This document shows, in pieces, positions 1 to 64,000 of a stretch of 64,000 bases of DNA. Source of the stretch: Candidatus Multivoradales bacterium. GTDB taxonomy: Bacteria; Acidobacteriota; Thermoanaerobaculia; Multivoradales; JAHEKO01. Under the pieces are notes generated by a model. The model saw only the letters and a program-made list of their open reading frames with translations, had not been told where the DNA came from and searched no databases. The stretch is taken from the NCBI GenBank assembly GCA_965223855.1, contig CBDCXM010000008.1, forward strand, positions 640,001 through 704,000. The letters run 5' to 3'. The stretch's first letter is position 1; each line of letters starts with the position of its first letter. The translations under genes and the position numbers were made by a program.

Positions 1-553
1 GCTCGCGCGTCTCGTCGAGCATGACGTCACCCTCGACCCGACGCTGGTCGTCCTCCACTCGAAGTTCTTCGGCGACCAGGCGCGCTATCGCGAGCATCCG
101 GAGGCGCACCTGGCGCCCGAAGTCCTTCGAGCCACCTGGGCCGAGCACAACTTCGTCACCGACTGGACCGACGAGGACTTCGGGAGCGCGAGAGCCGCCT
201 GGCCGCGGGTGCTGGAGCTCGTACGGCGCTACCACGAGGCCGGCATCCCACTGTCCGTGGGGAGCGACTTCAGCAATCCGTGGATCGTGCCCGGGGTGAG
301 CTTCCACGAGGAGCTGGGCCTGCTGGTGGAGGCCGGTATCGCGCCTCTCGACGTCCTGCGGATGGCGACCCTCAACGGCGCGCGCGCCCTCGGCCTCGAG
401 GACGAGATCGGCACGGTCGAGGTCGGCAAGCGGGCGGACCTGGTCGTCCTCGCCCGCGATCCGTCGCGTCAGATCTGGAACAGCCGCGCTCTGGAGCTCG
501 TCGTCGCCGGTGGACGGGTCCTGAGCCCGAGCACGCTGCTCGACGAGATCTAG
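1..553 (+). CDS. Amidohydrolase family protein (5'-truncated by window edge)
   Basis: Frame open from position 2; C-terminal motifs [24 protein letters not shown] and [14 protein letters not shown] typical of amidohydrolases. Confidence 0.85.
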
Positions 554-559
554 GCGCTC

Positions 560-730
560 CATAGGGAAAAGGGCCGGAAAGCTCCTCGACACTCGTTGGG
601 GATAGTGGCCCGAAGAACCCCGCTGAGCGACGTGCGGTTACGCACCGCGTTCGGCTTCCCAGCCCAAGAGGCCTTGTTGTCCTGCGGACGGATCCGCGCA
701 AAACCCAAGGAGGTTGTGGACGCCTCTCGG
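560..730 (+). ncRNA. Candidate structured intergenic element (unclassified)
   Basis: Between convergent genes; nested stems GCTGAGCG(622-629)/CGTTCGGC(648-655) with G-U pairs around GTGCG-gtta-CGCAC, and GCGGA-cgga-TCCGC (684-697). Confidence 0.25.
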
Positions 731-775
731 GTAGTACAGGCGCGTCGGCCGAAGTTTTGTTACACCGAGCCGGAA

Positions 776-2647
776 TCAGGCCTGAAACTGCAGCTCGTAG
801 AGACGCTTGTACGTCCCACCCTGGCGCATCAGCTCTTCGTGATCGCCGATCTGAGTGATCCGCCCGGCCTCCATGACGACGATCCGGTCGGCCGACTTGA
901 CCGTCGACAGGCGATGGGCGATGACCAGCGCGGTGCGACCGCGCATCAGGTTATACAGCGCCTTCTGCACCAGCGCTTCCGACTCGCTGTCGAGGTGGGA
1001 GGTCGCTTCGTCGAGGATCAGGATCGGCGCGTTCTTGAGCAGCGCTCGGGCGATCGCCAGCCGCTGGCGCTGGCCGCCGGAGAGGCGTGACCCCTCCTCG
1101 CCGATCCGGGTGTCGTAGCCGGCCGGCAGCTCCATGATGAAGTCGTCGGCGTAGGCCGCCGCCGCGGCTTCGCGAACGCTCTCGAGCGACAGGTCCGAGC
1201 GCCCGTAGGCGATGTTGTTGCGCACCGTCTCGTCGAAGAGCACGGTCTCCTGGGTGACGATGCCGATCTGCCTCCGCAGGCTCTCGAGCGTCACCTCGCG
1301 GACATCGTGGCCGTCGAGGGTGATCGTCCCTTCGTCGGGATCGTAGAAGCGCGGCAGCAGGTTGATGAGCGTCGACTTGCCGGCCCCGGAAGGCCCGACG
1401 ACCGCCACCACCTCGCCGCGGCCGATCTCGAGATCGACGCCGCGCAACACATGCTCGTCGCCGTAGCCGAACGACACGCCGTCGAAACGGACACGATCGC
1501 GGAACTCCTCGAGGTCGCGAGCGCCCTTGCGGTCGGCAACCTCGTTGGGCACCGCGAGGATCTTCGCCACCCGCTGGGCCGCCGCCCGCGCCTCCTGGAG
1601 GATGAGGTTGACCTTGTTGAGCTTGCGGATCGGGTCGTAGAGCATCATCAGCGCGGTCAGGAACGACACCAGCACGGACGCGGTCAGCTGCCCCGATCGC
1701 ACCGCCCGACCCGCGTAGATCAGGAATGCCGCCGCGCCGACGGCGGCGAGCGACTCGACCACCGGCCCGGAGACGTAGGTCAGGATCTGGGACCGCAGCT
1801 TGACCTGCAGGTGTCGCTGCGTCGCCTCCGAGAAGCGGCGGTGCTCGAAGTCCTCCATACCGAACGCCTTCACCACCCGGTGACCGCGCGTCGCCTCGGA
1901 GAGGAGCTGGGTGAGGTCGGCCATCCGCTCCTGAGAGCGGTGGCTCGTCTTCCACATCCCCTTGCCGAAGCGGGCGATCGGGTAGATGAAGATCGGCGTC
2001 ACCACCAGGCAGACGAGCGCCAGCTTGAGATGGATGTTGAGCAGCACGACGATCAGCACGATCAGTGTCGGCGTCTGCTGGAAGAGGTCGAGCAGCCGGC
2101 TGGTCACCGCGTTCTGCATCACCGTGACGTCGTTGACGACCCGGCTCACCAGCTCACCGGAGGTGTGTTGCTCGTGAAAGCGCGTCGATTGATCGACGAC
2201 CCGCCGGAACAGGTCGTTGCGCATGTCGGTCGTCATGCCGAGCCCGATGTGCTGAAACGAGTAGCCTGAAAGGAAGCTCGACAGGCTCCGGAGCAGCAGC
2301 ACGACCACCATCAGCAGCGGCACGAGGTAGACGACGTTCTCCTCGGTGATGCCGAGCCGCCGCTTGAGGCTGTCGTAACCGCCCTGCAGTCCCGCACGCA
2401 GGTCGAATCTCTCCTTGAGACGAGCGAAGAAACCCTCGACTTCGACATCCTCCGCGGCCTCCGCCACCGCCTCGAGCGCCTCCGGACGCTGATCGGTCAT
2501 CAGCACCTCGCCGAAGATCGGCTCGACGAGCGCCACCATCGCTCCTGAGGAGAGGGCGAACGTCATGACCGACACGACGGCGATCGCCACCCAGCCGCCG
2601 TAGCGGCGGCCGTAACGCCAGAGGAACGGAATCGTGCGTGAACTCAT
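776..2647 (-). CDS. MsbA-like ABC transporter (TMD + NBD), probable lipid A/lipid exporter
   Basis: Hydrophobic N-terminal half; Walker A GPSGAGKS, signature LSGGQRQR, Walker B ILILDEATS; ATG at 2647 overlaps upstream stop (ATGA). Confidence 0.88.
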   Translation of the reverse strand: MSSRTIPFLWRYGRRYGGWVAIAVVSVMTFALSSGAMVALVEPIFGEVLMTDQRPEALEAVAEAAEDVEVEGFFARLKERFDLRAGLQGGYDSLKRRLGITEENVVYLVPLLMVVVLLLRSLSSFLSGYSFQHIGLGMTTDMRNDLFRRVVDQSTRFHEQHTSGELVSRVVNDVTVMQNAVTSRLLDLFQQTPTLIVLIVVLLNIHLKLALVCLVVTPIFIYPIARFGKGMWKTSHRSQERMADLTQLLSEATRGHRVVKAFGMEDFEHRRFSEATQRHLQVKLRSQILTYVSGPVVESLAAVGAAAFLIYAGRAVRSGQLTASVLVSFLTALMMLYDPIRKLNKVNLILQEARAAAQRVAKILAVPNEVADRKGARDLEEFRDRVRFDGVSFGYGDEHVLRGVDLEIGRGEVVAVVGPSGAGKSTLINLLPRFYDPDEGTITLDGHDVREVTLESLRRQIGIVTQETVLFDETVRNNIAYGRSDLSLESVREAAAAAYADDFIMELPAGYDTRIGEEGSRLSGGQRQRLAIARALLKNAPILILDEATSHLDSESEALVQKALYNLMRGRTALVIAHRLSTVKSADRIVVMEAGRITQIGDHEELMRQGGTYKRLYELQFQA

Positions 2648-4033
2648 CGTCCGCGCTCGAAGGCCGGCGACAGCTTGCTGGCGATCCGGTTCTCGATCCA
2701 GTCGGCGTCGAGCCACTCCACCGGGTCGACGGCGACCCCATGGAGGAACATCCCGAAGTGCAGGTGGTCACCGCCCGCCAGCCCGGTGACGCCGGTACGA
2801 CCGACCGTCCGGCCGCGCTCGATCGCCTCGCCTTCCGACACGTCGATCGAAGACAGATGGCCGTAGAGGGACAGCAGCCCGTAGCCGTGGTCGATCACCA
2901 CCACGTTGCCGTAGATGCCCAGGAAGCGCGCCGCCACCACCGTGCCGGCGTTGGCGGCCGGAACTTCCGCCCGGCGCACCGAAGCGAGGTCGTAGCCGAG
3001 GTGGACCTGCCGATCCACTTCCTCCCCGCCGTAGCGATAGGTACGGCGATCGCCGAAGCGCGCCATCACCTGGCCGTTCGGCATCGGCAGAAAGGCTCCC
3101 CGCCAGGCGAATCGCTCCTCGCTCCTGCCGGCGAGGGCACCGATCTCGGCCCGGTTCTCGACCCGCAGATCGCGGTTGATCGCCAGATAGCGATCGAGGA
3201 GCGATCCGGTGGCCGTCAGGCTCGGGCGTCTGCGACTCGATCTCGCTCGCCACCCGCTCGATGAAGCTGTCGGGCACGTTGATGTCGTCGTGCGTCACCT
3301 CGCGCGGCCTCAGGCGGTCGACGAAAGCGCGTTCGGTGCGGTAGCCGACGTCGTCCTCCACCACGAGCCGGATCGGGCTGTCGAGCGGCAGGTCGAACGG
3401 CACGGCAAACAGCGCGAACGTCTCGCCGGCGGTACCGCCCGGCAGCGGGTACCCCGGGAAGAAGGCGTCGCCGGCCGAAACTCCGTGACGGCGCGCCTCA
3501 TCACCGACCCGGTAGACGACCGCCTCGGCTCCCCCCTGGGTCGGATAGTGCTGACTCGACAGGAGCGCCACCGAAGGCGGCCGCAGCCGCACCGGCAGCT
3601 CGATCTCGGCCGAGACCGGGGCCGGCGAGCGCAGCCAGGTGCCGGCTCTCCAGGCGGTCGTTCGCACCGTCGCCGGGCCCTGCGCCAGCCCCTCCGTCAC
3701 GGTCGAGCCGATCTCCACGTCGATCGCGGCGGCTGCCTCGCGCGGCCCCCAGAACGCCCACGGCGCCCGGGTCTCGTAGTTCTCGTCGGCGAGCAGCCGC
3801 GACCTTTCACCCTGGACGAGTTCGACGGTCATCCGCGCCACTCCCCTGCCCGGCTCGGTCGCGACCGACGTCACCCTGGTGAGCGGTCCGATGCCCGGCA
3901 GATCGCTCGTCACCTCGACCTCCGGAAGGCCGCCGGTCCGCAGCGTCACGAGCGCCAGAAGCGCCAGAGCCACGAGGACCAGCACCGGCACGATGCCGCG
4001 GACGCGCCGCTTGCGCTCGCCGAGTTCCCTCAC
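2644..4033 (-). CDS. M23 family metallopeptidase with one frameshift near 3225
   Basis: N-terminal TM in ORF 2768..4033; M23 motifs HLGYD, YGHLS, HLHF in ORF 2644..3084; removing one C in ACGCCCGAGC (minus strand) joins the frames (…ESQTPSLTATGSLLDRYLAINRDLR…). Confidence 0.8.
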
Positions 4034-4040
4034 CGCGCTC

Positions 4041-4580
4041 TCAGTCGCCGCCGTCGTTGAGGCCGCGCATCACTTCGCGTTGCGACGAATAGCGCGCCCG
4101 TGCCCGGATGTAGACCTGATGGTCGAGGCCCAGCTCGCTCGCGATCCCTCGTACCTGCTCCTCCTCGACGACGGAGATCGAATCGTCGGCCGCCGACACC
4201 GCGAACAGGCAGTCGAGCAGAGAGAGTTTCTGTTCCTCGCTGGCGATCTCGCGGAACTCGCGGGTGACGAGGAAGTTCTCGGTACCGCCGAAGAGCCGGT
4301 TCTGGCTCTTGGCGATCTCGACCACCAACAGCGCCTGGTCCTCCGGCAGGTCGCCGTGCTCGGCCACGAGCGCCTCCATCGACCGCGACTCCTCGTCCGA
4401 GATGTGCTGATCGGCGTGGGCGACCCGGCCGAGAATGTAGGCGAAGGCGGCGATGTAGCGGGCGCGCTCGGGTTCTAGCGCCTCGAGGCGCGCCGCGATC
4501 TTGCGCACCGACTCGGTGTCGGCCTCGGACTCCGAGGGGGTGGGCTGCGAGGCGGAGAACAGTCGTTCGAGAATGGACAT
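4041..4580 (-). CDS. TerB family (tellurite resistance-like) protein
   Basis: RVAHADQHISDEE and FAVSAADDSISVVEEEQVRGIASELGL TerB-type motifs; start MSILERLF. Confidence 0.75.
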   Translation of the reverse strand: MSILERLFSASQPTPSESEADTESVRKIAARLEALEPERARYIAAFAYILGRVAHADQHISDEESRSMEALVAEHGDLPEDQALLVVEIAKSQNRLFGGTENFLVTREFREIASEEQKLSLLDCLFAVSAADDSISVVEEEQVRGIASELGLDHQVYIRARARYSSQREVMRGLNDGGD

Positions 4581-4646
4581 AGGCGCGCGGGCGCGGTGGC
4601 CTCGCGGCATCCTAACCCGACTGCCGAGCGCCGGTACAATCGCGCG

Positions 4647-5927
4647 ATGAACGCTCGTTCCAATGCCACCGGGCCGCTTCTGGCCTCGCTTCTCGTCGTC
4701 GCCTGCAGCGCCCCCGAGTCCACGCCCCCCAACCTTGCCGGGTCGCCTGACCTCGCCGGCCCGTGGCGTGCGGTCCTCGCTTCGCCGGGAGGCGAACTGC
4801 CGTTCACCCTCGAGATCTCCGGGGAAGGCGGCACCCTCGAAGCCTCGATCGCCAACGGCGACGAGCACGCCCCCACCACCGGCGTCGAGGTCGAAGGGAA
4901 CCGGGTGACGATCGGCTTCGACTGGTACGACTCGCGGATCGTCGCCACGCTCGAGGGAGACGACGGTATGCGGGGCGAGTGGACGCGAGCCTCGGCCGGA
5001 GGCACGGTTTCCCGCCTCCCTTTCTCGGCCACGAGAGGAGTGGCGCCCCGCTTCCGGGCTGTCACCGAGGACCGGCCGGCCGTCGCGACCACCGACATCG
5101 GCGGAGTGTGGAGGGTCGAGTTCACCGACGAGGACGGCACCGAACCGGCACAGGGGGAGTTCGTCCAGGACGGTACCCGCGTGACCGGGACCTTTCTCAC
5201 CCCGACGGGCGACTACCGCTTCCTCGAGGGAAGCTACGAGGAGGGGTTGCTTCGCCTGTCGACCTTCGACGGCGCACACGCCTTCCTCTTCTCCGCGCGA
5301 GTCGACGAGGACAGCACCCTGACGGGCGACTTCTGGTCGCGCGACAGTTACCACGCGACCTGGACCGCATCCCGGGCCGAAGAAGGCGAGGTCATCCTGC
5401 CGGACGCCTGGAACCTCGCCGGACTCACCAACGATGAAGGCAGTTTCTCGTTCTCCTTCGCGGACAGCGACGGCAACACCCTCTCGAGCGACGACCCGCG
5501 GTTCGACGGCAAGGTCGTGCTCGTCAACATCTTCGGTACCTGGTGCCCGAACTGCAACGACAAGGCGCCGCTGCTGGCGGAATGGCACGACCGGTGGGCC
5601 GACCGCGGTCTCGAGATCGTCGGGCTCGCCTACGAGTTCTCCGGCGACCCGGAGCGCGATCGCCTCTACGTCTCGAAGTTCGCCGAGCGCCACGGGATCG
5701 CCTTCCCGCTGCTGCTCGCGGGCATCAGCGACAAGGCGAAGGCCGCCGAGACGCTCCCGGACCTGAACGCCGTCATCGCCTTCCCGACGACCGTCTTCAT
5801 CGGTCGCGACGGCAGGGTTCGCAAGATCCACTCCGGCTTCTCGGGACCGGGGACCGGCTCGCACTACGACGAGCTGGTGGCGGAGCTGGAGGGTCTGATC
5901 GAGACCCTGCTCGACGAGCCGGCCTAG
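4647..5927 (+). CDS. TlpA/thioredoxin-like disulfide reductase lipoprotein
   Basis: Lipobox LLVVAC; C-terminal VVLVNIFGTWCPNC…FPTTVFIGRDG thioredoxin fold; TACAAT 6 nt before ATG. Confidence 0.85.
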   Translation: MNARSNATGPLLASLLVVACSAPESTPPNLAGSPDLAGPWRAVLASPGGELPFTLEISGEGGTLEASIANGDEHAPTTGVEVEGNRVTIGFDWYDSRIVATLEGDDGMRGEWTRASAGGTVSRLPFSATRGVAPRFRAVTEDRPAVATTDIGGVWRVEFTDEDGTEPAQGEFVQDGTRVTGTFLTPTGDYRFLEGSYEEGLLRLSTFDGAHAFLFSARVDEDSTLTGDFWSRDSYHATWTASRAEEGEVILPDAWNLAGLTNDEGSFSFSFADSDGNTLSSDDPRFDGKVVLVNIFGTWCPNCNDKAPLLAEWHDRWADRGLEIVGLAYEFSGDPERDRLYVSKFAERHGIAFPLLLAGISDKAKAAETLPDLNAVIAFPTTVFIGRDGRVRKIHSGFSGPGTGSHYDELVAELEGLIETLLDEPA

Positions 5928-6108
5928 CCCGGACTTCTCACGCCGGTGTGGTCTGGTAGGTCGTAGGTTGCTGAAGATACAAGGCTTCCGGTCGCGAGCA
6001 CCGCAGGCATAGCCGTAGCTACGTCGAGGAGCGCAGCGACCGGAAAACGAAGTAGGTTCAGTGACATACGGCCTACCAGGCTGCAGCGGCGTGAGAAGTC
6101 CGGGCTAG
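5924..6108. mobile_element. 185-bp palindromic MITE-like element with 22-bp perfect terminal inverted repeats ending in CTAG
   Basis: CTAGCCCGGACTTCTCACGCCG (5924-5945) / CGGCGTGAGAAGTCCGGGCTAG (6087-6108); further imperfect internal arms (CTGGTAGGTCGTA/TACGGCCTACCAG; TTCCGGTCGC/GCGACCGGAA). Confidence 0.8.
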
Positions 6109-6596
6109 CCCGCCCGGGAAGAGAGGTCGGCCCACGGGGCGCCGCTCGCCTCCGAGAGTTCGGCCGGCGTCGTCTCGAAGATGCTGTGCGGGCCTCCCGC
6201 GGCGGCCCAGATCCGGTCGAAGCGCTCGAGGCCACGGTCGAGCCAGGTCACGACAGGACCCTCGTGACCGAGCGGCGGAACGCCGCCGATCGCAAAGCCG
6301 GTCGCCTGGCGCACGAAATCCGGGTCGGCGCGACCAACGGGCTCGCCGGCCAGCGCCGCCAGCCTGTCGAGATCGACCCGGTCGGCGCCGCTCAGGACGA
6401 CCAGCAGGGCCCGCCCCGTCTCCCTGCCACGGAAGATCAGTGACTTCGCGATCTGCGCCGTCGAGCAGCCGACGGCGTCTGCCGCCTCCTGCGCCGTGCG
6501 TGTGGAGCCGGGCAGGCTCTCCACCCTGCGGTCGAGACCGAGGAAATCGAGCGCTGCCTGCACCCGCTCCGGTCCGCTGAGGCGAGCCGGCGTCAC
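6105..6596 (-). CDS. YbaK/EbsC aminoacyl-tRNA deacylase family protein
   Basis: TRTAQEAADAVG, QIAKSLIF, TGFAIGGVPP and WAAAG motifs. Confidence 0.88.
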   Translation of the reverse strand: MTPARLSGPERVQAALDFLGLDRRVESLPGSTRTAQEAADAVGCSTAQIAKSLIFRGRETGRALLVVLSGADRVDLDRLAALAGEPVGRADPDFVRQATGFAIGGVPPLGHEGPVVTWLDRGLERFDRIWAAAGGPHSIFETTPAELSEASGAPWADLSSRAG

Positions 6597-6862
6597 GAAG
6601 CGAAGCGCCGCGCCGCGCGGGCGCGTGCTTTCGCCGCCTCCTCCTCGCGGTTCCTCGGCGCAGCCGTCGTGACCAGCGAGTCGAGCAGCTGGCTCGCCAC
6701 CGCCGTCACGTCCTCGACCGCACGGTGGAACGCCTCCTCATTGGCCTTCGACGGCTTCGTGAAACCGCTGATCTTGCGCACGAACTGAAGCGCGGACGCT
6801 TCGATCTCGTCGGCGGTCGCCGGTGGTTCGAAGTTGTAGAGCCTGCGGATGTTGCGGCACAT
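6593..6862 (-). CDS. DUF2277 family protein
   Basis: MCRNIRRLYNFEPPAT…ALQFVRKISGFTKPSKANEEAF signature. Confidence 0.85.
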   Translation of the reverse strand: MCRNIRRLYNFEPPATADEIEASALQFVRKISGFTKPSKANEEAFHRAVEDVTAVASQLLDSLVTTAAPRNREEEAAKARARAARRFAS

Positions 6863-6909
6863 GGAGTCCTCCGGGGCGGAACGGGTGGGTGAACGGGCTC
6901 GACGGCGGC

Positions 6910-7293
6910 TCAGCCGTCGGTGCTCGGCACGCACTGCGCCGGCGGCCCGCCACCGCACACGCAGGTCAGACCGGGCGGGCAGTAGCACTGCGCCGGCACG
7001 AAGTCGCAACCAGGCTGGTCACACGACTCCCTCGTGCCGTCGCCCTGAACGAAGCCGACCTCGCAGTCGTTGGCAGGATCGACGCACGAGTAGTTGTCGC
7101 CCTCCAACTGCAGAGTGCAGTCGGGCGAGTCGAGACAAGCGAGCTCGGAGCGAGTCGCGCACGCCCCCTGGGGTGAGGCGGCCTGCTGACCGCCAGGCTC
7201 CGTGACGGGATCGCTGCTCGGGCTCGACGGCGAACCGGAGCAGGCGGGCAGAACGGCGAGCACCAGGGCCGTCAGGAAGAGCTGTCGCATCAT
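6910..7293 (-). CDS. Small cysteine-rich lipoprotein
   Basis: Lipobox VLPAC; 12 further Cys including CYCPPGLTCVCGGGPPAQC. Confidence 0.7.
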   Translation of the reverse strand: MMRQLFLTALVLAVLPACSGSPSSPSSDPVTEPGGQQAASPQGACATRSELACLDSPDCTLQLEGDNYSCVDPANDCEVGFVQGDGTRESCDQPGCDFVPAQCYCPPGLTCVCGGGPPAQCVPSTDG

Positions 7294-7349
7294 GGGTACT
7301 ACTCTACCGCCGCCGGCCCGCATGACCGATCCGCTCCATCGGCACCGGC

Positions 7350-8075
7350 CTACCCCGAAGGCTCTCCTTCGGAATCGTCCGCGCTCGACAGGCGGTGGTA
7401 GACACGCTGGTACACGAACGGCAGCCGTGACTTCGGCACCCGGATCTCCGTCTTGACGAACAGCGTGAGCCCGCGGTTGCCCGGCTCGAAGATCTCGATG
7501 ATCTTGCCTCCGGGTGCCCCGGTCGTCTCGACCACCAGACGGTCGCTGCTGCGCCAGCTCGCTTCGACCTCGACCGGTATTTCTGTGCCGGCCAGAGCGA
7601 AGCTCGCCGGTTGGCGTTTGCCGTCCACCGTCCAGCGGCGCTCGACCTCGTTCCAGTCGGTCATGGCCACCGTGTCGCCCTCTACGTGGATGGCCAGCAC
7701 CTCGGCACCCTCATGGATGCTGAGAGCCTTCTGCCTGAGTTCCTCGTAGATCGCGCGCCGATCGCGCCGGTTGCCGCCACCGAAGCTCCAGGTGCGAACC
7801 GTGCGGCCGTTCTCACGACGAACCTCGGGCTGCTCGGGCTCTTCCCCGAAGGTGTCGCGTCGCGGCAGCATCGCCCGGGGATCCTCGCTCGCCCTCGTGT
7901 CGAGTTGCCAGACCCCTGCCAGCGTCGAGAGGCCGTCCTTGTCGGCCGGGGCCGGACCGGCCGACACCAGTGCCAGCGCCAAGGCCAGAAGGAGGGCCAG
8001 CACGGGGGCCGATACCCGGGCAGCGGCCCATGCCGGTGCCTCTCGGGCGACCCAGCGGGTCGTCGTCGTCCTCAT
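7350..8075 (-). CDS. Exported hypothetical protein (lipocalin-like beta barrel)
   Basis: Signal peptide, LAGVWQLD motif, translational coupling to VWA gene. Confidence 0.6.
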   Translation of the reverse strand: MRTTTTRWVAREAPAWAAARVSAPVLALLLALALALVSAGPAPADKDGLSTLAGVWQLDTRASEDPRAMLPRRDTFGEEPEQPEVRRENGRTVRTWSFGGGNRRDRRAIYEELRQKALSIHEGAEVLAIHVEGDTVAMTDWNEVERRWTVDGKRQPASFALAGTEIPVEVEASWRSSDRLVVETTGAPGGKIIEIFEPGNRGLTLFVKTEIRVPKSRLPFVYQRVYHRLSSADDSEGEPSG

Positions 8076-10999
8076 GGATACCTCCCTCGCGCAGCCCGCA
8101 CCCGCAACCCGGGTTCGGAAACCTCGACGGCGATCTTTCGCCAGTCGCCCTCGGCGTCCTGCTCTCCGTAGTAGCCGAGCACGTACTGACTGCGCAGCTC
8201 TTCCGCGATCTCGGCATAGACGTCGCCGAGGTCCTCGCCGACGCGGGTGAAGTAGACCCGACCGCCGACGTCGTCCACGAGCTCCTGCAGCCGTCGCAGG
8301 AAACCTCTCACGTTGAGCCCCCGGCCTTCGGTGCGGACGATCTCGTTGTTCGACAGGATGACGTAGATCGGAACCCCGACTACGCGCGCGAAGCGCCGCG
8401 CGACGCGGTAGGAGAAGTCCGGATCCTCGTCGGCGCCGTCGCTGTAGACCACCAGCGCCTTCTTGCCCGGCGTTCCCTGGAGCTGCACCAGCGAGTAGAC
8501 GATCCCCTTCCAGATCGAGGTGAAGCCCTCAGGGCGCATCGCCTCGACCCCGCGCAGCAACTTCGGGACGTCTCCGGTGGTCGCCGCCAGCAGGTCGGGC
8601 TCTCTACCAAAGCCGACGACGAAACCGCGGTCGCGCTCGCTCAGCAACTGCTCGAGAAAGTCCATCGCCGCGAGCTGCACCGTCGGCAGCTTGACGAACA
8701 TCGACGCCGAGGTATCGACCGACAGGCCGACCGTCAAAGGGATCGAACCGGCGCTGGTGAAGACGGCGATCGGCTGCTCCTCGCCGTCCTCCCGAACCTC
8801 GAACGCCTCCTTCGGCAGGTCGGCGACCGGCCGGCCGTCGGCACCGGTGACGACGGCCAACACCTCCACCAGTGTGACCTGAAGGCGCTCTCCGGTGGCG
8901 GCGCTGTTGACGAACAGGACGTCCTCCGCCGACGAGCCGTCGACGAGGGTGACGATCGCGCGCACGAAGCCCCGCGCCCCCGGCTCGAGCGGCACCCGCT
9001 GGCGGAACGGCGGCGCGAACAGGGTGCCGATCGGGCGGTCGACCCACAGGAACTCGACGCGCGCGATCCGTGCGGCCAGCGGCCGGTCGATGGTCGCCTC
9101 CACCCACAGCTCTCCCTGAGCGCGCACACCACCGTTAGGGGACTTCGTCGCTTCCGGTGCGTTGAGCGCGATCGCCAGCTCCCGGTTGCCGGAGTTGATC
9201 CGCAGCGCATCGCGCCCGATCTCGGTCCCTTCGGCGTCGCGAGCCACCACTTCGACCCGGCGCGCCCGCGGCAGCTCGCCCAGATCGAGCGATGCCTCGT
9301 AGGGTGCCGCGCGGCGCACCGCTTCGCGGCGACCGTCGAGCAGGAACTCGACCTCGGCGGTCCGTGGATCGGCGACGGCGACCGCGAACGGTGTGCGGCC
9401 GACGAGCAAGGCGTCCTGCGGCGCCAGCAGACGCACCGGAGCGGCCGACGGAAGATCGACCAGCATCGACCCGTCGGCGGCGCGGTGGGACTCGACCGCG
9501 GAAGTGAAACCGGCGAAGGTGCCGCCCCATCGATCGGTCGCCAGTTCGTCGAGCACCACCAATACAGGCGTGGTCGCCGGATCGATCCCCGCCTCGGCGG
9601 GCAGATCGAGTGTAATCCTGCCGGAGCCCAGGTCGGCCGCCTCGACCGTCCGCTGATCGACGATCTCCGTCCCCCCATCGCGCGCCACGGCGACGGTCAG
9701 CCGGACCGGCGCGCTGACCGGAGTCCCGCCGCCGGCGCTCGCGAGCTCGATCGCCAGCTGCGGCGGGGTACCCGCAGCGACCAACGCGGCCACCTGAAGC
9801 TCACCGTCGAGCGTCTCGCCCGAAGCGGCAAGGTAGCGCGCACGTGCGGCACCGAGCGCCGCCGGTGCACCGGCACCGATCCACGCCGGCGCCGCCACCG
9901 CACGCTCGAGCCCCTGCGCCCGCACCTCGATCGGCAACGCCTCTCCCAGCTCGGGCAGGCGAACCGCGAGGACGCTCCTCCACTCGAGCTCGGTGAGCCT
10001 GCGGTCGAGAATCAGCGGATCTCGTACCACCGAGCCGCCGGTCGCCTCGGCGAGCGGCGCCAGACCGCTCGTCGGGTCGAGTTGCCATGCGGTCTCGTCC
10101 GGCTCGGCTTCCTCATCGTCGGCGCCTCGCCGCAACAGGCCCAGGACATCGGTCCCGATCACTGTCCTGGGCACCTCACGCCCATCGGGGGTCGTCACCG
10201 TCTCGGGCGGCTTCTGCGGCAACGAGCCGGCCAGGAGCGCGTCGGAGCCGGCCGCGGGTGCGAACGGCAGGACCGTCCACCCGGTCATCGCAAGCGCCTG
10301 ACCGACCTCCGCCAGCGTCGGCTCGACGACGAACTCGGGCACCGTCACCGAGGTGCGGCCCGCCCGTTCGAGCGCTACACGGTAGAACTCCCCCGCCGCG
10401 GCATCGTGACCCGAACCGGCCAGCAACAGCAGGCGGGGCCCCGCCCGCCGCTCGGCGGTCGCCCACAGCAGCAGCCCTTCGCGCTGCACTCGCAGCACCT
10501 CGCGCTCGATCCGCAGACTCTCCTCGAGTGCCGCCGCGATCTCGGCCTCGGAGAGCCGCGAGTCGAGCTGCTCGACGAATTCCCGGCGTACCGCCGTCTG
10601 CGCGTCGGCGCTCGACTCGCGCAGTCGCAGCCATGACAGCGCCTCGGCCAGCACCGCCGGCTCGGTCGTCGGCGGTAGAGACGCCCGTACCGACTCACCG
10701 CCCAGCAGAACCTCCACCGGCCCGAGCGCGATCAGCTCTTCGGCGCGTTCACTGAGCAGGATCGCCGCGTTGGCGAGCGCCAGCGGGTCGGACAGCAGCT
10801 GGTCGAAGTAGAGAACGACCTGCCAGTCGGCGGGCGGCAGAGCGCGGAAGTCGAGCTTCTCGCCGCCCGCCACGACCTCGACATCGTCGAGTTGATCCGC
10901 AGGCACGGCTACCGTGATCGGCAGCTCGTCGGCCGGCTGACCGCCGACGACGGACGCCAGAGCGACGACCCCGCACAGAATCCAACCCGCGACTCTCAT
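8072..10999 (-). CDS. Large exported VWA domain protein (Acidobacteria VWA-related type)
   Basis: Signal peptide; Ig-like segments; C-terminal VWA with DTSASM MIDAS motif, YSDGAD and ELRSQYVLGY. Confidence 0.8.
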   Translation of the reverse strand: MRVAGWILCGVVALASVVGGQPADELPITVAVPADQLDDVEVVAGGEKLDFRALPPADWQVVLYFDQLLSDPLALANAAILLSERAEELIALGPVEVLLGGESVRASLPPTTEPAVLAEALSWLRLRESSADAQTAVRREFVEQLDSRLSEAEIAAALEESLRIEREVLRVQREGLLLWATAERRAGPRLLLLAGSGHDAAAGEFYRVALERAGRTSVTVPEFVVEPTLAEVGQALAMTGWTVLPFAPAAGSDALLAGSLPQKPPETVTTPDGREVPRTVIGTDVLGLLRRGADDEEAEPDETAWQLDPTSGLAPLAEATGGSVVRDPLILDRRLTELEWRSVLAVRLPELGEALPIEVRAQGLERAVAAPAWIGAGAPAALGAARARYLAASGETLDGELQVAALVAAGTPPQLAIELASAGGGTPVSAPVRLTVAVARDGGTEIVDQRTVEAADLGSGRITLDLPAEAGIDPATTPVLVVLDELATDRWGGTFAGFTSAVESHRAADGSMLVDLPSAAPVRLLAPQDALLVGRTPFAVAVADPRTAEVEFLLDGRREAVRRAAPYEASLDLGELPRARRVEVVARDAEGTEIGRDALRINSGNRELAIALNAPEATKSPNGGVRAQGELWVEATIDRPLAARIARVEFLWVDRPIGTLFAPPFRQRVPLEPGARGFVRAIVTLVDGSSAEDVLFVNSAATGERLQVTLVEVLAVVTGADGRPVADLPKEAFEVREDGEEQPIAVFTSAGSIPLTVGLSVDTSASMFVKLPTVQLAAMDFLEQLLSERDRGFVVGFGREPDLLAATTGDVPKLLRGVEAMRPEGFTSIWKGIVYSLVQLQGTPGKKALVVYSDGADEDPDFSYRVARRFARVVGVPIYVILSNNEIVRTEGRGLNVRGFLRRLQELVDDVGGRVYFTRVGEDLGDVYAEIAEELRSQYVLGYYGEQDAEGDWRKIAVEVSEPGLRVRAARGRYP

Positions 11000-11182
11000 C
11001 GCTCTACCAACGGCCTTTCCCTCCTGCTTCATTCCCCGGCTTCCGTCTCGCCGCCGGGATCTCCCACCGGCGGCACGCTCCGAGCGTACACGGCCGGCCC
11101 GGCTCCGGAGGCTCCCCTTGCCGGGTGGCAACCCCGGGTCGATTCGCACCGCCCCGCCGAGGATCGCCGAAGGCCGCGGACG

Positions 11183-14100
11183 CTACGGCACGACGTTCGA
11201 CCAGTTCATCAGGTCGCCGCTCTCGAAGCCGTCCATGAAGATCAGCTTCCCCGGCGAGAGATCGAGCGACAGGTCGTCCACGAACACCTCGAAGGTCGCG
11301 CCCGAAGGCTGGCTGAGCGAAACCTCGCAGAGCGCCGACCGCGCACCGCTCGGCACGTCCTCCGTCTTCGAGAAGGCGAACCAGACACCCGGGGTGCTGA
11401 GCTGATCGGTCACCGACTGGCCCGGCGTCGGAGTCCCGGAGCAATCGAGAGAGGTGTAGTAGTCGCACGTCCTCGTCAGCTCCACGGTCGTCCCGGTCGT
11501 GTCGAGCAGGGCGGAACCCCGGTAGGAAACCACCGAACCGCGCACTACGGAGGCGCACTGGCCGAGAGCCAGGGGCGCCGTACCTCCACCGCCGGTGAAC
11601 CGCGCCGAACCGGAGATCGACGCACCGTCGACGTCTACCGCCGGGTCGTGGTCAATGGAGGTGATTCCCTCGGTCACGGCCGTCCAGCCTTCGAGGTCGC
11701 AGTCGAAGTGGCCGTTGACGAAGCGGTCCGGCTCATCGACCCTGAAGTAGAGAGCGAAGTCGTCGCCTCCGGCGCCGTCACCGTCGCCGTCGAGTGCGTT
11801 GAGCGAGGTGTCGGCAAGGCCGCCACTGCAGGCGAGGAACAGGTGCGGCGCATTCTCGAGCGTCTCCTCGAGCAGCACGGCAGCGGTCAGAGTTCCACCG
11901 TCGTAGGTCACCTCGACGAGCGCCTGATCCACGTCGTCACCGCCCACTCCCGAGCAGTCCACGGTCGACAGGTCGAGATCCTTGCCGGCCGCCACCACCT
12001 GCCAGTTGGCAGGATTGGTCACCGAGTTGGGATCGGCGGTGCCCGACTCGAACATCGGCTCGTCGAAGGTGGCGAGCAGGGCGTCGATCGTGGTGTATGC
12101 CGTTTCGCAGAACTCGAGCTCACCGTCGCCGGTGCCGTTGATCGTGTCGACCAGGACGATCTGAGGCGGCGTCGCATCGAACACGTCGAGGGTATCGCTC
12201 GCCGTCCCGCTGTTGCCGGACGAAGAGGTGAGATCACCGGTCGTGTTCAAGTAGGTGCCGACGACGCTGCTGGTCACGTCGACCACCAGCGTGCACGAAG
12301 ACGCGGCGCCGACCGTCCCGCCGCTGTAGTCGATGACTCCCGTTCCGGCCGCGGCCGTCAGCGTGCCGCCGGTACAGCTGTTGGTGGCATTGGGCGGCGT
12401 CGCGACCACGACTCCCGCCGGCAGGTTGTCGACGAACGCCAGATCCGTGGCGTCGATCGCGCTGGCGCTGTTGTCGATCGTGAAGGTCAGTGCCGACACC
12501 TCGTCGGTCCCGATCGCGTTCGGTACGAACTCCTTGGCGAAGGTCGGCGGAGGTTCGATGGTGAGATCCGCGGTAGCGGGGTCGGCCACCTCGAGGCCAC
12601 CCTGCGTCAGATTGGTGGTGACGTTGGGATAGGTCCCCGGTGCGACGCCGGCCGGCACCTGGACTTCGACGTCGAACGAACAGGTGCCACCCATCGGCGG
12701 TAGCTCGCCACCCGAGAAGAGAAGCAGCGAGGTACCGGTGAGGGTCGATGCGGCACCGCAGGGCAGCACCGGAAGGCTGGTGGCCACGAGTCCCGGAATC
12801 ACGGCACTCAGGTCGTCCTGAAAGGCCAGACCGGTCGCCGCATCGTCGCCCGGGTTGGTGAGCGTGAAGGTCAGGACGGCGGTGCCGGTTGCGGCGGTCG
12901 GTCCGTCGAAGGACTTGGAGAAGGTCAGCAGCGCGAGGACCGCCAGGGTGTCGCTGCCGGGATCGCCGGTGACGCCGAAGCCGCCGATCGTGCCGGTGAC
13001 GGCACTCGTGACGTTCGGATACTCACCGGCGTCGGCGCCCGCCGGAACGTCGAGCGAGACCCGGATCGTGCAGGATCCTCCGGCCGCCAGGGCGGCTCCG
13101 GTAGCCGTGATCAGTCCCGTGCCGGTACCGCTTACCGAGGCTCCGCAGTCGTTGAAGTCGAGGCTCGAGAAGGTCAGTCCGGGCAACGTCGCCGCGAGAT
13201 CGTCCGTGAAGGCGATCGCAGAGGCGGCGTTCGACGGGTCGAGGTTGGTGAGCACGAACTCGAGCGTCACCGAGTCCCCCGGTGCGACCGGGTCGTCCGT
13301 GAACGCCTTGCTCAACTGCAGCAGGTTCGAGTCGATCGTCAGGACGTCGGTGGCGGCGTCGATGATCACCGTCCCGCCACTCTGAGTGGCAGTGAGAAGG
13401 CTGGTCGTATTGGCGTAGTCACCGTCGGCGGCTCCGACCGGGACGAGGATCGGGTACTCGATCGTGCACGTCTGACCGGCCGCGAGACTGCCGTTGGTGT
13501 AGAAGATCGTCGTGGAAGTGCCGGCTTCGGTGCCATTGCAGGTGTTGACCGTCGGCGCTGAGGTGGTCAGGTCCGGAGTTCCCGGGAGCACGTCGCTCAG
13601 TGCGTCGGAAAAACCGATCGCCGTCGCGGCGTCGGTCGGGTGCACGTTCTCGATCGTGAAGCGCAGCGTGACGGTCTGACCCGGCAGAACCGGGTTGTCG
13701 AGAAACTCCTTGGCGAACGTCAACCCGGCTACAGCCAGGTCTGCGGTCGCCGGCGCCGAGGTAGCCGCAACGCCATCGACGTCGGCACTCACTCCGCTGG
13801 TCGTGTTGGTGTAGCCACCCGGTGCCGCGCCGGCCGGCACGTCCAGGGTGACACTGAAGGCGCAGCTCGCCCCTGGCGCCAGGGTGCCGCCGGCGAAGGT
13901 CAGGAGCGTGTCGCCGGCGCTGCCGGTCAGGGTGGAGCCGGCACCGCAAGGCGGATCGGGAGTTCCGGGCAGATTCGCGGTCAGCCCTGCAAGGAAGGTC
14001 AGGTCGTCGGTGAAGGCGATGTTCGTGGCGTCGGTCGTCGCGTCCTCGGGATGGGTGAGCGTGAACTCCAGGGTCACGGTACCTCCCGGCGGAACCGGAT

Positions 14101-15847
14101 CGTCGGTGAACGCCTTGGTCAGATCGGGTGCCGCCACAACCACCAGGTCGTCGCTGGCCGGGGACCCGGCAGTCGAGGCGCCGTCGACGGTCGCCGTCAC
14201 CGCGCTGGTGGTGTTCGGGTAGACCCCGGACGCCGCGTTCGCCACCACGTCGAGCGTGATCGAGAAGGTACAGGAGTCACCGGCAGATCCGGCAGGGGCG
14301 AGCGAGCCGCCCGCCAGGGTGAACTGCGCCGGTATGCTGCTACTCGGCGGGGGTGGGTTGATGAGCGGCGTGAAGGTGCAGGTGGAGCCGTCGCCGCAGC
14401 AGTCGTCTCCCGGAGTGACGGACGCCGTGGGGAGGATGACGTCGAAAATGTCCTCGAAGGCGACGTCCGTAGCAGCGGAGGTCGCACTCGTGTTCGTGAT
14501 CGTGAACTCGAGTTCCGTCGTGTCGCCCGGCTGAACCGGGTCGTCGAGGAAGGTCTTCGTGATCACCGGGGTCGCCTGGACGAAGAGCAGGTCGCTCGCC
14601 GCATTGCCCACCACACCCTCGCCACCGATCGTCGCCGTGATCGTGCTGCTGGTGTTGAGATAGCTTCCCGGGGTAGCGGTCGGCGGGACGACGACTTCGA
14701 CCTCTACCGTGCAGGAGGCCTCCGGCGACAGCGTCGCGCCCGACAGCGACAGCACCGCCGTTCCTGCGCCAGAAACCGGAGTGCTGCAATTCTCCGACAG
14801 CACTGTCCCGAAAACGGCCCCCGGCAACGGCGGCGCGAGGGTCGTCAGGTCGTCCGAGAAGGCGATGCCGGTCGCCGTCGCAAGGCGATCGAAGTTCGTC
14901 ACCGTGAACTCCAGGGCAGCGGTGCTGCCGGGCGCCGCCGGGTCGTCGGTGAACTCCTTCTGAAGGGCGATCTGCGAGACGGAGACGTCGAGGGTGTCGC
15001 TCGCCTTGCCGGCCGAGATCTGGCCGGTGCCTCCCGGGCTGACCAGAAGCTCCGAGGTGACGTTGTCCAGCTCACCGCCGGCGGTGGCGACGACATCGAC
15101 GACGGCCGTACAGGTGGTGCCGGCAGCGACCGGTCCGGTGCCCGACAACGCCACCGACGTGGCGCCAGGCGCAGCCGTCAGGACACTGGCCGCGCAATCG
15201 GTCGAAGCCGCTGCCGGATCCGCGACGACGAGGCCTGCCGGGAAGACGTCGGTGAAGCTGGGGAAGAACAGGCTGCTGGAGCCCGCCGAGTTGTCAATCG
15301 TGAACGTCAGTGTGCTGCGGGCCCCAAGCGGCACGGCCGCGGGCGCGAAGCTCTTCGAGAAGCCGGGGCGGTTGGTATCGACGGTCAGGTCCACCGGCAG
15401 GCTCATGGTCGATCCCACCGAGGAAGTAAGAGTCACCGCGGGGTTGGTGTGAGCCCCCGGGGTGCTCGCAGTGACGTCGACGGTGACCGTACAGGAGGCG
15501 CCCGCTCCGACCTCCGCATCGCTGAGAGCGATGGTCGAGCCACCGTCGGGAGCCGTCAGGGAGCCACCGGTGTCGAGAGTGCAGTCGGTCGATGCGTTGG
15601 CAGGATCGGCGATCGTGATCGCCACCGGAAGGACATCGACAAAGGCCATGTCGACGACGGGCGCACCGGTGAAGTTCTGGATCGTGAAGGTCGCCGTGCT
15701 GACGCTGCCGGGACCGATCGTGCTGGGCCCGAAGACCTTCGAGAAGGCGACCACTTCGCCGGCCGTCGCGGCGGAGGGCAGGAGCGCAGCCGGCAGGAGC
15801 GCCAGCGACAGAAAGAAGAGCTTCTTGCGGCGGGACTCAGTCGTCAT
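11183..15847 (-). CDS. Large secreted repeat protein with ~9 DUF11-like Ig repeats and a C-terminal IFxDGFESG tail
   Basis: Signal peptide; nine ~130-145 aa repeats beginning xxxxKxF and containing paired Cys; ends LIFMDGFESGDLMNWSNVVP. Confidence 0.85.
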   Translation of the reverse strand: MTTESRRKKLFFLSLALLPAALLPSAATAGEVVAFSKVFGPSTIGPGSVSTATFTIQNFTGAPVVDMAFVDVLPVAITIADPANASTDCTLDTGGSLTAPDGGSTIALSDAEVGAGASCTVTVDVTASTPGAHTNPAVTLTSSVGSTMSLPVDLTVDTNRPGFSKSFAPAAVPLGARSTLTFTIDNSAGSSSLFFPSFTDVFPAGLVVADPAAASTDCAASVLTAAPGATSVALSGTGPVAAGTTCTAVVDVVATAGGELDNVTSELLVSPGGTGQISAGKASDTLDVSVSQIALQKEFTDDPAAPGSTAALEFTVTNFDRLATATGIAFSDDLTTLAPPLPGAVFGTVLSENCSTPVSGAGTAVLSLSGATLSPEASCTVEVEVVVPPTATPGSYLNTSSTITATIGGEGVVGNAASDLLFVQATPVITKTFLDDPVQPGDTTELEFTITNTSATSAATDVAFEDIFDVILPTASVTPGDDCCGDGSTCTFTPLINPPPPSSSIPAQFTLAGGSLAPAGSAGDSCTFSITLDVVANAASGVYPNTTSAVTATVDGASTAGSPASDDLVVVAAPDLTKAFTDDPVPPGGTVTLEFTLTHPEDATTDATNIAFTDDLTFLAGLTANLPGTPDPPCGAGSTLTGSAGDTLLTFAGGTLAPGASCAFSVTLDVPAGAAPGGYTNTTSGVSADVDGVAATSAPATADLAVAGLTFAKEFLDNPVLPGQTVTLRFTIENVHPTDAATAIGFSDALSDVLPGTPDLTTSAPTVNTCNGTEAGTSTTIFYTNGSLAAGQTCTIEYPILVPVGAADGDYANTTSLLTATQSGGTVIIDAATDVLTIDSNLLQLSKAFTDDPVAPGDSVTLEFVLTNLDPSNAASAIAFTDDLAATLPGLTFSSLDFNDCGASVSGTGTGLITATGAALAAGGSCTIRVSLDVPAGADAGEYPNVTSAVTGTIGGFGVTGDPGSDTLAVLALLTFSKSFDGPTAATGTAVLTFTLTNPGDDAATGLAFQDDLSAVIPGLVATSLPVLPCGAASTLTGTSLLLFSGGELPPMGGTCSFDVEVQVPAGVAPGTYPNVTTNLTQGGLEVADPATADLTIEPPPTFAKEFVPNAIGTDEVSALTFTIDNSASAIDATDLAFVDNLPAGVVVATPPNATNSCTGGTLTAAAGTGVIDYSGGTVGAASSCTLVVDVTSSVVGTYLNTTGDLTSSSGNSGTASDTLDVFDATPPQIVLVDTINGTGDGELEFCETAYTTIDALLATFDEPMFESGTADPNSVTNPANWQVVAAGKDLDLSTVDCSGVGGDDVDQALVEVTYDGGTLTAAVLLEETLENAPHLFLACSGGLADTSLNALDGDGDGAGGDDFALYFRVDEPDRFVNGHFDCDLEGWTAVTEGITSIDHDPAVDVDGASISGSARFTGGGGTAPLALGQCASVVRGSVVSYRGSALLDTTGTTVELTRTCDYYTSLDCSGTPTPGQSVTDQLSTPGVWFAFSKTEDVPSGARSALCEVSLSQPSGATFEVFVDDLSLDLSPGKLIFMDGFESGDLMNWSNVVP

Positions 15848-15939
15848 CGCGGGTCTCCCAGGCGGGTGCGCCAGAGGCTGAAAAACATCCGGTTTTTGCC
15901 AACATACCATTGGCTTCGAAGAGCGCACGCGCCGAAGTC

Positions 15940-17385
15940 CTAGGGCCGGCAGGGTTCGTCGGTGCGAATCGCGGCTCTACGGTCGCGCAGCGCCGCGAGT
16001 GAGGCCTCCTCGGCCGACCCGCCCGCCCGGTCGAGAAGATCGTCCAGCCAGGCGGCCGCGTCGGCGCAGCGATCCGCTTCGCGCAGCGCATCGCTGACGA
16101 GAACGCCGTGCTCCACGGTCGGGAGCGCGGTAAAGGCACGCCCCGCCAACTCCACGGCCCTCGATCCGTCGCGGTGGTCGAGGGAGGGGACGAGCGCCAG
16201 GAATCTCGCATGAGCCGCCGTCACCCGTACCGACTGCGGCACGAGGGCCGATGCCTCCTCGAGACGCTCCAGCGCGCCGTCGTAATCACCCAGCGCCAGG
16301 CGGGTATCGACCCACGCCAGCCACGCCTCTTCGTCGTCGGGACGCTCCTCGAGGAATCTCTCGAAATGCCCGCTGGCTTCCTCCGCCTCCCCCTGTCCCA
16401 TGAGAAGGCTCGCCAGATTGAAGCGGGCCGTGAGGTTGTCCGGTTCCAGCCGTAGCGCTTCCTCCAGCTGAGCGGCTGCGCCGCGGGGGTCGCCGACAGC
16501 AGAAAGGGCCGCCCCCAGGTTGACCCTGGCACGTACACTCGCGGGATCGGCGACGACCGCCTCGAGGAACAGGTCGGCGGCCTCCTCGAAGCTGCCGGCG
16601 GCGAAAGCGCGCCGCCCCTCGAGCAGCGCGACGCGCTCTCCCACCCGAAGACCCGCCAGAGCGTCGATCCGCGGATCGGGCGGGGCGAGACCGACCGCAC
16701 CGCGCAACGCGAGATGCCGGCGGGCGGCTTCGAGGTCTCCAAGCGCCCGGTACGCGAGTCCGAGCGGGTGGTGCAGGCGGGTGGCCGCCGGCACGGCCTC
16801 GAGCGCGGACGAGAGCCGCTCGACAGCCGTCCGATAATCGCCCTGCGCCAGTGCGAGCTCTCCGGCTCGCGCCTCGAGCACCGGGTCGTTGCCGGCCTCC
16901 GTCGCCTGGTCGAGGAACGCCAGCGCCTCGTCGTAGCGCCCGAGTTCACGCGCTGCGTCCGAGGCCCTGACGAGGGCGGCCAGGTTGTCGGGCTCGAGCT
17001 CGAGTACCGGCCGCAGCTGCCCCAGGGCCGTCTCGATCTCTCCGGCCGACTCTGCGACGACCGCGCGGTAGTACGGCCAGGCCGCGTCCTCGGGTGCGAG
17101 TCGCTCGGCCTGTTCGTAGCAGGTCGCGGCCTCCGCCAGCAGGTCGTAGGCGTGGTACGCCATCCCGAGCTCGCCCCACGCCTCGGCGCGGGCGCTGGGC
17201 TCGAGGGCGGCTTCGTCGATCCGCTCACCGGCCAGCTCTCCCAGCCTCGCCAGCTGCTCGGCCACCGCCGGCTCCAGCCTCGACAGGTCGGGAGCCGGAG
17301 TCTCCGGCGCGACCTCGGCCGCCACGACCGGTATCGCCAGCGCCAGCAGCACCGGGGCGAGAGTCGGCGGTCTCACCGCGGCCAC
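15940..17385 (-). CDS. Exported tetratricopeptide repeat protein
   Basis: Signal peptide and multiple TPR motifs; overlaps end of CRTAC1 gene. Confidence 0.8.
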   Translation of the reverse strand: MAAVRPPTLAPVLLALAIPVVAAEVAPETPAPDLSRLEPAVAEQLARLGELAGERIDEAALEPSARAEAWGELGMAYHAYDLLAEAATCYEQAERLAPEDAAWPYYRAVVAESAGEIETALGQLRPVLELEPDNLAALVRASDAARELGRYDEALAFLDQATEAGNDPVLEARAGELALAQGDYRTAVERLSSALEAVPAATRLHHPLGLAYRALGDLEAARRHLALRGAVGLAPPDPRIDALAGLRVGERVALLEGRRAFAAGSFEEAADLFLEAVVADPASVRARVNLGAALSAVGDPRGAAAQLEEALRLEPDNLTARFNLASLLMGQGEAEEASGHFERFLEERPDDEEAWLAWVDTRLALGDYDGALERLEEASALVPQSVRVTAAHARFLALVPSLDHRDGSRAVELAGRAFTALPTVEHGVLVSDALREADRCADAAAWLDDLLDRAGGSAEEASLAALRDRRAAIRTDEPCRP

Positions 17386-19112
17386 CTCAGGTATCGCCGA
17401 GGCGGGATCGGCCGCAGCCTCCGGCTCCGGGACCCGTCCCGGATCACGACCGACGCGTCGAGTCCCTCGAGCGGCAGGAGAACCCGTGGATCGCTCGCCG
17501 ACGCGAAGCTCCCCGCCGTGCGGGAACGTCGCAGTTCCTGCCTGAGTGGTGATTCGATCTCGACCGTCTGTCCTGCGGGACGCACGAACTCATGGCCCGA
17601 CCAGCCGGCGCCGTCGGTCGGCTCGCTCGCATAGAGCTCCGCCTGGCCCCCGTTGTTGGTGACGACGAGGTCGAGGTCTCCATCGTCATCGAGATCGCCG
17701 ACGGCGAGACCTCGACTCACTTCGAACCCGGCGATCCAGTCGCCGGACGTCTCCGACTCGAAGCGACCGGCATCGCTCAGGAAGAGCTGGTTGGGTTGAC
17801 GCAGCGGATGCTCGACCCCGTCGGCTACCTGATCGAGCTCGAGGCGCACCGCTCCGTTGACGGCGGCCAGGTCGAGCCAGCCGTCGCCATCGACATCCAG
17901 CCAGGCGGCGCCGAAACCGGTCGAAGGAAGCGTCGGCACCGCCAGAGCGCTGTCGGTCGTACGGTCGTCGAAGAGACCGTCCTGCTGGACGTAGAGGGTG
18001 TGCGTCTCGCCGTCGAGGTGGGTCAGGAGCACGTCCTCGTCTCCGTCGCGATCGAAGTCGGCGACGGCCACTCCCATGCTCGCCTCGGGCTCGCCTCGCC
18101 GGTTGACCGCTACTCCGGCCAGCAGCGCCTCGTCCCGCCAGCCTCCCGATTCATAGATCCATAGTCGATTGGGCGCACCGTCGTTGGCTACCAGGAGACC
18201 CCATCGCCAGGGCGAATCGAGCTCGACGATCGCCGCGCCGAGCCCCGGGCCCGGCTCATCGACGAAGCCGGAGGCCGGCTCGAACGTCCCGTCTCCGCGG
18301 TTGCGCAACAGCCGGTCGGCGACCGGCTCGAAGCCCGAGGGGCCGCAGTAGTCCGGCATGCTGTTGGTCGCGTAGCAGCTTGGCGGATCGGCCACCGGAT
18401 AGTCGACGTAGTTGACGATGAGGAGGTCCTGCCGGCCGTCGCCGTCGTAATCGAGCAAGACCCCGCTCGTCGTCCAGCGCGGAGTCGTTTCCCCGAGCGC
18501 GATGCTGGCATCGTCGAACCTGCCGTCACCGCGGTTGATCAGCAGCCGATTGGGCCCGTAGTTGCCGACGAAGAGATCGAAGTCGCCGTCGTCGTCGACG
18601 TCGCCCACCGAGACCGACATCCCGTAGCCGCCGGCCGGCAACGCAGCCGCCTCCGAGACGTCTTTCCACAGTGGTGCGCCCTCCGGTCCGACCCCGTCAT
18701 TGCGCAGCAGCCTGTCCGAAGGGGGAGGAGTATCTCCCGGCTCCCAGGGAGTGCCCTGAACGAAGTAGAGGTCGAGGTCGCCGTCGCCGTCGTAGTCGAA
18801 GAGCCCCGCTCCGGCGCCGGTCATCTCCGGGAAGAGCAGTGCCCCGGTGCTGCCGTTCGCGTGAACTGGGGCCGCAGTGCCGAGCCATGGCAGCCGGCGA
18901 AGCCCATCGGCTGTTGCCGTCTCGGCAATCTGCGCTCCAGCTAGCAGGCAGAGCCCTAGGAGGACCGACCTCCTCCCTGCTCCCCCTACTTGCGACCGAC
19001 GACGACCGGATCGGTGCCGAGACGAGCGAGCTCCAGCTACCAGCTTCACTTCGAGGCACGAACACTGCACGAGGCCTAGCGCCCGAGCCAGGATATCCAT
19101 GGCCGCAGTCAC
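17373..19112 (-). CDS. CRTAC1/FG-GAP (ASPIC/UnbV-like) family protein; true start probably ~18990
   Basis: Repeated DxDGDGDxD FG-GAP loops, EASMGVAVADFD and SRGLAVGDLDDDGDLD motifs. Confidence 0.85.
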   Translation of the reverse strand: MTAAMDILARALGLVQCSCLEVKLVAGARSSRHRSGRRRSQVGGAGRRSVLLGLCLLAGAQIAETATADGLRRLPWLGTAAPVHANGSTGALLFPEMTGAGAGLFDYDGDGDLDLYFVQGTPWEPGDTPPPSDRLLRNDGVGPEGAPLWKDVSEAAALPAGGYGMSVSVGDVDDDGDFDLFVGNYGPNRLLINRGDGRFDDASIALGETTPRWTTSGVLLDYDGDGRQDLLIVNYVDYPVADPPSCYATNSMPDYCGPSGFEPVADRLLRNRGDGTFEPASGFVDEPGPGLGAAIVELDSPWRWGLLVANDGAPNRLWIYESGGWRDEALLAGVAVNRRGEPEASMGVAVADFDRDGDEDVLLTHLDGETHTLYVQQDGLFDDRTTDSALAVPTLPSTGFGAAWLDVDGDGWLDLAAVNGAVRLELDQVADGVEHPLRQPNQLFLSDAGRFESETSGDWIAGFEVSRGLAVGDLDDDGDLDLVVTNNGGQAELYASEPTDGAGWSGHEFVRPAGQTVEIESPLRQELRRSRTAGSFASASDPRVLLPLEGLDASVVIRDGSRSRRLRPIPPRRYLRWPR

Positions 19113-19621
19113 GGTCAGAACTCTACCCCTTCCAGGTTAGGTACTTCCGCGCGCCGAGAAGAAGGCGAAGCTCGTCGTCGCGCCCATGAGCCGGAAGGGC
19201 GAACTCATCTGGGACGAGTAGCAGGTAGGAGACCGGCTGGCTGAAGCCAGCTGTGGTCCCTGGAGCGTCAACCGGGACCTTGGCCGTCGCAAACCATGCC
19301 GGGACGGGCGTAGAGGACAACCGCTCGACGACCAGAACCGCTCGCCGAAGACTCAGAGCGAGTCGGTCGGTTCTTGCGAAACGGCCTGGCAAGCGGCTCG
19401 GCGAAAAGTTGCGCTTTGAGCCCCGGTGATCGAATCGAACGCGAAGATAGGAGCAGAACGATGGACTGGTCGCCTCGAAGCTCCGCCGAGACTTGACCCA
19501 GGCGTGTCCGGGAAAATGGGAAGCGGCATCTAGCGCGGTCTCAGGCGACAATTCCATTGTGACTCGCCCTCGTCCAAGGGCTAGCAACTCCGGTGCTGCA
19601 CTCGCTACTCCGGATCTCAGC

Positions 19622-19939
19622 TCACTGAGACCACACGGAAACAAGAGGATTAAAGCGGTAACCGCGACCGCGCACCGTGACGATGAATGCGTTTCGCTCC
19701 GCACCACGGAGCGCTCGTCGGGCAGCCCAGATGGCGTTGGGTACGGTGCTTTCCGCGAGGTGCGCGCCGTCCCAGACACTCTCGATCAGATCTTCTCTAC
19801 TCACCAGTCGGTGCCGATGTTCGAGCAGAAACTCCACCACGTCGAAAGCCCGAGCTTCGAGGGGCTGCGTGTGGCCGAAGACCGTCAGTTCCCTATCAAC
19901 TGTATCGACCGTTCGCCCGTTGAAGACATAGAGCGTCAT
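19622..19939 (-). CDS. Stand-alone OmpR/CadC-type winged-helix DNA-binding protein
   Basis: AFDVVEFLLEHRHRLVSREDLIESVW…IVTVRGRGYRF Trans_reg_C pattern. Confidence 0.75.
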   Translation of the reverse strand: MTLYVFNGRTVDTVDRELTVFGHTQPLEARAFDVVEFLLEHRHRLVSREDLIESVWDGAHLAESTVPNAIWAARRALRGAERNAFIVTVRGRGYRFNPLVSVWSQ

Positions 19940-20476
19940 CGGCCGCCCTCCGCAGGAGGCGGAAGATCATCGTGTCGTTGTCGACGGAGCTCCTCTGCAA
20001 GAAGCAGCCGTCGGAGGCCCGAAGCGGACCTCCGACGGCCGTTCACAAACTGGCGCTGGAGGTTTGTGGGACTTGTAGACGCGCCAGCCTGACTCAGATA
20101 GGTGAAGCCGAGAGGCACCATGAGTTCCGTTCCGTACGCCTCGTCTGTTGCAAGGCCGCTGTCTGGCTCGACGAAGTGACGGCCAGCATCGAGCTCGTGC
20201 GATATCGGGGCATCGTCTAGTACGCGGAGTTGCATCGACGGCGGAGCCATCTGCCAAGCGGTTCAGAACCTGTGCTACCCGGGCATGACCACGTTCTCCG
20301 TCCGAGGTTTCTTGGACCAAGCCGAGATCTGGTGAGGCACCGTGCTTCATCGACGTGCTTCCCAGATGAAATCGGCCGCCGGAGACCCGTCAGGTATCTC
20401 CGGCGGCCTGCGGTGAGCGGAGTGCTTGAGTACTGGGCCGATCATCGTGCTCGCCGCTCAGCGCGCTAGGAGGAAC

Positions 20477-23467
20477 CTATCTCCAGTTCACCCGGACGCC
20501 GAAGCGGTAGATGCGCGGCGACAGGGTCTCCGTGAGATTGTCCGCAGTCGAGGCGTCGAGACGACGGCGACGCTGCAGGACAGTGGTCTCGTCGAGCACG
20601 TTGAAGACATCGATCGAGGCCGAGAAACCGACGTTACCGGTCGACGCGAACTCCTTCTCGAGTCGCAGGTCGAACGTGGTGATGTCGGGGGCGCGGAACG
20701 AATCCAGGGCGGTAGTGACCTGCACGTCCTTGGCGAACGCGTCCGCCGGGCGCACGTTGTCGTAGTACGGCAGCGGAGTGCCCTCACGACTGTACAGGTT
20801 ACCGGCGATGTTGAAGCCCCACGGCTGGTCCGGAGCAACCTGGTACATACCGTTCAGGTTGAACTGGAAGCCGCTCTCGAGGAAGACGTCCTGCTTGGCG
20901 CCAGAACCGGCAGCCTGGACAGCGAAGAGACCACCCTCGTTGTCGAAGCCACCCTCTTCGTCAGTGGGATCGTAGTTGGCGATGTAGCTCGAGCCAAGGC
21001 TGTAGGTGCCCTCACCGGAGGTGAAGTAACCACGCAGCATCCACTGGTTGGAGAGGCGCTTGGTGAAGTTGACGCTGATCCCCTCGTACTCCACCGAACG
21101 GTCGGTGTTCTCGAGAAGTTGGCCGCCCGTGCGGGAACCCGCGGGAAGCGAGTAGTACGGGGCGCTGTACGGCGTGCCGTCCGGCAGGATGCCTTCCAGC
21201 GTGCCAGCAAGCTCGTAGTCGGCCGCCGTGGAAGGACGGGGACCGTTGCCGAGGTCGATCATCTGGCGAGTGCCGAGAATGTCATCGGTCTCACGCAGGG
21301 TGACCGTCGCACCGGCGACGAACTCAGGCGCGAAGGCGTGCTCGACGCCAACGATGAGCTCGTTGATCATCGACGGATCCAGACCCGGGTCCGTGACGTT
21401 CACGCTCTCGATGGAGGTCGGGTCCGAAGGATCGAAACCAACGTTGCCGTCGAACGTCAGAGGAGACTCGTTGAAGTCGTCCCAGATACCGTTGCCGTTG
21501 ACGTCATCGAAGATGAACGTGGCGTAGGCACGGCCGGCGGGGTTGGTGCGGTTGATGTTGGCCGTCGACAGCTGCTCCGGGAACTGCGAGAAGCTACCGC
21601 GGAGAAGCGTCTTGCGCTCCTCACCGAGGGCGTAGGTCACACCAACGCGCGGGGTGATGGTCGACCACTCGAACGGAGCGGCCGCACCCGGGTACGAGAA
21701 CGCCGGAAGAACGTCCGGAACCTCGACGGCTGCAGGAACCGAGGCCGCCTCGTTGCGACCGTCCTGGAGGTCGTAGCGCAGACCGACGTTGATCGTCAGG
21801 TTGCCCGTGGAGATCGTGTCCTGAATCCACGCCGACTGGTAGGACGTGGTTACCGGTGGGCCGTCGATACCGCGGAAGTGCACGGTCTGAGGAACACCGA
21901 AGAAGTTCTCGTTGATGTGGAAAAGGTCGCGGCCCGGCCACAGGAAGTCGGAGCGCTGGTCGAAGTCACGCTGACGAGCACCGAACTTGATCTCGTGGCC
22001 GGCGTTGCCGGTGTTGAAGAAGTAGGAGCCGTCGATCTTGACTTCCTCGGACGGACGACTGGAGCTACCGGAGAGATAGCTGTTGCCCCAACCCTCGGCA
22101 GCCCAGGTGGTCTCGGGAGCCGCGGTGATCGAACCTGCGGCGATGACCGCCTTGGACGTCAGTGAGAAGCCGCCGTCGACCTTCGACAGCGTGCCGCCGA
22201 TGAAGAAGTTGGAGTTCACGACGTGCGTGTCCTCGAACTTGATGATGGCGGACGGACCACGCTGATCCCACGTCGTGGGCTGCGGGCGCGTCGGGCCGGC
22301 GTTACGGCCGAACTTCTTCTTGTCGCCGTTGTTCCAGGAGCCGGTGAACGAGTTCGAGCTGCCGAGCTGACCGTTGATCTTCAGCGCGGTGTTCTCGAGG
22401 ATCGTGTCATCAGCCTGGACGGCGTCGGGCGAAGCAGCACCAGTGCGGTTCTTGATGTCGTTCGAACCGAACGAACCCCAGAACCACAGCTTGTCCTTGA
22501 CGGCGGGGCCACCGGCCTCGAAACCGTACTCCTGGACCTGGTTGATGGTGTTGCCGATGAAGCGCGTCTGCGGCGCGCCCTGCGGCGAACCGTCGGGCAG
22601 GTTCTGCGTGTTGCCAACGTTACCCCCGCCAAGAATGCCGCTCGAGGCGTTGAAGTCCGGCACGTTCTGCTCCAGGGCACCGTTGAAGAAGTTGTCATCG
22701 GTGCGGAGGAACCGGGCGCTGCCACGGAACTCGTTGGTGCCGCGCTTCGTCACGAGGTTCACGGAGACGCCGGCGTTCGACTTGGTGACGTCGGTGCCGC
22801 CGGTGGTGAACTGCATCTCGGTGAACTGGTCGAAGTCGTAGTACGTCGCCGAAGCGCCGACTGCGGCCATGTCAGTGGTCTCGACACCGTCGATGAGGAA
22901 AGCGTTCTCATCGTCGCCAACGCCGGGGCCGGTGAAGGTGGACTGCTGCCCACTCTCGTTACCGCCGACGTTGATGCGATCGACCATGACGCCGGGGGTC
23001 TGAGAAAGCACCGACCACGGGTCGCGGGCCGTCGGGATCTTCTCGAGCTCGACCTGACTGATCGTTGTACCGGTGGTGAGCTTACGCTCGTCGAGGAGCG
23101 GGCTCTCCGAGGTGACGGTGATCGTCTCCTCGACGGCCGGGGACATCGACAGTTCGATGGTCGTGTTGAGACCGACACGAATGTTGACGTTGGGATACTC
23201 GATGGTCGAGAAACCCTCGAGCTCCGAAGTGAGCTGGACGTTGCCGGGGTCGATCGCCAGGAAGCGAGTCTGACCGTTTCCGTCGGTGACCTGGACACGC
23301 GGCGCGCCTGCGCCAGTCATCGTCACCGTAACGCCCGGCAGGGGAGCACCCTCGTTGTCCACGGCGCGGACGTAGAGGTTACCCGTAGCCGTCTGCGCGG
23401 ACACCATACCGACGGTGCCGAGCAGCAGGGCGAGGCAGAGGAAGAGTTGACTGATAACTCTCTTCAT
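20477..23467 (-). CDS. TonB-dependent receptor (Oar-like, carboxypeptidase regulatory-like N-domain)
   Basis: Signal peptide, GAPLPGVTVT, IPTARDPWSVL, VNLVTKRGTN plug motif, terminal PRIYRFGVRVNW strand. Confidence 0.9.
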   Translation of the reverse strand: MKRVISQLFLCLALLLGTVGMVSAQTATGNLYVRAVDNEGAPLPGVTVTMTGAGAPRVQVTDGNGQTRFLAIDPGNVQLTSELEGFSTIEYPNVNIRVGLNTTIELSMSPAVEETITVTSESPLLDERKLTTGTTISQVELEKIPTARDPWSVLSQTPGVMVDRINVGGNESGQQSTFTGPGVGDDENAFLIDGVETTDMAAVGASATYYDFDQFTEMQFTTGGTDVTKSNAGVSVNLVTKRGTNEFRGSARFLRTDDNFFNGALEQNVPDFNASSGILGGGNVGNTQNLPDGSPQGAPQTRFIGNTINQVQEYGFEAGGPAVKDKLWFWGSFGSNDIKNRTGAASPDAVQADDTILENTALKINGQLGSSNSFTGSWNNGDKKKFGRNAGPTRPQPTTWDQRGPSAIIKFEDTHVVNSNFFIGGTLSKVDGGFSLTSKAVIAAGSITAAPETTWAAEGWGNSYLSGSSSRPSEEVKIDGSYFFNTGNAGHEIKFGARQRDFDQRSDFLWPGRDLFHINENFFGVPQTVHFRGIDGPPVTTSYQSAWIQDTISTGNLTINVGLRYDLQDGRNEAASVPAAVEVPDVLPAFSYPGAAAPFEWSTITPRVGVTYALGEERKTLLRGSFSQFPEQLSTANINRTNPAGRAYATFIFDDVNGNGIWDDFNESPLTFDGNVGFDPSDPTSIESVNVTDPGLDPSMINELIVGVEHAFAPEFVAGATVTLRETDDILGTRQMIDLGNGPRPSTAADYELAGTLEGILPDGTPYSAPYYSLPAGSRTGGQLLENTDRSVEYEGISVNFTKRLSNQWMLRGYFTSGEGTYSLGSSYIANYDPTDEEGGFDNEGGLFAVQAAGSGAKQDVFLESGFQFNLNGMYQVAPDQPWGFNIAGNLYSREGTPLPYYDNVRPADAFAKDVQVTTALDSFRAPDITTFDLRLEKEFASTGNVGFSASIDVFNVLDETTVLQRRRRLDASTADNLTETLSPRIYRFGVRVNWR

Positions 23468-24151
23468 CTGGATCTCCTTTCTTGGTTCGACGGCCGCCGC
23501 CAGTGGCGGAACGTCGCCAGGCCTAGCTGGTGCAAACTGAGGGCCTCATGCCAGGTCAGGCTGCGCTCATCGCCGATCTATGTACTTGATATGAAGACCA
23601 CTTAGCCGACTTTCCTCAGATTTCTCAAGATCGAGGAGCCGGTCTCGGCTCGCTCTCCCAGGCCGCTCTTGGGTCGGATGTGCATCGAATCGGTTCAAGC
23701 AGGTGAACGCCCGCTTCAACGATCTCGTGCTTCTTCACGTTCTCGTGGCCTCGACTTCGCACTCTTCGCCGACGGGCTTCGAAAGCGGCAATACCAGCGC
23801 CTGATCCTCAACCGATCCTCGTCACTTGCTTTCTTCCCGGCCAGCCAACGACCGCGACGGAGGGGGCGTCGGCCGGTCACGATGCCGAGAGGCTGTGCGA
23901 TGGCCGTGGTGCATACTCCGGAGCAGCCGGCACCACCGTACTCCGAGAGGCGTCCGCCAGCTTCGCAGGCCGTCGCGGTAGAGATCAGGGCGAGCCCGAA
24001 GTACGTCGGGTCCTACAGTCCGAAGAACGACTCCGTCCCCCGATAGTGGAGGCGCTCCTCTTCACCCGTTACCGTGGTGAGAGGCTGAGTCACCCGGCCG
24101 CAGCGATCTACGCACCGGCCAGAGGGCAGAGCCCCGGAAGCGCGAGCTTCC

Positions 24152-26290
24152 TCACCGTCGCCCCGACTTGTGCGCCACGAAGACGACCTGATCAGTGCCG
24201 AGATAGCCCAGCTCCAGCGACCAGAAGAGGTGCGCCTCGACCTTGTGGAACCCTGCCGCCCTCACCTGGTCGAGCAGCTCCCAGCCGAACTCCCGATAGA
24301 CCCCGGTGGTCCGCCCGCCGATGCGCTTGCGGTTCTCCTGCCGATCGGTCCAGAAGGAGCCGGTGAAGACCATCGTCCCGCCCGGAGCGAGGCGCGCGAA
24401 GCAGGCATCGATCGCCGCACCGCAATCGGGTGCGCGGTCGAGCATGTCGATCACCACGAGAACCTCGGTCGGCTCCGCCGCCGACCGGAAGCGCCCGTCC
24501 TCGTCTCCCGGCTCCGGCTGCCAGGAGGTGACGCTCGTGAAGCGATCGCGAAGCGCGTGGCCGACCTCGTCCTCGAGCTCCCAGACCGCCATCGTGTCGT
24601 CCTTCCCGGGAGCGACCACCGACAGCAGCACCTGCAGCAACCCCCGGGCCTTGCAGTTGAGCGCGCACCGCTGGCACACGAGCCGCTCGCGCCAGTTCGG
24701 CCGACCCGCCTCGACGTCACCGCCGAACTCGAAATCGACGTGCATCGGCGTCCGGCTCGCGCAGAACACGCAGACCGCATCGACCAGAAACGGCACCCGC
24801 CCTTCGGCGAGCCCGACCTCGATCTCGCGGCGACGAAGGTACTCGCCCCGTCGCTCGGCCCGCCACGCCCGGAACGGCTCCAGCCGAGCGAAGGGCACCG
24901 TCTCGAGCAACGCCAGCGGGTCACACTCCGGCGCCTCCTCCGCCACGCGCTCGGCCACTCGCTGCTCGAGCAGGTCGCAGCATCGACCGGCGGCCGCGAC
25001 GGCTTCGGCACCGCTCGGGGCCGCCTTCAGGCGGACGATCGGAATCCCGGAGCCGGAAGCCCACTCGGGCGGTCGTCGGTCCATTCCGACCAGACAGCCG
25101 GCCGCAGCCACGCTGTCGCCACCGGAGGGGATCTCCATCACGCCGTCGCTTCCGCCCAGGGCCGCCAGGAGTGCAGCGTCGGCCTCGCGATCCAGGCCGA
25201 GGGCGGCACTCGGATAGCGCTGCCGCACCAGCGGCAGCACGTCGCCGAGAAACCCGGAGAGCACATCGTGCTGCGTCGCAGCGGCGTCCGTGGAGTCGGC
25301 TCCGCCGAAGCGGAAGTAGAGGAGGTTCCCTTCGTCCCCGGCCTTGTCGGAACTTCGGGCCGCGACCGAGTGGCTCTCGAAGCCCTCCCAACCGCGGTGG
25401 CTCTCCCCCAGCGAGCGCCCCTCGAACCGGCCTCTCGCGACGACCCTCATGTCGAAGGTGTCGACCCCGAGCTCCTCCAGCTTCGTCGACAGCCGGTGCT
25501 CTCTGAGGATCGCCGTCGCCTTGTCTTCGAACCGCCGCAAGGTCGCCTCCGAAAGCTCGAAGGCCGAATGCCACTGCTCGCCGACAGCGATGTCGGGCGA
25601 CGCTCCCGCCGCGGCAGGTCTGACGAGCCACCTCTCGAGCCGCGACGCCAGCGCTCGACTGAGCGGCGCATCGGCCGCCCAGGGCGAGCGCCAGTCGCCG
25701 CTGAAGAAGCGTCGCCTCTCGATGCCGTCGCCGAACCGGCCCAGTCTCGGCAGCAGACTCGCCGGGCAGATCAGATAGCTGGTGCGCAACCACCCCCGGT
25801 AGCGCCTCCCCAGCAGCTCCAACTCCTCGCCGAAGGAGTCGTACCAACCGACGACCGCCCGGCGTTCCCGAACGAGATCGATCGTCCTGGCGTCGATCAG
25901 GTCGAGATAGCCGTCGCCGTTGGCTCGGAAGGCATCCGTTGTCAGCAGGACGACGTCGTGGAGTCGGCCGGTGGCAGCGAGATGATCGATCCCCTCGTCG
26001 AAGGCCGAGAACTCCCAGGCCGCGTTGCTGCCGGCGATACGGGTGTCGTCGAAGCCCGACGGCCCCGAGGTCGCCCGTTCGGGGAGAGAGACCTCGGAAA
26101 GGGGTGCATCCTCGGACACCTCCGAGGCCGCGTTGTCCACCACCACCCCGGAGATTCGCTCCTGCCCGAATCGTTCCAGATGCTCGCGCAGCACTCGCCA
26201 CGCGCGCGGATACTTCTCCCGGTCGTAGCGGGCCATGACGACCGACAAGCCCGTCGATCGCTCACCTCCGGGTCGCTCCTGGTCAGACAC
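24152..26290 (-). CDS. Multidomain glycan-modification protein with C-terminal methyltransferase-like domain
   Basis: SNAAWEFSAFDEG N-domain; CVFC…NWRERLVCQRC ribbon followed by a degenerate SAM-MTase fold (RLAPGGTMVFT); coupled to upstream GT gene. Confidence 0.55.
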   Translation of the reverse strand: MSDQERPGGERSTGLSVVMARYDREKYPRAWRVLREHLERFGQERISGVVVDNAASEVSEDAPLSEVSLPERATSGPSGFDDTRIAGSNAAWEFSAFDEGIDHLAATGRLHDVVLLTTDAFRANGDGYLDLIDARTIDLVRERRAVVGWYDSFGEELELLGRRYRGWLRTSYLICPASLLPRLGRFGDGIERRRFFSGDWRSPWAADAPLSRALASRLERWLVRPAAAGASPDIAVGEQWHSAFELSEATLRRFEDKATAILREHRLSTKLEELGVDTFDMRVVARGRFEGRSLGESHRGWEGFESHSVAARSSDKAGDEGNLLYFRFGGADSTDAAATQHDVLSGFLGDVLPLVRQRYPSAALGLDREADAALLAALGGSDGVMEIPSGGDSVAAAGCLVGMDRRPPEWASGSGIPIVRLKAAPSGAEAVAAAGRCCDLLEQRVAERVAEEAPECDPLALLETVPFARLEPFRAWRAERRGEYLRRREIEVGLAEGRVPFLVDAVCVFCASRTPMHVDFEFGGDVEAGRPNWRERLVCQRCALNCKARGLLQVLLSVVAPGKDDTMAVWELEDEVGHALRDRFTSVTSWQPEPGDEDGRFRSAAEPTEVLVVIDMLDRAPDCGAAIDACFARLAPGGTMVFTGSFWTDRQENRKRIGGRTTGVYREFGWELLDQVRAAGFHKVEAHLFWSLELGYLGTDQVVFVAHKSGRR

Positions 26291-29200
26291 GCGTCGCGTT
26301 GCGCTCCACGCTCTCGACCGACAGCCCGCACGACTCGAGCATCCCCGCGATCTCGCGCTTCGCCACCTCGCGCGAGAAGTGCCGGCGTGTGTTCGCGACT
26401 CCGCCGCCCGAAAGGCGGTACCAGAGCCACGGGTTGCGGTGCGCTCGAACGACCTGCTCGGCGAACCCCGCGACCGAATCGGCGATGAGGACGTCCCGAC
26501 CGTGTGTCAGGGCCATCCCTTCCGCTGCCGGTGTGGTCGCCACGCACGGCACGCCGTGGGCGAGACTCTGATTGACCTTCCCCTTCACCCCCGCACCGTA
26601 ACGCAGCGGTGCAACGGAGAGTCGACAACCGGAGAGAAACGGGCCGAGATCCTCGACGAAGCCGTGCACCTCGACATTCGCGCTCTCGAGTCGCTCGACC
26701 TCGGCGGTCGGCTTGCTGCCGATCACATGCAGCTTGAAACCGGGGAGCTTGTCGAGCACCCCGGGAAGCACCTGCTCGACGAACCAGCAGACCGCGTCGA
26801 CATTGGGAGGGTGCTCGAAGCCGCCGATGAAGAAGGCGTCCCTGCGGCCGAGGAAACCGCGGGTTCGACCGGGCACGTCGTGGATGTTGGAGATCAGCCG
26901 CACCGAGGCTTCCGGAGCCCGCTCGACGAGGATCTGCCGTTCGACCTCGCTCACGACGACGGTCGCGGCTGCATTCTCGATCAGCTCGAGCTCTTGCCGC
27001 TCCAACTCCTCGGCCCGGCGTGTTCTGTCGGCGTCCTCCTCGAGCCGTGCCCGGCGCTGCTCTCTCAGAAACTGGAGGTCGACGGTGTCGAAGATCACCG
27101 GCTTGCCCTGGAAGACCTCCGACACCACAGGGAAGACGTCGTCGGCGACGTGGAAGCGGCACAGCATCGCCGCGTCGAAACGATGGGCCTGCCTCTCGAT
27201 GAAGTCCTGGAGCGATTCGACCCACGGCCGCGACACGACCTCGATGCCCCGGCGCCGCAGCGCCGCGGCGTACGGCTCGTTCGCCAGCAGATTCTCAGGC
27301 ACCAGGGTGATCCCGACTCCGAGCTCTCCGAGCAGGTCGAGGAGGTGCATCATTCTGAGCGACCCCGAGTCCTGATCAGGAGTCGGCAGCCGGTGGTCGA
27401 TGACCAGCAGTCGGAGTCCGTGACCGGGAGTGCCGCTACCGGAAGCGAGCCTGCTCTCGGAGACTCTTCGGCCGACAAGATCCGCGGTCGTCGGTTCGTC
27501 GCAGACAGCGACGCATCGCGGGTGCAGATAGGCCCGGCCTCCCCGCTCTTCGAGGAGCTTCACGAGGGGCGCGAGGGCGTCGCGATCGAAGAGCTGCGAA
27601 TCGCGGTCGAGCACCCCCAGCAGCGACGACTTCGGCGCGGCGAGGATCCCGGGCGGCGGCACCGCGACCGGTCGCACGAAGCTCGATTCGAGGCCGTAGC
27701 CGTTCTGCTCGTCGATCAGCACTCCGCGGGCCGTACCCTCGCTCGCGACCCCCTCGCTCGCGAGAAGCTCCCCCTCCGCGTCGCGCAGGCACGGTGCGAC
27801 AAACGATCCGGGGGGAAGAGCATCGACCGTCGTCGCCAGCTCTCCGGCATCGTCGGCACTGATCGACAGACCCTGCTGAAGGACCACCGCCCGCGAGGCG
27901 CGACTGCGGCGGAGACTCTGCCGGATGCCCCGCGTCGCGGAGCTCGAAGACCGGTAGTGCCACAGCGGGTGCTTTCTGAGCGCCTCTCCTAGACCGCGGG
28001 AGACGCCACAGTCGACGACGTGGAACTCGAACCGATTCGAGCTGGCGAGCGCGACGAGACTGCGCAGGCTCGCGAGCGCCCGCTCGCCACCGTCGCGCAG
28101 CACGAGGACCCAGGCGACGTCGGCCCCCCCGACCGGGTTGCCAGCCGATTCGACGCCCGAGCCGATCGCCTCGAGCTCCGCAGCGAAGTGACGCTGCTCG
28201 GCGTCGACGCCGCCGAACCAGCGGCCGAGCGTTCGGGTGATGCGCTGGTAGCCCCTCCAAGGAAGACTCTCGGTCAGCCCCCGGACCTGCAGGACCGATC
28301 GCTCGATGGAGCTCAGTCGCCGGCCGTGATCGGCGTATCCCTGCGCTACCCACTCGGTGCCTTCGGCCAGTACCACCAACTGACGGCGCTGCGACTCGAG
28401 CGCCTGTTCGCCCTCGGCGACCCGGTCGCTCAGCGACTCCGCTTCCGCACGCAGCCTCTCGCTCGCCGACTCGAGTCGCTCGAGGTCCGAGGCGAGCCGG
28501 ATCGCGCTGTCACCCTGCCAGCGCAACCGCGCGTCGATCCCGGCAGCCTCAGCGGCCGCCTCGTCGAGCGCGTCGCGCGTCCGCCGCAATCCGCGCTCCG
28601 CCTCCTTGCGAGCGGCCGCCGTAGCCTCGTCGAGCCGGCGCCGATCGAGCGCAGCCTCGTCCAGACGCCGGTCGAGCCATCCCGTCACCTCCACCAGGTC
28701 GTCGGCCCGCGAAGAGAGCGTCCGGGTAGCCGCCTCGATCCGCTCCAGATCCTTCAGCCGCTCGAGGAACTGCCGGTCGCGCTCGTCGGTCTCACGCTGG
28801 AAGCGCTCCGCCTTGCGGATGCGCTCCTCGATCTCGGCTCGCAGCTGTGCGACCACTTCGCGCTGCCGCTGCGCCTCCCGCTCGAGCTCCTCGGCGCGCT
28901 TCGAGCGCTCTTCCATGCTCTGACGCAGATCGCTCAGTCGGCGACGACCCTGCTTGACCTCCTCGTCGAGCTCGAGCGCCCAGCGGGTGCGCTCGTCGAA
29001 CTCCTCCTGGAGCGTGCCGAGACGCGACGACTTCTCGTCCACCTCTTCTGCCAGCGCCTGCGCCCAGCGTGTCCGGTCCTCGAGCTCCTCCTGCAGCTCG
29101 TGGACGCGGTGGGTCCGCTCCCGGAGCCGGTTGGCCCGACCGACGACGTACTCCCCTCGCAGCGCCTGTCGCACCCGCTCCTCGCGGTGACCGCAGAAGG

Positions 29201-29852
29201 CGAAGAAGTAGTCGCAGGTCTCGCGCAGGTCGGACTCGTCGCCGAGGGCGAGGGGTTGCGCTACACCCGCGCCGGTAGTGAGCGGCTCGAAGAGCGCCCC
29301 CTCGGTCGTCATCTGCCCGAGCATCTCGACGTGGGGAAAAGCCCCCGACAGAAGCTCCAGGAACTCGTCGTAGTAGAACTCCCGGACGTGAAACGGATTG
29401 ACCGCCTCCGGCCGCTCGTCCCGGTAGGTGCGTCGGTTCGGCGTCGAGACGAGAAACAACCCGTCGTCCGCGAGCAGGCGGCTCGCCGCCGAGATCAGCG
29501 CCTCGGGCCGCTCGACATGCTCCACCAGCTCGAAGGCGGCGACGATGTCCGCCGATCGGTCCGGAAGGCACGGCTTGCGCGCATCCGCGACCACGAAGTG
29601 CGCTCCACGCCCGGCGAACCGGCGGCGGGCGTAGGAGACCGCCTCCGGCGCCACATCGAGCGACGTGACCCTGGCCGCCCCCGCCTCGAGGAGACGCCGA
29701 CTGCCGTATCCCGTGCCACAGCCGAGATCGACGACGAAGCGCCCCTCCACGAGCCGTGAGGCGATCGCATAGCGGGCCTCGTGCTCGAACTCGACCTGGC
29801 GGTCGCTCCTTCCGGGTACGACCCGCTCGCCGGTGAACTCGAGGTCACTCAC
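26283..29852 (-). CDS. Methyltransferase - coiled coil - glycosyltransferase fusion
   Basis: FTGER…DLGCGTGYG SAM motif; long heptad region; C-terminal GT-B with PDQDSGSLRM, GGFEHPPNVDA and APLRYGAGVKGKV. Confidence 0.85.
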   Translation of the reverse strand: MSDLEFTGERVVPGRSDRQVEFEHEARYAIASRLVEGRFVVDLGCGTGYGSRRLLEAGAARVTSLDVAPEAVSYARRRFAGRGAHFVVADARKPCLPDRSADIVAAFELVEHVERPEALISAASRLLADDGLFLVSTPNRRTYRDERPEAVNPFHVREFYYDEFLELLSGAFPHVEMLGQMTTEGALFEPLTTGAGVAQPLALGDESDLRETCDYFFAFCGHREERVRQALRGEYVVGRANRLRERTHRVHELQEELEDRTRWAQALAEEVDEKSSRLGTLQEEFDERTRWALELDEEVKQGRRRLSDLRQSMEERSKRAEELEREAQRQREVVAQLRAEIEERIRKAERFQRETDERDRQFLERLKDLERIEAATRTLSSRADDLVEVTGWLDRRLDEAALDRRRLDEATAAARKEAERGLRRTRDALDEAAAEAAGIDARLRWQGDSAIRLASDLERLESASERLRAEAESLSDRVAEGEQALESQRRQLVVLAEGTEWVAQGYADHGRRLSSIERSVLQVRGLTESLPWRGYQRITRTLGRWFGGVDAEQRHFAAELEAIGSGVESAGNPVGGADVAWVLVLRDGGERALASLRSLVALASSNRFEFHVVDCGVSRGLGEALRKHPLWHYRSSSSATRGIRQSLRRSRASRAVVLQQGLSISADDAGELATTVDALPPGSFVAPCLRDAEGELLASEGVASEGTARGVLIDEQNGYGLESSFVRPVAVPPPGILAAPKSSLLGVLDRDSQLFDRDALAPLVKLLEERGGRAYLHPRCVAVCDEPTTADLVGRRVSESRLASGSGTPGHGLRLLVIDHRLPTPDQDSGSLRMMHLLDLLGELGVGITLVPENLLANEPYAAALRRRGIEVVSRPWVESLQDFIERQAHRFDAAMLCRFHVADDVFPVVSEVFQGKPVIFDTVDLQFLREQRRARLEEDADRTRRAEELERQELELIENAAATVVVSEVERQILVERAPEASVRLISNIHDVPGRTRGFLGRRDAFFIGGFEHPPNVDAVCWFVEQVLPGVLDKLPGFKLHVIGSKPTAEVERLESANVEVHGFVEDLGPFLSGCRLSVAPLRYGAGVKGKVNQSLAHGVPCVATTPAAEGMALTHGRDVLIADSVAGFAEQVVRAHRNPWLWYRLSGGGVANTRRHFSREVAKREIAGMLESCGLSVESVERNATRV
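28770..29110 (-). repeat. Four 28-aa (84-nt) coiled-coil repeats
   Basis: LQEELEDRTRWAQALAEEVDEKSSRLGT / LQEEFDERTRWALELDEEVKQGRRRLSD / LRQSMEERSKRAEELEREAQRQREVVAQ / LRAEIEERIRKAERFQRETDERDRQFLE. Confidence 0.7.
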
Positions 29853-30358
29853 GACACGGGACTCCGGATCGGCCGGGAGATTCGGTCGCTCGCACTACCG
29901 AGACGTTCGTCAACATGCACTCCTACGGTTCGATCGGGCCCGTTCGCCAGTGTAGCAATACCCGCATGGACGTGGCCCGGATCACCCAATCATCCCAGCC
30001 GAACCCGCCATCCTTGGAGTCAGTTTCCAGTTCGCTGAGTCCGGTTCAGGTGGCAACGGTGCCGGCCGGTGACAGGCAGCCGCTGTCGAATCAGCAACGG
30101 CTGCGCCACTTGACGACCAGATCACGGCGGGGCGCCGGAGAGCCAGCACCAACCTCGAGATTCCGGCAGGGCCTCGATGCGCTTCAGTTGGGGGCAGGCG
30201 ACCTGTCATGAGGAGATCGCGGATTCCCGGCAGCTTCTTCTCAGACCGGGAGGAGCCGACCCAGTTGAATCAGAGAGAGCTGATACCCGAAGTGCCTGGT
30301 CTTCGCGATCCCTACGGTGCCTCCGCATGAAGCGAAGGCTTCGAACCATTGATGCGCG

Positions 30359-32590
30359 ATGAAGCGACGATGGGCGCACCGACCGCGCGACCCGTTTTCT
30401 GGAACGGCTGGAGTAGTGGCGAAACCGATCAGGCACCTCCGAGGGCTGGCGAGACGCCATCCCCGTCGTGTGCTCTTCGTCGCGTTCCTCGTTCACTGGT
30501 TGGCCCGACTGCCCTTCCTGCTCCAGCGCAAACTGCCGGTCGTCCAGGGAGACGAGTTCAACTACCTGTGGAAGGCGCTGAATCTCGTCCTCTACGGCAG
30601 CTACTTCGCTCCAACTCCGGACCTCGATGCCCCCAACCACGGAGCGCCACTGGTAAGCCTGCTCTTCTCCCTTGGGCATCTCGTCCCCGACCCCGAGCTC
30701 GGCTACCGCATCACTCTGGCGATCAGCGCTCTCGCCACCTCGGCGATCGTCTTTCCTGCCTTCAGGATCGCTCGCACAGTGTTTCGAAGACACCACCTCC
30801 TCATTGCCTTGATGGCTTCGGTCAGTGGCGTGGCTTGGACTCATTCGTTCGCCGCAAAGTCAGAGGGACCCTACCTGCTGCTCGTGATGGAAGTATTCGC
30901 AGCCTATTGCGTCTACTGGCAACGACCTGGAGTCTCGACCGCACTCCGCCTGAGCATGCTGGCGACGTTGCTCCCACTGCTTCGCTATCAGGGGTTGGGG
31001 ATCCTCGGTGCTCTTGCGATCGCGGGCGCGCTGAGCACCACCTCCGGTCGGTTGCGACTTGCATCCGCAAGAGATCTGGCGAGGAGTTGCATCCTCTGGG
31101 CTCCAGGGGTCTCCGCCTACCTCTGCTGGTTGACGTACCTCGGTCGACATCGCTACGCCTCTCTCGAGTCCCCTGGCCATCTGCCACAAACCGTCGCGAA
31201 CTACCTCCTCCAAGTACTCGACTCGGGCGTTCCACTACTGCATGCGTGCGAAGTCGCGATGGGCAAGCTGATGGCACAAACCGCCTACGTCAACCTGGCT
31301 ACGGGCAACCTAACAGTACTTGCAGCAGTGGTCTGGCTATTCTCGCCTTCACCTGAGAGCGGCCCTGCGGAATCCACGGTTCGGAGCGCAAGCTCTCTTC
31401 GTCCCGTTCCAGCTCTCCTCCTCTTCTGTGCGGCCACGATAGTGACAAGCACGGTCTACATCTACGTGGTGTGGGCGACAGGAGCGACGGCCGCTCGCTA
31501 CGACATGTACGGACGATACGTCGATCCAGTCGTACCGCTGGCGAGCCTCCTCGCGTTGGGCTACCTAGTCAACCTGAGGACCTTCCGTCCTACTCGACCC
31601 GCTGCCCTGGTCCTGGCGCTCACACTCTTCACCGCCTACTTGGTGCTTCCCACGTCGATCGAGACTCCTCACTTCCTGAACCCTGGAGCCCTCTGGTACT
31701 CCACCCTCGGTTTTTCCGGCCCGCTCGTTCCCAGTCTCGTCGGGCTGGCGATGGGCCTTCTCATCTGGCGTCTCTCCCCGATTCGACGACGCATCGCCAT
31801 AACCCTGGTCAACTGCACCATCGCCCTCCTGAGCGGCCATGCAGCCACCATGGCGCTGTCCTCCGAGGAGGCGAGACTCGAAGAGGTGGCAAGGCCCTTG
31901 AGAGCCCTCAGGCCCAAGGCTGCTCGCATCTTCATCACCGAGGACAACTCTCCCCAGGTCCGCTATATCGCCCGGTTCCTCCTGCCACGAAGAATCGGCG
32001 ATCCATCCGGCATCGAGGGTACGCCGTCGACCAGTCACTACGTGCTGCATCGAGACGCGACCTGGCCCCAGCGCGAGTTCGTCGTTCGTTCGCGCCGGCG
32101 AATTTTCGATCTCTTCGACCTCGTCGACCTGGCCCAACTGACCGGCCAAGCTGTGGCCGAGACACCGTGGGGGCTCAAGATTGTCAAAGGGGCTACCAGG
32201 AGCTCCATCCTCACTCTTCCGAGAAGTTCACTGCGATTCGAGCTGCAGTTGCCGCGACGATGCAAAGCCCGACTGCTCACGTCTCTCCGCTTTCACCCGG
32301 TCTCCATGGGTTGGGGAAGCGACGGTGTGATCGCGCGCATCGCAGTGAGAGCCGAAGGCACAATCCCCCTGGCGAGGACAATTCGATTGGGCCCCGAAGA
32401 GGCTCGACAGCTCACCCTCGGTCTCGAGGGATTCCAGGGTCGTCGAATCGAACTAACTCTCGAGGCCTTGAACGAAGACGGCATGAACGAGGTCGGGGAC
32501 TGGCTTCTGTGGGAAGACCCAGCCATCGAGTCCGTCACCGACTGTGCAGAGCTTCCCCTTGCCAACCTCGCGCGTGAATCGCTCCACTGA
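30359..32590 (+). CDS. Polytopic membrane protein, probable GT-C glycosyltransferase with C-terminal periplasmic beta domain
   Basis: GDEFNY loop after first TM, many TMs, YGRYVDP, C-terminal GDWLLWEDP domain. Confidence 0.6.
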   Translation: MKRRWAHRPRDPFSGTAGVVAKPIRHLRGLARRHPRRVLFVAFLVHWLARLPFLLQRKLPVVQGDEFNYLWKALNLVLYGSYFAPTPDLDAPNHGAPLVSLLFSLGHLVPDPELGYRITLAISALATSAIVFPAFRIARTVFRRHHLLIALMASVSGVAWTHSFAAKSEGPYLLLVMEVFAAYCVYWQRPGVSTALRLSMLATLLPLLRYQGLGILGALAIAGALSTTSGRLRLASARDLARSCILWAPGVSAYLCWLTYLGRHRYASLESPGHLPQTVANYLLQVLDSGVPLLHACEVAMGKLMAQTAYVNLATGNLTVLAAVVWLFSPSPESGPAESTVRSASSLRPVPALLLFCAATIVTSTVYIYVVWATGATAARYDMYGRYVDPVVPLASLLALGYLVNLRTFRPTRPAALVLALTLFTAYLVLPTSIETPHFLNPGALWYSTLGFSGPLVPSLVGLAMGLLIWRLSPIRRRIAITLVNCTIALLSGHAATMALSSEEARLEEVARPLRALRPKAARIFITEDNSPQVRYIARFLLPRRIGDPSGIEGTPSTSHYVLHRDATWPQREFVVRSRRRIFDLFDLVDLAQLTGQAVAETPWGLKIVKGATRSSILTLPRSSLRFELQLPRRCKARLLTSLRFHPVSMGWGSDGVIARIAVRAEGTIPLARTIRLGPEEARQLTLGLEGFQGRRIELTLEALNEDGMNEVGDWLLWEDPAIESVTDCAELPLANLARESLH

Positions 32591-32706
32591 ACCGGTCCGG
32601 CAGCCTCGGTCAGCTTGGTCCTGCTCAACCGAAGTTTGTCCGGTGGTCTCGCAGCTTCGACGCTGGCGCAGCCCGGAAGAGCGAGAACCGTGCTTCCCTT
32701 GGAGGG

Positions 32707-32736
32707 CGAGCTAGTGACGGTCGTCCTCGCGCGTTC
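32707..32736 (+). promoter_or_regulatory. Putative ECF promoter YGAG-N19-CGCGTHC
   Basis: CGAGCT-agtgacggtcgtcctcg(17)-CGCGTTC, ~65 nt upstream of serine hydrolase ATG. Confidence 0.65.
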
Positions 32737-32798
32737 TTCCGAGACCGTGGGTGCCAACTCACCCACGGTCGGCACCACGAAACGAGAGAGGAAAGGCG

Positions 32799-34307
32799 AT
32801 GAAAAAACGACGAACCGAGGCCGGAAGACTCATCGCAGCGACATGCCTGCTGCTCGTTCACGGCCTCCACGCTTCACCGCCGAAGTCGGCGACCCTGGAA
32901 TCGGAATCGTCGGGGACAGACTTCGAGGCTCCCATCGAGACCAGAGAGCAGGAACTGGGTAGCAACTTTGTCCAGATCGTCAACGACGCAGGGGCCAAGG
33001 GCGAGCAGATGGAGCTGCTGCGTGACACCTTCGACGCCGCCCTCCTGGAAGACGACTCCTTGGACCGGCTCAGGCAGGCCCTGACCTACATGCACGAGGA
33101 GTTCGCGCCCCTGAAGTTCCAGAATGCCGAGCTGGTCGAATGGAAGACTCCTTCTGGCGTCCAGAGAAAGCTTCACACGTTCGCGCTCGATGAGCGGAGG
33201 AAACAGTGGAAGAACATTCAAATGGACGTCAGCGACGAGGCCATCCCTCGGATCACCGGCATCAGCTTCGTCGCCGACGTGTCAGAGCCGGTCTACCTAC
33301 CCGCCGGTGACATCCGGCATGAGATCGAGTGGTTGGACACCTACGTGAACAAGCTGATTCGCGAGGACGACCTTTTCGGCAGCCTTGTCATCGTCGAAGA
33401 GGGGAAGGTGCTCTACGAGCGCTACTTCGGCTTCGAGGATGCTCGCCGTAGCCGCCCTATCAGCGAGGCCACGCGTTTCAACATGGCTTCTGGAGGGAAG
33501 ATGTTTGCAGGCGTGGCGATCGCTCAGCTTGTCGAGGAAGGCAAGCTGGAGTGGAGTGCTTCGGTCAGTCGATACATTCCGGGCGTCGCGGAGGATCTCC
33601 AAGTACGCCATCTGCTCAATCACTCCGCCGGTATCTCGAACTACTGGACGGAGGAGAATGAACAGCGAATGGCCTCTGCGACAGACCCTCAGCAGGAGTT
33701 TCTGGAACTCGCACTCGAAGCCGGAACAGACTTCGAACCCGGAACAGCAGTCCGCTACTCGAACTCGAACTTCATTCTGGCAGGCCATGTGGTCGAGGCA
33801 GCCAGCGGCCGAGACTACTTCGACTACGTCCGCTCGGAGATCCTGGAACCCTCGGGCATGACGCACACACTCCTCTCAGTCGAGGATGACTTCTCGCGAG
33901 ACGTTGCCGAGGCCCTGCGGGGGGAGCCGTTCAAGTGGGAGCGAATCGACTTCAATCCCCGGCCAACGTCTGCAGGTGGCTCGTACACAACGGGCCGAGA
34001 CATGGTCAGATTCTCTCAGGCGCTGACCAACGGCGCCCTCCTCTCGGGAGAAATGCTCGACGTCATTTCAACGAGCACGCTGGCCGGCGTGCCCGACGCC
34101 CTGGACGACTTCGGATACGGCTTTCAGCTCAGTACTCAGGGGCAAACCGACTTCTTCGGCCACGGCGGGCTCGCTCGTGGAGTCAACTTCGGCTTCGAGA
34201 TTGTCAGGGCCAGGGATCTCACGCTGGTCATGTTCTCGAACCAGGACAACGGAGCCTTCGACGATCTCAAGAAGAATGTCATGAAACTCATCTCCGGCTT
34301 CCGCTGA
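32799..34307 (+). CDS. Secreted serine hydrolase (beta-lactamase class C/PBP-like)
   Basis: Signal peptide; SGGK, LLNHSAG, YSN and HGG motifs. Confidence 0.88.
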   Translation: MKKRRTEAGRLIAATCLLLVHGLHASPPKSATLESESSGTDFEAPIETREQELGSNFVQIVNDAGAKGEQMELLRDTFDAALLEDDSLDRLRQALTYMHEEFAPLKFQNAELVEWKTPSGVQRKLHTFALDERRKQWKNIQMDVSDEAIPRITGISFVADVSEPVYLPAGDIRHEIEWLDTYVNKLIREDDLFGSLVIVEEGKVLYERYFGFEDARRSRPISEATRFNMASGGKMFAGVAIAQLVEEGKLEWSASVSRYIPGVAEDLQVRHLLNHSAGISNYWTEENEQRMASATDPQQEFLELALEAGTDFEPGTAVRYSNSNFILAGHVVEAASGRDYFDYVRSEILEPSGMTHTLLSVEDDFSRDVAEALRGEPFKWERIDFNPRPTSAGGSYTTGRDMVRFSQALTNGALLSGEMLDVISTSTLAGVPDALDDFGYGFQLSTQGQTDFFGHGGLARGVNFGFEIVRARDLTLVMFSNQDNGAFDDLKKNVMKLISGFR

Positions 34308-34410
34308 TAGCTGCCCTACGCGACTTTAGAGGCGCGGAGACAGCTCAACCTCTCGAAGTCTCGGATCGACGGACAACAAGCTCAGCGCTTCGGCAGGTGG
34401 TGTGAGCAGG

Positions 34411-35839
34411 TCAGAAGGGCTGAGAGCAGAGTGCCTTTGGCCTTCGAATCCCGCAGGTGGTCAACGGCACATGCTCGTAGGCAAGGATCGCCTCGAGAGC
34501 AGGGTCGCGATTGTGTTTGTAGTCAGAGAAGCTCAGGGGCGTCAACAAGTCGGGCGTCGTTGCGTCCCGGTCTTCGAACGGCTCGGGTAGAGAGTTCTGC
34601 CAGTACATGGTCGATGTGTGCACCGCCAGCCGGCTATGAGGCAATCGTGACCCCCGATTGTCAGCAAAGTGGTTCGGACTACCGCCCGTCTGCTCACCAA
34701 CGAAAACGGCGTTCGTCCAGGTCTCGAGGAGGGTGACGAGATGACTGCCCGCCGAGAACGTCCGGCGACCGATGATCACGAAAAGTCTCCCCGGCCGATC
34801 CAGGAGGGGGTCTGAGAGGATGCCCCGAACGAGATCCTTGTTCAGAGTGTTGTCGCCGCCTCCGTGTAGCCTGAGGTCGATGACCAATCGAGCGTCGAGA
34901 CGATCGACGTCTCGAAGGACTCTGGCGAAGAAATTGCTCATGGACTCTCGCTCGTGATTCTCGTTTCGAGTGATCTGGGTGTAGACAATGTTGGAGTCCT
35001 CGAGATACGCCGACCAATAGTGCTTCGGCGCCTTGCGAAACCAGAGGCTCGGCGGGTGCCTGAGCCATAGCGGTGCTGGGGCATTCTCGTCCCTCGCGGT
35101 GAGGAAGCCGACTGCGGTTGCTGCAAGCTCGTGGTCGAAACGGAGATCTGCCATGCTCGGGAGAGCCTCCGTTGCCACAGACTGGAAACGAACGTCTGTC
35201 GACACTGCCCCAGCCGGACCGGCGAGAGTCAACGTAGCTTCGTCGGAACGTGCTGTGATCCCGAGAGCAAACAGCACCTCAGCTGTGGTCATCAGACGAG
35301 GGACGGTATCGAGCAAGGTCGCAGCGTTGTCCCTCGGAGCGATCTCACTCACACGGCGGAAGACCTCCTCGACGTCAGTCCCATCGATCTCGAGAACTCG
35401 TCTGCCGAGCGCCTCCGCCTGCTCCCGGGCCACTCCGATCACGTACCAACCATCAGAGAACCGATAGATCGCTACAGGGAAGCGGCTGAACCCAGTGTGT
35501 CCGTTGACGATCCCGGGATAGAGCCAGAGCGCGGTGTGGCCGTCGCCAAGAAGCGCCATGAGGCGGGCCAGCTCCACGACCACTTCGTTATCCGAGAGGG
35601 AGGGAATCCTCCGGTCCAAGTCCCTCACCGCATCGTCGAAATCCTCCTCGGTGATCGTGTGGAACGGGTCGATGTGCCGCTCCAGGACCTTCTCACGCAG
35701 AGGCTGCCAGGTCCTCCCGCCACTGATCGGGCGAAAGCCGAATCTGGCCGCAAAGCGAACCGGGAAAAATCGAAAGAAGCACGGCGGCAACCAGGATCGG
35801 GCCTGTCCGCAGCCTCAGCAAACTCAACGGTGTTGGCAT
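34411..35839 (-). CDS. Secreted S41-like peptidase with one frameshift near 35700
   Basis: RBS GAGGAG + ATG 35839, signal peptide …QWREDLAA joined out of frame to LREKV…LGDGHT; IDLRLHGGG, TFSAG and GEQTGG motifs. Confidence 0.75.
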
Positions 35840-35904
35840 CTCTGGAGTCTCCTCGAACTCTGACTCGCCGGTATCGACGCTGGTCGGGCGACGGGCTCTG
35901 AGTG

Positions 35905-35934
35905 GAACGCGGACCCAACAGGTGGAAGTGCTCA
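35905..35934 (-). promoter_or_regulatory. Putative ECF promoter
   Basis: TGAGCA-cttccacctgttgggtc(17)-CGCGTTC, ~68 nt upstream of S41 peptidase. Confidence 0.65.
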
Positions 35935-36127
35935 GGCCACCTCGCTTCTCTCGAATCAAAGAGCAAATGCGATAGGGCTTGGGCACTTCCCTTGGACCCG
36001 ACACTCACACTCTCCGAAGGACGGCACCGGAGGGGCTCGGAATGCACGCCAGCTTGTGTCGCTCGAGCTGCTCGTCTTCTCACCATGTCTGGGCTCCGAT
36101 GAGGTATCGCGACTCCCCACCTGCTCG

Positions 36128-37270
36128 CTACTTGCCAAGTACATCGAGAACGTCTCGCGCCACTACCGCGCTCCATGCGCGTCCATCGTGCTCCGCAGCG
36201 TTGGAAAGCACGATCACCACATCGCCATCCGCGTGGACCAGGAACGCACTGTTGTGGCCTAGCCAGCCGTCGTCTCCGTTGTGACGTAGTGAGAGCACTC
36301 GGTTCTCGGTGTCGGTGGCGATGCCCAGACCGTAGCCGTACCAGAGACCTCCATCCGCCCTTTGACGCACCCTCGTTCGGGGCCTCTGGATGACTCCCAG
36401 CGGGTCGTCGCTTTCGGCGCTCAGTAGCGCGAGAGCCCACGCAAACAGGTCGGCCGTCGAGGAGTACAGCCCCGTTGCACCGCGATACCCCCAGTTCGCA
36501 CGACTCTTCCCATCTCCGTAGATCGTCCGCCGAACTCTCGGTGCTCGCGGCGACTTGATCGGCGCTATCGATCCGGCCGTCTCGTGCCCCCAGAGTCCGG
36601 TGGCGTCGAGAGATCTGGGCGAGAGCACCTTGCGGACGAGCAACTCATCAAAGCTGGTCCCGGTTGCTTCCTCGATCGCGATCGCAAGAAGGTTGTAGCC
36701 GTCGTTGGAGTACCGATATTCCTGTCCAGGTTCGGCTCGCAGCCTTCGCTTCAGGATCGCGCGCGCAGCTTCCGTCCGACTGGTCAAGCCATCGGCTGCA
36801 TAGTTGTGACCGAGACCCGACGTGTGCGTCAAGAGCTGCTCGATCGTGATGCCTCTCTTTTTCGCCGGAACCTCCTGGAGGTACTCGGCGATCGTGCCTC
36901 CGAGATCCAATGCACCCTCTGCAGCAAGGGTGGCGGCCAGAGCTGCCGAAAACTGCTTCGAGGTCGAGCCGATCCAGTACCTCCGCTCTTTCTGGCCCTG
37001 CGGCAAGGGTACGTCTCCAACGGTCTCCTGCAGGATGATCGCGCCTGCCCTCGCAACGAGTACGTCGCCTCTGAAGCCCTCGCTCGCTCTCACACCGAGT
37101 ACCACGTTCAGGGCTCCTTCCAGGTTCGGCTCGGAGGGCAGAGGGCTCGCCTGCGCCCGGGACAGGGAGCCGTGGAGTTCCCCCACCAAGAGAAGTGCCG
37201 CAACGCCGACCAGCGGCAATGCGAGCGAAGGTCTCCACAGCCCAATCCGTCCTTTGTTGTCTCTCTTCAT
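36128..37270 (-). CDS. Secreted serine hydrolase (beta-lactamase family)
   Basis: Signal/TM segment; STSK, LLTHTSG, YSN and HNG motifs. Confidence 0.85.
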   Translation of the reverse strand: MKRDNKGRIGLWRPSLALPLVGVAALLLVGELHGSLSRAQASPLPSEPNLEGALNVVLGVRASEGFRGDVLVARAGAIILQETVGDVPLPQGQKERRYWIGSTSKQFSAALAATLAAEGALDLGGTIAEYLQEVPAKKRGITIEQLLTHTSGLGHNYAADGLTSRTEAARAILKRRLRAEPGQEYRYSNDGYNLLAIAIEEATGTSFDELLVRKVLSPRSLDATGLWGHETAGSIAPIKSPRAPRVRRTIYGDGKSRANWGYRGATGLYSSTADLFAWALALLSAESDDPLGVIQRPRTRVRQRADGGLWYGYGLGIATDTENRVLSLRHNGDDGWLGHNSAFLVHADGDVVIVLSNAAEHDGRAWSAVVARDVLDVLGK

Positions 37271-37408
37271 CCATGACTCCGTCAAGGTTCGCTCTGTCTC
37301 TCTGACTCGCCCCGGAGCCATCTATTCCGGAAACGGGTCTTCGTCTGGTGTCCACCTGGGTCCAATCGCGTAACAACTTGAGCGGTCTTCAAGCTGTCGC
37401 ATCACTAG

Positions 37409-37438
37409 GAACGCGCGGCGTGTCGGGAGGGATGCTCG
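37409..37438 (-). promoter_or_regulatory. Putative ECF promoter
   Basis: CGAGCA-tccctcccgacacgccg(17)-CGCGTTC upstream of serine hydrolase. Confidence 0.6.
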
Positions 37439-37476
37439 GTCGAGTGGTCTGAGCCGACGTCCGGAACTGTTGGAGG

Positions 37477-37507
37477 TGATCCGGAAGGAGCCTCGATCTG
37501 CGCGTAC
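37477..37507 (+). promoter_or_regulatory. Variant putative ECF promoter (18-nt spacer)
   Basis: TGATCC-N18-CGCGTAC, ~75 nt upstream of metallopeptidase. Confidence 0.4.
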
Positions 37508-37579
37508 TCGAAGACCCGGCCCGTCGCAACCACTTCGAGACTTGATCACGAGCGACCCACACCAACGAAGGAGGCACCT

Positions 37580-38812
37580 TTGCGCACCACGACAACTCGC
37601 TACGAGAGGAACATTCTCCTCGCTGTCACTGCTCTGACGGCGATGTTCATGGTCGGCACCATGCTCGAGGCTGATGCTGTTGCGCGCCTTGACCGCACAA
37701 CGCCAACCCTCCATCAGGTGGAGCAGTTGATGAAGTTCTTCGACGAAATGGAAGTCGGGGCGCTCGGCAGCCAGCTTGCCCCGACCTTCACCTACGTGGA
37801 CATCGGGCGGGACGACCGGCGAGATCGGGCGGGATTCCTCGCCATGCTTCAGGAGCTCGCCCGAGAGCCTGAGAAGCCTTCTCTGGACGTTCAGTGGATC
37901 GGCAGGGGGCCTGGCCATGCGGACGTGCGGGGTTCCTGGACCGGCCCAGGGGGCTCATCCCCACAGCCGAAGCGCCTGCATTTCGCGATCGAGCTGGACT
38001 TTGACGCAGAGGGGCTTGTGACCTCGTGGGTCGACGAGTTCCGTCCCTGGGAGATCAGGAAGCCAACCCGCGGCGACCAGGACCTCGAGACCGAGCACTT
38101 TCGTGTCGGCTTCTTCTCCGAGGAACTCTCCGCACACCACGCCCGTCAGCTGGGTGAAACGCTCGAGAGGTACTACCAGGAGACGGCGCTCTTCCTCGGC
38201 CAAGGGATGCGGCAGGGCCGGCGCTTGAGCATCAGCGTAGCTGGTTGCTTTCGCTCGCCATACGCCAGCGCGCCTGGGCCGGACGCCTTCATCCTCGTCC
38301 CTGCCTCCATGGCGCAGCAGGAGTACGGCTTCTCCATCGTGCACGAGCTGACCCACAACATCCTGGGGCGGAGCAACCTGTCCGAGACTCTGCGGACGTG
38401 GAATGACAGATCGCTGCGGTCGGGCAACCGACTCTTGGACGAAGGGGTTGCAGTCGCCGTGGAAGAACTCCTGGCGCCGTCCCCGCTCATGTTCCCCAAC
38501 TTCGGCACGGAAACCCATCAAGCCTACTGCGAGGAACGGTCTCGGCTCGGCTTGGTCGACGAGCATTGGGAAGTGCTGGAGGCCGAGTACTATCGTAGCG
38601 ACCCTTCCTTGGAAGGTGCCTACAGGAGGCTGGCCTACCTTCATCAAGGGTCGTTCGCGAAGTACCTGCTCGAACTCCATGGAGTGGAAAAGCTCATTCA
38701 GGCCTTCGGCGCCGACCTGAGCGACTTCCCGGTGATCTTTGGCTCGGATCTGAAGCAACTGCAGGAAGACTGGCAAGCCCAATCTTGCAAGCCGCCAGCC
38801 GAGTCGATGTGA
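37580..38812 (+). CDS. Exported gluzincin (peptidase MA-like) metallopeptidase with N-terminal NTF2-like domain
   Basis: RBS AAGGAGG + TTG; signal peptide; VHELTH…LDEGVA. Confidence 0.75.
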   Translation: MRTTTTRYERNILLAVTALTAMFMVGTMLEADAVARLDRTTPTLHQVEQLMKFFDEMEVGALGSQLAPTFTYVDIGRDDRRDRAGFLAMLQELAREPEKPSLDVQWIGRGPGHADVRGSWTGPGGSSPQPKRLHFAIELDFDAEGLVTSWVDEFRPWEIRKPTRGDQDLETEHFRVGFFSEELSAHHARQLGETLERYYQETALFLGQGMRQGRRLSISVAGCFRSPYASAPGPDAFILVPASMAQQEYGFSIVHELTHNILGRSNLSETLRTWNDRSLRSGNRLLDEGVAVAVEELLAPSPLMFPNFGTETHQAYCEERSRLGLVDEHWEVLEAEYYRSDPSLEGAYRRLAYLHQGSFAKYLLELHGVEKLIQAFGADLSDFPVIFGSDLKQLQEDWQAQSCKPPAESM

Positions 38813-38987
38813 GTCGACCAGCGATCGAGAGAATGGCCCGGACTTGTGAGACATCCCGCACAGCCGAGAGCACGGCAAAGGCCTCCTCCGCCAGGCCACC
38901 TCGCCCGACAGGAGTCTCAAGAGACGCGCCTTCAGTCGCGAGAGAGTCAGGGCCGTTCGCGTTCCGCGAACGGGGACTTCTGGAGGA

Positions 38988-40559
38988 TCACTCCGCTCTG
39001 ACCCGGCTGTCGAGAGTCCTACACTTTCCCCTCCACCGAGTGCGACCTGGCAAGGTGCCACGAATGAAGAGAGAGGTGAAGTAGAGAACGAACCAACACG
39101 TACTCGCAAGGAGTACCTTCACGGGCCCGAGCACATCGGACACTGCTGGAAGTAGGAAGCAGCAAGGGGCGAGGAGAAAGATGGCCTCGAGACTCGGCAG
39201 GTCGAGGCCTCCATGAGACCGCAGGAATCGATCCGACAGCAACCAGAAGCCGAAAGTGGCCAGCAAATGAACCAACGCGAAATCCTCGGCGCTGAGACTC
39301 GGGTTTATCTGTCTCAGGAAGACCAGCCCGAGGACGGTTGCGACCGCGTAGAGGACAGCAGAAGTCGCGCCCAGCCAGCGAAGCTCCAAGACGTACAAGA
39401 GACCATTGCAGGTCGAGGCGCCGAGGTAGGGCCCAAGAGAGAGTAGAAGGGTCGTTGCGATGGGGAAGACCCGGTCGAACTCGCCACCCAGGATCCAACT
39501 AATGAGCACTCTTCCACATGCGAACCATGCAAGCATCGCTATCGCTGCAGCAGCGATGCCCACCAACAACACGACAGCGCCCCAGTCTTTCACCCTGTCA
39601 AGCCGCCCCGTTTCCGCAAGTTCAGCCAGGGCGGGAAGCCATGCCCTCCGGACGGCCATCGCTACCCCGCGCGCCACTTGAAGGCCCTGGAGCCCGATGG
39701 CCAGGTGGCCGACCGACTCGAGGTCCGTCCAGAAAGACAGCAGCAGCATTCCTACGTTGGACTGGGTCAGTAGAGCCAGGTTGGTCAAGTACGAGGTTGT
39801 TGCGAACCTCCAATGCTCGGATCCCAGCCTCGCCGACCACTTCGGTCGGAGATCCGACGCCCGCACCACTGTGCCAACAGCGGCCACCAGAAGGAGAAGT
39901 TGCACGGAGGAGAGGGTGAACAGGATCTCCGGAAGCATCGCACCTCGCCTGACGACGATGAGCGCGGCCAGGGGAAGGGCGCACACCCTAAGGAGCTCCA
40001 GCCAGATCGAGATGGCTGGCCTCTGAATTGGGATGAGGAGGCTACGGGTACTCTCGAAAGCGAGCTTGAGGGTGCCAAAGCAGCCCGCTGCCAAGATGAG
40101 GGACCACGAGCCCGTTGCCGCGAACCTGACGGTCACAAGGGCGAGTACCAAGCATCCGCCAACTAACGACAGGGCCAGGCGCGTCGCCCACAGGCCGGAC
40201 CCGAGCGCCGCGGCCTCACCTGCCCTACCAAGCGAGATTGCGGTGGCGAGAAAACGCAGCTCGACCTGCTGTAGGCCCAGGCTGCAGAGAGTCTGCGCCA
40301 GCCCGACCATCGCCAGGACGAGAGCGAACTCGCCATAAGCAAGGGGGCCGAGCTCTCTGGCAAGAACCAGCGACAGGAAGATGCCCATCACAGAGGACAG
40401 CAACTGCCCGCCGCCGAGAGTCAGCGCGTTTCCTACAGCTCGATGACCGGCCGTGCTCGCAGGGTCGGGCTGTCGAGCGTCTAGCCCCGCCAAGAGCCCA
40501 CGCTGCGGCGGCGGCCGGAAGATGCGCCGGGGGGAGTTGTCGCGGCCTCCTTCATCCAT
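38988..40559 (-). CDS. Wzx-like oligosaccharide flippase (start uncertain)
   Basis: LARELGPLAYGEF motif, many TMs, glycosyltransferase context. Confidence 0.75.
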   Translation of the reverse strand: MDEGGRDNSPRRIFRPPPQRGLLAGLDARQPDPASTAGHRAVGNALTLGGGQLLSSVMGIFLSLVLARELGPLAYGEFALVLAMVGLAQTLCSLGLQQVELRFLATAISLGRAGEAAALGSGLWATRLALSLVGGCLVLALVTVRFAATGSWSLILAAGCFGTLKLAFESTRSLLIPIQRPAISIWLELLRVCALPLAALIVVRRGAMLPEILFTLSSVQLLLLVAAVGTVVRASDLRPKWSARLGSEHWRFATTSYLTNLALLTQSNVGMLLLSFWTDLESVGHLAIGLQGLQVARGVAMAVRRAWLPALAELAETGRLDRVKDWGAVVLLVGIAAAAIAMLAWFACGRVLISWILGGEFDRVFPIATTLLLSLGPYLGASTCNGLLYVLELRWLGATSAVLYAVATVLGLVFLRQINPSLSAEDFALVHLLATFGFWLLSDRFLRSHGGLDLPSLEAIFLLAPCCFLLPAVSDVLGPVKVLLASTCWFVLYFTSLFIRGTLPGRTRWRGKCRTLDSRVRAE

Positions 40560-40623
40560 CCTTTTGGCGGAACGGTCAATAGAGACGCCACAGCTCCCCG
40601 CCCGTCGACTATGACGAAGAAGC

Positions 40624-41631
40624 TCACCTTTCCCGGCCAGAGGCGGCCAGATCCTCGGAGATCGGGAGCCCTTCGCCTGAACGCGAGGCCAACGACCTGC
40701 GATCGCGATAGAGAAGCTCTTCCAAGTAGAGGCGGTGACGGTTCATCATGTCCCCGAGGATGCCGATCTGCGCCACGCCTAGCGCGCAAAGAGCGGCCAG
40801 GCCCGAGAAGGCGCCCAACCACTTGTGGGGGCTGAATGAGCCGGTGTTGACGTAGTGGAGCAGCAGGACCGACCCCGCGAAAAGACTCACACCGGCGAGA
40901 ATTGCGGAGAGTCCCAGAAAGAACTTGAGGGGGCGGTAGTCCCGATAGCTTCGGAGGATGATCCTGAGCGTCTGACTGGCGTAGTTGGTAAGACTCCTCG
41001 CTACGCGACTCCGGCCGTATTCGCGCTGACCGCGAATCGGGATCGCGATCTCGATCATTCGCAGCCTTTGAGCGCTCAAGCAAAGAATCGCCTCCTGGGT
41101 ATAGGTGAACTCGCCGAGCAGGTACAACCGCCAGAGGGCTTGCGGCCCGTAGCACCTCATGCCGCAGGAGACGTCGAACATCCTCTGTCCGATGATCTGC
41201 GAGACCAGCCAGCTCATCACCCTGTTCCCCAGGCGCTTCGTCCAAGGCACCTCCGAGGCAGAGGATGGTGGCTTGAAGCGAGAAGCGGTGGCGAAGTCGG
41301 CTCTGCCGGTCAACACCGGCTTGACCAGCCGAGGCAGATGCGATGGATCGAACTGTCCATCGCCGTCGAGCGTCACCAGGACATCGGTGCCGCTGTCCAC
41401 CGCAAAGCGCAGGGCGGTGTGGAAAGCACCTCCGACACCCGTCGTCCTGCTGTGCGAGATGACCGTTGCGCCGGCGCTTCGCGCAACGTCGGCGGTGTCA
41501 TCGGTGCTGCCGTCGTCAACGACCACAACCTCGGCAACCGGAACGCCCAAGATCTTCCTGGGCAGCGAGCTGATGACCTCCCCGATTGTGCGTTGCTCGT
41601 TCAACGCAGGAATCGCCGCTATTAGGCGCAT
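40624..41631 (-). CDS. GT2 glycosyltransferase (polyprenol-phosphate sugar synthase-like)
   Basis: IPALNE, VVDDGSTD, LDGDGQF motifs; two C-terminal TMs. Confidence 0.88.
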   Translation of the reverse strand: MRLIAAIPALNEQRTIGEVISSLPRKILGVPVAEVVVVDDGSTDDTADVARSAGATVISHSRTTGVGGAFHTALRFAVDSGTDVLVTLDGDGQFDPSHLPRLVKPVLTGRADFATASRFKPPSSASEVPWTKRLGNRVMSWLVSQIIGQRMFDVSCGMRCYGPQALWRLYLLGEFTYTQEAILCLSAQRLRMIEIAIPIRGQREYGRSRVARSLTNYASQTLRIILRSYRDYRPLKFFLGLSAILAGVSLFAGSVLLLHYVNTGSFSPHKWLGAFSGLAALCALGVAQIGILGDMMNRHRLYLEELLYRDRRSLASRSGEGLPISEDLAASGRER

Positions 41632-41878
41632 GAAACCTCCAGCCCTGCGGGGCTGCTGGGTCCCGGGGTGCGAGAGCCGAAAGCGCACCCCCGAAACTCC
41701 GGGCACTGCCAAAGTTCCTGCATCGCCACCCTATGGAGGCCGCGCAAAGCGGGTCGGTTGAATCTCAGCGCCCCGTGGGACCCGCAGACTCGAACAGATG
41801 CTGAGCCGGTCGGCACGGCAAAACCGCGACCTTCCGTGAGAGCAGCGCAGACGTCTAGCGCCAGACAATCGAAATGCC

Positions 41879-42835
41879 GTGGTAGGACGACGTCCCAACT
41901 TCTTTCTGGTCGGCGCGATCAAGTCCGGGACGACCTCGATGCACCGATTCCTGGGCCGGCACCCCGACATCTACATGTCACCCCGGAAGGAACCCACCTT
42001 CTTCGGCTCGGACCTCAGCGCCCGAGGGTTCGTTCGAGACGAAAGAGAGTACCTTCGTCTGTTCGAAGGAGCGACTTGCGAGAAGGTGGTCGGCGAGGCG
42101 TCCCCCTGGTACCTGTTCTCACGGCGAGCAGCCTACGAGATTCGGCAGTTCGAGCCGGCCGCCAGGATCCTGATCCTGCTGCGGAACCCCGTCGACGTCA
42201 TGTACGCCGCTCACGGTCAGCAGGTCTACAACCTCAACGAGCCGCTAGCCTGCTTCAGAGCAGCGCTAGCCGCCGAGCGCACGCGGAAGGCCCTACTTGG
42301 CTCTCCTTCCGACAGCAGCTACCTCCCCGAGGGGCTGCTGTACCGCGAGGTTGTTCACTTCTCCGAGCAAGTAGCTCGCTACTTCGATGCATTCTCGAGG
42401 AGCCAGGTCTTGGTCGTCCGCTTCGACGAAGTCGTCAGCACCCCGGAGCCGACTCTCCGCAGGGTTCTGCGTTTCCTCGACGTGGACTCGCAACATGCTC
42501 GAACGAGCTTTCCGGTCGCGAACGCTCGCAAGCGACTGAGGAGCCCGTGGCTTCAACGCCAGTTGAACAACCCTCCGCCCGGGTTGGCCAGCACCCTCAG
42601 ACAACTGCTCAGCCGACGCCTGAGAAGAGGACTCGCCGGCCTGCTGAGATGGCTGAACACTCGAGCCGGTCGTCCGCCTCTGGAAACTCCTACCCGACAC
42701 GAACTGCTTCGAGAGTTCTCTGCCGAGATCGACAGACTCGCATCGCTGACCGGCATAGATCTTGGAGATTGGGGCCATGAGTCCATGCACCGCCCCTCGA
42801 CAGGCTCCGCGGGACGCGGAACGGGTTCGGTTTGA
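41879..42835 (+). CDS. Sulfotransferase
   Basis: PNFFLVGAIKSGTTS (5'-PSB), KEPTFF, GEASPWY, LLRNPVD (3'-PB). Confidence 0.9.
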   Translation: MVGRRPNFFLVGAIKSGTTSMHRFLGRHPDIYMSPRKEPTFFGSDLSARGFVRDEREYLRLFEGATCEKVVGEASPWYLFSRRAAYEIRQFEPAARILILLRNPVDVMYAAHGQQVYNLNEPLACFRAALAAERTRKALLGSPSDSSYLPEGLLYREVVHFSEQVARYFDAFSRSQVLVVRFDEVVSTPEPTLRRVLRFLDVDSQHARTSFPVANARKRLRSPWLQRQLNNPPPGLASTLRQLLSRRLRRGLAGLLRWLNTRAGRPPLETPTRHELLREFSAEIDRLASLTGIDLGDWGHESMHRPSTGSAGRGTGSV

Positions 42836-43890
42836 ACACTCCGCATCGGCGTACTGTCGCCGTCTTCTCGAGGAGAGGCACGCCGAAGAGCGTCGAGATC
42901 TATGCTGACCAGATCTGTCGCCACCTCGAGGCCATGAACTGGAAGATTCTCGGTCTTTCAGCCGACCGGGGAGTGCCGGAAGAAGCCGACCTCGCCTGGT
43001 TTCCCGGTTCAACCGGGGCGTTGCTGCCACCCCTCAGGATGCTCTGCAGCTCCAGGCCTCGAATCGTGACCCTTCACGGCGCCGCGCCCCTGACCCTTGC
43101 CGCCCGCGAGTGTTTCCCGAACTCCCGGAAGCTGGCGGCCGGCATCATCCGCCACGAGGTTCGCCGCCTCGTGTGGCGCCTCCCGCGCCTCAGAGCCACT
43201 CGGGTGATCACCGTGTCGAACTTTGCCAGGCAAGAGCTGGTCGAAGCCCTGAGTCTGCCGAGGGAGCACATTTCCCCGATCTATCACGGCATCGACAGGC
43301 GAGTCTTCTACCCGAGCCTCTCCCACAACCCTGAGCAACCGTACTTTCTGCATGTGAGTACCTACCAGCCGCTGAAGAACCTGGAACGGCTCGTTGAAGC
43401 ACACCAGACCTGCCAATTCACCAAGCCGGTCAAGCTTCTGCTGATTGCATCGGGCCTTCCCAGGTCCCTTGTCGCCGGCACGACCGACGTCGAGTACATC
43501 GATGAGAGTCTCTCGCAGGAACGACTTGCCCACTACTACCGCTCAGCGGTCGCCTTCGTGTTCCCTTCTCTGCGTGAGAGCTTCGGCATGCCCCTGCTCG
43601 AAGCGATGGCCAGTGGATGCCCGGTCCTGACGTCGCGCGGCTCCGGCTGCGAGGAGGTTGTCGGCGGAGCCGCGACGCTCGTCGATCCTCGCTCGATACC
43701 GGAGATTCGTGCCGGCCTGCTGCGCCTCGCGCGCTCGAGGACCTACAGATCGAGCCTTGCGGCCAAGGGTATCTCGAGGGCTGTGAAGTTTTCTTGGAGG
43801 CGAAGCGCTTCCCAACACAGCGAGTTGTTCTCTCAGCTCGTTGATCGGGGGGCGGACCGTCAAGGCTACAGGGACCGAAGCCGCTCGTAG
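42832..43890 (+). CDS. GT4 glycosyltransferase
   Basis: KNLERL and FVFPSLRESFGMPLLEAMASGCPV motifs. Confidence 0.88.
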   Translation: MNTPHRRTVAVFSRRGTPKSVEIYADQICRHLEAMNWKILGLSADRGVPEEADLAWFPGSTGALLPPLRMLCSSRPRIVTLHGAAPLTLAARECFPNSRKLAAGIIRHEVRRLVWRLPRLRATRVITVSNFARQELVEALSLPREHISPIYHGIDRRVFYPSLSHNPEQPYFLHVSTYQPLKNLERLVEAHQTCQFTKPVKLLLIASGLPRSLVAGTTDVEYIDESLSQERLAHYYRSAVAFVFPSLRESFGMPLLEAMASGCPVLTSRGSGCEEVVGGAATLVDPRSIPEIRAGLLRLARSRTYRSSLAAKGISRAVKFSWRRSASQHSELFSQLVDRGADRQGYRDRSRS

Positions 43891-44657
43891 CCAAACCGGC
43901 TCATCACGTCTCCGTCGAGCTGCTCATTGACCAGCGCGACAGTCTCGCGATCGAGTGCGTTGCGCCACTGTTCGGTCAGAGTACGTTGACGATAGTTCGC
44001 GTAGGTCGCGTGATCGCCCTTCGTGGACTCCTCCACGTTGACGAAGTCGACCCTCCTTGGCTCGATGGCGAGCGACGAACAGAGATCCGACAACGTTGCA
44101 CGAGGGTTCAGCACCAGATCTTCGTAGCGGACATGGCGCGTCGGAACGCCTCCCGCGAGTTCGAGGTAGCTCTTGTTCTTGGCATTCCAGATCTCTATTG
44201 GAGTTCTTGATGTGAGCCTGCACAATCCCTCTCGGCGAGGCGTTTCGAAGGGCCTCAATGCAAACTTGAAGAGGTCTGTACGCGGCGCCGACAGCGAGGC
44301 GTAGGGTCTATGGAAGAGCGAGAGCAGCCAGGAGTATGGGTTCTTCGTCAGCGTGACGAATCGAAGGCCTGGAGAGCAGGCGCTGCTGGCCCGGACGAAC
44401 GCGACCGGTGGCGCCGCTGCATGCTTCCACCCCAGCGTGCGTCTGCGCGTCATCAGGTCATAGGCGTCCTTGAGAGATTCATGGCCCGGCATGAGTCGCT
44501 GCAGCGAAGCGACCCAGGCTGGGACCACACCGGGCAGGAGCGAGATATCCAGGTTCAGTTCGACGAGACGAGTCAGGTAGTTGGTGCCGGTGTTGCGGTC
44601 ACCATAGAGCTTCAGCACCCCGCTCCCGCGGTCTCGGCCGGTCTTCAGGACGCTCAA
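43866..44657 (-). CDS. Sulfotransferase-fold protein
   Basis: YGDRNTGTNYL P-loop-like, LGWKH, TKNPYSWLLS, VRYEDL, VMSRFGY. Confidence 0.65.
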   Translation of the reverse strand: MSVLKTGRDRGSGVLKLYGDRNTGTNYLTRLVELNLDISLLPGVVPAWVASLQRLMPGHESLKDAYDLMTRRRTLGWKHAAAPPVAFVRASSACSPGLRFVTLTKNPYSWLLSLFHRPYASLSAPRTDLFKFALRPFETPRREGLCRLTSRTPIEIWNAKNKSYLELAGGVPTRHVRYEDLVLNPRATLSDLCSSLAIEPRRVDFVNVEESTKGDHATYANYRQRTLTEQWRNALDRETVALVNEQLDGDVMSRFGYERLRSL

Positions 44658-45478
44658 TAGCCCAGCCTTCGGACGATCTCGACCCCTCTTGTGGTTTCGT
44701 AGAAGCTCGACAGCAACGGACTTCGGCGGTACGCGAGCGCCCGACTCCCGTCGACACTCGAAGCTACCTCCTCGAGTACTCCCTTCCGGGGCCGAAGACC
44801 TGCGAACTCGGCAACCCGGCCGAGTGCGTCGAGAGCATCCGTCGTCACCTCTTCGAAACGCACCGTCAACATCTGGTGCCCGACATTCGCCGCGACAAGA
44901 TCTGCCTGCTCCTCGTAGCAGCGCCAGAGCTGGAAGCCTTGCTCGAGGTCCCGACGCACTCCGGCGGGCGCCCGCGAATCGCCGAACAGCTCATCCTCGG
45001 TGCGGCGACGGCCGGTTGATCGTTGTCGCACCACGAGACTGGCCGCCACATCCACCGGATGGCGATGGATCCGAACGAGACGCGCATTCCCGAACAGCTT
45101 CAGCCACAAGCTAATCGTGAACGTGTTGCGAGGGTCCTTCCACCCCCAAGGCATCGCGAGAGTGTCGAGGCCGCGCTCGCGCAGCCATCTTCCGGGGCCC
45201 AGGTAGCTCAGGCAACCCATGCCCCGAAGTCGGTCGCCAAGCGTGCTCGCCATTCGGCATCGCTGTCTAGCAGAGAGCTCGCGGAAAGCACTCGGGCGAT
45301 CCCATGATGCACCTGCGCGCTGGAGCGCCCAGTCATTGAGACGGCGGAAGAAGACAGCCTCGCAGTGAGCGTCGAGTCGGTAGCCCACGAACAAACCGCA
45401 GTCTCGGAGAGCCTGGGCAAGAAGGGTCGTGCCCGAGCGATGCATTCCGAGCAAGATGACCGGGGGACGTCCCGTCAC
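44654..45478 (-). CDS. Sulfotransferase family protein
   Basis: LGMHRSGTT, WGWKDPR and HRHPVDVAASL motifs. Confidence 0.85.
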   Translation of the reverse strand: MTGRPPVILLGMHRSGTTLLAQALRDCGLFVGYRLDAHCEAVFFRRLNDWALQRAGASWDRPSAFRELSARQRCRMASTLGDRLRGMGCLSYLGPGRWLRERGLDTLAMPWGWKDPRNTFTISLWLKLFGNARLVRIHRHPVDVAASLVVRQRSTGRRRTEDELFGDSRAPAGVRRDLEQGFQLWRCYEEQADLVAANVGHQMLTVRFEEVTTDALDALGRVAEFAGLRPRKGVLEEVASSVDGSRALAYRRSPLLSSFYETTRGVEIVRRLGY

Positions 45479-45479
45479 G

Positions 45480-46367
45480 CTATAGCCGCCTTGCCGTCAA
45501 GCCGTCGAACGCGCCGCGCACAAACGCACCAAAACGCCCGTAGCCTAGGAACATCAGGACTGCCGGCGCCTTGACCAGGAATGTGAATACGGAATAGAGG
45601 ACTCGCGGTACCGGCGGAGACCAGGCTCTCAGAAAGAGCATTCTTCCCCTCGATGCATAGTAGACCTGCTTGCAGGTTCCGCGGCCGACGGAACTCGACT
45701 CCCGGTGGACGACTCGGGCGCCCGGAACGAAGGCCGCGATGTGGCCCGCTGCGATGACCCGCTGCACGAAATCTGCGTCCTCGAAGTAGAGGAAATAGGC
45801 CGTGTCGAAGAGGCCCACTCTCTCGAAGATCTCGGCCCTTATTAGGAGCGCGCAGCCCGAAGCGAACGGCGTCGGGAACCACTCACGGCAGGCTGGAAGG
45901 CGAAGCTTCCTGACGTGTCGCGGCCCCCCTAGCCACCAGTTCATCCTGCCTCCGGCAAACAGGGGCGTCCTGCCGTCCAGACTCAGTAGCGTGGGTGCGG
46001 CGATCGCAACCGAGGGCTCTCTCTCGAGAACTCTCCGGAGGGCCGCAGCAAAGTCATGGGGCGCGGTGGTATCCGGGTTGAGAAGTAGCACATAGCTGAC
46101 CCTGAGTGCGAGGAGGTACTCGATGCCAAGATTGCATCCCCCAGCGAAGCCGAGGTTCTCCTGAGGCCGCAGGGTCGATATCTCGGGATAGCACTCATCC
46201 ACTCGGGACGTCTCCGGAACTGGGCTGTTGTCAACGACGACCACTCTCGAGAGGTCTACGAATGGAGCGATGCTCTCCAAGCAGCCCATCAGAAGCCCTG
46301 CTGACTGGTAGTTGACGATCACGACGCCCAGGTCTGCCGATCCCTCAAGGTTCGGTTGGCCTGGCAC
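45480..46367 (-). CDS. GT2 glycosyltransferase (start approximate)
   Basis: VIVNY, VVDN, NLGFAGGCN, LLNPD and FLYFEDAD motifs. Confidence 0.88.
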   Translation of the reverse strand: MPGQPNLEGSADLGVVIVNYQSAGLLMGCLESIAPFVDLSRVVVVDNSPVPETSRVDECYPEISTLRPQENLGFAGGCNLGIEYLLALRVSYVLLLNPDTTAPHDFAAALRRVLEREPSVAIAAPTLLSLDGRTPLFAGGRMNWWLGGPRHVRKLRLPACREWFPTPFASGCALLIRAEIFERVGLFDTAYFLYFEDADFVQRVIAAGHIAAFVPGARVVHRESSSVGRGTCKQVYYASRGRMLFLRAWSPPVPRVLYSVFTFLVKAPAVLMFLGYGRFGAFVRGAFDGLTARRL

Positions 46368-47523
46368 CCGCGAGCTCCTCCTCAAAGACCTCGACGTACT
46401 GTCGGGCGATCCGCTCCCATGCGAACTTGCTCTCCGCCTTGTCACGAGCTCGCCGACGAATCGATTCGAAGCACTTCGGAGCCTTGAAGATCGCCTTCAT
46501 CCGAGCTGCAAGCTTCTCGTCGTCACCGTACCGAACGAGGAATCCGTCCTGACCGTCCGAAATCACTTCGTCCAGGCCCGACCCACGCGTGCCGATCACG
46601 AGACCGCCACTCGCAAGACCCTCCACAGCGGCAAGGCCCAGCCCTTCGAAAACCGAAGGCACTACCTGAATCTCGCAGCGATTCATCCACTCACAGAGTT
46701 CCTGGTCACCGAGCCCACCAAGAAAGACGACGTGCTCCCTGAGCTCATGGCGTGTCAGGAAACGGGCAAGCCGACGATCGATTCGACCAACAGCTCCCAC
46801 GACGAAGAGCCTGGCCGAAGAGAGCTCGTCCCTGACGCGCCGGAAGGCTCGCAGCAAGAACGAGAAGCCCTTCCGCCGATCCAGGCGGCCTACGAAGAGG
46901 ACCGAGGCATGGATGCGGTCCAGACCCAGGGGCCGAAATCTCTCGACGTCAACGCCTCCGGTGACCACTCGCACCTTTTCGGCATCGACACCGTAGCGAC
47001 GCGTGAGTTCCCTTCCGGTGGCGCTGGAGATTGCGAGGAGAGCTCTGGCCGAGGCGTAGCCCCGTCGCTCCAAAGAGACGAGCCACCTCTTCCATCGCTG
47101 GGCACCGACTAGCTCTGCTTGCGCAGCGTATGTGTGATTCGCGTAGAAGATGACCGGCGCGGTGGGCCTGAAGGCGAGGAGAACTCCTCCGGGGCCACCG
47201 TTCAGGACAACGAGATCCAACCGGTGCCGCTTGACGAGGCGGCCCAGAACAAGGTTCAAGAGTACGGAGAACAGCAGCTGAGACACTGCCGCCCGCCCGA
47301 GGAAGGCAAGTGTCGGCACGTGGCTTGAGATCGGGAGGCGATGCGGGGAGAAGGCGAGGAGCTCGAAGTCCCGACGCTCTCTCAGTCGGTCGTGAAGCTC
47401 CGAGAAGTTCCTGCCCTGCCCTCCCTCAGTGGCGAGGAACGAGAACGTGAACAGTCCGATCCTCGGCCTCGGGGTTCTTCCATCCCCAGACCCGGCGCCT
47501 GACCCGACCGAGCGGCTATTCAC
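46345..47523 (-). CDS. GT4 glycosyltransferase (start approximate)
   Basis: LFVGRLDRRKG and VPSVFEGLGLAAVEGLASG motifs. Confidence 0.85.
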   Translation of the reverse strand: MNSRSVGSGAGSGDGRTPRPRIGLFTFSFLATEGGQGRNFSELHDRLRERRDFELLAFSPHRLPISSHVPTLAFLGRAAVSQLLFSVLLNLVLGRLVKRHRLDLVVLNGGPGGVLLAFRPTAPVIFYANHTYAAQAELVGAQRWKRWLVSLERRGYASARALLAISSATGRELTRRYGVDAEKVRVVTGGVDVERFRPLGLDRIHASVLFVGRLDRRKGFSFLLRAFRRVRDELSSARLFVVGAVGRIDRRLARFLTRHELREHVVFLGGLGDQELCEWMNRCEIQVVPSVFEGLGLAAVEGLASGGLVIGTRGSGLDEVISDGQDGFLVRYGDDEKLAARMKAIFKAPKCFESIRRRARDKAESKFAWERIARQYVEVFEEELAGARPTEP

Positions 47524-47566
47524 GCGACCTCTATGGCGCGCAGGGCACTGAGCTGCTGGCTCGAGC

Positions 47567-49576
47567 TTGCGGCGTTGCCAGACGCACGCATCTCGATGGC
47601 AGCTTCGATCAGCAGAGCTACCCGGAGCGAATCCCTCGGCACATGAGGTACGCGTGAGAGACGCGAGTTCAGAGTCAACGGCGACCGCCGCCAACGCGAC
47701 GAGCTCCAGGCCGAGGCTCTCGGTTCCCGCGCCATCAGCAGGTGCCGGCTTGGCCCACCGTCCGTCCTTCATTCGGCTACTGCATCCGACCAAGCTTGCC
47801 GTGCTGGCTCTTGTCGTCGCCCTCGCCGCTCTAGCCCGCTTCCACGGGCTTGAGGAGAGGGGAACCGACGGTAGCGACACCATCTACTACACAAACCTCG
47901 CTCTTTCGTGGGCCGAGGGAAGCCGGACCGTCGCCGTTCCCGGGCAGCAGCCCGTCCATCGCCCGGCCCTGCTGCTCACCTTCGCCGCCGCCATCCACCT
48001 GCTCGGCTTCGAAGACTCCTCAATCAAGACCGTCGTCGCCGCATTCGACACAGCAAACGTCCTTCTCGTCTTTGTGCTCGCGCTGAGCATCTGCAGGAAC
48101 TTCTGGACCGCCCTGGTGCCGACCGCCCTCTACGCCAGCCTTCCGATAGCCATCATGATGGCGCGGCTCGAGCTCGCCCACGCTGTTTCGACCACACCGG
48201 TCCTGGTAGCCACCCTGCTCTTCCTCGCCAGCTTCCGAGTGGGGAAGCCTGCATGGATGGGAGTTGCTCTGTGCGGCGCATCGGGCGTTGGGTTGGGTTG
48301 GGCGGCGCTGTGCCACGAGGATCTTCTGTTCGCAGCCGCGGGGCTGGGCCTCTATGCCCTGTTCGCCAGCTCATCCCCTCTTGGCGCCTGGGCTCGACCT
48401 GCGAGGGAAGCCGCAAGTCTGAGAATTCTCGCCCTTCTTGTCGGTCTCGTCGTTACTGCCTACAACCCCATCGAACGCGGCTTCGTCCGCGTCGTTCGCC
48501 CGGCTCGCCTCGTGGAGAGCTCGACGTCTACGGAGGCCTTCTTTCAGTGGCTGCAGGCTCTGGTGGACTACACCGAGCGACTCTCCAGATTCCTGTGGAA
48601 CGCCACGCTCGCGACAACTTCCTCTGTCGTCGTCGGCGCCGTTGGCCTGATTTCGGCTCTGTTGATCCTGAGGTACTGCTTCCGCCTCTACGGCCGCAGA
48701 GGACCCTCGACGCCCTGTGAGTACCATTTGCCCATCTTCGTCGTCGTCGGATACATGGCTGCCTACTGTCTGACGCTCGACTTCTTCCTCTCCCGCGTGT
48801 TTCTTCCGCTAGTGCCACTCCTCTTGATCTGGATCTCGGCGTGGACACACGAACTCAGCCGTTGCCTGGGCACGCGACTTTCGGCGCTGCTTCTGATCGC
48901 GCTCACCGCCGGCGCCGGCGTTTCCAACCTCCACGCGTTCTCAAGAACGACAAATCTCCTTCATCGCACTTCACTGGACGCATGGATCCCCCTTCTAGGC
49001 CCCGAAGCAGGTCTCGCAACCGGTGCACGACTCTTCAAGTCGTTCGTCTACAACACGGTTCCACCCAGGCAGCTCTTCGACGCGCTGGCGGATCGAGTCA
49101 ACTCAGAGGCGAAGGTCCTCATCACCCCGAGCATCCTGCTGCCTTATCCAGGGAGGAGGGTCTTCCAACTCGGGTACTACTTCGGGGACAACGCCGTCTA
49201 TGTGATCGATCATGAAGAGCCGATACATGAGCTGATCGCTCGGAAGAACATCCGCTTCGTCCTCTTCTCGTCACTGGGGCATCGACCGAGCTTCATGTCC
49301 AAGCACTTCTTCACGCGGTACGAGTACGACGAGCGTTGGAATCGTCGACAGCGCCTTCGCCTTGGTCGGAGCTACGGCTTCGCGAGCCGGAACTACAGCG
49401 TGGACCAGGAATATGCGTACTTGAGACACTTCGTGCTCTCAGTCGGTGGGCGTGTCGTGCACCTCAACGGTAGAGCAACTCCGCCGACTCGGCCTGCACC
49501 AGAGACACCGCCGTGGACGATCGTATTCGAACTCCCTCAGGTCCCGGCACTCGAGGGTGCGCGCGACCCACGCTAG
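47567..49576 (+). CDS. ArnT/PMT-like GT-C membrane glycosyltransferase (true start probably ~47750)
   Basis: ARFHGL…DTIYY loop, HRP, many TMs, RVFLPLVP. Confidence 0.7.
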   Translation: MRRCQTHASRWQLRSAELPGANPSAHEVRVRDASSESTATAANATSSRPRLSVPAPSAGAGLAHRPSFIRLLHPTKLAVLALVVALAALARFHGLEERGTDGSDTIYYTNLALSWAEGSRTVAVPGQQPVHRPALLLTFAAAIHLLGFEDSSIKTVVAAFDTANVLLVFVLALSICRNFWTALVPTALYASLPIAIMMARLELAHAVSTTPVLVATLLFLASFRVGKPAWMGVALCGASGVGLGWAALCHEDLLFAAAGLGLYALFASSSPLGAWARPAREAASLRILALLVGLVVTAYNPIERGFVRVVRPARLVESSTSTEAFFQWLQALVDYTERLSRFLWNATLATTSSVVVGAVGLISALLILRYCFRLYGRRGPSTPCEYHLPIFVVVGYMAAYCLTLDFFLSRVFLPLVPLLLIWISAWTHELSRCLGTRLSALLLIALTAGAGVSNLHAFSRTTNLLHRTSLDAWIPLLGPEAGLATGARLFKSFVYNTVPPRQLFDALADRVNSEAKVLITPSILLPYPGRRVFQLGYYFGDNAVYVIDHEEPIHELIARKNIRFVLFSSLGHRPSFMSKHFFTRYEYDERWNRRQRLRLGRSYGFASRNYSVDQEYAYLRHFVLSVGGRVVHLNGRATPPTRPAPETPPWTIVFELPQVPALEGARDPR

Positions 49577-49768
49577 GGCTCGCTTCTACAACCGGAAGCT
49601 CTGCCTGCGAGCCTCGATCGCTACGGTCGAGGCGGCGCCAAGCGGCTCCTCCCCATCGACGAAATTTGACGGGGACCGAGGTACCCCGCTGGAGCTGCGA
49701 GCCTGGTGGGTGCGAGGGGCGTTCCACACACCACTGGCGTCGCTGCCCCAGATTCTCACAGTGGGCCC

Positions 49769-49798
49769 TGAGACCTCCAGGAGCAACGTTGCGCGTCC
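49769..49798 (+). promoter_or_regulatory. Putative ECF promoter
   Basis: TGAGAC-ctccaggagcaacgttg(17)-CGCGTCC upstream of metzincin lipoprotein/OMP pair. Confidence 0.62.
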
Positions 49799-49889
49799 TC
49801 TTCTAGGGCGGCAGGGGATCGTGCGCCCGCCTTCCTGTTGAATCGAACCCCGCGCACCGAGGCATTCAACTCACCCACCACGTACCCCG

Positions 49890-50741
49890 ATGTACCCCGA
49901 GCGAACGACCTCTGAGCCGACCACCAGCCGCATCAGCGAACTACCCAGCCTTCCGCATTCCGATTGCGGCGTGGCCGCAACCACTTTCGGGCCCAGACGG
50001 ACCCAGCAGCTACGAGCTTCCGTCAGGGCCAGCGTCGTGGGAGCCCTGGTACTCCTGCTCCTGGCATGCTCCTCGTCCACCCCGAGCGAACCTCCCCCTC
50101 CTGATGAGCCGACGGCAGAGGAGATTCTGGAAGCTCTGTTCTTGGGTACGGGGGCGGCTGCGGCCAGCACCTGCCCTCATCCCGTCGGTCAATGGAACAC
50201 CTACCAGCGTGGAGCGACGGTGGTACTTCGAATCGCGCCGTCCGTGGGCCCAGCCGACCGAGCGGTCCTCGAAGAACAAATCGCAGTCCTCAACGGAGCA
50301 TTGATGGGGACCCTCAATCTGATCACTCAGAGCACGACGGACCCGGATCCTCGCCCGGGACCGCTCGAGATCACGACTGCGGACTTCCCGTTCGAGGAGC
50401 TGCAAGCTCGCTGCGGAGGCGGGCTGTCCCGCAACGGGTGCATCCTTTGCGACGCCTCCACCTATCCCCTCCTATCCTCATGCCGGCTCTACCAGAACCC
50501 GGAGGCCAATGCGCGTCCGGGCACGATTCATGTCCACGAACTCGGCCACGCCATCGGCCTGTGCCATCTTGCCGGGGAGAGACTTCCCAACGCGGTGATG
50601 GCCTCTCCCAATCGATCGACCTCCAACAGTTTCACCGAGGCCGAGCTGCAGGCGATTCAGCTCGTCTTCGCCAATCCAGCGTTGGAGGCAGGTTCCACGA
50701 GAGCCGACTTCGTCTCAGCCGGCCTCCTCTCGCCCCTCTGA
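49890..50741 (+). CDS. Metzincin (matrixin-like) metalloprotease lipoprotein (start uncertain)
   Basis: Lipobox LLLAC; HELGHAIGLCH and Met-turn AVM. Confidence 0.8.
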   Translation: MYPERTTSEPTTSRISELPSLPHSDCGVAATTFGPRRTQQLRASVRASVVGALVLLLLACSSSTPSEPPPPDEPTAEEILEALFLGTGAAAASTCPHPVGQWNTYQRGATVVLRIAPSVGPADRAVLEEQIAVLNGALMGTLNLITQSTTDPDPRPGPLEITTADFPFEELQARCGGGLSRNGCILCDASTYPLLSSCRLYQNPEANARPGTIHVHELGHAIGLCHLAGERLPNAVMASPNRSTSNSFTEAELQAIQLVFANPALEAGSTRADFVSAGLLSPL

Positions 50742-50778
50742 CTTCAATCGACCTCCCCCCCACTCAGGAGAGACAACG

Positions 50779-51408
50779 ATGCGCCAAACCTGCAAGCAGT
50801 TGATCGTCCTCGCTGCGGTACTCGCGAGCACGACGGCAGCCGATGCCGACTGGAAGTTGCGGTTGGCCGGTGAGGGCTTGTTTCCCTCAGGAACTGCCAC
50901 GGTCGAAGATTCTCCCGGTCTCCTCGTCATCGAGCCCCAAGATTCCACCGGTTTCGCCATCGAGGCCGAGATCGACCTTCCGGGGCGTTGGGGCCTTGCC
51001 GCCGGCCTCGGCTCCTCCACAGCGGAGATCTCCGTCTCGTTCCTGCCACCCGTCCCGAACATCGACAGTCCCGTGACCGCAAGCGACACCCTTGTCCAGG
51101 CTTGGATCGGGCCCCGCTGGTACCTCGTAGACAAGTCGAGCGCCCAGATCGCCCTGGGTTTTGGCGCCCACTACCTGGACGCGTTCGCCTTCGACTTCCC
51201 TGCCTTGGGAACCACGGCGGAAGTCGGGGACGAAGTCGCTCTGGGATGGATCATCTCCGGAGACTTCGGAGGGAATCGAACTCCCTGGTTCGGCCACGCC
51301 TCGATCGGTTACATAGATTCTTCGTTCGAAATAAGGGAAGGCCCGGTCATCGACTTCGAGCCCACTGTGATCAGGGTCGGGCTGGGACGTCGCTTCTCCG
51401 GCAAGTAG
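50779..51408 (+). CDS. Small outer-membrane beta-barrel protein (OmpW-like)
   Basis: RBS AGGAG, signal peptide, alternating beta strands, terminal RVGLGRRF. Confidence 0.7.
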   Translation: MRQTCKQLIVLAAVLASTTAADADWKLRLAGEGLFPSGTATVEDSPGLLVIEPQDSTGFAIEAEIDLPGRWGLAAGLGSSTAEISVSFLPPVPNIDSPVTASDTLVQAWIGPRWYLVDKSSAQIALGFGAHYLDAFAFDFPALGTTAEVGDEVALGWIISGDFGGNRTPWFGHASIGYIDSSFEIREGPVIDFEPTVIRVGLGRRFSGK

Positions 51409-51586
51409 GGAAGGGCCGAGGGGCTCCGATGTGTCGGTCCGCCGCGCCCAGGCCAGGTCGGACTCACCGTCCCCCTGAGCACACGAGGTTGGGTGCTACG
51501 CCAACAGGGCATCCAGGCACGTCGCTTCGATTCTGCCCGTCGGTGAGGACTCCCAGCTCAACTCCTTCACGGAGAACATTCGGGCC

Positions 51587-51924
51587 TTGTCGTTGGTGGC
51601 AAGCACCAGGGGTTGGTTCACCGTCATTGGGTCGACCTTCGAGACCGACGGCGCGGCCTTCGGAGCTCAGGGACGAGCCCTGCACAACAGCGGTCAGCCC
51701 GTCGGACCCGAGTTCCAGGTCAAGACGCAGATTGCTCGGGGATCAGTTCGTTCCCCGGATAGCCTCCGGTCCCAGGGGGACCTTCGTCGTGTTGTGGTCC
51801 GGCGACTATTCGTTGGCGGATCCAACGGGAGGAATCCTCGGATAGCGTTTCGGGCCGTCAACCAATCTTCAGCGATGGTTTCGAGTCGGGAGATACCAGT
51901 ACCTAGCCCGGAACGGTGCGATAG
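51587..51924 (+). pseudogene. Degraded C-terminal remnant of an IFxDGFESG-tailed secreted protein
   Basis: Fragments in different frames: SGQPVGPEFQV, DQFVPRIASGPRGTFVVLWS…GILG*, then IFSDGFESGDTST* (51865-51906). Confidence 0.65.
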
Positions 51925-52275
51925 ACAGGTGAATTACGGACCTCTCAACTATCGCTGAGTCGTAGGCTTCGCTTGCCCAGATCCGCTGGTCCGTCACAGT
52001 GCCGCCCATGTCCATCACAGAAAGTCCCCGCTTGATCTGGCAGGCCGAGCGATGCGATCGACCCGGGCTAGCGGTCAGACCCCCGCGACCTCAACCAGAC
52101 AGACCGCCGGCCAGCTGGGCCCCAACGACAGCAAGGCATCGTTTGAGGTAGCGAGAGCGCCCTCACAAGCCGGGAGGACCATTGGTGCGCGCAAGCTACC
52201 TCGCAGCGGCAGAGCTTCGAAGCAACCCCAGAGCAACATGCTAACAAGCAGGGACTCGACGCGGTCTTGGGGCCA

Positions 52276-52305
52276 TGAGCGCCCAGCCAGACTCCACCCG
52301 CGCCT
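52276..52305 (+). promoter_or_regulatory. Variant putative ECF promoter
   Basis: TGAGCG-cccagccagactccacc(17)-CGCGCCT, ~30 nt upstream of serine hydrolase. Confidence 0.45.
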
Positions 52306-52334
52306 GACAAGCCAAGAAAGAGGAACTTGAGGAC

Positions 52335-54017
52335 ATGAAACTTGATAGGACGACTCCCTGTTGGATCTGGACAGCGATGCTACTCGCCGTCCCCTTTGGA
52401 GGCGTCACTGAAGAGGATCCGCGCTCATCCCTTCAGAAGGGGATCGAGCAGGCGCTAGCGCCGTGGGACAGCGACCGGACGCCTGGTGCAGCCGTGCTGG
52501 TCACTCAGGCAGGCGAGACGGTTCTCGAGTACGCGGTCGGCATGGCTGACTTGGAGCACGACGTGCCGATCACCGTCGACTCGGTGTTTCATGTCGCGTC
52601 GGACATGAAGCGCTTTACCGCAGCCTCCATATGCAGGCTCGCCGAACGAGGCAAGCTACGCTTCGACGACCTGCTGTCCGCCCACATCCCGGAGACTGCT
52701 CCGCTCGGTGAACGGATCACGCTGGATCAGTTGCTCTCGCACACGTCCGGTTTGCGGGACCAGTGGTCACTGCTGGCCATGGCTGGTTGGCGGCCGGAAG
52801 ATCTTGTCACGCACGAACAGGTACTGTCGCTCCTCTACCGCCAGGCCTCGACCAACTTTCCGCCGGGCGAAGAACAGATGTACTCAAACTCCGGGTACAC
52901 CCTCCTCGCCGAGGTCGTCTCCCGAGTGGCCGACGTTCCCTTCGCTGACTTCGTGCATCGAGAGTTCTTCGAGCCCAACGGCATGAAGCGAACGCAGGTT
53001 CGCTCCGACGTCAGGGCCATCATCAAAGACCGAGTCGAATCCTACCTTCCGAACGGCGAGGGCGGCTATCTACGCCGGCCGGTCGAGTACGAGGTTCTTG
53101 GTGCCACGGCTCTTCTGACCAGCGCGCGAGACCTTGGCCGTTGGATCGAAGGCGTCCAGGCGGGCTCTGCTCTCACATCCTTCGAGCGCCGGACAATGCT
53201 GGCCCCACGACGACTCCCCAATGGTGATCCGATGACCTACGCCTACGGTCTGTTCGAGCACGATCTGCATGGCCACTCAGCTATCGGTCATGGTGGCGCG
53301 GACGGAGGGTTCAGGAGCTACTTCCTGAGAATCCCCGACGCACAACTGGGCGTCGTCGTCCTCGCCAACACCCCCGAGATCGAGCCGAACGGACTTGCCC
53401 ACAACATCGCAATGTGGGCACTCGGGATCGGGCCCGAGGAGCCCGGCACACTGCCGGCTGACGAGGACTCCCCTCCTCCCGATCTCGATCTCCTGGTCGG
53501 TTCCTATCGAGCTCCGGCCGGTGGCTTCATGACAGTTCGGCGCTGGTTCGATCGACTGCGCCTTTGGGAGTCGCCCGAAGCCTTCGCAGACTTCACCTGG
53601 AACGGGAGCACCGGAGCTTTCGCAGACGAACTCGGCCGCTCGCTTCAGTGCGACGGGAAGAGCTGCACACTGCGTTCCCGTAGCTCCGTCTGGCACGGTG
53701 AACGTGTACCGATCCCTGAGATCGGCCAGCTTGGCGAGTTCGAGGGAAGCTACCGCAGCTCGGAGCTCGAGGCGACCTACAAAGTGTCAAGGGTCGGCGA
53801 GGATCTCGTCGCCCGCGGCGAGCGGGGAACGTATCTGGTCTTGAGCTCAAGTGGCCGGGATTTCTTCGATGGCTCCGAGTGGTACGGCAGGGAGATGCGA
53901 TTCGTTCGAGGCCCCAGTGGCGCGATTCGCGGCTTCATGCTGTCGTCGTCAAGGGCCTTTGACGTGTTCTTCGAGCGCGAGGCCACCCCCAGCTCAGGCG
54001 TCGAGAGCACTCACTAG
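52335..54017 (+). CDS. Secreted serine hydrolase (beta-lactamase/D-aminopeptidase-like) with C-terminal beta domains
   Basis: Signal peptide; SDMK, LLSHTSG, YSN and HGG motifs. Confidence 0.88.
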   Translation: MKLDRTTPCWIWTAMLLAVPFGGVTEEDPRSSLQKGIEQALAPWDSDRTPGAAVLVTQAGETVLEYAVGMADLEHDVPITVDSVFHVASDMKRFTAASICRLAERGKLRFDDLLSAHIPETAPLGERITLDQLLSHTSGLRDQWSLLAMAGWRPEDLVTHEQVLSLLYRQASTNFPPGEEQMYSNSGYTLLAEVVSRVADVPFADFVHREFFEPNGMKRTQVRSDVRAIIKDRVESYLPNGEGGYLRRPVEYEVLGATALLTSARDLGRWIEGVQAGSALTSFERRTMLAPRRLPNGDPMTYAYGLFEHDLHGHSAIGHGGADGGFRSYFLRIPDAQLGVVVLANTPEIEPNGLAHNIAMWALGIGPEEPGTLPADEDSPPPDLDLLVGSYRAPAGGFMTVRRWFDRLRLWESPEAFADFTWNGSTGAFADELGRSLQCDGKSCTLRSRSSVWHGERVPIPEIGQLGEFEGSYRSSELEATYKVSRVGEDLVARGERGTYLVLSSSGRDFFDGSEWYGREMRFVRGPSGAIRGFMLSSSRAFDVFFEREATPSSGVESTH

Positions 54018-54039
54018 ATGTCGAGTCTCGAGGCGTTGT

Positions 54040-54410
54040 TCGTGTTCCGTCGAGACAGCCGCCGGAGCGGCGCTGGTCTTTGGCTTCCCTGGTGCATTCG
54101 ATGTTCATTGTCGAAATGCAGTGCTCGAGCACGAGAAGATTCCGGGATTGCAGGCAGCTCGGGGCGATAGCACGATCCGTTGTCGGTCAGCGAACCCTGG
54201 ATGTGGGCGCCGTGGCCTTCTCGAGCAAAGCCGCTGCGGTCTCGGTACGCGGTCGCGAACGGCTTCCACGTAGGCCGGGCATGACCGTCGCCGATGGCGA
54301 AGTGGACAAGCTCTCTGTCGGCGCCAAGTCCGGTGGCGTCCTCAGCGCCCCTTCCGACACTTTCCACCTCGAGACCAGGCACTCCAGGAGTGTCTCGCGT
54401 CGAGCCTGGC
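54040..54410 (-). mobile_element. Degenerate IS481-family (rve integrase) transposase remnant
   Basis: Frame-shifted fragments RELVHFAIGD, ETAAALLEKA, LTDNGSCYR and HFDNEHRMHQG resemble IS481 motifs FVHVAIDD, ETAAAFL, TDNGSCY and YNxxRPH. Confidence 0.6.
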
Positions 54411-54441
54411 AAGGGCGCCGGACGGATCCGTGGAGAACAGT

Positions 54442-54455
54442 CGTCAGGAGGCCCA
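54442..54455 (-). repeat. 14-bp element TGGGCCTCCTGACG downstream of peptide cassette A
   Basis: Identical to 59693-59706 downstream of cassette B, at a similar distance (~36-38 nt) from the last peptide stop. Confidence 0.7.
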
Positions 54456-54491
54456 ACACATGTTGAATCCCGGAGCTGTTGGCTCCGGCTA

Positions 54492-54542
54492 CTACTCGAA
54501 CCAGGGATTGCCGCCAGCGACCAGGTTGGTTCTCACCTTCAG
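54492..54542 (-). CDS. Small peptide P3 (M/L)KVRTNLVAGGNPWFE, CTG start
   Basis: RBS-like AAAGGGGGTG 7 nt before CTG, the same spacing as P2; homologous to the other four peptides; double TAG stop. Confidence 0.65.
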   Translation of the reverse strand: MKVRTNLVAGGNPWFE

Positions 54543-54622
54543 GGCTCATCACCCCCTTTCCGAAGCATTGGGTTGAGGATGTCTACGACCGGTTCCATGC
54601 TAGGAAGTGCTAGTTGCGGTCA

Positions 54623-54673
54623 CTACTCGAACCACGGGTTCGCACCGACGACGACTTGGGTTCTCGCCTTCAC
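54623..54673 (-). CDS. Small peptide P2 MKARTQVVVGANPWFE
   Basis: RBS AAGGAAGGGGGTG + GTG start; paralog of P3 and P5. Confidence 0.78.
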   Translation of the reverse strand: MKARTQVVVGANPWFE

Positions 54674-54773
54674 AGCGCACCACCCCCTTCCTTGGGTAGT
54701 TGAGAGGATTCTCGATCGCCACGCTGAGCTTCGCGTAATGCTGGTCTCTCCGAAAGCGCCGTGGAGCCTGACG

Positions 54774-54830
54774 CTACTCGAGGATGTGGGCTGTCGACTG
54801 ACCAGCCTTGACGTTGGTCTTGACCTTCAT
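54774..54830 (-). CDS. Small peptide P1 MKVKTNVKAGQSTAHILE
   Basis: RBS AAGGAGG + ATG; paralog of P4; ~60 nt downstream of conserved promoter. Confidence 0.82.
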   Translation of the reverse strand: MKVKTNVKAGQSTAHILE

Positions 54831-54889
54831 CGTCTGCCTCCTTGCAGAGTTGAGTGGGTACGCGATCGTTGGGCGCTCCTGACAATCAG

Positions 54890-54919
54890 GTACGCGGCGT
54901 CGACTCCCGGGTGGACTCA
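54890..54919 (-). promoter_or_regulatory. Putative ECF promoter of peptide cassette A
   Basis: TGAGTC-cacccgggagtcgacgc(17)-CGCGTAC. Confidence 0.7.
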
Positions 54920-55139
54920 CGGCGCAGCCCCCCGCCTCCTGCTCACCAAGGGGCACCTGCCACCGCCAGAGGAAACTCTTCGAAGTCGGCCCGCGTCGGC
55001 ATCCTTCGAGGCTGCCGGCGTGCCAATGGGGCCCTCCGCGACTGGCGCTCTCGAGCGGTCATCTCCACACTACCCGCCCTTGCTGGGCAAGAAGCTGCGG
55101 AGACAGCAAGCCTGCGAGCAAGACAACCGAGAAAGCGGA

Positions 55140-55766
55140 CTACTCGGTTCCGGGCGGCTCGTCCGCCAGCGCCGTCAGCAGCCAGGCCTTTGCAAGACGC
55201 CAACGCCTGAAGGCGGAGGATCGCGAAAGACCAAGAACCTCACCAGCCTCGGCAATGGACAGGCCCACAAAGTAGCGCAGTTCCACCAGTCGCGCCAGGA
55301 CCGGATCGTTCTCTGCGAGCCTTTCCAGCGCGCGATCGACGTCAACGAGAATCTCCGGCTCGTAGGCTTCCAAGGCCGCTGCCGCCTCCATCGGCACTCG
55401 GCGCCATCCGTCTCCCCTCTTGCGACACGCCCGCTTACGAGCGTGATCGACGAGGACTCGACGCATGATCATGGCGGCGACGGTGTAGAAGTGAGCGCGG
55501 TTGGTCCATCTCACCGACCGCTGCCGCGACAACCGGAGGTATGCCTCGTTGACGAGAGCGGTGGGGGCCAGGGTGTGGTCCACCCGCTCCGAGCGAAGCT
55601 GGGAGGCCGCTATCCGCCGCAGTCGCCCCACCACGAGACTGAAGAGGGCGTCACGGGCGTCGAGGCTTCCCGACCTCCAGAGGTTGAGAAGCTTGGTGAT
55701 GTCCTGGCCGGCCTCCACCGGCGGAGTCTCTAGGTCTGAAGCGAGACCTTGACTCGGATGCACCAT
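55140..55766 (-). CDS. ECF sigma factor, TIGR02999/ECF43-like kinase-activated type (start uncertain)
   Basis: DITKLL…LRRIA…HTLAPTALVNEAYLRL…RAHF…MRRVLVDHAR…VELRYFVGLS…WRLAKAWL. Confidence 0.9.
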   Translation of the reverse strand: MVHPSQGLASDLETPPVEAGQDITKLLNLWRSGSLDARDALFSLVVGRLRRIAASQLRSERVDHTLAPTALVNEAYLRLSRQRSVRWTNRAHFYTVAAMIMRRVLVDHARKRACRKRGDGWRRVPMEAAAALEAYEPEILVDVDRALERLAENDPVLARLVELRYFVGLSIAEAGEVLGLSRSSAFRRWRLAKAWLLTALADEPPGTE

Positions 55767-55875
55767 GACAAGAAAGCTAGTCGAGCCCGCTTGACCTGTC
55801 AACGAAGTGGACCGCCCTTGCCCGAGGGAACACTCGGTGGAGCACCGTCCCAAGACGCCGAAGATTCGGAGTGCC

Positions 55876-58800
55876 CTAGTCCGGCTCGAGATCCGAAAGC
55901 CTCGAATCGGCGACTCCTCGATCGAGAATCGCCCTAGCCAGAAGCCAGGCTTCGTCGCTCCTGCCCGCCCGCGCCAAAGCAAGAGCCCGAACGCGGTCAG
56001 CTTCAAGACCGGTGGCACCGCTGGTCTGCAGGAATCCGAGAGCAGATTCGGACCGACGCTCCGGGTCCGTCCATTCTGAATCGGGATCCTCCAGGTCGGT
56101 GGCCAGGATGTGGGCTGCCGCCAATTGAACCGCTAGCTCGATGGGCAAAGCTTCCACTTCCTGGCCCTCGATCACGGGGCGGAGTATTGCTGCTGCCTCC
56201 GCAGATCGACCAAGGCTCAAGTTCACTCGTGCCCAGTCGACCTTGCTCTGAACCACTTCGCCGTTGAGGTCCTCGAGAGCCGCGGATCGGATCTCCAGAG
56301 CTCTCCGCAAGAGCGGTTCAGCTTCACGACCGCGACCATCTGCGAGTCTTGCCATCCCACCCGTTCGGAGCGCATACGCCAGGTCCGGATGATCGGGTGC
56401 GGCCTTGGCCAGGACAACAGCAGCCTCTTCCGCCAGCTGTACAGCCTCCTTCCAGCGGCCTGACAAGAACTCAAGGTCTGCGATCGCTGCCCATGTCATG
56501 GCCGACCGCGGATGAGCGTGGCCGAGGAGGGAGATTCGGAGATCCAAGGCCTTCTCGAGGTTGGGGCGCGCCGCCTCGAGAAGACCCTCTTCCAGCTGAA
56601 GGGTGCCGAGGTTGTGGAGGGCAGAGGCGACTGATTCGCTTCCTACACCCAATGTGGTCTCATAAGTCCTGATCGCCCGCTGATAGAACTCGGTCGCTTC
56701 GGTGTGCCGACCCTGAAGATCGAGCAGCACGGCCAGGTTGTGAAGCTGATCCCCCAGCCGAGGGCTCTCGCCAACCTCTCTGTCGACGATCTCGAGAGAT
56801 CGCCTGAACAAGGGCTCCGCCCGATCGAGCTGACCTCGACTGGCGAAGACCTTCGCCAGATGATCGAGACCCACGGCAAGTTCGTAGCTGTCCTCGCCGA
56901 TCTTGGTTTCGAGAATCTCAACCGCTCGAGAGAGCTCTTGTTCTGCTGCACCGAACTCGCCAAGCAGCCTCAGTGACGTACCGAGTACGAGGCGCGCTCT
57001 GCCAACCAGCAGGTGGTCGTGCGGTAGGAGATCGACTCGAATCGAGACGCAGTCTTCAAAGAGGCCCTTGGCTTCCAGATACTCACCTCTTTGAACCTCG
57101 GTCTCGCCGAGCGCGAAGAGTGCATCCGCAAGTTCGAGGCTGTGTTCACCGGCAATCTGTCTTCTGGCCTCCAAGGCGCTCAGGTGCAACGCGTGGGCCT
57201 CGGCGAGGTTACCCTCTGCTGCTTCGACCCTTCCAAGGACCAACTGGAGGTCAGCGATCATGAGAGCTTCGTCGCTTCCGGACGCTTCCACCAACTGGAA
57301 GGAACGCTCGAGCTGCTCCCTGGCTTGGGCAAGGCGGCCCACGGTGCGGTCCAGCTCCGCCATCCATCGCAGCGCATCGACAAGCGCCCCTACAGAGCCG
57401 CGCTCCTCGAATGCGGCCACCGACCGGCTGAGGAAGCGTCGTGCTTCCTCGTATTCGCCCAGCCCCACGAAAGCTCGACCCAGGGCGAGCGACAGATCCG
57501 CAGCCAATTCCGCCGGCAGCTCGTCGAGTTGCGACTCGAGCTTCGATGCCCCGGCCTCTACGATCTCCTGGGCGCTCACGCCCTCTCCGAGTGGAGACAC
57601 CGGATCGGCCCGGGCGATCAGTGACACGACGTAGTCTGTCGAAGCCCGAGCACGCTTCGTCTGCGCGGCTGCCTCGTCGAGAGCCCGCGCCTTCCGCTGT
57701 ACTTCGAGGAGTAGCAGCGGGACGAAGAGCAGAACGGAGAGGGCAAGTCCGGCGACCAGCACCGAAGCGACGGGGTGGGCGCGCGCACTCCGCGAGACGA
57801 CGTAGATCAGCGAGCGACGGCGGGTGCGCAGAGGCAGACCGTTGAGGAATCTCGAGATGTCCGCGGCAAGCGCCTCCGCCGACGGGTAGCGCGCTCCAGG
57901 GGCCGGTTCTGTTGCCGCCAGCACGATGGTGTCGACGTCTCCCCTGAGCTGGCGAACGAGACGTCGTCGTCCTACCCCGCACTTCGGAAGGTCCACCGCA
58001 CTCTCGGAGGCAACGGAGTCGCTGGGTCGTGAGAGGCGGGCTTCGCCCGACCCTCGGTGCCCTCTGGCCTGCCCCGTGACCAGGTGATGTAGCAAGACAC
58101 CCAGGGAGAAGACATCGCTTGCTGTAGTTGAAGCTTCGCCTCTGAGCTGCTCTGGACTCGCATACTCCGGTGTCATCCGAGCTTCGCCCGTCTGCGTCGG
58201 CTCTACGTCGGGCTCGAGCCGCTTCGCGATGCCGAAATCGAGGAGCTTCGGACTCCCCTCGCGGGTGACGAGTACATTGCTCGGTTTGATATCGCGATGG
58301 ATTACCAGGTTCTGATGGCTGTGGTGGACAGCCCGACAGACAGGCTCGACGAGTCGTAGCCGCTCCTCGACAGTGAGGCCTTTCAACTCGCAGTAGTCAT
58401 CGATCGGTATGCCATCGACCAGTTCCATCACGAGATAGGGCCGGCCGTCGGAGAGTTCCCCGGCGGCCAACATCTTGGCGATGTGGGGGTGCTCGAGACG
58501 CCCGAGGATCTCCTGCTCGTCGAGGAAACGACGCCTGGCGCCCTCGGCCTCCAGCGGGAGGTCGAGAATCTTGATAGCTACCAGGCCATGCGCACCTCGG
58601 GCGGCGTAGACCACCCCCATGCCACCCCTGCCGATCTCACCTTCAACTTGGTAGCCCGCCACTTCGGTTGGGGCAGCCTTCGCCGTGGCCGCCTCTTCGG
58701 CCGAGCCCTCGAGCCACCCGACTGCTCTCTCCGCTGTGCTGACCAGAGCGCGAACTTCGGCGAGGAGCGCGACATCGTCAGCACACTGGTCAACCAGGAA

Positions 58801-58881
58801 CTCATCTCTCTCCGATGCCGGTAGGTCCAGCGCCGCCTGGAAAAGCTCCTCGAGCTGACGCCAACTGCTGTCGAGAGGCAC
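55876..58881 (-). CDS. Membrane Hanks-type Ser/Thr kinase with C-terminal TPR array
   Basis: GRGGMGVVY, VAIK, HRDIKPSN, DFG, TPEYASPE; TM HPVASVLVAGLALSVLLFV; ~10 TPR_10/12-type repeats. Confidence 0.92.
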   Translation of the reverse strand: MPLDSSWRQLEELFQAALDLPASERDEFLVDQCADDVALLAEVRALVSTAERAVGWLEGSAEEAATAKAAPTEVAGYQVEGEIGRGGMGVVYAARGAHGLVAIKILDLPLEAEGARRRFLDEQEILGRLEHPHIAKMLAAGELSDGRPYLVMELVDGIPIDDYCELKGLTVEERLRLVEPVCRAVHHSHQNLVIHRDIKPSNVLVTREGSPKLLDFGIAKRLEPDVEPTQTGEARMTPEYASPEQLRGEASTTASDVFSLGVLLHHLVTGQARGHRGSGEARLSRPSDSVASESAVDLPKCGVGRRRLVRQLRGDVDTIVLAATEPAPGARYPSAEALAADISRFLNGLPLRTRRRSLIYVVSRSARAHPVASVLVAGLALSVLLFVPLLLLEVQRKARALDEAAAQTKRARASTDYVVSLIARADPVSPLGEGVSAQEIVEAGASKLESQLDELPAELAADLSLALGRAFVGLGEYEEARRFLSRSVAAFEERGSVGALVDALRWMAELDRTVGRLAQAREQLERSFQLVEASGSDEALMIADLQLVLGRVEAAEGNLAEAHALHLSALEARRQIAGEHSLELADALFALGETEVQRGEYLEAKGLFEDCVSIRVDLLPHDHLLVGRARLVLGTSLRLLGEFGAAEQELSRAVEILETKIGEDSYELAVGLDHLAKVFASRGQLDRAEPLFRRSLEIVDREVGESPRLGDQLHNLAVLLDLQGRHTEATEFYQRAIRTYETTLGVGSESVASALHNLGTLQLEEGLLEAARPNLEKALDLRISLLGHAHPRSAMTWAAIADLEFLSGRWKEAVQLAEEAAVVLAKAAPDHPDLAYALRTGGMARLADGRGREAEPLLRRALEIRSAALEDLNGEVVQSKVDWARVNLSLGRSAEAAAILRPVIEGQEVEALPIELAVQLAAAHILATDLEDPDSEWTDPERRSESALGFLQTSGATGLEADRVRALALARAGRSDEAWLLARAILDRGVADSRLSDLEPD

Positions 58882-59369
58882 GAACTAGCTCCCGCCCGTT
58901 GAGGATCTGGTGCCGACACACAGGGACGGGTGGAAGACTCGCAGCCTCACCTGCTTCACACGCAGGAGGACGGCGACCGCAGGATCGGGTACCGAAAGAT
59001 CAGCCCAGGGGCGTTTCTCGGACATCAGTTTCGATCCGGTCATGGCCATAATGCTGGTTCTGAACGCGGAGCCGGGGCCATCAACTGTACCCCCTCCAAT
59101 CGTTCTCCCTACTCCAGTAAGCGCGAAGTGGGGAGTTTCGGCTCGGCCTGCGACTGGGCTGGAGGTCTTCAGGCAGCAGAATGTGACGGAGCTGCGCCGT
59201 CCGCCTCATTTCGACCGGTTCTGCGTCCCTGGGCCGCCGCCTGGTGGCGGACACCCTCAAACTCCCGGGGACGGCCAGGCTGGCTCGACAGCGAGGCGAG
59301 GCTCCTGGCCGCTCGAAGTCGGGTTCTTCTACCCGATGATCAGCTGCGCAGGGCTAGCCCCTTCTGTCA

Positions 59370-59399
59370 CGAGTCATCCGCAGCCTCGAGGCCGCGTCC
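59370..59399 (+). promoter_or_regulatory. Putative ECF promoter of peptide cassette B
   Basis: CGAGTC-atccgcagcctcgaggc(17)-CGCGTCC; downstream leader similar to cassette A (TGTC.GGAG.GCCCA). Confidence 0.7.
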
Positions 59400-59458
59400 T
59401 TGGTGTCGGGAGTGCCCAGCCCTCGATCTGAAGTTCTACCTGTGAAGGGAGGCCGTTA

Positions 59459-59515
59459 ATGAGAGTCAGAACCAACCTGCCGGCTGGCGAGTCCACAGTC
59501 GCCATCCTCGGCTAG
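59459..59515 (+). CDS. Small peptide P4 MRVRTNLPAGESTVAILG
   Basis: RBS AAGGGAGG + ATG; same length (18 aa) and position as P1. Confidence 0.78.
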   Translation: MRVRTNLPAGESTVAILG

Positions 59516-59603
59516 AACCAACGCCTCGGCGCTCTCGAGGTCGAGGCCTCGAAGAGAACTCAAACCCTCCCCAGCCCTCCATCCATAGAAAGGAGGTGAG
59601 ATC

Positions 59604-59654
59604 GTGAAGGCAAGAACCAACGTAGTCGCCGGCGCCAGTCCATGGCTTGAGTAG
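59604..59654 (+). CDS. Small peptide P5 MKARTNVVAGASPWLE
   Basis: RBS AAAGGAGGTGA + GTG; 16 aa like P2 and P3. Confidence 0.8.
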   Translation: MKARTNVVAGASPWLE

Positions 59655-59692
59655 GTGCCGGTCGAAACTCACTCCGGAGTGGATTGACGGGC

Positions 59693-59706
59693 TGGGCCTC
59701 CTGACG
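59693..59706 (+). repeat. 14-bp element TGGGCCTCCTGACG downstream of peptide cassette B
   Basis: Identical copy at 54442-54455 on the minus strand. Confidence 0.7.
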
Positions 59707-59890
59707 CGCGATCCAATTAGTCGCTGGAGCAGGTTCACGCGGCCCCCGGGGTCCCTCCCTAGTCCAGAGCCAAACACGGCCGCTCGTCGTGATCCTTCCT
59801 CAACTCCCAAGACAAGAAGAAGGGGGCTCGCGGGCAGTCGTCCGCAAGCCACGTCGCGGTTGGCGGCCCGGACGGGCAGAGCCCCTGACC

Positions 59891-59920
59891 TGAGTTCCTC
59901 CCAGTCTCTCTCGCGCGTCC
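59891..59920 (+). promoter_or_regulatory. Putative ECF promoter
   Basis: TGAGTT-cctcccagtctctctcg(17)-CGCGTCC, ~74 nt upstream of SMP-30 gene. Confidence 0.65.
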
Positions 59921-59991
59921 TCGATCGCATGCATTGCGCGCCAAACGGACGCTCGAATCGCCCAAGCAAGAGATACAGAAGGAGCTTTCCA

Positions 59992-60975
59992 ATGATCCTG
60001 CCAGCCAGGAAAGTCGCCAGTCTGGTCGCCGTAGCGGCCCTTGCAAGCATCACCAGTCTCGGTGCCGACTCTGAGCCGCGAGCCGAGACCGTCGTCCTCT
60101 TCGATCCTCAAGCGCTGGAAACGCCCGAGAGCATCGTCTTCGACAGCCTGGACAACGCCTACATCACACTCGCATTGACCGGCCAGGTAGTGAGAGTCTC
60201 CCAGGATGGTCGCCTGACCCTTGTCACCGAGCTGCCCATCGGGGCTCCCTGTGGTTCGGTACCGACCCTGGCTGCCGGGTTGGCCGTCGATGACAACGAT
60301 CGGCTTTTCGCAGCCGTCTCGGCATGCGACCCTGCGAACTCCGGCATCTGGGAGATCGATACCGGAACCGGCGAACACTGGCTGGTTGCCGTCGCCCCTT
60401 CCTCCGTCGCGATTCTCAACGGCCTGGACGTTCACGGCGACTATCTCTACGCCGCAGACTCCCTGGCAGGCCTCGTGTGGAGAGTGTCCACCTCGGGCGG
60501 TTCGTTCGAGGTCTGGGTAGACGACCCGCTCCTCAAGATCAGGCCGGGTTCGCCCTTTCCGGGTCCCAACGGGCTCCAGTACTACAGAGGTAGCGTCTAC
60601 GTGGCGAACTCGTCGACAGGCGCCATCGTGAGGCTTCCTATTGGGAATCACGGATCTTCGGGAGAAGCCACCGTTCACGTGTCGGCATTTCCTCTAGGCT
60701 GCGACGAGTTCACGTTCGATGTCCTGGGTCGCATCTACTGCGCCACCGGACCCTTCAACAAGGTGCTGCGCCTGACCCCGGGCGATGTCCCATCGACCGT
60801 TCTCGATGCCGGTGACCTGCTCGACGTCCCCACCTCGGTGGCTTTCGGACGACGCGGGCGGAACAAGAGGTTTCTCTACATCGCCAACGCCGCCTTCCCG
60901 TTCGCCACTCAGCAGTTTCGGCCCAGCCTGATGAGGCTGCCCGTGGACATCCCGGGGGATCCTCGGGAGTACTGA
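59992..60975 (+). CDS. Exported SMP-30/gluconolactonase/LRE beta-propeller protein
   Basis: RBS AAGGAG; signal peptide; TPESI, LNGL, GPNGL, GCDEF and PTSVAFG propeller motifs. Confidence 0.8.
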   Translation: MILPARKVASLVAVAALASITSLGADSEPRAETVVLFDPQALETPESIVFDSLDNAYITLALTGQVVRVSQDGRLTLVTELPIGAPCGSVPTLAAGLAVDDNDRLFAAVSACDPANSGIWEIDTGTGEHWLVAVAPSSVAILNGLDVHGDYLYAADSLAGLVWRVSTSGGSFEVWVDDPLLKIRPGSPFPGPNGLQYYRGSVYVANSSTGAIVRLPIGNHGSSGEATVHVSAFPLGCDEFTFDVLGRIYCATGPFNKVLRLTPGDVPSTVLDAGDLLDVPTSVAFGRRGRNKRFLYIANAAFPFATQQFRPSLMRLPVDIPGDPREY

Positions 60976-61070
60976 ATGTTCGATTCACTCGATCTTGGTC
61001 CGTCTGGGCCGTGTCGGAAGTCATGGCATCTCCCTTGGCTTCGCAGGCGGCCTGAAGAGTTCCGTCACTG

Positions 61071-62735
61071 ATGTCCATGCCGATCGGAAGGCCGGTCAAG
61101 TGTGTGGCAGCCGTCCTCGAGTCACTACGCCTGGCGTGCTCGCACCGCCAAGCGAGATCGGTACTCCTGGCTGCCTTGGTGCTTGTGGCAGCCCTCACCC
61201 TGCCAGCGAAGGCTCACCTCGCTCGTCGCCCCGGAGCAGAGGCGGAGGGCGCCTGCGTGAGCCGGGCGCTTCCGGGTGTGGCTCAGCCTGAGCAGGTAGC
61301 CACACCCTATCGAGTACCGTGTGAGTTGGCAGCTCCGCTGGATGGATCTCACCACTGCCTGAGGGTTCCCGTGGTGGAAGGGCCAGCCGGGCGGATCATC
61401 GACCTGTATGTATTGGTCCTCGAGGCTACGGGGTCTGCGCCCGAGCCCGACCCGATCTACTGGCTTGCGGGAGGCCCGGGACAGGGGGCAAGCGGCGCGG
61501 CCCCCTTTCTGGCCCAGGTCTTCTCGGGCCCTCGCATCGATCGGGATCTCGTCTTTGTCGACTACCGAGGAACCGGGCGGTCCGACCCTCTGACATGCCC
61601 ACCACTCGGGGATTCCGAGGATCCGAACACATGGATGCGAGAGTTCCTCTCACCCGAGCGCTACCGCTCCTGCCTCCCGGAGCTGATGAAGCGCGGAGTC
61701 GACCTTGGGCGCTACAACACCGCCATCATCGCGGGCGATCTGGAAGTGGTCCGCCGTTCGCTGGGCCACGAGCAGATCAACTTGGCCGGAGCCTCGTACG
61801 GCAGTCGGGTTGGTCTGGAGTACATCCGCAGGCATGGCGACAACGTTCGAGCCGCACTCCTCGAAGGCGTTGCGGCACGTTTCCAGGATCACCTGCTCAC
61901 ACAGGCCGAATTGCTCGAGCGTGGCATCGTCGGTATCAAGGCGCAGTGCCGGGACGACGCCGCTTGTCACGCCGCATTCCCCCACTTCGCCAGTGACATG
62001 GACTCTGTGCTTTCCCAACTGCGGACGGCTCCGATAGAGACGACGGTGGTGAGCGAGCAGACAGGACGGGAGCATCCCGTGACGCTCACCTACGAGAGCT
62101 TCGTCTATGCACTTCGGTTCTCGCTGTACTACTCCGGTCCTGCCGCAGACCTTCCGATGAACGTCACCGCGGCCGCGAACGGAGACTGGACGCGGTTCGC
62201 CGACATGGCGGTCAAGCTGGCGGCGGGCTTCGGCGCCGCCGCCACCGGCATGACGATGGCCGTCCGGTGCGCGGAGGTGGTGCCCTACACGAATGTGACC
62301 GAGGCGCGCCAGCACGCCGAGGGTACGGTCTTCGGCACTCTCCGCCTCGACCAAGAACTGGAAATCTGTCGGGACTGGCCGCGATCGGAAGTCCCTGCGG
62401 ATCTCCATCATCCAGTGGAGTCCGACGTGCAGGTCCTCATGCTCACCGGTGAGTGGGACATCACGTCTCCACCGGAAGATGGGCGGTACGCCGAGCGCTA
62501 TCTGCCGAACGGGAGATTCGTCGAGATGCCGCAGTCCAGGCATGATGGGACGCTTGATACCTGCATGGCACAGGTGCGCGACGCGTACTTCCGACGCGGC
62601 GACTGGCGCTCTATCGACCTCACCTGCCTGACCGAGGTGGGGTACCCACCGTTCAGGACCGCCGGGAGACGCACCTGCGGGCCCTCGGAACGTGCCTCGT
62701 GCGACGGTGAGCTCGCGGTCGAGGACGAGGATTGA
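61071..62735 (+). CDS. Exported alpha/beta hydrolase (tripeptidyl aminopeptidase/TAP-like, S33)
   Basis: LAGGPG, DYRGTGRS, GASYG nucleophile elbow, GEWDITSP, C-terminal His. Confidence 0.85.
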   Translation: MSMPIGRPVKCVAAVLESLRLACSHRQARSVLLAALVLVAALTLPAKAHLARRPGAEAEGACVSRALPGVAQPEQVATPYRVPCELAAPLDGSHHCLRVPVVEGPAGRIIDLYVLVLEATGSAPEPDPIYWLAGGPGQGASGAAPFLAQVFSGPRIDRDLVFVDYRGTGRSDPLTCPPLGDSEDPNTWMREFLSPERYRSCLPELMKRGVDLGRYNTAIIAGDLEVVRRSLGHEQINLAGASYGSRVGLEYIRRHGDNVRAALLEGVAARFQDHLLTQAELLERGIVGIKAQCRDDAACHAAFPHFASDMDSVLSQLRTAPIETTVVSEQTGREHPVTLTYESFVYALRFSLYYSGPAADLPMNVTAAANGDWTRFADMAVKLAAGFGAAATGMTMAVRCAEVVPYTNVTEARQHAEGTVFGTLRLDQELEICRDWPRSEVPADLHHPVESDVQVLMLTGEWDITSPPEDGRYAERYLPNGRFVEMPQSRHDGTLDTCMAQVRDAYFRRGDWRSIDLTCLTEVGYPPFRTAGRRTCGPSERASCDGELAVEDED

Positions 62736-62794
62736 TGGCTCTCATCGCTCGAGTGCGCAGTGCGGCGATGAACCGGACAACGCGGCAGGTCGGC

Positions 62795-62824
62795 TGAGTC
62801 AAGAGTCTGGGCGTTCTCGCGTTC
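62795..62824 (+). promoter_or_regulatory. Putative ECF promoter
   Basis: TGAGTC-aagagtctgggcgttct(17)-CGCGTTC upstream of HAF-repeat gene. Confidence 0.65.
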
Positions 62825-62950
62825 TCAACAACGGACCGGCGGGCCTGCGGCCTCCGCCGACCTGCAACCGCATCTTCTGCTCGGCCACGTGGATTCGTCG
62901 TTTCAAGTGGTCGGGAATCAAACTCTTACTTGGAAGGGACCGACAACACC

Positions 62951-64000
62951 TTGAAGACGACAAGCATGCAATCGGATCGACACACCTGGATTCTCGCTGG
63001 CAGGCTCTGTCGCGCCAGATTGTTCTTCGCAACAGTTGTGCTGGCAGGCCACTTCTCTACCCTCGAGTTGGCCGCCGCAGAATACTCCGTTCGAATCGCA
63101 CCGCCACCGATCGCCGGAGGCGCATCGGTGTTTCCGACCGGCCTCAACAACCAGGGAGAAGTCGTCGGGCAGTTTCAGTCCGGATCGCCTCTCCTGCTGA
63201 AGGGGTGGCACTGGCGACCCGATGGGACGGTCGAGGTGATACCGGCTCCGCCAGGTCTGAGCAGCTACCGAGCCATGGGCATCAACGACTCAGGTTTCAT
63301 CCTGGGCGATGGAGGGTTGTCCTGGGGACTGGCCTGGGTCCTCTCTCCCGACGGAGTTTTCACGTCGGTCGGAACCCTTCCCGGGGACTCGATGAGTCTC
63401 GCCGCAGCGATCAACGAGGACGGAGTAGTGGCTGGAACCTCACGCAGCCCATCTCACACTTCTCCTCGCACCTCCTTCGTCGCCACTCCTGGCCTGCCCC
63501 CGGACCCACTTCAGGGCCAGAGTGAAGCCACAGATCTGAGCAACAGCGGTTTCACGATCGGCTACTACACGTCGCAGACCGGCTTCAGGGTGTCCCCAGG
63601 CGGGGAAACACTGCTACTCCCGCGCATCGACGGGCGATCATTCTCATGGCCCTGGGGCGTCAACTCCGAGGGTTGCACGGTCGGCGGGACAGCCTTCGCC
63701 AACGGAAACGGACACATTCCGTTTCTCTACTGTGACGATCTCGGAACCGTTCCCGTCGGCACGTTCACGGGAGGGGCGAGCGCGGCAGACATCAATGACG
63801 ACCGCACCATCATCGGCAATCTGAGTTCGGGCGGACCGCACCCGTGGATCTGGGACCTCGACCTGGGGATCCGATTTCTGGAGGATCTGATCCCGCCCGA
63901 CGCTGGCGTTGCGCTCCAGTCCGTCCTGAAGATCAACGAACGAGGAGATATTCTCGGCCTCGCCATCCTTCAGGATAGTGGCGACTGGGCACCCGTCGTA
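62951..64000 (+). CDS. Extracellular HAF-repeat-like beta-propeller protein (3'-truncated; absent from ORF track)
   Basis: Frame open from TTG 62951/ATG 62966 to the window end; repeats GLNNQGEVVG, GINDSGFILG, AINEDGVVAG, DINDDRTIIG, KINERGDILG. Confidence 0.8.
   Translation, partial: MKTTSMQSDRHTWILAGRLCRARLFFATVVLAGHFSTLELAAAEYSVRIAPPPIAGGASVFPTGLNNQGEVVGQFQSGSPLLLKGWHWRPDGTVEVIPAPPGLSSYRAMGINDSGFILGDGGLSWGLAWVLSPDGVFTSVGTLPGDSMSLAAAINEDGVVAGTSRSPSHTSPRTSFVATPGLPPDPLQGQSEATDLSNSGFTIGYYTSQTGFRVSPGGETLLLPRIDGRSFSWPWGVNSEGCTVGGTAFANGNGHIPFLYCDDLGTVPVGTFTGGASAADINDDRTIIGNLSSGGPHPWIWDLDLGIRFLEDLIPPDAGVALQSVLKINERGDILGLAILQDSGDWAPVV

Follow-up and report, generated by a model that had tools for sequence, protein, structure and literature searches.

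The analysed stretch of DNA, a 64-kb window of contig C8, enters at position 30,000 a low-GC island that runs on past the right-hand end of the window to position ~90,100 in the same numbering (C8:~670,000-730,100). This ~60-kb region is foreign-looking and encodes two sister PF07638/TIGR02999 ECF sigma factors, sigma1 and sigma2, each adjoining a Ser/Thr kinase (STK1 and STK2, respectively), together with a LysR-type regulator beside STK2. Many of the remaining features are linked by a bipartite motif, YGAG-N19-CGCGTHC, copies of which precede genes for secreted products (three beta-lactamase-fold hydrolases, an S41 peptidase, an SMP-30-like protein, a HAF-repeat protein and Cys-rich small proteins), three genes for 18-aa peptides, an HlyD/C39-ABC export operon and some glycosyltransferase genes (Table 1). 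No tRNA genes were found in the window or in loci L001 and L002, nor any convincing border repeats when each border region was searched separately. The protein flanking the island on the left reached at best 43% identity in same-genus genomes, which were too divergent for a synteny test of island insertion; the right-flank protein returned no match in 4/4 same-genus genomes, an empty result that is uninformative.

Table 1. Motif copies and genes of the island; positions are those of the window unless prefixed C8 (contig). Strict copies match YGAG-N19-CGCGTHC.
Feature	Position	Strand	Remarks
Strict, CGAG-N19-CGCGTTC	32707..32736	+	62 nt to ATG of secreted beta-lactamase-fold serine hydrolase (32799-34307)
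Strict, TGAG-N19-CGCGTTC	35905..35934	-	65 nt to signal-peptide ORF
Strict	37409..37438	-	87 nt to ATG of second beta-lactamase-fold hydrolase (36128-37321)
Relaxed, TGAG-N19-CGCGGCC	41738..41767	-	106 nt to GT2 glycosyltransferase (40624-41631); weaker candidate
Relaxed, TGAG-N19-CGCGACC	41802..41831	+	precedes ORF 41879-42835; PWM 19.0; weaker candidate
Relaxed (CGCG without T)	47563	-	glycan genes
Strict, TGAG-N19-CGCGTCC	49769..49798	+	91 nt to ATG of 283-aa ORF, family unknown (49890-50741)
Relaxed, TGAG-N19-CGCGCCT	52276..52305	+	29 or 71 nt to third beta-lactamase-fold hydrolase (52335/52377-54017)
Peptide gene 1, 18-codon ORF MKVKTNVKAGQSTAHILE	54774..54830	-	GGAGG ribosome-binding site; predicted target of 54919 promoter
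Strict, TGAGTCC-N16-CGCGTAC	54890..54919	-	59 nt to peptide gene 1
sigma1, ECF sigma	55140-55718	-	PF07638 173.1 bits; TIGR02999 194.8 bits (cut-off 126)
STK1, Hanks-type Ser/Thr kinase	55876..58881	-	upstream of sigma1, same strand
Strict, CGAGTCA-N16-CGCGTCC	59370..59399	+	divergent from STK1-sigma1; 59 nt to peptide gene 2
Peptide gene 2, 18-codon ORF MRVRTNLPAGESTVAILG	59459..59515	+	paralogue of peptide 1
Strict, TGAG-N19-CGCGTCC	59891..59920	+	71 nt to ATG of secreted SMP-30/gluconolactonase-like protein (59992-60975)
Strict, TGAGTCA-N16-CGCGTTC	62795..62824	+	126 nt to TTG of secreted HAF-repeat protein (62921 to past window end)
sigma2, sister of sigma1	C8:724667-725278		PF07638/TIGR02999
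LysR-type regulator	C8:726252-727139		adjoins STK2
Strict	C8:730025 (window-equivalent ~90,025)		precedes GT1 and GT2 genes

The motif was delineated in a first-pass annotation, which proposed an ECF regulon of eight sites spread over 30 kb and ending at position 62,824. All eight strict copies in the window lie at the positions and on the strands it listed, are intergenic and are aimed at an ORF start 59-126 nt past the motif; their number is well beyond chance, as had been estimated, with dinucleotide shuffles of the window giving an expectation of 1.03 (sd 1.03, largest 4) and 0/100 reaching at least eight. The signal-peptide ORF behind the 35934(-) copy runs, with a change of frame, into the S41 peptidase ORF (34411-35790), and the copy at 62795(+) has the highest position weight matrix score, 22.5. 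The proposed extent proved too short, as the field of motif copies continues to the strict copy at ~90,025 and so matches the island; this same copy, along with the relaxed ones at 41767, 41802 and 47563, also overturns the earlier impression that glycan genes lack the motif. A near-match reported at 52276 is real, lying before the third beta-lactamase-fold gene. The other, at 37477, is weak, having TGAT for TGAG as well as one extra spacer base, and with these two deviations it was not counted. The two peptide cassettes on which the motif had been founded do align with one another across promoter, leader and ORF; they are, however, mutual duplicates, and thus not independent motif sites.

A genome-wide scan, which the same annotation had suggested, found 36 strict copies in 4.52 Mb, a density corresponding to ~0.5 per 64 kb. 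Twelve of these fall within the ~61-kb low-GC island, and all twelve are intergenic; for 11 of them, a plausible ORF start follows on the same strand at a distance of 59-260 nt. By contrast, 20 of the 24 copies outside the island lie in coding DNA, and just one of the four intergenic copies there has a gene beginning on the same strand within 300 nt. The annotation's concern that the motif might be equally frequent inside CDSs does not apply within the island, where gene calls from a home-made codon model, with a partial Pfam check, place 12 copies in 14.1 kb of intergenic sequence against none in 46,965 nt (47.0 kb) of coding sequence; outside the island, the N19 form has similar densities in intergenic and coding DNA (0.045 and 0.031 per kb, respectively). 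Judged by this placement, the motif is not used as a promoter elsewhere in the genome. The spacer is similarly rigid: YGAG-Nx-CGCGT occurs 12 times in island intergenic DNA with N19, compared to 0 with N17, 0 with N18 and once each with N20 and N21.

As the first-pass annotation had adjusted the consensus to its sites, and the two founding cassettes are duplicates, it could be argued that the motif is a functionless pattern defined post hoc, or what is left of a dispersed repeat. This is scarcely credible in view of an unbiased search that enumerated every 4mer-N14..22-5mer dyad across the 29 island intergenic regions and ranked CTGAG-N19-CGCG (10 copies) and TGAG-N19-CGCGT (9 copies) first, where frequencies in the remaining genome predict 0.31 and 0.12, respectively; the largest dyad count across 60 dinucleotide shuffles of the same DNA was 5-7. 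Furthermore, the flanks of the non-cassette sites cannot be aligned, the columns outside the two blocks contain little information (mostly < 0.4 bit), the spacing controls are clean and two independent external sets, described below, reproduce the motif. The enumeration also lends independent support to the putative -10 element, as CGCGT, which is present in 12/12 strict sites by definition of the search pattern, makes up the 3' portion of the best-ranked dyad. In the -35 block, GAGTC is found in 3/12 strict sites. No second dyad in island intergenic DNA rose above the shuffle range, the next best counts being 5-7, and the class of site therefore cannot separate the two island sigmas.

In many soil bacteria, as far as sequence comparison can tell, the same signal flanks genes for related sigmas. 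Around sigma paralogues of 45-54% identity, TGAG-N19-CGCGT is over-represented in two independent sets of loci. In the first, comprising 109 loci (1.27 Mb), there are 58 copies with the N19 spacing versus 6-23 at each of the other spacings between N12 and N25, and 43 of the 58 are within 400 nt of the sigma gene, a zone constituting 11.9% of bases; of these near-sigma copies, 20 lie upstream in divergent orientation and 18 follow the sigma gene directly on its own strand. In the second, 80 metagenome loci (0.44 Mb), 43 N19 copies compare with 2-9 at other spacings, and 39 of the 43, from 24 of the loci, are within 400 nt of the sigma gene. Across the external sites, which were selected on CGCGT, 100/101 48-mers are distinct, with both blocks conserved and the spacer free. 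The island repeats this layout: the 54919(-) copy is on the same strand as sigma1, 220 nt past its stop codon, and divergent copies are found at STK1-sigma1 and 160 nt upstream of sigma2. The extension of the -35 element differs, being GGGA in the relatives versus Y/C in the island.

These data also bear on the alternative that the motif is no promoter but serves a DNA-binding regulator as its operator, a candidate being the LysR-type protein encoded next to STK2 in the island, given that regulator binding sites can equally be intergenic and specific to an island. LysR boxes are T-N11-A dyads; the motif, however, is asymmetric and always oriented towards the downstream gene, has a 19-nt gap between its blocks that shows no tolerance, and in relatives adjoins sigma genes, with some copies being located between the sigma and kinase genes. 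An operator is consequently a very improbable explanation.

The reading as an ECF-type promoter is well supported by the combination of enrichment, restriction to the island, rigid spacing, unbiased discovery, the presence of sigma and kinase genes and the evidence from other genomes. We consider it likely, with good confidence, that TGAG(Y)(C)-N17-CGCGT(Y)C represents the -35/-10 promoter of an island-borne ECF-type sigma, read most likely by sigma1, sigma2 or both. Position, spacing and the flanks of paralogues thereby favour the original proposal that these sites would be the target of the local ECF sigma or of a paralogue. A variant in which the promoter is genuine, but its reader is a sigma encoded outside the island, is improbable, although the genome contains nine strong PF07638 matches, only two of which are in the island, and any of the seven outside paralogues, or another ECF sigma, could in principle read the motif. 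In addition, no copy of the motif precedes either of the island's sigma-kinase pairs, with a position weight matrix scan before STK1 or sigma2 giving no match of at least 13 bits, such that the usual argument from autoregulation is missing. Nevertheless, the promoter-like strict copies are confined to the island, and the seven outside paralogues have, in total, two YGAG-N19-CGCGT matches at distances of up to 5 kb, zero or one each, with one outside match lying within 5 kb of two paralogues; the corresponding numbers for the island sigmas are three and two. In other genomes, too, the motif is directly beside the sigma gene.

The ancestry of the island sigmas gives a more complex picture. The nearest relatives of sigma1 are in Acidobacteriota MAGs, but no relative exceeding 54% identity was found among 60 relatives (a tally including the unpublished genome G005), genome contigs (best 52%) or metagenome contigs (best 54%); consequently, there are no orthologous intergenic regions for footprinting. 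In a phylogenetic tree, sigma1 and sigma2 fall outside any supported clade of motif-flanked sigmas, and their nearest neighbours are mixed, three being without the motif and one with it.

The closest known parallels to the sigma1-STK1 pair are ECF43-type systems, such as EcfP-PknT of Vibrio parahaemolyticus and EcfK-PknS of Xanthomonas citri, in which the acidic DAED of sigma2.2 is replaced by STTA or QTTA and, in the case of EcfK, a neighbouring gene cluster encoding a T6SS is controlled (PMC8999054, PMC13147305, PMC7826278). As a group, the ECF43 kinases are described as having one membrane helix and extracytoplasmic TPRs (PMC7826278 supplement). Similarly, sigma1 has a Sigma70_ECF (PF07638) domain rather than separate sigma2 and sigma4 matches, and its sigma2.2 region reads LAPTALVNEAY, in which APTA retains the Thr, DAED is gone along with its acidic residues and Thr53 is conserved (at least 90% in the family alignment). 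A phmmer search of PDB with sigma1 gave no match at E up to 0.01 and a profile only weak ECF matches; in the profile alignment, itself weak (5.7 bits), 'pta' faces the 'AED' of an ordinary ECF sigma, with Thr53 placed opposite the Glu. The adjoining STK1 is likewise a Hanks-type kinase (Pkinase 77-272) with one predicted membrane helix (367-396) and TPRs (~445-904), the ~600-aa TPR region being expected outside the cytoplasm according to a topology predicted from hydropathy.

In other respects the system departs from ECF43. The promoter predicted for that group in the supplement of PMC7826278 is 'GTC in -35, CAG in -10', whereas here the -10 is CGCGT and GTC is present in only 3/12 -35 elements; STK1 precedes sigma1 instead of occupying position +1; and the nearest sigma1 relatives are acidobacterial, while ECF43 is proteobacterial in the classification of PMC7826278. 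Sigma2 reads EARD, and so keeps the acidic ExxD in place of a Ser/Thr replacement, and its partner STK2 is a short, soluble kinase of 338 aa with no membrane helix or TPRs. As the group promoter is not shared, sigma1 is best described as 'ECF43-like' and not as ECF43 in the strict sense. We infer that sigma1 may be activated through phosphorylation by its kinase: STK1 would sense an extracytoplasmic signal through its TPR region and phosphorylate sigma1 at Thr53, which might stand in for the acidic contact that ordinary ECF sigmas make with core RNA polymerase, and the activated sigma would then start transcription a few bases past CGCGT at the 12 strict and up to ~9 relaxed sites.

The architecture of the promoter itself has counterparts elsewhere. 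Written as TGAGGGA-N16-CGCGT, the motif of the wider sigma family has the same geometry as ECF41 promoters, which have a 16-nt spacer. With the ECF41 and ECF42 promoters, given in the supplement of PMC7826278 as TGTCACA or TGTCGAT in the -35 and CGTC in the -10, it shares a long -35 and a CGT-containing -10, although the -35 sequence differs and the -10 is here extended to CGCGT. The cognate sigmas belong to another group, being controlled by C-terminal extensions and not kinases. In terms of genomic organisation, the nearest counterpart is HrpL (ECF32), an ECF sigma encoded in an acquired pathogenicity island of plant pathogens, where the hrp box precedes many of the island's operons; HrpL is controlled transcriptionally and not through a kinase, and its island carries a type III secretion system. 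Here too, a sigma and a promoter box before many genes are found in the same island, but the box is different and the cargo consists of secreted hydrolases, small peptides, a peptide exporter and glycan genes.

A further, rather doubtful possibility is that the island is a self-contained peptide-signalling circuit, with TGAGGGA-N16-CGCGT as the promoter code shared by a large branch of kinase-linked ECF sigmas in acidobacteria. The exporter has a PF03412 C39 domain, with QASAMDCG in an extended N-terminus, and the 18-aa peptides carry AG-Q or AG-E, not GG, at the candidate cleavage site; the 10-aa leader is short compared to the typical double-glycine leader, and peptide-like N-termini elsewhere end in KAGG. 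In such a circuit, the peptides would be cut after AG (between MKVKTNVKAG and QSTAHILE in one case, and correspondingly in its paralogues), exported by the C39-ABC/HlyD system and perceived on the extracytoplasmic side through the TPR region of STK1; the kinase would then phosphorylate sigma1 and so activate every TGAG-N19-CGCGT promoter, among them the ones that drive the exporter and the peptide genes. If true, this would constitute a quorum-sensing-like positive loop in which a Ser/Thr kinase and an ECF sigma take the place of a two-component system or RRNPP receptor, a kind of circuit not yet described.

Independently of any such circuit, the motif is very probably the promoter of a kinase-controlled alternative sigma encoded in the same stretch, and the island would then be a clear example of a horizontally acquired, or at least foreign-looking, region with its own sigma factor and promoter code. 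Almost nothing is recorded in the literature searched on the targets transcribed by PF07638/TIGR02999 sigmas, and no paper giving the TGAG-N19-CGCGT consensus was found in that search. What is new is a scannable promoter consensus with a fixed layout, one copy being divergent from the sigma gene and one directly downstream of it, through which regulons should be predictable from sequence, and a genome in which this consensus marks out an entire 60-kb accessory island. Kinase-activated ECF sigmas of this type have undergone a very large expansion in Acidobacteriota and neighbouring lineages; among the 60 relatives, there are up to 54 matches per genome.

The window (640,001-704,000 of contig C8) contains eight matches to the bipartite sequence YGAG-N19-CGCGTHC, the strict motif, and their coordinates and strands are exactly those reported in the first-pass annotation. 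In 100 dinucleotide-preserving shuffles the mean was 1.03 and the highest count 4, so that none reached eight. Searching the whole assembly (4.52 Mb in 9 contigs) returned 36 matches, equivalent to approximately 0.5 per 64 kb. Gene calls came from a codon-usage model, trained first on the whole genome and then again on its low-GC region, a crude method with which Pfam agreed wherever checked. On these calls, all 12 strict matches within 672,707-730,025 of the contig (C8) are intergenic; elsewhere in the genome, 20 of 24 lie within coding regions, and just one of the four intergenic matches lies no more than 300 nt from a gene start on its own strand.

These 12 copies fall in a region of distinct composition. 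The GC content drops from 0.68-0.70 to 0.61-0.64 across C8:670,000-730,000 before returning to 0.66-0.72 (5-kb steps), and the outermost strict copies, at 672,707 and 730,025, mark both ends of this ~60-kb block, here termed the island. The 30-kb span first proposed for the regulon therefore holds within the window, but represents only the in-window share of a block that carries on for 26 kb beyond the window's end (loci L001 and L002). A position weight matrix (PWM) built from the island sites, circular for those training sites and informative for off-island matches, found the latter almost all inside genes, which argues that the putative regulon is confined to the island. No tRNA gene or border repeat was found at the island. 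By the codon-model calls, intergenic DNA makes up 23% of C8:669,500-730,600, i.e. from window position 29,500 onward (14,135 of 61,100 nt), compared to 9.5% of the remaining genome (424,209 of 4,459,744 nt), and several island gaps of 0.8-1.3 kb may contain further small genes.

That the motif is more than a post-hoc pattern follows from three controls. When all pairs of 4-mers and 5-mers separated by 14-22 nt were enumerated on both strands of the 29 island intergenic regions (14.1 kb), without use of the motif, the top dyad, with 10 copies, was CGCG-N19-CTCAG (CTGAG-N19-CGCG on the opposite strand), and the second, with nine, was TGAG-N19-CGCGT. Judged by the rest of the genome, 0.31 and 0.12 copies, respectively, would be expected. 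When these intergenic sequences were dinucleotide-shuffled 60 times, the best dyad reached only 5-7 copies. The spacer is rigid: in the intergenic DNA of the island, YGAG-Nx-CGCGT has 12 copies at x = 19, compared with none at 17 or 18 and a single copy each at 20 and 21. As regards the possibility, raised in the first-pass annotation, that the motif might be equally frequent inside genes, the N19 form is absent from the island's 46,965 nt of coding DNA; off the island its densities are similar, at 19 in 424 kb of intergenic and 124 in 4.04 Mb of coding sequence. Relaxing the search to CGCG, with the T dropped, gave 21 intergenic island sites with the profile T(16/21)GAG-y-c ... CGCG-T(12)-Y-C(17)-T(14), and most columns beyond the two blocks carry below 0.4 bit, so the sites are not copies of a repeat. 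The exceptions are the two peptide cassettes, duplicates alignable through promoter, leader and ORF. Against the dyads, the spacer, the absence from coding DNA and the uninformative flanks, an origin of the motif by chance or as a repeat merits almost no credence.

Most island sites precede genes for secreted proteins, transporters or peptides (see table). The first-pass statement that no copy stands before glycan genes was correct only in part, in view of the strict copy ahead of two glycosyltransferase genes and a relaxed pair between divergent glycan genes. The S41 peptidase gene is apparently frameshift-split: a 48-aa signal-peptide ORF (MPTPLSLLRLRTGPILVAAVLL...) begins behind the promoter and then stops, and a 459-aa S41 ORF lies in another frame, which programmed frameshifting, decay into a pseudogene or an error in the sequence could explain. 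The small Cys-rich proteins are paralogous, sharing the segments ...CADPNHDDD...PHLCALPG..., and Pfam and NCBIfam gave no match for either.

Motif copies and associated features. Plain positions are those of the window; C8 is the contig, L001 and L002 are loci continuing past the window's end, and L194-L196 are stretches from other genomes. Distance is counted from the end of the motif to the start codon.
Feature	Position	Strand	Distance (nt)	Description
Strict site	32707	+	62	secreted beta-lactamase-fold hydrolase
Strict site	35934	-	65	signal-peptide ORF running, in another frame, into S41 peptidase ORF
Strict site	37438	-	87	second beta-lactamase-fold hydrolase
Strict site	49769	+	91	283-aa ORF, no family found
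Strict site	54919	-	59	18-aa ORF MKVKTNVKAGQSTAHILE
Strict site	59370	+	59	18-aa ORF MRVRTNLPAGESTVAILG
Strict site	59891	+	71	SMP-30-like protein
Strict site	62795	+	126	HAF-repeat protein
Strict site	C8:713486	+		no convincing ORF
Strict site	C8:713716	+	120	134-aa secreted Cys-rich protein
Strict site	C8:724506	-	260	HlyD, C39-peptidase ABC transporter, ABC transporter
Strict site	C8:730025	-	215	GT1 and GT2 glycosyltransferases
Relaxed site	41767	-		divergent glycan gene
Relaxed site	41802	+		divergent glycan gene
Relaxed site	52276	+		third beta-lactamase-fold hydrolase
Relaxed site	C8:714445	+		145-aa paralogue of Cys-rich protein
Relaxed site	C8:716626	-		165-aa secreted protein
Relaxed site	C8:718376	-		third peptide gene, then CAAX/Rce1 protease
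Signal-peptide ORF	~35839-35693	-		first part of split S41 gene
S41 ORF	34411-35790	-		second part of split S41 gene
Peptide gene 1	54774-54830	-		18 codons, GGAGG-type ribosome-binding site, behind motif copy
Peptide gene 2	59459-59515	+		18 codons, GGAGG-type ribosome-binding site, behind motif copy
Peptide gene 3	L001:~14233-14289 (C8:~718233-718289)	-		18 codons, MKVKTKVKAGQSLMPILE, GGAGG-type ribosome-binding site
Cys-rich protein	L001:9866-10270	+		134 aa, secreted, behind motif copy
Cys-rich protein	L001:10537-10974	+		145 aa, secreted, behind motif copy
sigma1	55140-55718	-		first island sigma
STK1	55876-58881	-		kinase directly upstream of sigma1
sigma2	C8:724667-725278 (L002:667-1278)	+		second island sigma, outside the window
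STK2	L002:1250-2266	+		partner kinase of sigma2 (pair C8:724667-726266)
MKVKxNVKAGG-type ORF	L196:1501-1683	+		other genome
MKVKxNVKAGG-type ORF	L195:~1501	-		other genome
MKVKxNVKAGG-type ORF	L194:~578	-		other genome

The island encodes two sigma factors, each paired with a Ser/Thr kinase. Sigma1 scores 173 bits against PF07638 and 194.8 bits against TIGR02999 (cut-off 126), and is 50% identical to sigma2, its sister with an SH-like support of 98 in a 202-sequence tree. STK1 combines a Hanks kinase domain (residues 77-272), a single strongly hydrophobic segment (367-396) and TPRs extending to ~904. This pair resembles the ECF43 group, described in passages of PMC7826278 (supplement part 13), PMC8999054 and PMC13147305 as having a Sigma70_ECF domain in which the DAED patch of sigma2.2 is replaced by an S/T motif targeted by the kinase (STTA in EcfP, QTTA in the consensus), with kinases that have a single membrane helix and carry TPRs outside the cytoplasm. 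Aligned with 16 relatives, sigma1 reads HTLAPTALVNEAYL, including a Thr at least 90% conserved, where the family has HTLQPTALVNEAYL. By contrast, sigma2 (QGMEARDLVNESYL) departs from ECF43 in keeping an acidic ExxD and lacking the conserved Thr, as does the 338-aa STK2 in being a soluble kinase without hydrophobic segment or TPR. The gene of a LysR regulator converges on that of STK2.

Judged from its statistics and positions, the gene families around it and its cross-genome association, the motif is very probably the promoter recognised by one or both ECF sigma factors of the island. Sigma1 would probably be switched on by STK1 phosphorylating Thr53, and transcription by the activated sigma would be predicted to start a few bases past the CGCGT block. 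Outside the island, seven more genes match PF07638 strongly, any of which might supply the reader instead; YGAG-N19-CGCGT is found three and two times within 5 kb of the island sigmas, and only two further matches in total lie within 5 kb of the outside paralogues (0 or 1 each, one being near two paralogues), and a sigma encoded elsewhere is accordingly an unlikely reader.

The association of motif and sigma gene recurs in other genomes. Across 109 sigma-paralogue loci from relatives and the genome_contigs collection (1.27 Mb), TGAG-Nx-CGCGT was counted 21, 11, 9, 20, 16, 13, 23, 58, 16, 20, 6, 17, 19 and 11 times for x from 12 to 25, a peak at exactly N19. Of the 58, 43 fall no more than 400 nt from the sigma gene, a zone holding 11.9% of the bases; 20 stand upstream in divergent orientation, 18 follow the gene directly on its own strand and three lie upstream on that strand. 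A metagenome replicate (80 loci, 0.44 Mb) gave 43 matches at N19 against 2-9 at N14-N24, 39 of them near the sigma gene, at 24 loci (20 divergent, 18 downstream). Of the 101 48-mers from both sets, 100 are distinct; their consensus is gTGAGGGAnTy ... TnCGCGTtA, the spacer being uninformative. Many of these loci, mostly Pyrinomonadaceae and Blastocatellia by record titles, are interrelated, so the counts are not independent events; on the tree, presence or absence of the motif is clustered, requiring 14 changes versus 44.7 when shuffled, and one Gemmatimonadaceae locus also has the motif. In relatives, the downstream copy leads to a ~1000-aa kinase gene and the divergent copy to a ~145-aa secreted protein (...IPFAF...LPAGxYT...), found ~20-140 nt past the motif in L038, L042, L047, L054, L055, L060, L062 and other loci. 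The island repeats this layout, with one copy following sigma1 by 220 nt on the same strand, one divergent from STK1-sigma1 and one divergent 160 nt upstream of sigma2. Beyond the -35 block, island sites have Y/C versus GGGA in relatives, and the sigma4.2 helix reads RRWRLAK in the island sigmas versus REWKxAK in relatives, a pairing that is suggestive only.

Several observations count against recognition by the island sigmas. The PWM scan found no copy ahead of either sigma-kinase pair, and the sequences next to sigma1 on the tree are a mixture, with and without the motif. No sigma1 orthologue was found, the best identities being 54% in 60 relatives (a tally including the unpublished genome G005), 52% in genome_contigs and 54% in metagenome_contigs. 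The ECF43 promoter predicted in the PMC7826278 supplement is 'GTC in -35 and CAG in -10', of which the island motif has in common GTC alone, in 3 of 12 sites. That the motif is instead the operator of a regulator seems highly improbable. Promoters in two parts and activation by kinases are both established for ECF sigmas; this consensus, its placement beside Acidobacteriota-type PF07638 sigma-kinase pairs and an island-wide regulon with two sigma-kinase pairs were not found in the literature covered, outside which Iyer et al. 2020 may bear on the matter. The groups that the PMC7826278 supplement describes have other motifs or none.

The three 18-codon ORFs are paralogous, and differences between copies 1 and 3, read by eye, include synonymous changes. 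They have some of the best motif sites, and two of them flank STK1-sigma1; the third, behind its own relaxed copy, lies between ABC exporter genes and a CAAX/Rce1 protease gene. The C39-peptidase exporter, itself behind a motif copy, retains an intact catalytic QxxxxDCG. This arrangement makes conceivable, if rather doubtful, a feedback loop in which the exported peptide would act through the TPR-kinase and sigma on the promoter. Among 400 sampled genomes of the same phylum, three others encode small ORFs with an MKVKxNVKAGG-type N-terminus; these look like a leader-peptide family and have no TGAG-N19-CGCG nearby. One such ORF contains the unit in two tandem copies (...KAGCAVWGGNHNETLVAQTKASG LKVKTNVKAGAAVWSGGGNHNETLVAQTKA).
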